From: Bacteriovoracaceae bacterium
GTDB taxonomy: Bacteria; Bdellovibrionota; Bacteriovoracia; Bacteriovoracales; Bacteriovoracaceae
Direction: 5' to 3'
DNA: 24,000 nt
Assembly: GCA_048270185.1 (NCBI GenBank)
Contig: JBLWTJ010000002.1
Coordinates: forward strand, 65,517-89,516
Part shown: piece after piece, positions 1-24,000 of the stretch
Numbering within the stretch: the stretch's first letter is position 1
How the letters are laid out: the number at the start of each line of letters is the position of its first letter
Notes under the pieces: model-generated
The model's input: only the letters and a program-made list of their open reading frames with translations
The model's database searches: none
What the model was told of the DNA's origin: nothing
Translations under genes and position numbers: made by a program

Positions 1-1
1 A

Positions 2-508
2 AAAATTGCACATAAGATTCATGAGACAAGTCTTACTCGAGGACAAGAGGCCCATCTATTAAATATTGCATCTCTAAAATTTGATCCAAATTTTAAAGGC
101 TTCTCTGATCGCCAAAAAATAGATTCCCTGGAACCAGATCTCGTGAATGCGCAAAAGCTAATAAAAGACAGTGATCATATTATCATCACAACACCAATAT
201 GGTGGTCAACCTACCCTGCTATTCTAAAGGGCTTCTTTGATCGCACACTTCTACCGGGCTTTGCCTTCAAGTATCAAAAAGGCAAGATGTTACAAGAAAA
301 GCTCCTAACGGGAAAAACTGCTAAGCTCATTCTCTTAAGTGATGCTCCGGTATGGTATCGACGCTTTATTCAACGAGATCCCGCGGCGCAAATTTTAAAA
401 AGAGATATCCTTGGTTTTTGTGGCATCAAAGTCAATCGAATACAGCGCATCGGAAAAGTCGGAAAACTAGGTGCAGACGAGAGAGAAAAGATTATTGCAA
501 GTTATTAA
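2..508 (+). CDS. Flavodoxin-like fold NAD(P)H dehydrogenase (quinone) family protein (Flavodoxin_2 type); 5' end lies outside the window
   Basis: Frame 2 is open from base 2 (KIAHKIHETSLTRGQEAHLLNIASLKFDPNF...), so the GTG at 143 is internal. DHIIITTPIWWSTYPAILKGFFDRTLLPGFAFKY matches the hallmark P.WW..P..LKg..DR segment of KefF/MdaB-type reductases. Confidence 0.8.
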   Translation, partial: KIAHKIHETSLTRGQEAHLLNIASLKFDPNFKGFSDRQKIDSLEPDLVNAQKLIKDSDHIIITTPIWWSTYPAILKGFFDRTLLPGFAFKYQKGKMLQEKLLTGKTAKLILLSDAPVWYRRFIQRDPAAQILKRDILGFCGIKVNRIQRIGKVGKLGADEREKIIASY

Positions 509-566
509 AAATTAATTCGAATAAACCTTAGGAGATGCTTCGCGTATTAAGCTTAGGCCTTGGCCA

Positions 567-842
567 GTGTATGATGGTAATTCAATCACAAATAAATGGA
601 GGTATTCATTGAGTGACAAACCAGAAATTACACCTAATATTCCGGAGCATCCAACACCTTCGCCCAAACCAGAGACTCCAAAGCCTCATAAAACACCTGA
701 GACTCCAGAGATACCGCGCGAGGTTCCAGAACCACCGGATACGCCTAATAACCCTCCGGTTGAAGTTCCACCTGATGTTCCAGAAAGGCCACCAGTGAAG
801 GACCCGGAAAAACCATTTGATCCGCCAAAGGCAGGGCCTTAG
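567..842 (+). CDS. Proline-rich low-complexity protein (PE/PK/PP repeats); the start is ambiguous
   Basis: The ORF starts at GTG 567 with no Shine-Dalgarno. An in-frame TTG at 609 lies 6 nt after GGAGG (598-602) and is the better start. The product is about 40 percent Pro (PEHPTPSPKPETPKPHKTPETPEIPREVPEPPDTPNNPPVEVPPDVPERPPVKDPEKP) with no signal peptide. Confidence 0.4.
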   Translation: MYDGNSITNKWRYSLSDKPEITPNIPEHPTPSPKPETPKPHKTPETPEIPREVPEPPDTPNNPPVEVPPDVPERPPVKDPEKPFDPPKAGP

Positions 843-851
843 AAAGGCCCT
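833..851. terminator. Hairpin between convergent genes, a possible bidirectional terminator
   Basis: AGGGCCTT (833-840) and AAGGCCCT (844-851) are perfect reverse complements: an 8 bp GC-rich stem with a 3 nt loop. It overlaps the TAG stop at 840-842 and sits 10 nt from the minus-strand gene end at 862. The flanking U-tracts are weak. Confidence 0.45.
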
Positions 852-861
852 ACTAATTCAG

Positions 862-1209
862 TTACTTTCCAGTAAAATTTGCGGCAACAAATTCACCTGA
901 AAGTTTTAAGAAAATATAAAGCTTTTTACCTTTAACACCTTTTTCATTATCAAATGTAACAACCCATTCAGTCTTCTTACCAAAAGTCTTTTTCACTGAC
1001 TGATTGTATGTAGAGTTTTTCCAAGAGGCATCAATCTTGCCGGCCTTAATAAGTCTAATGATATGACCTTGGCCGATTTCAACCGTTTTCTCTTTAGAAA
1101 CTGCCGGGACTCCATGAGAGTGACTATGACCATGGGAATGGCCATGTCCAGGACCAGCAAAGTTTGAAAAAGAAAAAAGTAAAGTTCCAATTAAAAATAA
1201 GTTTCTCAT
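862..1209 (-). CDS. Secreted His-rich metal-binding protein (DUF6488-like small periplasmic protein)
   Basis: I prefer the internal ATG at 1209, preceded by GGGGAA, over the track start at 1260. That gives MRNLFLIGTLLFSFSNFA as a signal peptide, then GPGHGHSHGHSHSHG. The C-terminal WVVTF...LYIFL..G..VAANFTGK resembles small PepSY-like periplasmic proteins. It lies 10 nt downstream of HupE/UreJ. Confidence 0.6.
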   Translation of the reverse strand: MRNLFLIGTLLFSFSNFAGPGHGHSHGHSHSHGVPAVSKEKTVEIGQGHIIRLIKAGKIDASWKNSTYNQSVKKTFGKKTEWVVTFDNEKGVKGKKLYIFLKLSGEFVAANFTGK

Positions 1210-1219
1210 ATGTATTCCC

Positions 1220-1996
1220 CTATAAATTATCGTGTTTGATTTCATCAGTTTGTGATTCATTCATTTTCATATGATGGTGAAGATGATTGTCCTCACTAAA
1301 TCCAAACTCATCACTGCCAGTAGAGTGAAGGTAGCCATGTAATTGCATCAAAAGAAGCATAAACCCAGCTAACATAATCCCATCATTAAAAACTCTTGAA
1401 AGTCTTGCAAATAAATGAAGCTTTCTCATTTGAGTAATAATTAAAAGCATTATAACTAGTCCTACGATTTGACCTAATTCAACACCAATATTAAATGAGA
1501 TAATTCTCACTAGCATTTCAAAACCTTTATCACCTAATGGCAGCTGTTGAAGACGAGTTGAAAGTCCAAAGCCGTGAATTAGGCCAAAGATAAAGACCAT
1601 CCAAAGTAAGTTTGGTGATTTCTTTAATCCAAAATACTCTTGAAATCCTTTATTATTATCGAAACCCTTATAGATAACAGATATGGCAATAACAGCATCA
1701 ATGAGCCAGTAGTTGGCCGCAATTCCCATAAACGTTGCAAAGATAAGTGTAATACTATGGCCTAAAGTAAAGATACTTATAAACTTAACGATATCTTTAA
1801 AAGTCTTTAAAAAGAATATGACACCAAAAAGAAAAAGTAAGTGATCATATCCTGTAATCATGTGCTCAGCACCAAGGATGATATATTTTAAATAACCACC
1901 TTCAATCATTGCACGTCTTGCTTCTTCACTTATTCCATGAGCAAATGAGTTTGCAGCATAGAAAGAAGTAAGAATACTTAATAAAATTTTAAACAT
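1220..1996 (-). CDS. HupE/UreJ family (HupE_UreJ_2) metal permease, probably Ni/Co
   Basis: The start is reassigned to ATG 1996 (GGAGA upstream, signal-like MFKILLSILTSFYAANSFAHG). Motifs GAEHMITGYDHLLFLFGVIFFL and GLIHGFGLS are typical of the family. It has multiple TM helices and a His-rich C-terminal tail (DNHLHHHMKM). Confidence 0.8.
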   Translation of the reverse strand: MFKILLSILTSFYAANSFAHGISEEARRAMIEGGYLKYIILGAEHMITGYDHLLFLFGVIFFLKTFKDIVKFISIFTLGHSITLIFATFMGIAANYWLIDAVIAISVIYKGFDNNKGFQEYFGLKKSPNLLWMVFIFGLIHGFGLSTRLQQLPLGDKGFEMLVRIISFNIGVELGQIVGLVIMLLIITQMRKLHLFARLSRVFNDGIMLAGFMLLLMQLHGYLHSTGSDEFGFSEDNHLHHHMKMNESQTDEIKHDNL

Positions 1997-2033
1997 AATT
2001 TCTCCAATTTTTAGTTTTAATGATTTTAAAAAA

Positions 2034-2414
2034 CTAAGAATGCATTGGAGGACGATAGATTTTACTTGGGTGAGGATTTGATAGTAATACTTTTTCAAGA
2101 AAGCCTAACTTAAGTTCTACAACAGTAACTTTTCCAAAGACTTTTACCGTGCGACTCAAGAGCTTAACTTCTGATTGCGTAACCTTTGAGTGATCATGAT
2201 TGTGCTCATGTTCTTCACCATCCTCACTATGCTTATGCTTGTGAGTATGGGGACGCTCATCAATATTATCATGATGACTATTATTATAATTTAAAAATTC
2301 TACGAGATGAGAGTTGAGCTCATTTTCACTATCAATGAGACTAGGCCCCGTCATAACTACGATGATAGCTAATGAAGAAACAAGAATAGCTTTAAAGAAA
2401 GCGTCTAGGGCCAT
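2034..2414 (-). CDS. Membrane-anchored His-rich protein of unknown function
   Basis: An N-terminal hydrophobic anchor (FFKAILVSSLAIIVVM) is followed by SHHDNIDERPHTHKHKHSEDGEEHEHNHDH. It sits between the DUF3347 and HupE/UreJ genes on the same strand. No clear SD. Confidence 0.55.
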   Translation of the reverse strand: MALDAFFKAILVSSLAIIVVMTGPSLIDSENELNSHLVEFLNYNNSHHDNIDERPHTHKHKHSEDGEEHEHNHDHSKVTQSEVKLLSRTVKVFGKVTVVELKLGFLEKVLLSNPHPSKIYRPPMHS

Positions 2415-2481
2415 AATCTAATTATATTTATATTTCACTATATGTAAGTAAAAAAAGACACAGATCTTTTAATAACACTTA

Positions 2482-2877
2482 CTATTTTTGGATTTCACCG
2501 CAAGTAAGCATTTTCTTTCCATAATATGGATTACTAATAGAAGAACCTTTCTGTATCCATCGAGCATTTGCCATCGGACATTTAACGATTTTAAGATCGC
2601 TATTTTCAAGTGATTTTCCATTCTTAATATAGATTTCAGAAAGAAGCTTAAACGAATTTCTTAAAGCACTAATACTACTTAAGTTCTTGTCACAATCATC
2701 GTATTTATAATCTTTAGCATAGTGTCCAAGCTCTTTTTTACACATTGTTTTCCAAGACTTAAGTCCCTGACTTAGATCTTCCTCTACTAGTGACTTTTGA
2801 AGGCTTAAGTAATTCTGATATTCTAACTCATGGCAAAAAACGTTGAAAGATAATACCAAAGCTATAAGTAATTTCAT
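2482..2877 (-). CDS. DUF3347 domain protein (periplasmic, associated with metal homeostasis)
   Basis: Signal peptide MKLLIALVLSFNVFC. The C-terminal CPMANARWIQ....NPYYGKKMLTCGE is the characteristic DUF3347 end motif. AGGAGA SD upstream of the ATG. Confidence 0.7.
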   Translation of the reverse strand: MKLLIALVLSFNVFCHELEYQNYLSLQKSLVEEDLSQGLKSWKTMCKKELGHYAKDYKYDDCDKNLSSISALRNSFKLLSEIYIKNGKSLENSDLKIVKCPMANARWIQKGSSISNPYYGKKMLTCGEIQK

Positions 2878-2895
2878 GACTTTCTCCTATGAAAA

Positions 2896-2926
2896 GTATG
2901 ATAATCATCATACCCCCCTAGGGTAT
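2896..2926. promoter_or_regulatory. Two overlapping palindromes in the leader of the metal operon, a candidate metalloregulator operator
   Basis: GTATGA-TAATCA-TCATAC (2896-2913) is a perfect 6-6-6 inverted repeat. ATACCC-CCCTA-GGGTAT (2910-2926) has a C6/G6 tract flanked by inverted ATAC/GTAT. Both lie 19-50 nt upstream of the DUF3347 ATG at 2877. Confidence 0.5.
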
Positions 2927-2977
2927 ATCGTAAAAAACATAAAATCAAATTAATTAAAGGTTCCTGGATACTTTTCG

Positions 2978-2995
2978 GGATGCGCAACAGCATCC
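2978..2995 (-). terminator. Weak hairpin at the 3' end of the thermonuclease gene
   Basis: GGATGC (2978-2983) and GCATCC (2990-2995) form a 6 bp stem with a 6 nt loop that touches the TAG stop. There is no convincing U-tract on the minus strand. Confidence 0.3.
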
Positions 2996-3468
2996 TAATT
3001 CTCTGAAGCAATCTCACGATTAGACTTACACCAGTCAATCTTCTTCTTGGTGCCACCATCATAAGCATAGGCCAGCCCATTCTTAAGAAGATAGTATGAT
3101 AGAGACTTACCATCAATCTTTACATCGGCCACCACACGGAAATACTTCCCGCGAGACACATTCTCAAGATCGATTCTCTTGGCATGCTTTAAGAGATTGG
3201 CAACGATCTTCTTGGCATCTCTGCCCTTACTTTTCTCACACTTATTCTTCGTTCGTATCTCAGGCGTATCCACTCCACTCACTCGCACATTAATTCGACT
3301 CCCAATGAGTGGATGTACATTTGGAATATCAAATGTCACGGTATCGGCGTCGTAGTTCTTCACATATTTAACACAGCGGAAGTTACTGGCGTCGTGGGTG
3401 CAGTCTGAGGTCGCTAGTGTTGTTAGCTGGAGGAATGAAAATAAAAATATACAAATTATAAATCTCAT
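2995..3468 (-). CDS. Secreted thermonuclease (staphylococcal nuclease/SNase family)
   Basis: Signal peptide MRFIICIFLFSFLQLTTLA. SNase-like core DADTVTF....RVSGVDTPE...........GRDAKKIV...L......L......GKYFRVVADV..DGKSL...LLKNGLAY.Y. Confidence 0.8.
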   Translation of the reverse strand: MRFIICIFLFSFLQLTTLATSDCTHDASNFRCVKYVKNYDADTVTFDIPNVHPLIGSRINVRVSGVDTPEIRTKNKCEKSKGRDAKKIVANLLKHAKRIDLENVSRGKYFRVVADVKIDGKSLSYYLLKNGLAYAYDGGTKKKIDWCKSNREIASEN

Positions 3469-3512
3469 ACGTCACCTATCGGATAATTATCAAAATAAAT
3501 TAGTTACAAAGC

Positions 3513-3803
3513 TTACTCTCCTACCTCCTCAAAACCACTAACATGCCTCTCCTTCAAAAATGTAACGATCACAAATGAATCTGGATCACATAGGGCAAAG
3601 AACTCAATTTCTTTAAAGGTTCCATGATAACAGCTTAGAATGGATTTCTCCTCAAATCGATTAAAACGCCCGAGGTATTGAACGTCATCAAGTTGATACT
3701 TAAGCATCATTTGCATATGTCTTAGCTCTTCGACAGATATCTCATGACCATATCGAGAGAAGAATCTTGCTTGTGCATGCTTTGTTGTTATTTCGCTAGA
3801 CAT
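3513..3803 (-). CDS. Small hypothetical protein, possibly DUF4258-like
   Basis: N-terminal TKHAQARFFSRYGHEISVEEL resembles the H A..R...RgI..eev motif of DUF4258, and the C-terminal VIVTFL strand fits. GAGGG SD upstream. The assignment is weak. Confidence 0.35.
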   Translation of the reverse strand: MSSEITTKHAQARFFSRYGHEISVEELRHMQMMLKYQLDDVQYLGRFNRFEEKSILSCYHGTFKEIEFFALCDPDSFVIVTFLKERHVSGFEEVGE

Positions 3804-3813
3804 GTATTAACCC

Positions 3814-4044
3814 TCACTTTGAAATATAATAAAAAAATGCAACCCCAGCTAATTCCACAATATCGCTTATCACCCACCTTAGAAGATAAGAATTCATCTT
3901 CTGGCCAAAAGGAAGTTTCAATTCGGCCCACTGATAGAATCTAAAATGCTTAGCAAATTTTTGAATTAGTGTTGTGTAGCCAAATAGAACAATCGCAATA
4001 CCTGCAAATTCCTCTCCTCCATTAATAAGAATGATAAAGTACAA
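3814..4044 (-). CDS. Small two-TM membrane protein; the start is uncertain
   Basis: The track start is TTG at 4044. A strong AGGAGG (4073-4078, minus strand) sits 28 nt upstream, followed only by in-frame ATA/ATT codons. Two hydrophobic helices are present, the second carrying an Asp (RWVISDIVELAGVAFFYYI). It fills an otherwise empty 270 nt gap in a minus-strand operon. Confidence 0.35.
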   Translation of the reverse strand: MYFIILINGGEEFAGIAIVLFGYTTLIQKFAKHFRFYQWAELKLPFGQKMNSYLLRWVISDIVELAGVAFFYYISK

Positions 4045-4076
4045 AAGGATTACAATATTCTTTCTTATAATGCCTC

Positions 4077-4436
4077 CTAGGCCAATACATCATAAATAAT
4101 TAACATCTGCTGCGTTGATAAAACCATCCCTACAAAAGGTAATAGGAATACTATAGGTGAAATTTTCATATTACTTATGAGATAAGTTATAAATGCAATT
4201 GATACTCCATAGAGAAAAGAAAGTAGTGAGACAGCAATAGCAGGCCCCATGGCCTTTGGATCAGAAATATTCTGCAGTAGTAAAATATAACCAATAATAG
4301 GGCCTAAGAAAGAAGCAAAGAGCGCTGAATTAATAATATAATCTTTGCGGACTTCTTTTTTTACAATAAGAGTCAATGCAATTAGCCCTAGAACAATTAA
4401 TAATGAATACCAATCAACAAATATCATAAGATTCAT
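4077..4436 (-). CDS. Miniature MotA/TolQ/ExbB-like proton-channel family membrane protein
   Basis: SFLGPIIGYILLLQNISDPKAMGPAIAVSLLSFLYGVSIAF matches the conserved core of the MotA_ExbB family (P..G..GT..G......dp..lg..iA.AL.tT.yG). It is only 119 aa with 3-4 TM helices. Confidence 0.5.
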   Translation of the reverse strand: MNLMIFVDWYSLLIVLGLIALTLIVKKEVRKDYIINSALFASFLGPIIGYILLLQNISDPKAMGPAIAVSLLSFLYGVSIAFITYLISNMKISPIVFLLPFVGMVLSTQQMLIIYDVLA

Positions 4437-4445
4437 AAGTCTCCC

Positions 4446-5999
4446 CTAGAACTCAAAACCAATTCCGATTTTGACTTCTTCTTCATTAAAATTTCTGAAC
4501 TCGTTTCTTTTAATATAGAGATTCAAGTAAGCATTCTTATCTCGATTACCATATTGAAACATGGTCATTCCCATATTGAAGTTATAAGACTGGGCACTTC
4601 TTTGGGTTGCCGAGATTTCACTGTCATATCGATTATCATTGTAATAATGTGTCTTTTGCTCTTTTAAGAAACCATATCCTAAGTTAGCGTAGCCCTTTGC
4701 ACTCTTATAAATAACGAGATTCACCCCAGACTCAGTGCGTGTAGTATCCTCAACCGTGTCGTCATCATTCTCGATTGAGTTGTACTCAATTTCACTATAG
4801 ACCCAAAGGTATGAGAAAAGCTTATAGTCGAGGCGTATTGGAAGTTGAGCAAACTCTCCCTTTCCTTCTCTGACAACAGCGGGATTATAATTGATAATCC
4901 AATTTCCTTCGATATAAGGAGGAGTTTTAGATAGAGAGATTGTCTCCTCTGGCATGAAACGATTTGGCGTAAATTTTAATTGCCCCTCATAGACAACATA
5001 ATCTTGCTTTACTAATTTTAGTTTCGACTCCTTGTCATAGCGAATAAGGATTGGTGTTACTCCTTTGTATTCATCATCAAGATAAACAGAAGCGCCGATT
5101 GGATTAGAGCGAATCATTACACGACTCTCTCTAGGTCGCATTTTCAAGTTAAGATCAAGGACCTCACTCTCTCCTATAGAAACGGGATAGATCATCGAGT
5201 AATAATCGGGGTGAGAAAGTGTAATTTGATGCTCAACTGACGCCTTAAGGGTTAGTCGATCATCATTACTTTTCTTACCATTTACCTTAACCTGAGCATT
5301 TCGAGGATAAGTGCTTAGCTTAATCTTTCCAGTCGCTTCTTTTAAAATAATATTTTGAGAGATCTTGCCTTGAATTAGGATATTTCGAGTAACTTGCTGA
5401 TAACCTCTTTTGTTAATTACCAGTAAGTACTTTCCATGTTCAAGAGAGACACTACAATTTGTCGTTGCATAGCGCTTTGAGTTCTTCTCAAGATTGATGA
5501 TCTCAACATTTGCATCTGCTGGAGCAGTTGTCAGAGTCAAGACACTCTTTAGGGCGCGGTCACCATAGAGATTAAGAAGCTCATCTTTATTTTGGCGACG
5601 TCTCTTCTCTTTCTCAATAGAAACCTTTGAGTAGCGAACTTGGCGGTAAACAATATAAGCACCATCCTTTGTTTTAACCGTTTCTTTAAATGGCGCAAGC
5701 CCTTCAATATTAATATTCTTATTTCTAAGCACAGAGCTTTCTTGAATCTGAGTTTCATCAAGGTCAGATAGAATTGAACTTGAGTACTCGAGATTGACCC
5801 CGTAATTATGAATAACAGCTTCATTAAGGGCATTGTAGTAGGCCTCTCTGTAAGCTTCATTGAGCTTCTTCTTCCCTTCAGAAATTCCGACATAGTATTG
5901 GTAATCCTTATCCTCACTATAGACCTTGGAAGTCCAATCACCACTGGCAAGCAGTGATGACTGGAGGATAAGAAAGGCGTTGAGCCATTTAAAGAACAT
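4446..5999 (-). CDS. Outer-membrane protein: LPP20-like N-domain, three PEGA domains and a C-terminal beta-barrel
   Basis: Signal peptide MFFKWLNAFLILQSSLLASG. An LPP20-like YYVGISEG....A...A...A segment is present. PEGA-like repeats are TLTTAPADANVEI, IKLSTYPRNAQVKVNGK and VMIRSNPIGASVYLDDEYKGVTPI. The protein ends VKIGIGFEF with a terminal Phe, typical of OMP barrels. AGGAG SD lies inside the upstream gene end. Confidence 0.7.
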   Translation of the reverse strand: MFFKWLNAFLILQSSLLASGDWTSKVYSEDKDYQYYVGISEGKKKLNEAYREAYYNALNEAVIHNYGVNLEYSSSILSDLDETQIQESSVLRNKNINIEGLAPFKETVKTKDGAYIVYRQVRYSKVSIEKEKRRRQNKDELLNLYGDRALKSVLTLTTAPADANVEIINLEKNSKRYATTNCSVSLEHGKYLLVINKRGYQQVTRNILIQGKISQNIILKEATGKIKLSTYPRNAQVKVNGKKSNDDRLTLKASVEHQITLSHPDYYSMIYPVSIGESEVLDLNLKMRPRESRVMIRSNPIGASVYLDDEYKGVTPILIRYDKESKLKLVKQDYVVYEGQLKFTPNRFMPEETISLSKTPPYIEGNWIINYNPAVVREGKGEFAQLPIRLDYKLFSYLWVYSEIEYNSIENDDDTVEDTTRTESGVNLVIYKSAKGYANLGYGFLKEQKTHYYNDNRYDSEISATQRSAQSYNFNMGMTMFQYGNRDKNAYLNLYIKRNEFRNFNEEEVKIGIGFEF

Positions 6000-6002
6000 G
6001 GC

Positions 6003-6581
6003 CTACTCCTGGCCAAGTTTAGTAATCTGTCCTTGAAGGTGGTTATCAACAGCGGCCTTGAACTCTTTCGATAGTCCTTTTTCGTGATTTAAGGCGTACT
6101 TCATTGCTTTCTTAAGCTTTGATTCTTTTAACGAGATAAGGCTATAGATCTTTAGCACATACTTTGGTGCCCCATCTTCATCAAAAGTCTTAACTTTTTC
6201 CCAGTACCTTTCTTCTTGGTAAATTCCCGAGCTGATATGCTTTGAGAACTCGTTACCATAGAACCTTGCAAGCTCTCCGGAATTCTCAACACCTTCCTCA
6301 GCGTTTTGGAAGATGAAGCTCATCTCATTAACAATGGTACGAGAAATTTCGTGACGAGCATTATTGTCTGCCACTCTTGCCAAGGCAGTAACCTTCGCAT
6401 TAATTGAGGCTTCGGCTACACCAACACTATAGACCTTGCCTTCCTTTTTAAACATCGGCTTTGTGATGTCGGCCCATGCTGGTTTGCTCTCATAATTAGA
6501 GCTGTGAGAGATAACTTTCTCAGTAAATGATGAACATGAATAAATGATGAATAAAGAAAGTAAAATAATGTAGTTCCTCAT
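6003..6581 (-). CDS. LPP20-family lipoprotein
   Basis: MRNYIILLSLFIIYSC is lipobox-like. VYSVGVAEASINAKVTALARVADNNARHEISRTI is LPP20-like. A strong GGAGGA SD is present, and the stop lies 3 nt before the next ATG. Confidence 0.65.
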   Translation of the reverse strand: MRNYIILLSLFIIYSCSSFTEKVISHSSNYESKPAWADITKPMFKKEGKVYSVGVAEASINAKVTALARVADNNARHEISRTIVNEMSFIFQNAEEGVENSGELARFYGNEFSKHISSGIYQEERYWEKVKTFDEDGAPKYVLKIYSLISLKESKLKKAMKYALNHEKGLSKEFKAAVDNHLQGQITKLGQE

Positions 6582-6727
6582 ATCGTCCTCCTATAGACTC
6601 ATCATAGAAGAAGCGAATCCAAGAATATGAGACTCTGCACTCAAGACATATATTTATAAGACTTTGAAATTACTTATATATTTCATATTTACTAAATAAC
6701 CGACTCCAGTACTCCGATAAAATCCTT

Positions 6728-7735
6728 ATGAGTTCGACAGTGGAAAAATTCTTTAATGTCATTGAGGCCATCCTTTGTCATAGCAAGGGGCAAATCAGTG
6801 AAGAAGAGCTTAAGAGTGTTCTAGGTGATCCACCAAGATCGACTTGGTTTAAGCATAAGAAAGAACTCATTAATGAGAATTATGGGCTTCTTGATGAAGT
6901 TAAGTCACCAGAAGGTCTGTCCTATTTCTCCCTTAAACCATTTAATAACCAATTTAATTATTTAGAGAAGAGAGAGCTCTATATCATGGAAGCCTATAAG
7001 CACTTAGGCTTCCTTCTTGATGCAAATTTTGATTCCATTAAGTTTCAAAGCTCTCAAGATGTCTCGACAAAAGATTTAAATGAGTTGTCACGTAAGTTCT
7101 TCTATCTTTCAAAGAATCACGCAAAGGATACTTCAAAAGAACAAAAAGAAATTTATGAAAATCTAACGACGTCACTTCTTCAGAATAAAGAAGTCTTCAT
7201 TCACTATCCTTCTGCAAATGATATCGATGGGACAAGACTTCGAAGGGTTCGCCCTCTCACGATTTGCTATCACCTTGATGACCTCTATCTGCTCGCTAAT
7301 GAAGAGAAAATCGTCGATGGAAAAGCGAGTTGGGTTGATCGAAATTTTAAGATGAGTCGAATCAAGTCTCTGACTCTTTCTAATAATAGTTTTAATTATC
7401 CAAGTGCTACTAAGTGGAATCCAAAGAAGGAGTATGAAAATACTAGTGGACTCTATAAGGGTGAAGTCAGGGTGGCCACAGCAAATATCTATGGGGTCCT
7501 GAGAAAGCTCTTAAAAGAGAAGAATATCATCAACTCATCTCTCATTAGTGAGCATGATGACTTTGATACATATGAATTTAAATACACAGATGAAGTCGAG
7601 TTTCTTGGAAAGTTTTTAACCTGGGCCGATTCATTTGAAATTCTATCCCCCTTAACTCTAAAGGATCACTTCATCCAAAAGCTAGAAGCTGCAATAACTT
7701 TAAATAGCTCTAAGAAGCTAAAGAAAGCTGCTTAA
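6728..7735 (+). CDS. WYL-domain transcriptional regulator (HTH-WYL-WCX architecture, BrxR/CapW-like)
   Basis: N-terminal wHTH-like FFNVIEAILCHSKGQISEEELKSVLG. WYL domain at about aa 155-217 (VFIHYPS....GTRLRRVRPLTICYHLDDLYLLA......RNFKMSRIKSLTL). C-terminal FLGKFLTWADSFEILSPLTLKDHF matches the WCX tail. Confidence 0.75.
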   Translation: MSSTVEKFFNVIEAILCHSKGQISEEELKSVLGDPPRSTWFKHKKELINENYGLLDEVKSPEGLSYFSLKPFNNQFNYLEKRELYIMEAYKHLGFLLDANFDSIKFQSSQDVSTKDLNELSRKFFYLSKNHAKDTSKEQKEIYENLTTSLLQNKEVFIHYPSANDIDGTRLRRVRPLTICYHLDDLYLLANEEKIVDGKASWVDRNFKMSRIKSLTLSNNSFNYPSATKWNPKKEYENTSGLYKGEVRVATANIYGVLRKLLKEKNIINSSLISEHDDFDTYEFKYTDEVEFLGKFLTWADSFEILSPLTLKDHFIQKLEAAITLNSSKKLKKAA

Positions 7736-9197
7736 CGAGCTTCTTTGCGACCTTTTGAGAAAGCTTACTTGGCCTACAATTACTCTTGCCCTTATGCTGA
7801 ACGACTTGAAAATCTCGATGAAAGTATTCTCTTCTAATCTCTATTGTCGAGCGCTCTCCTAATACCTCAAGGGATAAGATACGCGAACTTCCTGACTCAA
7901 CTAAGCGATCATAACCATGCGTTCCCACACAGTGATCCATCTCCTTAGTCTCTTGTTCGAGATCAAACCTTGTTAGAAGCTCTCTTAACTCAACCTTCTC
8001 TAGGCTACTCACTGCAGACAAGTCCAGAGGCGTATTAAGCTTTGCATATCGACCTTTAAACTCTTCTGCTTCAATCAGAGACGCTAAGACATTGTACATC
8101 AAGTAAGGATTTATTCTCTGGGCCGGATACTGTTGGCATACATTCTTTAATGTCACAAAGAAGATATCTCCATATGTCTTTATCTGTTTCTTGAAAATAA
8201 AAAGGTCATTAACCAGTTCGTGAAAACATATTTCCGGGCGAGACAAGTAATTAGAAAATTCAAACCGTCCCATATAAGAGCTTACAAAGTTTAACTTCTC
8301 TTTTGAAATGGCCTGTGGAAGAGTTTCTTGAAAACTATCAATACTATAATTTGATTTTTCAACGAGAAATGAAAAGACATCTGGATAGGTCAAGAGATCG
8401 GCCATTCTTCTTACGAGTCCCTTAGGCTTTGAGTGATATAACTGCATACAAAAGTGCATAAGCCTTTTATCATCTTGGATGAGAGGATGAATCTGTCCTA
8501 ATGGCATCTCTTCATTAACTTCACTAATGAGCTCGTTATACCCCGAAATACGCTCTTCACTTCGAACAATCATTCCCATAAAGCACGAACCATAGGCTCC
8601 TTCAAAAGAGGCCATATAAGCTAAGGAGTTAATCTCATGCATGACATTCACATAGCACTCTTCTTCGCTCTTGGCCGACTTTAAGACATTAACTAAGGAC
8701 TTATCAATATCCTCTTTTCTTTGAGGTGTCGCATAGACCTGCTTCTTCTTTTCAAAATCTGCAAATTCTGAGGTAGCTAGAAATTGCCTCGAAAAAATAT
8801 CGTAGGCAATTTGATGAGAGTTGATTGTTGCGCTCTTTATAATCTCATCGATTGGATTTCCCTTTGTCGAAAATGGCTTTATAATCAAACCCTTTTGGCT
8901 ATAAGACCTTAGAAAAACTGTTTCTTTACCGGCTCGATGAAGCTCACTTCGATACGTATGCTTATAAATCGTTAGGGTATCAGGAAGTGTTAACTCTCTT
9001 TTTAGAAATCCCTGATAGATCGTAAAAAGGTCTTCTCCTGTAATAAAAAAGCTAGAAGTTGGATTCTTCATTCGTAAGCGTTGAATATCAAACTGGCCAG
9101 AGAAGATTCTAAGTAGCAGCTTCTCAAACGTCAGAGACTTTGATTGCAGCGTATTCTTTATGTAATTTAATTGTAGATGATCTAAAATCAGTCCCAT
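7710..9197 (-). CDS. PcfJ-like domain protein (C-terminal PcfJ domain, N-terminal 390 aa unknown)
   Basis: The C-terminus LEQETKEMDHCVGTHGYDRLVESGSSRILSLEV.GERSTIEI........VVQHKGKSNCRP matches the PcfJ signature (EG..M.HCV..Y......G...I.SLR......T.E.........Q.rG..N). The 3' end overlaps the WYL gene by 26 nt. Confidence 0.6.
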   Translation of the reverse strand: MGLILDHLQLNYIKNTLQSKSLTFEKLLLRIFSGQFDIQRLRMKNPTSSFFITGEDLFTIYQGFLKRELTLPDTLTIYKHTYRSELHRAGKETVFLRSYSQKGLIIKPFSTKGNPIDEIIKSATINSHQIAYDIFSRQFLATSEFADFEKKKQVYATPQRKEDIDKSLVNVLKSAKSEEECYVNVMHEINSLAYMASFEGAYGSCFMGMIVRSEERISGYNELISEVNEEMPLGQIHPLIQDDKRLMHFCMQLYHSKPKGLVRRMADLLTYPDVFSFLVEKSNYSIDSFQETLPQAISKEKLNFVSSYMGRFEFSNYLSRPEICFHELVNDLFIFKKQIKTYGDIFFVTLKNVCQQYPAQRINPYLMYNVLASLIEAEEFKGRYAKLNTPLDLSAVSSLEKVELRELLTRFDLEQETKEMDHCVGTHGYDRLVESGSSRILSLEVLGERSTIEIRREYFHRDFQVVQHKGKSNCRPSKLSQKVAKKLVKQLSLAS

Positions 9198-9253
9198 GAC
9201 TTACTCCCCCTCTAGCGAATAATAGAGGAAGCACGTCTAGGATATTGAGACTT

Positions 9254-9739
9254 TTAAGCTTTACAGAGAATTGGCCAACCAAACTCTGAGCGAACGACAT
9301 TTTCTACGAATACTCTCAAGGCCTTACTATCATCACTAACGTCAATATAGCCTTCAAGCTTATCCTTGAGGCACTTTTCATAAATGACAGCATATTCATA
9401 ATTAACTTTATATCGACCTAACGCCAAGCAGGCCGTCCCCTTGTAGCCATTTTCAGAGAAGTGGGCATTAAGCCTATTCTTAACATTCTTTGCCATGCCA
9501 AAATAATGAAACTTCTTACTCTCAATATTCTTTAAGCCAGAATTAGCTTTAATGGTATTAGGGATATGCACATGCTTACTTGCCTTAAGAGGATTCTGTT
9601 TTATCTTATTAAGTCCTATAACTTTTATTAGATACCATCCAGGCTTACCTTTGATACTTTCGAAACCATCACTCTTCATTTTCTTGATAGCATCTTCAAC
9701 TTCTTCACGAATTATTGATCTTACTGTATCGAGGCTCAT
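9254..9739 (-). CDS. Small putative GIY-YIG-superfamily nuclease-like protein
   Basis: PGWYLIKV and FHYFGMAKNVKNRLNAHF resemble the GIY...YIG....R..H motifs. The spacing between the two motifs (about 43 aa) is much longer than canonical, so the call is tentative. It lies 56 nt upstream of the PcfJ-like gene on the same strand. Confidence 0.35.
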   Translation of the reverse strand: MSLDTVRSIIREEVEDAIKKMKSDGFESIKGKPGWYLIKVIGLNKIKQNPLKASKHVHIPNTIKANSGLKNIESKKFHYFGMAKNVKNRLNAHFSENGYKGTACLALGRYKVNYEYAVIYEKCLKDKLEGYIDVSDDSKALRVFVENVVRSEFGWPILCKA

Positions 9740-9913
9740 GTTATACTCCCTAGCTGTATTCTTAATAGCTTAACTCTTTAACCACACAATTTATTGTCAT
9801 AATTTTAGAGAACGCCACTATTAGTATATACCCAACAAGCTGTTTTTCCGTACAAAATATATTTCATTTAAAATCTTCCATCTTGACTGACATAAAAAGA
9901 GAGAGATTTAGAA

Positions 9914-11194
9914 ATGAAAGAATACACGCCAAAACACTTCTACACGATTTTTGATCCATTTTTAAAAGCCGAGTTATTCACAAAAGAAAATGAAAAGAAC
10001 ACTCAAGGCCATGAGTTTCAAAGGCAGCTCAAGGAGAAATACCAGAATATGAAAGATGGTGATAACTGCCTTCAGTATATGTACTGGGGAAAGATCTCTG
10101 TCTCTCAAAAGGCTTCTAAATTGGGAACTGAGCTAAATGAGCTTGTTGAAAAAAACAGAAAGCATAATTTTACGACTCACCTATTTATTAGTGACTTCAA
10201 TCACCTCTGGGTCGCAAAGGTTGAAGAAGTATGCTTTGGTGACGATGAAGAGTTCTATGCAAATGCTTTGGACTTCTACCGAGAGTTTCAAGGTAAGGGG
10301 CAAATCGAAGCTTGGTTTAAGATCTCAGATATTGATCTCATTGGAAATAATGCTGAAGAAACTCATCAGTATATTTCTAGTCTTGAAACAATTATCAACT
10401 CGAATAAAGTTTATATCACTCCATACGTCAGTAACTTAAGATACCCTGTCATTGTCAAAGACTTCGCCTGTGTGGAACCAGTCCACTTTGATACATCAAG
10501 GCCACTTGTACTGGAGAACTTAATCGAGAATGAATCCTTCTATGAGAAGATAAAAATGATCATTACAAAGTATAGTATTCCTAAAGAAGAGTTCGAAAAG
10601 CTTAAGCCAACAGTCCAAAAAGAAATCATTCGAACGGAAATGGACTTCTTTGATCAGAAGGCCAAGAATTGGAATAGTCTCTACTTCTCATATTTTAAGG
10701 CCCTTGAGTGGCAGCTCAATCATGTGGTTCTAAACTTCCTTAAGTCAGAGTATAAAGATGGAGAAATTCAAGTTCTTAGAAAGAATAATAATTGTGCGAC
10801 TTTCTACTTTCCTGACAATCCAAATAATCAACCAGGAGATGAATGTATTCCACTAAATGAATACCATGGTAACTTCTCAATCAAGGTTATTATGAATTGT
10901 CTGTTTTCAGGAAGTAATAAGGTCGTCTCAAAGAAAGGTAACCGCCAAGTCTTCTCGGCCCTCCCTGGCCTCTATCAATATGTCTCAGAAGACTTAAAGA
11001 GTTTTCTCAATCTAAATAAAATCGTAGATACCAGAAATATCATTGTTCACAATGATTCATTAGAAGTTACTGAAGCCGACTTTAAAAAGATACGAAATGA
11101 GCTTCTAGGGATCGCAAAGACTGGGATTCTCGTGGAGCTTGCAAATTACACAACTAAGGAACAAAACAAAGCAAGACTCAAGGTTGCGGCTTAA
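9914..11194 (+). CDS. Two-domain protein: unknown N-terminal domain plus a C-terminal HEPN-like (DUF4145/Abi-type) putative RNase domain
   Basis: The canonical HEPN motif R-N-I-I-V-H (Rx4H with polar N after R) lies at 11033-11050, in the context VDTRNIIVHNDSLEVTEADFKKI. This resembles DUF4145 (iRn.gaH....it.eea). An upstream helix FKALEWQLNHVVLNFLK is present. The N-terminal 220 aa have no motif I recognise. Confidence 0.5.
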   Translation: MKEYTPKHFYTIFDPFLKAELFTKENEKNTQGHEFQRQLKEKYQNMKDGDNCLQYMYWGKISVSQKASKLGTELNELVEKNRKHNFTTHLFISDFNHLWVAKVEEVCFGDDEEFYANALDFYREFQGKGQIEAWFKISDIDLIGNNAEETHQYISSLETIINSNKVYITPYVSNLRYPVIVKDFACVEPVHFDTSRPLVLENLIENESFYEKIKMIITKYSIPKEEFEKLKPTVQKEIIRTEMDFFDQKAKNWNSLYFSYFKALEWQLNHVVLNFLKSEYKDGEIQVLRKNNNCATFYFPDNPNNQPGDECIPLNEYHGNFSIKVIMNCLFSGSNKVVSKKGNRQVFSALPGLYQYVSEDLKSFLNLNKIVDTRNIIVHNDSLEVTEADFKKIRNELLGIAKTGILVELANYTTKEQNKARLKVAA

Positions 11195-11300
11195 ATATCT
11201 GTAATCACAAAAGAGACAGAGGTTTGTGCTCAAGTAATTTCGCTTATGGCCCGAAAAGTAAAGATAGCTTGAAAAGTAATAAGAAAATAGGAAAGGATAT

Positions 11301-13028
11301 ATGCCATTACATATCTTAAAAACTTCTCCAAAGCTTGGAGAGAAGAAAGTACTTAAGCATATTGAAGAATTATATAAAGATGTTGAGCGCGATGTTTATG
11401 TCATCAGTGATAATCTTCTAAGTATTGATGAAGGTGTTTCTTTTAAGCCAGACTTTATCATTCTTGATCCAACTTACGGAATTTCAATTATTGAAGTAAA
11501 GAGCTACAAAGAAGATAGTATCGACAAGCTCGATAATTTTACCATCACATTCACTAATGGTGATACCGACTTATCCCCTTTCAAAAAGTGTCAGGACTAT
11601 CGCTTTAAATTATCAGACTATTTAAATGCCAATGAACTAGATATTTCCATGAAGAAGATTAAAACACTTCTCGTCTTCACAAATATCAAAGAAGACCTAT
11701 TTAGAGAATATGACTATGTGGAGTCTCACTATAAGAACTTTCAAGAAACTTTAAATCTTGAAACTCTATTTCCACAAACACCTATTCAAAAGAAGAAGAT
11801 AAACGATATCTACATGGCCATGAATCCAGTTATGTACTTTAATATTGAAACACAGGACACCGCCAGTTCATCATTTGATAAATTAGATGAAGACCAGCTC
11901 GACTTTGTAAAAAAGCCAATTGGTGGCCACTACCTAATCTCAGGAATTCCAGGAAGTGGTAAATCCGTCGCTGTTGTCTCTCGTGCAATCTATATCGCCA
12001 ATGAGAAGCCTGATTGGAAAATCCTCGTCCTTTCTGAAAATAAGTTTTTAAAAGAGAAGAATGAGAAGGCCATTAGAGAGCGCACAAAGAATTTTAATAA
12101 GCTTGGAAACGATACTGAGAATAATATCGTCTGCATGACCTTAATGAAGCTTCTCACAGACACTTCACCAGAAGAAGCTGACAAGTTTATGAAGTATCCT
12201 GACAAGGTCGACTTTCTAACCAATGCCATTCTTGATTCTGAAATTGTCGCGAAGTATGACGCCGTCTTAATCGATGAGTACCAAGACTTCTCAGATGATC
12301 ATATACGCATTGCAAAGCTTGTCACTAAGAAGAAATCAACAATTATTAATAATGAAGAAAGGCTCATTGAAAATATCTTTCTATCTGGAGACCGATTACA
12401 AAAGGTTAAAGAAAAAGGCAGTTCAGGAAATTGGATTGATATTGGTATTGAAATTTCAGGGCGCAGTAAGAAGCTAAAAGGAAGCTATCGCTGTGGACGA
12501 GAGATTATCGACATCGCCTTAAGCTTTTTAAAGTCTGCCGGAAAAGTCGTAAAAGACGAAGTTGAATCCTACTACGAAGGAACTGATACTATTGAGTATC
12601 TTGGAGACTTAACAGGAAGCTTCTCGACCTTCACAGGTTGGGATGATCTTGGAGTTGCAAAGATTCACAATTGGGTCAATGCACTAACCTCAAAAGGTGT
12701 TCCTCCATCTGATATCTTAATTATCACACCTAATAATACAACCTTGGTTAATAAACTTAAGAAAGCATTTCACAATGAAGTCTCAGAAGGCCTACTCATT
12801 GGAATGCCAAGTAATATCAAAGGCCTTGAAGCAGGTCACTGCGCTATCTATAACTTTGATAGCATTGGTTACCATTCATCTTCACAGTCAAATAAGTATA
12901 AGCAAATCTACATGTGCTTAACGAGGGCCAGATCAAGTATCTTCATCAACTGCTGGAAGGCCGGCAATGAAGACTTTGAGAAGCTTGAAGAAATTATCGC
13001 ATCAAAGACAGATTTTGAAGCGGCTTAG
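11301..13028 (+). CDS. NERD nuclease-related domain fused to a UvrD/Rep-like SF1 helicase
   Basis: NERD: GEKKVLKHIEEL....VYVISDNLL.....FKPDFIILDPTYGISIIEVKSYK. Walker A GIPGSGKS (11943-11966). Motif II VLIDEYQDFS (DEYQD at 12273-12287). Motif IV-like LKGSYRCGREI. KGLEAGH is present. Motif VI YMCLTRARSSIFI. AGGAAAGGA SD. Confidence 0.85.
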   Translation: MPLHILKTSPKLGEKKVLKHIEELYKDVERDVYVISDNLLSIDEGVSFKPDFIILDPTYGISIIEVKSYKEDSIDKLDNFTITFTNGDTDLSPFKKCQDYRFKLSDYLNANELDISMKKIKTLLVFTNIKEDLFREYDYVESHYKNFQETLNLETLFPQTPIQKKKINDIYMAMNPVMYFNIETQDTASSSFDKLDEDQLDFVKKPIGGHYLISGIPGSGKSVAVVSRAIYIANEKPDWKILVLSENKFLKEKNEKAIRERTKNFNKLGNDTENNIVCMTLMKLLTDTSPEEADKFMKYPDKVDFLTNAILDSEIVAKYDAVLIDEYQDFSDDHIRIAKLVTKKKSTIINNEERLIENIFLSGDRLQKVKEKGSSGNWIDIGIEISGRSKKLKGSYRCGREIIDIALSFLKSAGKVVKDEVESYYEGTDTIEYLGDLTGSFSTFTGWDDLGVAKIHNWVNALTSKGVPPSDILIITPNNTTLVNKLKKAFHNEVSEGLLIGMPSNIKGLEAGHCAIYNFDSIGYHSSSQSNKYKQIYMCLTRARSSIFINCWKAGNEDFEKLEEIIASKTDFEAA

Positions 13029-13044
13029 TAACTAGTTTAGAAGT

Positions 13045-13650
13045 TTAGACAAAGTACTTCTTATAGTGCTCTAGACGGTAGTCATAAGTTGGCTTCTTCC
13101 CTGTATATGAAAGTTTCCAATTCTTATACTCTGCATTTCGCCCAATGCCTCGCGAAGCCTGCCCAGACGGTGAAATCAAAACAACTTCAACAACCTGTCC
13201 GACTACATTCGGCTTAATATTTTCACAAAACCAATCTCTTACCTGCTGTGAAGTAAAATAGATTTTTTCGATTTTATTCTCATTAATAATATTCGCAAGT
13301 CCGTGATTCCAAGTTTGCTCATGAAGATCTGCATCTGATGCACTCCCCTTGTGACGCTGGCATGAGTGAATAACATCAGAGATACCGATATTTCGTGCAC
13401 TCAACTCTTCCTTAATCGCTTCCTTACTTGTAAGCTTTCGTCCGAAGCAATCCCCTAATAATCGCCAAAGAAGATTCTGATTTCCACCATAGTAGAAGTT
13501 AACCTCACCTTCATTGATCTCATCACTTCTTTCAGGATTCGTGAACTTTCCAATGGGAAATGATCCGACAATAAGCTTACGACATCCTTCTGGAATATAG
13601 TCGCCAAATGGATGAACCTCTACTGGCCCTAAATCTAGTTTCTTACTCAT
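13045..13650 (-). CDS. Uracil-DNA glycosylase superfamily protein (hypoxanthine/deoxyinosine-DNA glycosylase-like, family 6-like)
   Basis: KLIVGSFPIGKF.....NFYYGGNQNLLWRLLGDCFG matches the LiLGSFPS....YY.hp.N.FW.ll motif. ISDVIHSCQRHKGSASDADL matches the second motif (D....c.r.gS.D..i). GGAGG SD 5 nt upstream. Confidence 0.7.
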   Translation of the reverse strand: MSKKLDLGPVEVHPFGDYIPEGCRKLIVGSFPIGKFTNPERSDEINEGEVNFYYGGNQNLLWRLLGDCFGRKLTSKEAIKEELSARNIGISDVIHSCQRHKGSASDADLHEQTWNHGLANIINENKIEKIYFTSQQVRDWFCENIKPNVVGQVVEVVLISPSGQASRGIGRNAEYKNWKLSYTGKKPTYDYRLEHYKKYFV

Positions 13651-13674
13651 TCATTCCTCCGAAAACTATCACTA

Positions 13675-13860
13675 TTATAACTTAAATATATCAAATGATA
13701 CTAATCGATAGATTTTATTATAGATAAACCTCTTAGGTGACCTAAGCCATCCCCATCCCCTTGGCATCTTAATTCCAAGGCCATGAACTGCCCTTCTCCT
13801 AATGGATGTCCTAGCTGATATCCTCTTTTTCAATGAAAACTTTCTTGCGCCAAACTTCAT
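13675..13860 (-). CDS. 61-aa highly basic small protein (MKFGARKFSLKKRISARTSIRRR...)
   Basis: The start is reassigned to ATG 13860, preceded by AAGGGAGA at 6-7 nt. The longer track ORF to 13956 has no SD. The sequence KKRISARTS..RR......G.K.PRGWGW...PKR..YNK.Y resembles a recurrent small basic module I recall from prophage and accessory regions. It lies 24 nt upstream of the glycosylase gene. Confidence 0.5.
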   Translation of the reverse strand: MKFGARKFSLKKRISARTSIRRRAVHGLGIKMPRGWGWLRSPKRFIYNKIYRLVSFDIFKL

Positions 13861-13979
13861 GAGTGATCTCCCTTTTTTAGAGTATAGACAATGGAGGTCT
13901 CGGATTGTGAGACAAAAGTCATGCATAATACAATAACTAAACACTAAATAAAACACCCTTATTAACCGATAGGATTGCT

Positions 13980-15977
13980 ATGAAGTATTTAACAAAGTCT
14001 AAGTTCAAGCTAGGTCTCGAATGTCCTACAAAGCTCTACTATAACGAAGATAAAGAGTACGCTAACGCCAATCTAGATGACCCATTTCTTGCGGCTTTAG
14101 CAAAGGGAGGCTTTCAAGTTGGAGAACTTGCAAAGTGTTACTATCCTGAAGGTTTTGATATCGTTGAGTTAGACTATGAAACTTCAACATCTAAAACGAG
14201 CAAACTCATGGAAGCTCAAGATGTCACAATCTTTGAAGCAGCAATCCAATACAAGAACCTCTTTGTAAGAGTTGATATTTTAGAAAAGGTTGGAAATACC
14301 ATCAACCTGATCGAAGTAAAATCAAAATCAGTTGACCCTGGTCAATTTGAAGACCAGCTCTGGAGTAAAACTGCGGCGAAAAAGGGAGAGCAAAAGCTTC
14401 TCTCAACATGGAAGTCCTATATTTATGACGTGGCCTTCCAAGCCTATGTCTTAAAAAAGGCCTTCCCAAATATGACGATCAATAGCCATCTCATGTGCGC
14501 AGACAAATCAACGATTGCCACAGTCGATGGCCTCAATCAGAAGTTTGTTCTTAAAGAAGAAAATGGACGAAGCTACGCTGAGGTCAATGGCGACATCAGT
14601 CCAGACGCCCTTGGCGAAGAGATCCTTTGTAAAATCCCTCTTAACGAGGTCGTTGAAATTATTCATAGTGAAAATGAGATGAGTGAACGCTTCAACGGAC
14701 TTGGGTTTGAAGCAGCAATTTGGCAATTTGCTGACTCCCTTACTCAAGGAGAGAAGATTGAATCAGTGGTTTCTTCAAAGTGCAAGAATTGTGAATTTAG
14801 AGCAAGTGAAGAAGGCAAGAAATCAGGGTTTAATGAATGTTGGTCCCTCGCTCATGGCCTCTCACAAGAAGAACTCGAACAGCCTCTTGTCTTTGATGTT
14901 TGGAATTTTCGAGGTGGAGACAAAGCGCTTGAAAGTGGCAAAGTCCTACTTGAAGACCTCGATGCTACCGATATAAAAACAAACCCAAGAAAAGACGGTA
15001 TCGGACTCTCAAATGGAGAGCGCCAGCTTCTGCAAGTCGAGAAAGTTAAAGACCATGATGACACATCCTTTATTGATATCGAAGGACTTGCATTAGAAAT
15101 GAACACATGGAACTACCCTCTTCATATGATCGATTTTGAAACATGTATGGTGGCAATTCCCTTTAATAAAGGACAGGCACCGTATGAGCAAATTGCCTTT
15201 CAATTCAGTCATCATATCATTCATGAAGATGGTAAGATCGAACATGCAAATGAGTATATCAATGCAACTCAAGGCTTCCACCCAAACTTTGAGTTTGTCA
15301 GACGTCTAAGAGATGCCCTTGGCGACAAAGGTTCGATCTTTCGCTACTCAAACCATGAGAACACAGTACTCTGCCAAATTAGACAGCAACTTCTTGATTC
15401 TGAGGAAAGCGATGCTGATGAGTTAATCAAATTCATCGAAACAATAACAAATAAGAAATCTGGAAAAGAATATGCCTGGAAGGGAGATCGCGACATGATT
15501 GACCTTTGTGAGATGGTTAAGAAGTACTACTACTCACCACTTACCAATGGCTCTAATTCAATCAAGTACGTACTACCTGCAATCCTAAATGAATCCAACT
15601 TCATTCAAGAAAAGTATTCTAAGCCAATCTACGGTAAAGGCCATGAGATCGAATCTAAGAATTTTGACTCGCATACTTGGATCTCACTAGACGAGAGCGG
15701 CGATGTCATTAACCCATATAAGACACTTCCACCAGTATTTGATAATTATGACTACGATGAACTTGAATTAGTTGGTGAGAATGATATTGCAAATGGTGGA
15801 GCGGCCCTTACAGCATATGCCATGATGCAATTCACTCATATGTCAGATATCGAGCGAGAGAAAGTAAAGTCAGCGCTTCTTCGCTATTGTGAATTAGATA
15901 CCCTCGCGATGGTTATGATTTGGGAGCATTGGAATCATTTAATTACGGAGTCTCAAACAGAGAGAGAGGCATCATAA
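13980..15977 (+). CDS. DUF2779 family protein: N-terminal Cas4-like PD-(D/E)XK nuclease plus C-terminal RNase H-like/DEDD-type exonuclease fold
   Basis: The N-terminus LTKSKFKLGLECPTKLYY is typical of DUF2779. D99...E112-V-K114 (VRVDILEKVGNTINLIEVKS, 14274-14321). Cys cluster C15 plus CKNCEF...ECW. The C-domain opens with MIDFETCMVAIPF....APYEQIAFQFSHH (DFE at about 15132-15140). Confidence 0.75.
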   Translation: MKYLTKSKFKLGLECPTKLYYNEDKEYANANLDDPFLAALAKGGFQVGELAKCYYPEGFDIVELDYETSTSKTSKLMEAQDVTIFEAAIQYKNLFVRVDILEKVGNTINLIEVKSKSVDPGQFEDQLWSKTAAKKGEQKLLSTWKSYIYDVAFQAYVLKKAFPNMTINSHLMCADKSTIATVDGLNQKFVLKEENGRSYAEVNGDISPDALGEEILCKIPLNEVVEIIHSENEMSERFNGLGFEAAIWQFADSLTQGEKIESVVSSKCKNCEFRASEEGKKSGFNECWSLAHGLSQEELEQPLVFDVWNFRGGDKALESGKVLLEDLDATDIKTNPRKDGIGLSNGERQLLQVEKVKDHDDTSFIDIEGLALEMNTWNYPLHMIDFETCMVAIPFNKGQAPYEQIAFQFSHHIIHEDGKIEHANEYINATQGFHPNFEFVRRLRDALGDKGSIFRYSNHENTVLCQIRQQLLDSEESDADELIKFIETITNKKSGKEYAWKGDRDMIDLCEMVKKYYYSPLTNGSNSIKYVLPAILNESNFIQEKYSKPIYGKGHEIESKNFDSHTWISLDESGDVINPYKTLPPVFDNYDYDELELVGENDIANGGAALTAYAMMQFTHMSDIEREKVKSALLRYCELDTLAMVMIWEHWNHLITESQTEREAS

Positions 15978-16015
15978 GATAAGAATGAAGAAGTCTCTAA
16001 AAAAGGTAAACTGCT

Positions 16016-17290
16016 TTAAGCTGCAATTGAATTACTTTTGATGACCTTCTCTACACTAACAGAATCTATTTTATCGATTAACCTCAGAAAATCGGTATAC
16101 TTGTGTATTAACTCTAGAGTCTCATAAAGATTTTCCATCGTTTTTGGAGATGCAAGTCGTCGTTTATTTCCTAGATAGCTCTTTGGATCACTAAGTATTC
16201 CACGGTATACATTCAAGGCCATCACTTCAAGAAAATTTATAATTTGGTCTCTTGGAATTTTTGAAGGAACGAGAATTCGCTTAAAGCTTCTCTTTCCATG
16301 ATATTCATCTTCGATAATGAATGATAAATCACTATCAAGCTTGAGCTTCAGTTTCTTAGCATGGTGCCTAGGAGGAGTAATTATTAAAGTTTTACTTCTT
16401 AAGGATTCTCTCGATTTTGGGTGTAAAGTCCATTGTCCTGGTACATCATCACTTTTTAAACGATTGAGGGACTCTGTGAAGCACTCACCGAAACTCCAAA
16501 GAATATCTAACTTTGCCTCATGAATAATATCATTATTACTACCATTCTTATCAAGGCGTATATTATTGAGAGCATTTAAAAACTCTAAGACATTTATTAA
16601 ATTCTTTACTCGTTTATTCTTAGTAGGATTTTTAAGATTTAATGAGTGTAGTATTTCAAGAATATCCTTAGTCCAAGACAATTGAACCCAATACTTTGCT
16701 TCAATTCCATCCTTGCCTGAATCGTGTGCTTTAGGAGGAACACCAAGCAAAGTTAAATAAACATACTCCTGGTACTTCTCACGATAAAATACTTCATTAA
16801 AATATTTACGATAATAATATAATTGATCTTTGTGATTATGAGTAAATAGTTTATTTTCTACGACGAGTGTAAAACTATCCTTCTTATCTAAGTCTAGAAG
16901 GACTATATCGCACTGTCCATACTTATCCTTTGAATTGACGGCCCCCAATGGAAACTCTCTTATGACACCTGCATTAGTAATCCCGCGCGCTAGATCACTA
17001 ACTGACTTTCGAGATGAATTTGTACGATGCTTTCTTAAAACTAACTTATTCTTCTTAGACTTTAGTCCGTTAGCTTCCTCAGCTCTATTCGCTGCAATTT
17101 TAGTAATAAACTTTTTTGGGAAGGAACTACCAAAATAGCTCTTTTCTCTCGAATCCAGTAAGGCCGCAAACATATTCGAAAACCACTCTTCACTCATTGA
17201 AAAGTGAATCAAGTCCTGCCAATCTTTGTGATCTTTAGAAATTTTATCAAAAATAGCTTTTAACTTACTGAGATTACGTTGAGTCGTCAT
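16016..17290 (-). CDS. PD-(D/E)XK nuclease superfamily protein (PDDEXK_4-like)
   Basis: EEWFSNMFAALLDSRE...FG..F..KFI and QCDIVLLDLDKKDSFTLVVENKLFTHNHKDQLYYYRKY match the family pattern (E..hS.fla.LLdp ... riDi.i.....iviENKi.a.e...QL.rY). Strong AAGGAGG SD. Confidence 0.7.
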   Translation of the reverse strand: MTTQRNLSKLKAIFDKISKDHKDWQDLIHFSMSEEWFSNMFAALLDSREKSYFGSSFPKKFITKIAANRAEEANGLKSKKNKLVLRKHRTNSSRKSVSDLARGITNAGVIREFPLGAVNSKDKYGQCDIVLLDLDKKDSFTLVVENKLFTHNHKDQLYYYRKYFNEVFYREKYQEYVYLTLLGVPPKAHDSGKDGIEAKYWVQLSWTKDILEILHSLNLKNPTKNKRVKNLINVLEFLNALNNIRLDKNGSNNDIIHEAKLDILWSFGECFTESLNRLKSDDVPGQWTLHPKSRESLRSKTLIITPPRHHAKKLKLKLDSDLSFIIEDEYHGKRSFKRILVPSKIPRDQIINFLEVMALNVYRGILSDPKSYLGNKRRLASPKTMENLYETLELIHKYTDFLRLIDKIDSVSVEKVIKSNSIAA

Positions 17291-17326
17291 ACCTCCTTAT
17301 CGGTATGACTAAATAAAAGTTAAGTG

Positions 17327-17887
17327 CTACCCCAGAATTAAGTTTAACCATCTCTCATCACGATCAGGCCTCTTATCCTCGGTAATCCAATCTTTCTCTA
17401 TCCTCAGATTCGAAGGCAAAAACTCTTTAATCGTCTCAAGAGTTTGATCATTGAAGAAGCGACCATTCCTCTCCCCTTCATGCTCTCCATATTTGAAAGA
17501 ACAGTAAAAGACCGCATCGTCATTCATAAGGTTTGATATTTTTAATAAGACATCTTTAAGTTCGTTTGAGGGCACATGTAACAGAGAAGCACATGCCCAG
17601 ATTCCATCAAATTTAGAATCAAGACTTACTTCCTGAAGTGTTCCGAGATGAACAACACAACCACTGTGAGAACGAGCAAATTGCGCGAGTTTCTCACTTG
17701 GTTCAAGACCTATAGCTTCATATCCATGATCTTTAAAATACTTGAGATCTCGTCCCGGGCCACAGCCGATGTCTAAGATCAATCCGCCATCCTTTACGTT
17801 TTCGAGAAATGGTTTGTAAAGATGTGACAGGTCTAAATCTAGAGTTGAATCAATGAATTCTTGGTTATTCTTATCGTAGTAATTCAT
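17327..17887 (-). CDS. Class I SAM-dependent methyltransferase (small-molecule/Methyltransf_11-25 type)
   Basis: Motif I LILDIGCGPGRD, then an acidic post-I residue (GLE). There is no (D/N/S)PP(Y/F/W) DNA-MTase motif. It lies 36 nt upstream of the PDDEXK_4 gene on the same strand. Confidence 0.8.
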   Translation of the reverse strand: MNYYDKNNQEFIDSTLDLDLSHLYKPFLENVKDGGLILDIGCGPGRDLKYFKDHGYEAIGLEPSEKLAQFARSHSGCVVHLGTLQEVSLDSKFDGIWACASLLHVPSNELKDVLLKISNLMNDDAVFYCSFKYGEHEGERNGRFFNDQTLETIKEFLPSNLRIEKDWITEDKRPDRDERWLNLILG

Positions 17888-17948
17888 AATACTAGATTAC
17901 TCGAAATTTATAATCGCATCAAATCTATTTAGACGATATAATATCTCC

Positions 17949-18857
17949 ATGATCGAAGATTTTATCCAATGGTACGACAATATTAATAAGGCACGTGCAA
18001 AAGACTATTATGCGCCTCACAAGCCAATAACAATCCTATATGCACTTGTCAAAGCAGCGAAAAATGTACGCTGGATTGAATTCAATAGAGATCGTGAAGA
18101 GCTTGAGTCTATTATTAGTGAGTTTACTAAGTATTCAACAAGGCCAAATTGTCTTCAGCCTCTTTGGCGACTTACAAATGACTCTAAAGCAATGCCTTAT
18201 TGGACAACACAGCCTGCTAATATTGTTTTAAACAATAAAGGTGATATCCCTACTGGAACAGCAAAAGAGATTAATTTTAAAGCTGGCTTTAGTGACGAGA
18301 TCTATAACAAGCTTAAAAATAATAAAGCTCACATACATGCTCTCATTCGCTATATAACTGAAGACAACTTCCCGGACAGTCTCCATGAAACACTTTGGGA
18401 GCTACTTGGTGTCTTTGACCTAGAAGCTCAAGCTCCTTCAGAAGAAACTATCACGACAACAGTGACAAAAGTGAAGAGAGATCCAAAGTTTCCAAAACTT
18501 ATTCTGTCCCTCTATGGTAACCAATGTGCTTGCTGTGGATTAAAGATTAACTTCAAAAATAACACCGCTCTATCAATGGAAGCTGCTCATATCAAGTGGA
18601 AAGCTCGCGGTGGAGACTGTAATGAGTACAATGGCCTAGCCCTATGTCCAACTCACCACTACACTTTTGATCGTGGTATCTGGACACTTAACTCTGATTA
18701 TAGAATTGAACTTAGTGACTCAATTTTAATTGACCGCAAAAATGACACTTTCTTTACACCCTATATTGGTAAATCTATTGGAAGGTTTATTCTAAATGAG
18801 GAGTTACTACCGAGTGCAGGGAATATTGAGTGGCATAGGAAGAATATTTTGAAATAA
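17949..18857 (+). CDS. HNH endonuclease with an N-terminal ScoMcrA-SBD-like DNA-modification-reader domain (putative type IV restriction enzyme)
   Basis: HNH_2-type motif CACCGL......MEAAHIKW......D...NGLALCPTHHYTFDRGIW. The N-terminal YYAPHKPITILYAL......I.F and CLQPLWRLTNDSK resemble the aPHKPllLL.......pfwrL..Dg pattern of phosphorothioate-sensing SBD-HNH enzymes. Confidence 0.6.
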   Translation: MIEDFIQWYDNINKARAKDYYAPHKPITILYALVKAAKNVRWIEFNRDREELESIISEFTKYSTRPNCLQPLWRLTNDSKAMPYWTTQPANIVLNNKGDIPTGTAKEINFKAGFSDEIYNKLKNNKAHIHALIRYITEDNFPDSLHETLWELLGVFDLEAQAPSEETITTTVTKVKRDPKFPKLILSLYGNQCACCGLKINFKNNTALSMEAAHIKWKARGGDCNEYNGLALCPTHHYTFDRGIWTLNSDYRIELSDSILIDRKNDTFFTPYIGKSIGRFILNEELLPSAGNIEWHRKNILK

Positions 18858-18858
18858 T

Positions 18859-19887
18859 TTAGTTAAACTCATGAAGAAATGAGTCTCCTATTTTATGTAT
18901 ATGTACAGTCCTCTCATACCCAAGCCTTAATTCATGAACTTTAACAACGATACAATTAAACATAAGTCTAGCATCTATAATATTAAAGTGATGACAGGTG
19001 TTCTTTGCAAGAGGATTACTGCTTCGTATTTGATTGTAGTAACCTTCTAATATTTTAACTTGCAGCTTCTCAAATACCAAAAACTGCAGCGGAGAATGCC
19101 AGCCAGACTGAATACAAGAACTCGTTAAAGATGATATCTGTTCCAAACTAGAGTCTACAACATAACTTCTCTCTATTTTTTCTACATCTTTTCTTTTTCT
19201 AACCACTTTCTTAATTCTTATATAGCGCTTAGATAAGTCGGAATGCACTTCATACAAAATATCCTTTAGTCCGCCTCTGATTTTTGTCTTTTCTATAAAA
19301 TTCACTTTAGAAACAGCATATAAATAGTGGTCCCCATGTATAACTGCCAAATAAAACACCTTGTTTGCTTCTTCCTCTTCTTCACTTCTAAAATCAATGA
19401 AGATTGGTTTATTTGATTTTTTCCAGTTTCTAAGGACTCTTAGATTAAAATCCTTCAGATCAATCACTTTTTCTTTAAGTTGGCTACACACTATGCTTAG
19501 ATCAGATTGACATCGACTTCCATCAACAATCCAGACCATATTATGATAAAACTTCTCTCTTGCATGAATCTCTTCCTCATCTAATCGAGAATGTTGTATT
19601 TCTATAAAGAAACCATCTGGCCTTTTAACATCTGCTATATGCTTTTCGCCATTTGCATCGAAATGTACAACCTCTTGCCATTCTTCATCATAATGATTCT
19701 TCCAAGCTCTATGCCATTCACTTTCTCGTTCCCACCAATCATCACATTCGTTTTTTGCTTTATGAGCCCAATGCCAGGCCATAATTTTTCCACATTTGGC
19801 TATGAGTTCAGATTTACAATAAGAACAAACTCCTTTTAGCTTCGGGAGCGCTTCAGATTTTATTCCATCAACAAGTCCGAATTTCAT
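18859..19887 (-). CDS. CoiA-like family nuclease-fold protein with an unknown C-terminal 210 aa
   Basis: Zinc-ribbon-like CSYCKSELIAKCGKIMAWHWAHK, then ESEWHRAWKN and KHIADVKRPDGFFIEIQHSRLDEEEIHAREKFY..MVWIVDG. These match the CoiA pattern (C..C......G....HFaH....E...H...K.......rADv......iEfQ.S.is.eei..R...Y....iWi). Its ATG overlaps the upstream TAA (TAATG). Confidence 0.65.
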   Translation of the reverse strand: MKFGLVDGIKSEALPKLKGVCSYCKSELIAKCGKIMAWHWAHKAKNECDDWWERESEWHRAWKNHYDEEWQEVVHFDANGEKHIADVKRPDGFFIEIQHSRLDEEEIHAREKFYHNMVWIVDGSRCQSDLSIVCSQLKEKVIDLKDFNLRVLRNWKKSNKPIFIDFRSEEEEEANKVFYLAVIHGDHYLYAVSKVNFIEKTKIRGGLKDILYEVHSDLSKRYIRIKKVVRKRKDVEKIERSYVVDSSLEQISSLTSSCIQSGWHSPLQFLVFEKLQVKILEGYYNQIRSSNPLAKNTCHHFNIIDARLMFNCIVVKVHELRLGYERTVHIHKIGDSFLHEFN

Positions 19888-20546
19888 TATTCGCTCGTTT
19901 TTAAAACTTTTATTAGTCTTCGAGCTTTTCCAGACTTCTGAATAATATCCATTTTAGGCTCTTTATACCCTATTCTTCCTGCAACACGCTCTAAAGTAAG
20001 ATTTGTCTCACCCAACTCTAGATACTCATTACTTGAGTTTTTACTAGTGTGAATGACACTTATTTTCACAAAATCTTTCTGACTATCTACTTCGACAATA
20101 TGATCGAGCTTTATATCTACTATCTGTTTAAAGATAGAATTCCATCGTTTACTATTTTCAATATAAAATTGTGTAAAAGATTTATAATTTCGAAACGGAG
20201 GATAATTACTTTTATATAAAGAGAAATCCGAGAATAATGCGGTATAAAATGGTTCACCTAACTTATAACTATCAGGTAGTGAATCTGAAATACATTGTAG
20301 ATCATCTCTACGATTATTGATCTCAGAATCATCAATCATGACTATGATATCGGCTTCTTCTAGTCGACTTATAGGAAACCGTACATCTGCAAGCATCGAG
20401 TTTTTTGACTTATAACCAAAATACGCCGCCACTAGCTCATGAGCATGAGCTGCTTTTAACTTAATATCGTAATTTTCTTTAGTGAATGAGCGCAGTGAAT
20501 CTGCACATTTTTTTGAAATCTCTTGAATAGACATCTTAAACTCCAT
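19887..20546 (-). CDS. Hypothetical protein with no recognisable domain
   Basis: The ORF has two candidate starts: ATG 20546, or ATG 20534 (MSIQEIS) preceded by GGAG at 6 nt. Its stop is translationally coupled to the CoiA-like gene by a 1-nt TAATG overlap at 19887. Confidence 0.55.
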   Translation of the reverse strand: MEFKMSIQEISKKCADSLRSFTKENYDIKLKAAHAHELVAAYFGYKSKNSMLADVRFPISRLEEADIIVMIDDSEINNRRDDLQCISDSLPDSYKLGEPFYTALFSDFSLYKSNYPPFRNYKSFTQFYIENSKRWNSIFKQIVDIKLDHIVEVDSQKDFVKISVIHTSKNSSNEYLELGETNLTLERVAGRIGYKEPKMDIIQKSGKARRLIKVLKTSE

Positions 20547-20566
20547 TAAACGAGCTGGACTTAAAT

Positions 20567-20596
20567 TTAGTTGTTATGTGCGTTCAATACAACTAA
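20567..20596. promoter_or_regulatory. Inverted repeat in the divergent intergenic region, a possible operator
   Basis: TTAGTTGT (20567-20574) and ACAACTAA (20589-20596) are perfect 8 bp arms separated by 14 nt. The repeat lies 21 nt upstream of the ATG at 20546. A second small palindrome, CCTTG-GAT-CAAGG, sits at 20685-20697. Confidence 0.35.
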
Positions 20597-20770
20597 GCCA
20601 GCAATTTAATAAAGTATAAAAGTGCTTCTTAGAGTTTATATAACTATCGTCTTTTCGGGCGCACACACCTGAGGCAAATCGACTCCTTGGATCAAGGTAT
20701 CTGATTCATATAAGATGAGCAAGTTAATTTTTTACTAACCGCTAGTACATATAATGGTGGACGTTCGACA

Positions 20771-21229
20771 ATGCTAGACGAACTCTGCGACTACGCGAAT
20801 TATGTGCCTGTTATCATTACTCATTTCTTCAACAAACCCATTCAAAATTCGGAACTTTTGCGGAAACTGTACTTAGAAAAAGACCTTTCTAGCTATGAAA
20901 TTTCAAAATTAACAGGCTGGCCTCGCTCTTCAATAAGTGATGCAACTCGTGCCCTTGGATTCAAAAAAGAAGAAGTGAAAGCACCTACTCTTCGCTTCGG
21001 TGAAAAGCTTATTGGGACTACGCGTGTAGTTCATAAAGGAGAACAAAAGGTAATTGAAAAGATGATTTCCCTTCGAGAGAAAGGTTATTCATTCAAGCGA
21101 ATCTCTGAATACTTAAACGATAAAAACATACCAACTAAACTCGGAGGGTCATGGTACCCATCTACAGTAAAAGACATTGTTAAGCGAGAGCTTAAGAAAA
21201 GGGAGGCATATCATGCGTGCGATAATTGA
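20771..21229 (+). CDS. HTH plus serine-recombinase 'Recombinase' DNA-binding domain protein lacking the catalytic resolvase domain
   Basis: LSSYEISKLTGWPRSSISDATRALG is HTH-like. GEQKVIEKMISLREKGYSFKRISEYLNDKNIPTKLGGSWYPSTVKDIV matches the Recombinase domain pattern (..vv..if.l...G.s...ia..Ln..gi.t..gg.W....v..il). There is no Ser-catalytic N-domain and no room for one upstream, because an in-frame stop lies at 20711-20713. Confidence 0.6.
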   Translation: MLDELCDYANYVPVIITHFFNKPIQNSELLRKLYLEKDLSSYEISKLTGWPRSSISDATRALGFKKEEVKAPTLRFGEKLIGTTRVVHKGEQKVIEKMISLREKGYSFKRISEYLNDKNIPTKLGGSWYPSTVKDIVKRELKKREAYHACDN

Positions 21230-21377
21230 GATAATTCTTGCGATAATTTTTACAGTGATTTCAGGAACCACGGTTTTGAATCTTTCAAGTAAGGCCATAA
21301 AAAAGGAAGCCATCATTAAAGTTCATATGGGACTTCCTTCGTTAGAGAGCTTTACTAAAAAGATGACGAAGAAATAG
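21213..21377 (+). CDS. 54-aa small single-TM protein
   Basis: ATG 21213 lies 6 nt after GGGAGG (21201-21206). The N-terminal TM is MRAIIEIILAIIFTVISGTTVL. It overlaps the 3' end of the upstream gene by 17 nt. The longer track start at 21177 has no SD. Confidence 0.45.
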   Translation: MRAIIEIILAIIFTVISGTTVLNLSSKAIKKEAIIKVHMGLPSLESFTKKMTKK

Positions 21378-21386
21378 CCTCAAAAG

Positions 21387-21800
21387 CTAAAGGATCAGTG
21401 TGTTTTCTTTATTTGATGACATCTTCATTAAAGAGACTGAAATAAATATCCAAAAAACAGTGCGGACAGTCATTGCACCAACGGTTCTCATTTCATAGGG
21501 ATTTCCTAAGAATATATGAACACCAAAGGCTATAAATACTAATAATGTTAATGTTGCTAAAGCAGAGGATAACTTTAAAGCCCACTTGGTTCTTAAGCTG
21601 ATACCTATTCCAGATATTACATAGAAAAATCCTGCAATAAAATTAAACCAGAGTACAAATGGGACATACTTACCAGCAAATTCTTTTCCATCTATACCAC
21701 CAAAAAGAGCAAATCCCCCAGACTTTATCGTCATAACTCCAAATCCTATAGCCAGTAGGCCAAGAATTAAGACGATAATTTTTTCTCGTTTATGATTCAC
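21387..21800 (-). CDS. Integral membrane protein of unknown function (4 TM)
   Basis: Four hydrophobic helices. The GTG start overlaps the upstream TGA (GTGA) of the DUF1971 gene. Confidence 0.6.
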   Translation of the reverse strand: MNHKREKIIVLILGLLAIGFGVMTIKSGGFALFGGIDGKEFAGKYVPFVLWFNFIAGFFYVISGIGISLRTKWALKLSSALATLTLLVFIAFGVHIFLGNPYEMRTVGAMTVRTVFWIFISVSLMKMSSNKENTLIL

Positions 21801-22072
21801 TTTAAAAACTCCACATGAAATTCAACATCACCCAAGGGCTCTATATGATGAGGAACTTGAGGCTCAACAACTCCAAATTTTTCAGGTGTTAGCTCAATAG
21901 CCTCTTGTGGTTCTGTCTCTATTGTATATAGTAATTTCCCTTTGGAGACACAAATTTTTCCCCATGTACCTTCTTTTGTTGTATGCGCCTTTAGCAGCCC
22001 AGCGGGGACAGTTTTTTCATTAAAGTCAGGGGTGCGTTTATATACGCTTACATTTTCGGGTAGTTTCTTCAT
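21797..22072 (-). CDS. DUF1971 domain protein (YeaR / TehB-N-like)
   Basis: YKRTPDFNEKTVPAGLLKAHTTKEGTWGKICVSKGKLLY........L.PEKFGVVEPQVPHHIEPLGDVEFHVEF matches the DUF1971 pattern (y.rt..f.e.tiP.gll..H.tk.gvWg.i.v..G.l.y ... i.Pq..H.v.....v.f.veF). Confidence 0.75.
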   Translation of the reverse strand: MKKLPENVSVYKRTPDFNEKTVPAGLLKAHTTKEGTWGKICVSKGKLLYTIETEPQEAIELTPEKFGVVEPQVPHHIEPLGDVEFHVEFLK

Positions 22073-22075
22073 ATC

Positions 22076-24000
22076 TTACTCCATATAGGTTTTTAAATAT
22101 TCATCTGTTTTTCCAACAGTAAAATATAAATTAAGAGCTGTTATTTCATTTAAATAGTTTAGAGCTATAACTTGTAATGAACTTCGATCAAAGGTCTCTT
22201 GTAGCTTTACATAGTCTAATGTCGTAATCCTTCCGTTTTTAAACCTTTTATTTTCAGCTTTCAAAATACTAAGCTGCTGCTTTTTCATTTTTTCAAGGAA
22301 TACGATCTGTTCTTTATTGGACTTTACTTTTTCTTTTAAAGTCTTAACTCCCTTAACAAGCTGAAGCTTTGTTTTATCTCTCCTATAGTCGGCTTGCCTC
22401 TTACGACTCATCGCTGTCGCTTTAGCAGAATCGTTTTTCTTGGTTCCTAAGTCAAAGTCCCAAGTGATACCAGCAAACACCTCATACTTATCTTGTGTGT
22501 TTTCACTAATTGAGTTGCTGAGGTCATCACCACGTCCAAAGCTCTTTAAAGACACAAAGAAATCGACATTTGATTTAGATTTTTCATTTTCAACTAAAAC
22601 TAACTCATTAAAAAGTTCACTATTGTTTTGCATTTGTTTAAATGTAAGACCTGATTCTACTAAATTAAGTTCAGAATTATTGTTGCTGTTTAGAAGTGAA
22701 CTTGATGCTTTCATTTTATCATTTTCGATTAGAACAGAAGATTCTAATTCTAAAACACTTTCTAAGCTTAATTTTTCCGTTCTTATCCTTGACTCTAAAT
22801 CTTTTAAAATTTTCTCACGACTGGTAATTTCAACCTCAGAGGTCAAGAACTCGGCTCTGCTAATAATTCCTGATTTCTTTTTCGTTACGTTTAACTTATG
22901 TAGTTCTTTAAATCTAGCAAGTGAGTTCTGAGCAATAATTCGCTCTTCTTCTAACTTAACAATAGACCAATAATACTTTACGGCTTCTATAATTAGCTTG
23001 TCTTTTAAAGACTTACTTTGAAGATTTTGAGTTTCCTTTTTTAAAACTGCAGCGTTTTTGTTTAAGTGATACTCCTGACTACCAAAATTTCGCCAAAGAG
23101 GAACTGCAAGAGTGGCCTTATATACACTATCCATAGCATCAAGACTAAATTGATTATTTGTCGGTACAGTTCCAAGCTCTTTATCCTCAAACCCAACACC
23201 CAATCCAAGCTGAACACCAAATGAAGTCATTTTTTCATAATCAATACTAAGCCCGTATCCCTCTCTTTCTGAATCAAGAGAAATTGGTGGGTTGGGATAG
23301 TTCACTGAGGAATACTTGAAAAGTTTTGATTTTAGTTTTGAATCAAGCATTCCATCAACAGCGTCAATGTCAAATTCTGACTGACTCACAGACTCATTTT
23401 GAATTTTAAATTCATTGGTGTTTTCGACAAGCTCTACAATCCTTTTAATATTTATTTTTTCTTCAGCTTTAACATCTTGCGTATGGAAACCGATTAATAA
23501 AGGAATTAATAAAACTGATAAATGTGCTGCCTTTTTGTTACCTTTAAATTTTTTTATAAAGTTCCCTATGTCATTACCAATAACATACATATTTGGCATA
23601 AAAATAAGAACGACTGTTGTTCCAAACAAAAGTCCATACAATATCGCCAATGATAGTGGAGACAACAGAGGATCATAACCTCCAATAGCGTAGCCCGTTG
23701 GGGCCACCGCGAGAATTGTGCTTACTGTAGTCAGAGAAATTGGACGAAGCCGTTCTTTGGCTCCTTGAATAAGAATCTCCTTGGAGAACTTACCATTTTC
23801 TTTGAGAAGTTGACTTATGTGGTCTACGAGAACAATTGAATCATTAACCACAATTCCTGAAAGTCCAATTAGTCCGATTCCTGCAAACATTGAAATAGGT
23901 AAACCATGAGCAAAAAAGGATAAAAATATTCCAACGACTCCAAAAGGGATTACAGTCAAAATCAAAAAGGGTTTTGCATAAGAATCAAACATCAAGCTCA
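22076..24000 (-). CDS. RND efflux permease C-terminal region (5' end outside the window) continuing in frame into a TolC-like outer membrane factor
   Basis: The frame is open to the window edge. The first about 140 aa are RND TM10-12 (GLIGLSGIVVNDSIVLVDHI, RLRPISLTTVSTILAVAP, LLFGTTVVLIFMPNMYVIG). A signal-peptide-like KKFKGNKKAAHLSVLLIPLLIGFHTQDVKA-EE follows. Then comes a coiled-coil/beta TolC/OEP-like protein of about 460 aa (AVPLWRNFG, repeated heptad-rich halves). No stop codon separates the two parts. Confidence 0.7.
   Translation of the reverse strand, partial: SLMFDSYAKPFLILTVIPFGVVGIFLSFFAHGLPISMFAGIGLIGLSGIVVNDSIVLVDHISQLLKENGKFSKEILIQGAKERLRPISLTTVSTILAVAPTGYAIGGYDPLLSPLSLAILYGLLFGTTVVLIFMPNMYVIGNDIGNFIKKFKGNKKAAHLSVLLIPLLIGFHTQDVKAEEKINIKRIVELVENTNEFKIQNESVSQSEFDIDAVDGMLDSKLKSKLFKYSSVNYPNPPISLDSEREGYGLSIDYEKMTSFGVQLGLGVGFEDKELGTVPTNNQFSLDAMDSVYKATLAVPLWRNFGSQEYHLNKNAAVLKKETQNLQSKSLKDKLIIEAVKYYWSIVKLEEERIIAQNSLARFKELHKLNVTKKKSGIISRAEFLTSEVEITSREKILKDLESRIRTEKLSLESVLELESSVLIENDKMKASSSLLNSNNNSELNLVESGLTFKQMQNNSELFNELVLVENEKSKSNVDFFVSLKSFGRGDDLSNSISENTQDKYEVFAGITWDFDLGTKKNDSAKATAMSRKRQADYRRDKTKLQLVKGVKTLKEKVKSNKEQIVFLEKMKKQQLSILKAENKRFKNGRITTLDYVKLQETFDRSSLQVIALNYLNEITALNLYFTVGKTDEYLKTYME

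Follow-up and report, generated by a model that had tools for sequence, protein, structure and literature searches.

The window examined here is a 24,000-nucleotide stretch of chromosome that, judged from its sequence, belongs to Halobacteriovorax, a marine Bdellovibrio-like predator, because its PEGA-domain protein (positions 4446-5999) is 82% identical to the counterpart in Halobacteriovorax sp. DPLXC-1. As a preliminary description of this DNA had stated, envelope genes lie on the left (the PEGA gene, a lipoprotein-like 192-aa gene at 6003-6581, and an ExbB-like gene), and a DUF1971 gene and a fused RND/OEP efflux gene lie on the right. Between these flanks we counted 14 confident genes and one possible 66-aa open reading frame rather than the 16 genes proposed earlier, arranged in nine strand runs (+, - -, + +, - -, +, - -, +, - -, +), which bears out the claim of at least eight short, strand-switching units. 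The leftmost two genes encode a WYL/WCX transcription regulator (6728..7735, + strand; Pfam WYL, E = 5.6e-6; PADLOC WYL, E = 6.4e-17) and, convergent with it and overlapping its 3′ end by 26 nt, a PcfJ-like protein to which no function is assigned (7710..9197, - strand; Pfam PcfJ, E = 2.7e-6, 27.7 bits against a cut-off of 25).

Three relatives, DPLXC-1 (L002), ERZ893900 (L003), and L007, were informative, at 75 to 95% nucleotide identity. Positions 4446 to 9255 are colinear with DPLXC-1 (76% nucleotide identity) and ERZ893900 (75%), with orthologue identities in these two genomes of 82 and 77% for the PEGA protein, 95 and 96% for the lipoprotein, 81 and 79% for the syntenic WYL regulator, and 74 and 72% for the PcfJ-like protein. 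Colinear homology ends at ~9211 to 9255, just past the PcfJ-like gene. Because the left 2.6 kb is conserved as well as the envelope genes are, WYL and PcfJ-like (6728-9197) are backbone, not cargo, and variability begins near 9255. The accessory block first drawn at 6582-21380 is a variable defence-type region by comparison with relatives, but its left 2.6 kb is conserved; likewise, the WYL domain call at its edge stands, but the gene lies outside the variable part. Neither the PcfJ-like gene nor the conserved 61-aa gene described below had been named.

Homology breakpoints at about 9255, about 13700, and 13916 divide the variable part into two slots, slot 1 at 9256..13705 (blastn breakpoints) and slot 2 at 13917..~21100 (tblastn and blastn). 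The left anchors are the PEGA, lipoprotein, WYL, and PcfJ-like genes, the middle anchor is the gene for a basic protein of 61 aa, including its palindromic promoter, and the right anchor is a recombinase-domain gene. The right-hand junction was given by none of the three relatives: the efflux operon is absent from DPLXC-1, which hence supplies no junction there, and the ERZ893900 contig stops at that point.

Slot 1 opens with a 161-aa protein (9254..9739, - strand) that is weakly GIY-YIG-like (Pfam GIY-YIG, E = 5.3e-4; GIY_YIG_2, E = 6.7e-3; both sub-cut-off) and has no match in PADLOC, NCBIfam, or PHROG. It is followed by an HP0729-family protein (9914..11194, + strand; NCBIfam HP0729_fam, E = 1.2e-17, sub-cut-off) with a PUA-like N terminus (Pua-like, E = 2.6e-5, 24.5 bits against a cut-off of 27) and a C-terminal part that is HEPN-like at sub-threshold scores (HEPN_RiboL-PSP, E = 0.0013; HEPN_Apea, E = 0.061) and includes the Rx4H motif RNIIVH. 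A fusion of a NERD nuclease with an SF1 helicase of the UvrD type (11301..13028, + strand; Pfam NERD, 2e-8; UvrD-helicase, 2.3e-8) carries Walker A GIPGSGKS, motif II DEYQD, and nuclease D..EVK, and a homologue of it adjoins a type III-B cmr module. The last gene encodes a UDG-superfamily glycosylase-like protein (13045..13650, - strand) with GSFP and SPSGQA motifs; its nearest family is family-6 hypoxanthine-DNA glycosylase (TIGR04274, E = 6.3e-11, 42.6 bits against a cut-off of 80; PDB 2l3f, E = 0.0097). L007 (94.7% identical) has the same content up to position 13916, including a 99% identical NERD-UvrD copy. In DPLXC-1 and ERZ893900, the slot instead holds a 305-aa gene and Mokosh type I, comprising the PLD nuclease MkoB (PADLOC, 2.8e-33) and the helicase MkoA (1.5e-112), directly downstream of the 61-aa gene; this system is absent from the window, whose slot 1 genes are unrelated.

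The 61-aa gene separating the slots (13675..13860, - strand) encodes a very basic protein and is kept in all relatives (75 to 81% nucleotide identity in DPLXC-1 and ERZ893900, about 95% in L007). The protein has 449 homologues, those in Firmicutes and the archaeon Methanolobus being 66 to 75% identical; for the one Firmicutes homologue whose context was examined, the gene lies between hsdS and hsdR in type I restriction-modification operons on eight contigs. The UDG-like gene lies 24 nt downstream in the same orientation. A palindrome, GTCTC-N7-GAGAC, lies in the promoter of the 61-aa gene (13897..13913; alignment of four genomes); it occurs once against 0.08 expected by chance and coincides exactly with the slot 2 breakpoint, homology ending at 13901-13916 in all three comparisons.

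No slot 2 gene was found in any of the three relatives by tblastn or blastn. The first encodes a Cas4-like PD-(D/E)XK nuclease fused to DUF2779 (13980..15977, + strand; Pfam DUF2779, 2.1e-25), with D..EVK and a Cys cluster (PADLOC Cas4, E = 0.0011, residues 74-123). Next are a PDDEXK_4 nuclease (16016..17290, - strand; Pfam, 6.3e-19), a homologue of which neighbours HigA, DUF4065, and integrase genes on a plasmid of Tenacibaculum, and its upstream operon partner, a 186-aa class I SAM methyltransferase (17327..17887, - strand; Pfam Methyltransf_25, 2.5e-11; C-terminal part of PADLOC mad2, 4.3e-16). The preliminary description missed this methyltransferase, which has motif I (ILDIGCGPG), but was right that the DNA-methyltransferase motif IV, (D/N/S)PP(Y/F), is absent. 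An SBD-HNH protein (17949..18857, + strand) passes the NCBIfam model NF045808 for phosphorothioate-DNA-dependent type IV restriction endonucleases (1e-53; 182.3 bits against a cut-off of 180), with further matches to HNH_2 (6.4e-8), the PDB TagI HNH (1.7e-5), and the ScoMcrA SBD region (0.0031). The CoiA-like nuclease (18859..19887, - strand; CoiA_N, 4.2e-9; CoiA_nuc, 0.0053) has a nuclease-like N-terminal part of about 200 aa and a unique 140-aa tail. From the sequence, a TAATG overlap at 19887 couples it translationally to the first gene of its operon, encoding a 219-aa protein (19887..20546, - strand) that has no family in Pfam, PADLOC, NCBIfam, or PHROGs. Plasmid homologues of the CoiA-like protein are 38 to 48% identical (E about 1e-40), and one homologue closes an operon of helicase, multiubiquitin, E1, and DUF6527 genes.

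At the right edge, an HTH and Recombinase-domain fragment (20771..21229, + strand; Pfam Recombinase, 1.3e-9, profile positions 3-52 of 102; phrog_95 integrase, positions 243-311 of 651) has no resolvase catalytic domain in Pfam, as expected of the catalytically dead protein described earlier; the putative 66-aa hydrophobic open reading frame overlaps its end (21177..21377, + strand; ORF scan). This fragment, together with a 39-nt, 95%-identical remnant of its gene lying at the corresponding place in ERZ893900, after about 180 nt of slot 2, would fit a decayed integrative element, in which slot 2 (13.9-21.2 kb) derives from one old large-serine-recombinase insertion that left its DNA-binding fragment behind. 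We consider this unlikely. Neither direct nor inverted repeats flank the slot, no tRNA, phage, or conjugation genes were found, and composition is identical to that of the backbone. Moreover, L007 (79-aa, 280-aa, Ppl-like 912-aa [4.8e-29], and PDC-S57 [2.8e-44] genes) and DPLXC-1 (an FtsJ-like methyltransferase, then ordinary genes) bear third and fourth contents there, which repeated exchange fits better. For the region as a whole, no att repeats, tRNA genes, or intact integrase were found.

No compositional signal was detected, GC content being 0.372 in the backbone, 0.368 in slot 1, and 0.369 in slot 2. Some units are numerically more AT-rich than 12-13 kb (0.385), as had been judged by eye (PDDEXK_4, 0.342; CoiA-like, 0.345; 219-aa gene, 0.326), but all fall inside the backbone range of 0.316 to 0.424. 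This core-like composition, and the occurrence of UvrD-like, UDG-like, and PD-(D/E)XK domains in repair enzymes too, could suit lineage-specific housekeeping DNA-repair paralogues (UvrD, UDG, RecB/Cas4-like, CoiA) with no defence role. That reading is very improbable: no protein reaches the curated cut-off of an NCBIfam repair equivalog, SBD-HNH passes a restriction model, homologues occur on plasmids in defence, toxin-antitoxin, or CRISPR contexts, and relatives without the block carry recognised defence systems (Mokosh type I; Ppl-like with PDC-S57) at the same chromosomal position. The island reading had been set against conservation in place with core-like composition; only the composition is core-like, the content of the position is variable, and the reading therefore survives.

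An Ala-Ala C terminus, like that of the ssrA degradation tag, recurs in five unrelated hotspot proteins, among them WYL (..KKAA), the HP0729-family protein (..KVAA), NERD-UvrD (..FEAA), and PDDEXK_4 (..SIAA); the residues preceding Ala-Ala are KK, KV, KS, FE, and SI. In an unbiased E. coli screen, terminal Ala-Ala occurred in 91% of the top 100 C-terminal degrons. The ends resemble ssrA-like C-motif-1 ClpXP degrons (Ala-Ala-COOH, or xVA, GA, or LAS, after Lys or hydrophobic residues), but these putative degrons are genome encoded on five unrelated defence-type proteins, and their preceding residues are not the optimal Leu. At the DNA level, five copies of GCNGCTTAR are present where about 0.9 would be expected, and four of them sit at island-gene stop codons. 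An excess mostly at gene ends might indicate an integron-like or other cassette array built by site-specific recombination at this short common site, a reading effectively refuted by the lack of intI and of attC-like imperfect inverted repeats, by strand alternation between genes, and by breakpoints that do not fall on the motif. Furthermore, the MkoB orthologue in ERZ893900 ends GCT GCA TAG, so it is the Ala-Ala peptide that is constrained rather than the DNA sequence.

In the window, PADLOC recognised no components of cas, CBASS, retron, TIR, or SIR2 systems, as described previously, and it matched most of the genes to no characterised system. SBD-HNH is the only window gene to reach the curated cut-off of a validated defence system. 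We therefore predict that it is a known, complete single-gene system, which overturns the earlier statement that no complete canonical system is present and qualifies the view that textbook systems do not explain the block. It resembles ScoMcrA/SprMcrA (NF045808; PDB 5zmm) in its N-terminal SBD-like region and C-terminal CxxC..H..N..CPxHH HNH, but it is just 302 aa, lacks SRA and head domains, scores only 2 bits over the family cut-off, and has an incompletely conserved sulphur pocket (HRP to HKP and YPFW to QPLW in the ScoMcrA alignment); its neighbourhood contains no dnd or ssp modification genes. PDDEXK_4 and NERD-UvrD match the PADLOC candidate PDC-S26 (1.5e-15) and the "NERD+UvrD" model C3a187 (2.1e-29) at the domain level. 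We know of no experimental validation of either candidate. The window PDDEXK_4 is preceded by the methyltransferase, a pairing absent from the one homologue context examined. Of the at least eight nucleic-acid enzymes claimed, six are solid (NERD-UvrD, UDG-like, Cas4-like/DUF2779, PDDEXK_4, SBD-HNH, and CoiA-like), but GIY-YIG-like and HEPN-like are weak, being sub-threshold. Anti-phage action is known from experiment for two UDG-fold DNA glycosylases, Brig1 and Brig2 (PMC11078745; bioRxiv 10.1101/2025.10.29.685425). The UDG-like protein shares with them its superfamily and locus type, a small stand-alone protein in a variable defence-rich locus, but it is nearest to family 6, below cut-off, and its gene shares a transcription unit with that of the 61-aa protein.

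Defence loci flanked by core genes are known from Pseudomonas aeruginosa, in its core defence hotspots, and from E. coli, in its integration hotspots. The region studied here is similar in its fixed position, conserved flanking markers, and strain-specific mixture of known and unknown systems; it differs in its predatory Bdellovibrio-like marine host, in its two slots split by a tiny conserved gene, and in lacking compositional deviation and an intact mobility gene. We conclude, with a probability of roughly 0.8, that 9.26-21.1 kb is a defence-gene hotspot of two adjacent variable slots with domain-predicted defence cargo. Cargo would pass between members of the lineage through recombination at the anchors or close to them, without a self-mobile element, and would comprise independent one- or two-gene modules targeting nucleic acid: (i) the phosphorothioate-dependent SBD-HNH type IV restriction enzyme, (ii) the methyltransferase and PDDEXK_4 pair, (iii) the NERD-UvrD nuclease-helicase, (iv) the PUA-like/HEPN-like protein, (v) the UDG-like glycosylase with the 61-aa protein, (vi) the Cas4-like/DUF2779 nuclease, and (vii) the 219-aa protein with the CoiA-like nuclease. 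Because motif and domain reading found no DNA methyltransferase in the window, and because three modules carry predicted modified-nucleic-acid readers (SBD, the PUA-like part, and UDG-like, the latter two being weak domain assignments), the island most likely acts mainly in a modification-dependent (type IV-like) manner, and its target may be invader DNA or RNA bearing marks foreign to the host. Putative anti-phage genes are thus swapped between strains at a locus of an ordinary, already known type. The cargo is mostly predicted nucleases, and two unexplained features stand out: the Ala-Ala ends and the 61-aa protein.

We conclude that this Halobacteriovorax locus is a core-gene-flanked defense hotspot with two slots, a known kind of locus and not a categorically new one. 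Its defining property is that close relatives carry different content at one chromosomal position. The comparison was made by blastn and tblastn against contigs of Halobacteriovorax sp. DPLXC-1, of the 195-kb ENA metagenome contig ERZ893900, and of a closer strain (Logan contig SRR19664650), and it covers the left side and the middle of the locus, where different cargo accompanies a conserved left flank and a conserved middle anchor. Positions 4446 to 9255 form a single colinear blastn block at 75 to 76% identity in both distant relatives. Orthologue identities in these two relatives are 82% (DPLXC-1) and 77% (metagenome contig) for the PEGA protein, 95 and 96% for the lipoprotein, 81 and 79% for the WYL protein, and 74 and 72% for the PcfJ-like protein; the PEGA match places the window in Halobacteriovorax. 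Because of this colinearity and these identities, the WYL and PcfJ-like genes are assigned to the backbone rather than to the variable cargo; the WYL gene, previously taken as one edge of an accessory block, thus lies within conserved sequence.

Between the lipoprotein-like gene (6003 to 6581) and an operon of membrane, DUF1971, and RND-OEP genes that starts at 21387, to the right of the hotspot, ORF scans yielded 14 confident ORFs in nine strand-runs and one further possible 66-aa hydrophobic ORF (21177 to 21377), rather than the 16 genes counted in the preliminary description. The backbone pair consists of the WYL/WCX regulator (6728 to 7735, plus strand; Pfam, 5.6e-6; PADLOC, 6.4e-17) and the PcfJ-like gene (7710 to 9197, minus strand; 2.7e-6). 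These convergent genes overlap by 26 nt at their 3′ ends (7710 to 7735), an arrangement kept in both DPLXC-1 and ERZ893900. Slot 1 (9256 to 13705) holds a weak GIY-YIG gene (9254 to 9739, minus strand; 5e-4, below the cutoff), an HP0729-family gene with PUA-like and HEPN-like parts (9914 to 11194, plus strand; HP0729_fam, 1.2e-17; PUA-like part, 2.6e-5), a NERD plus UvrD helicase gene (11301 to 13028, plus strand; PADLOC "NERD+UvrD," 2.1e-29), and a UDG-superfamily gene (13045 to 13650, minus strand; TIGR04274, 6.3e-11, subthreshold; PDB 2l3f, 0.0097). The HEPN-like assignment comes from HEPN_RiboL-PSP (0.0013), HEPN_Apea (0.061), and an Rx4-6H-type motif, RNIIVH; a single-sequence AF2 model of this protein reached a pLDDT of 33.8. 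A 61-aa basic protein of an unannotated family is encoded next (13675 to 13860, minus strand). Slot 2 (13917 to about 21100) encodes a Cas4-like plus DUF2779 protein (13980 to 15977, plus strand; DUF2779, 2.1e-25), a PDDEXK_4 protein (16016 to 17290, minus strand; 6.3e-19; PADLOC PDC-S26, 1.5e-15), a 186-aa class I SAM methyltransferase (17327 to 17887, minus strand; 2.5e-11; mad2-like, 4.3e-16), an SBD-HNH protein (17949 to 18857, plus strand), a CoiA-like protein (18859 to 19887, minus strand; CoiA_N, 4.2e-9), a 219-aa protein of no family (19887 to 20546, minus strand), and an HTH plus Recombinase-domain fragment (20771 to 21229, plus strand; 1.3e-9). This fragment is noncatalytic, as had been recognized. 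PD-(D/E)XK-type catalytic motifs read from the sequence (D..EVK, D..ENK, and D..EIQ) are intact in the NERD-UvrD, Cas4-like/DUF2779, PDDEXK_4, and CoiA-like proteins. PDB sequence searches returned no match for the HP0729-like, DUF2779, and CoiA-like proteins. The domain list drawn up earlier was therefore largely correct; its GIY-YIG-like and HEPN-like calls are weak, and it had missed the SAM methyltransferase, the PcfJ-like gene, and the small gene.

The two slots are replaced separately at defined breakpoints. For slot 1, blastn homology to the distant relatives ends 15 to 60 nt upstream of the PcfJ-like start codon and resumes only over the 61-aa gene (13706 to 13916). The slot 1 breakpoint falls within the 3′ end of the small gene. 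Both distant relatives carry a 305-aa gene, MkoB, and MkoA here, that is, a Mokosh type I system (PADLOC, 2.8e-33 and 1.5e-112). The closer strain is 94.7% identical to the window over 10873 to 13916, and therefore shares slot 1, and diverges completely at 13916. Its slot 2 contains 79-aa and 280-aa genes, a Ppl-like 912-aa ATPase (4.8e-29), and PDC-S57 (2.8e-44). The corresponding position in DPLXC-1 is occupied by an FtsJ-like methyltransferase gene followed by ordinary genes (trypsin-like, LysR, flavodoxin). In ERZ893900, the gap between the small gene and a 39-nt noncoding remnant of the recombinase-domain gene (contig positions 208 to 246, 95% identical to window positions 21103 to 21141, while the backbone is only 75% identical) is no more than about 180 nt; beyond the remnant lie an old-yellow-enzyme-like gene, read from its translation, and the contig end. 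From its sequence, slot 2 of this contig looks nearly empty. All three comparisons break at 13901 to 13916, the outer edge of a unique palindrome, GTCTCGGATTGTGAGAC (GTCTC-N7-GAGAC; 13897 to 13913), which overlaps the promoter of the small gene and possibly acts as an operator or marks a recombination breakpoint. On the right, DPLXC-1 has no close efflux-protein orthologue and the sole related contig with the efflux operon stops about 300 nt past the membrane-protein gene, so the comparison does not extend to the right-hand junction or a right empty site.

The wider neighborhood is itself rearranged between strains. In the window, PEGA has the flavodoxin_2 and 96-aa genes to its left; in DPLXC-1, these two are found beyond the hotspot, on its right side. 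Window positions 12 to 462 and 3580 to 3789 match positions 6317 to 6767 and 4422 to 4631 of a DPLXC-1 locus (L006). The window also contains an extra ExbB-like gene and the 96-aa gene between the SNase-like and PEGA genes (3513 to 4436). At 22076 to 23995 (minus strand), a single ORF joins an RND permease C terminus to an OEP outer-membrane factor, apparently a fusion, as in a JGI protein (P0007); the two are separate genes in GCA_030591685.1. The PEGA protein gave no match in a genome-collection scan or, like the DUF1971 protein, in exact-protein look-ups; the PcfJ-like alignment gave none in genome-collection and metagenome scans, and a degenerate DNA pattern for the small gene gave none in metagenomes.

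By eye, some units had looked more AT rich than others. Across the whole window, GC content stays between 33 and 42%; by segment it is 0.368 to 0.372, with tetranucleotide correlations of r = 0.93 to 0.96, such that the cargo is indistinguishable from the backbone and core-like. Scans of the window for tRNA genes and Rfam families were negative, and none of its repeats was significant; the mobility hallmarks of tRNA, att repeats, and integrase are absent, the noncatalytic recombinase fragment being all that was found. Atypical composition and mobility hallmarks are common in defense islands and are not obligatory. The hotspot is not a self-mobile island, nor was the locus judged to be a prophage; recombination at the anchors, homologous or illegitimate, probably drives the exchange of its content within the lineage. 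The locus is not an integron cassette array either: neither an intI integrase nor attC sites are present, and the genes alternate in strand rather than being co-oriented. The reading of the block as housekeeping repair genes is rejected, given the replacement of slot content by other genes in relatives and the SBD-HNH protein passing a restriction model.

The cargo is enriched in recognized defense genes. Those in the window are SBD-HNH, PDC-S26, the NERD+UvrD model, and WYL; in relatives, the hotspot holds Mokosh I, Ppl-like, and PDC-S57 genes. SBD-HNH exceeds the cutoff of NF045808, the model for phosphorothioate-dependent SBD-HNH type IV restriction endonucleases (182.3 bits versus 180), aligning from residue 7 to 302 with profile positions 5 to 284 of 284, and it matches TagI and ScoMcrA in the PDB. 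Its catalytic/zinc motif, CACCG..AAHI..NGLALCPTHH, is intact by inspection (HNH_2, 6.4e-8; aligned to the TagI HNH). Relative to the sulfur pocket of ScoMcrA, it has HKP for HRP and QPLW for YPFW in a weak alignment (E = 0.0031). As a predicted single-gene type IV restriction enzyme, it constitutes a complete known system, contrary to the preliminary description, which had seen no complete canonical system in a block that textbook systems did not explain. The hotspot comprises this one member of a characterized family (SBD-HNH), two PADLOC candidate families, and about five modules without a validated counterpart. In agreement with the preliminary description, family scans of the window found no DNA methyltransferase motif and no cas, CBASS, retron, TIR, or SIR2 component. 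Classical restriction-modification (type I, II, or III) does not fit: the sole methyltransferase is the 186-aa enzyme, which lacks (D/N/S)PP(Y/F) and matches PADLOC MTase_II only at E = 0.0062. MADS, defined by the multigene mad1-to-mad8 set, is represented only by the mad2 methyltransferase part and a marginal mad8 match on the helicase (2.4e-4), with no other mad genes. Gabija requires a GajA OLD-family nuclease adjoining the GajB helicase; NERD-UvrD gives weak GajB matches (best, 1.8e-8), and GajA is absent. Mokosh, made up of MkoA and MkoB, is absent from the window itself, where MkoA was matched only at 0.0054.

The modules would each act independently. SBD-HNH is predicted to cut phosphorothioated invader DNA; no dnd or ssp genes are present in the window. 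The UDG-like protein may excise a modified base, by analogy with Brig1 and Brig2, which do so (PMC11078745; bioRxiv 10.1101/2025.10.29.685425). The PUA-like/HEPN-like protein may link modified-base recognition to a predicted RNase activity, and the WYL protein is a plausible local regulator. Elsewhere, homologues of these proteins are found in conflict contexts. On the Roseovarius plasmid pTHAF8_b (L019, 1 to 5702), a CoiA-like gene is last in an operon with ATP-dependent helicase, multiubiquitin, ThiF(E1), and DUF6527 genes, which suggests that CoiA-like domains are effectors of ubiquitin-like conflict systems. A NERD-helicase neighbors a type III-B cmr module on a Nostoc plasmid and RelE/ParE genes on E. 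coli plasmids, and a PDDEXK_4 homologue adjoins HigA, DUF4065, and integrase genes (Tenacibaculum plasmid). The plasmid search returned no homologues of the PcfJ-like and HP0729-like proteins.

General scans for sigma-70 promoters (51 versus 47) and terminators (10 versus 9.4) were at chance level. CCGATA occurs 13 to 14 nt before the ATG of four genes: SNase-like (so called from the annotation of a homologue), WYL, DUF2779, and PDDEXK_4 (upstream of 3468, 6728, 13980, and 17290, respectively). ACGATA precedes SBD-HNH (17949) at −15. Most of these hexamers have a TAAA-like element about 15 nt upstream of them, a pattern that looks like a sigma-28/FliA-type promoter that would produce nearly leaderless mRNAs. 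Such promoters have been reported for Bdellovibrio attack-phase genes.

The 61-aa protein at the middle anchor, MKFGARKFSLKKRISARTSIRRRAVHGLGIKMPRGWGWLRSPKRFIYNKIYRLVSFDIFKL, is highly basic and has 449 homologues; 67-aa proteins of Clostridium, Brevibacillus, Paenibacillus, Bacillaceae, and the archaeon Methanolobus are 66 to 75% identical. The family forms 490 clusters at 50% identity and often constitutes the N-terminal 60 residues of longer unannotated proteins, ten of which yielded TPR repeats only (Pfam). The protein has no match in Pfam, NCBIfam, PADLOC, or PDB (the last also searched by profile) and matches solely PHROGs of unknown function. An AlphaFold model from a 50-sequence alignment is a basic helical hairpin of low confidence (pLDDT, 66.7). 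One Firmicutes homologue (P0132) was traced in eight contigs; wherever its neighbors are visible, it is flanked by the hsdS and hsdR genes of a type I restriction-modification operon. In Brevibacillus and Paenibacillus temperate phages, the homologue is in an accessory (moron) region beside lysis genes, and in Halobacteriovorax the gene directly precedes the UDG-like gene or MkoA-MkoB. When a small mobile protein is conserved this strongly, an important interaction is usually behind it. Our leading guess is that it is a conserved partner or regulator of DNA-targeting defense enzymes; the 61- to 67-aa proteins may serve as an accessory subunit or regulator across phyla.

Ala-Ala forms the C terminus of four of the 14 island proteins: WYL (..KKAA; 7727 to 7735), HP0729-like (..KVAA; 11186 to 11194), NERD-UvrD (..FEAA; 13020 to 13028), and PDDEXK_4 (..SIAA; 16016 to 16024). 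Since alanine accounts for 4.8% of codons, this ending is expected at 0.23% of termini (P of about 3e-8 for 4 of 14), and it occurred in 0 of about 40 nonhotspot ORFs of at least 120 aa from five Halobacteriovorax loci. In the two distant relatives, MkoB ends in ..SAA, bringing the number of unrelated hotspot proteins with Ala-Ala-COOH to five; MkoA ends in ..AVA or ..VGA, and the PcfJ-like protein ends in ..LAS. The WYL and PcfJ-like termini are not independent, because their coding sequences overlap there on opposite strands. The ending is missing from distant homologues in E. coli, Nostoc, and Tenacibaculum. The shared DNA, GCNGCTTAR, was considered as an integron or cassette site, and this reading is rejected: no attC-like repeats were found, and MkoB of ERZ893900 encodes Ala-Ala by GCT GCA, which places the constraint on the peptide rather than on the DNA. 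Of the 100 strongest C-terminal degrons recovered by an unbiased screen in E. coli, 91% had terminal Ala-Ala; these degrons depended on ClpXP. Tags of the LVA type were likewise strong, and LAS less so. Given the enrichment, the peptide-level constraint, and the screen, it is a reasonable hypothesis that the tails are encoded ssrA-like degrons on putatively autotoxic immune proteins. Unrelated Halobacteriovorax defense proteins would then have convergently gained ssrA-like ends, with weaker VA, GA, and LAS versions on MkoA and the PcfJ-like protein. Potentially autotoxic immune enzymes would be held low by ClpXP-type proteolysis and would accumulate when it is saturated or blocked during infection. 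These readings, a proteolytic gate on the hotspot and a cross-phylum defense role for the 61-aa protein, are tentative, and we put their probability at roughly one in five.

Defense hotspots are where new immune systems are mainly sought, and this one, a real and useful finding, lies in a little-studied predatory lineage; our literature search found nothing on Halobacteriovorax defense systems. Exact anchors for harvesting cargo from other Halobacteriovorax genomes are available in the promoter of the PcfJ-like gene, in the small gene and its palindrome, and in the recombinase-domain gene, and about six predicted nuclease modules are nominated for experiment. Novelty may lie in the Ala-Ala tails and in the ultraconserved small protein, whose unannotated family keeps about 70% identity across bacterial phyla and to an archaeon. 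If the degron reading is true, Halobacteriovorax would have a host-level posttranslational gate over a whole defense island, and the tails suggest a testable general means by which hosts restrain autotoxic immunity.
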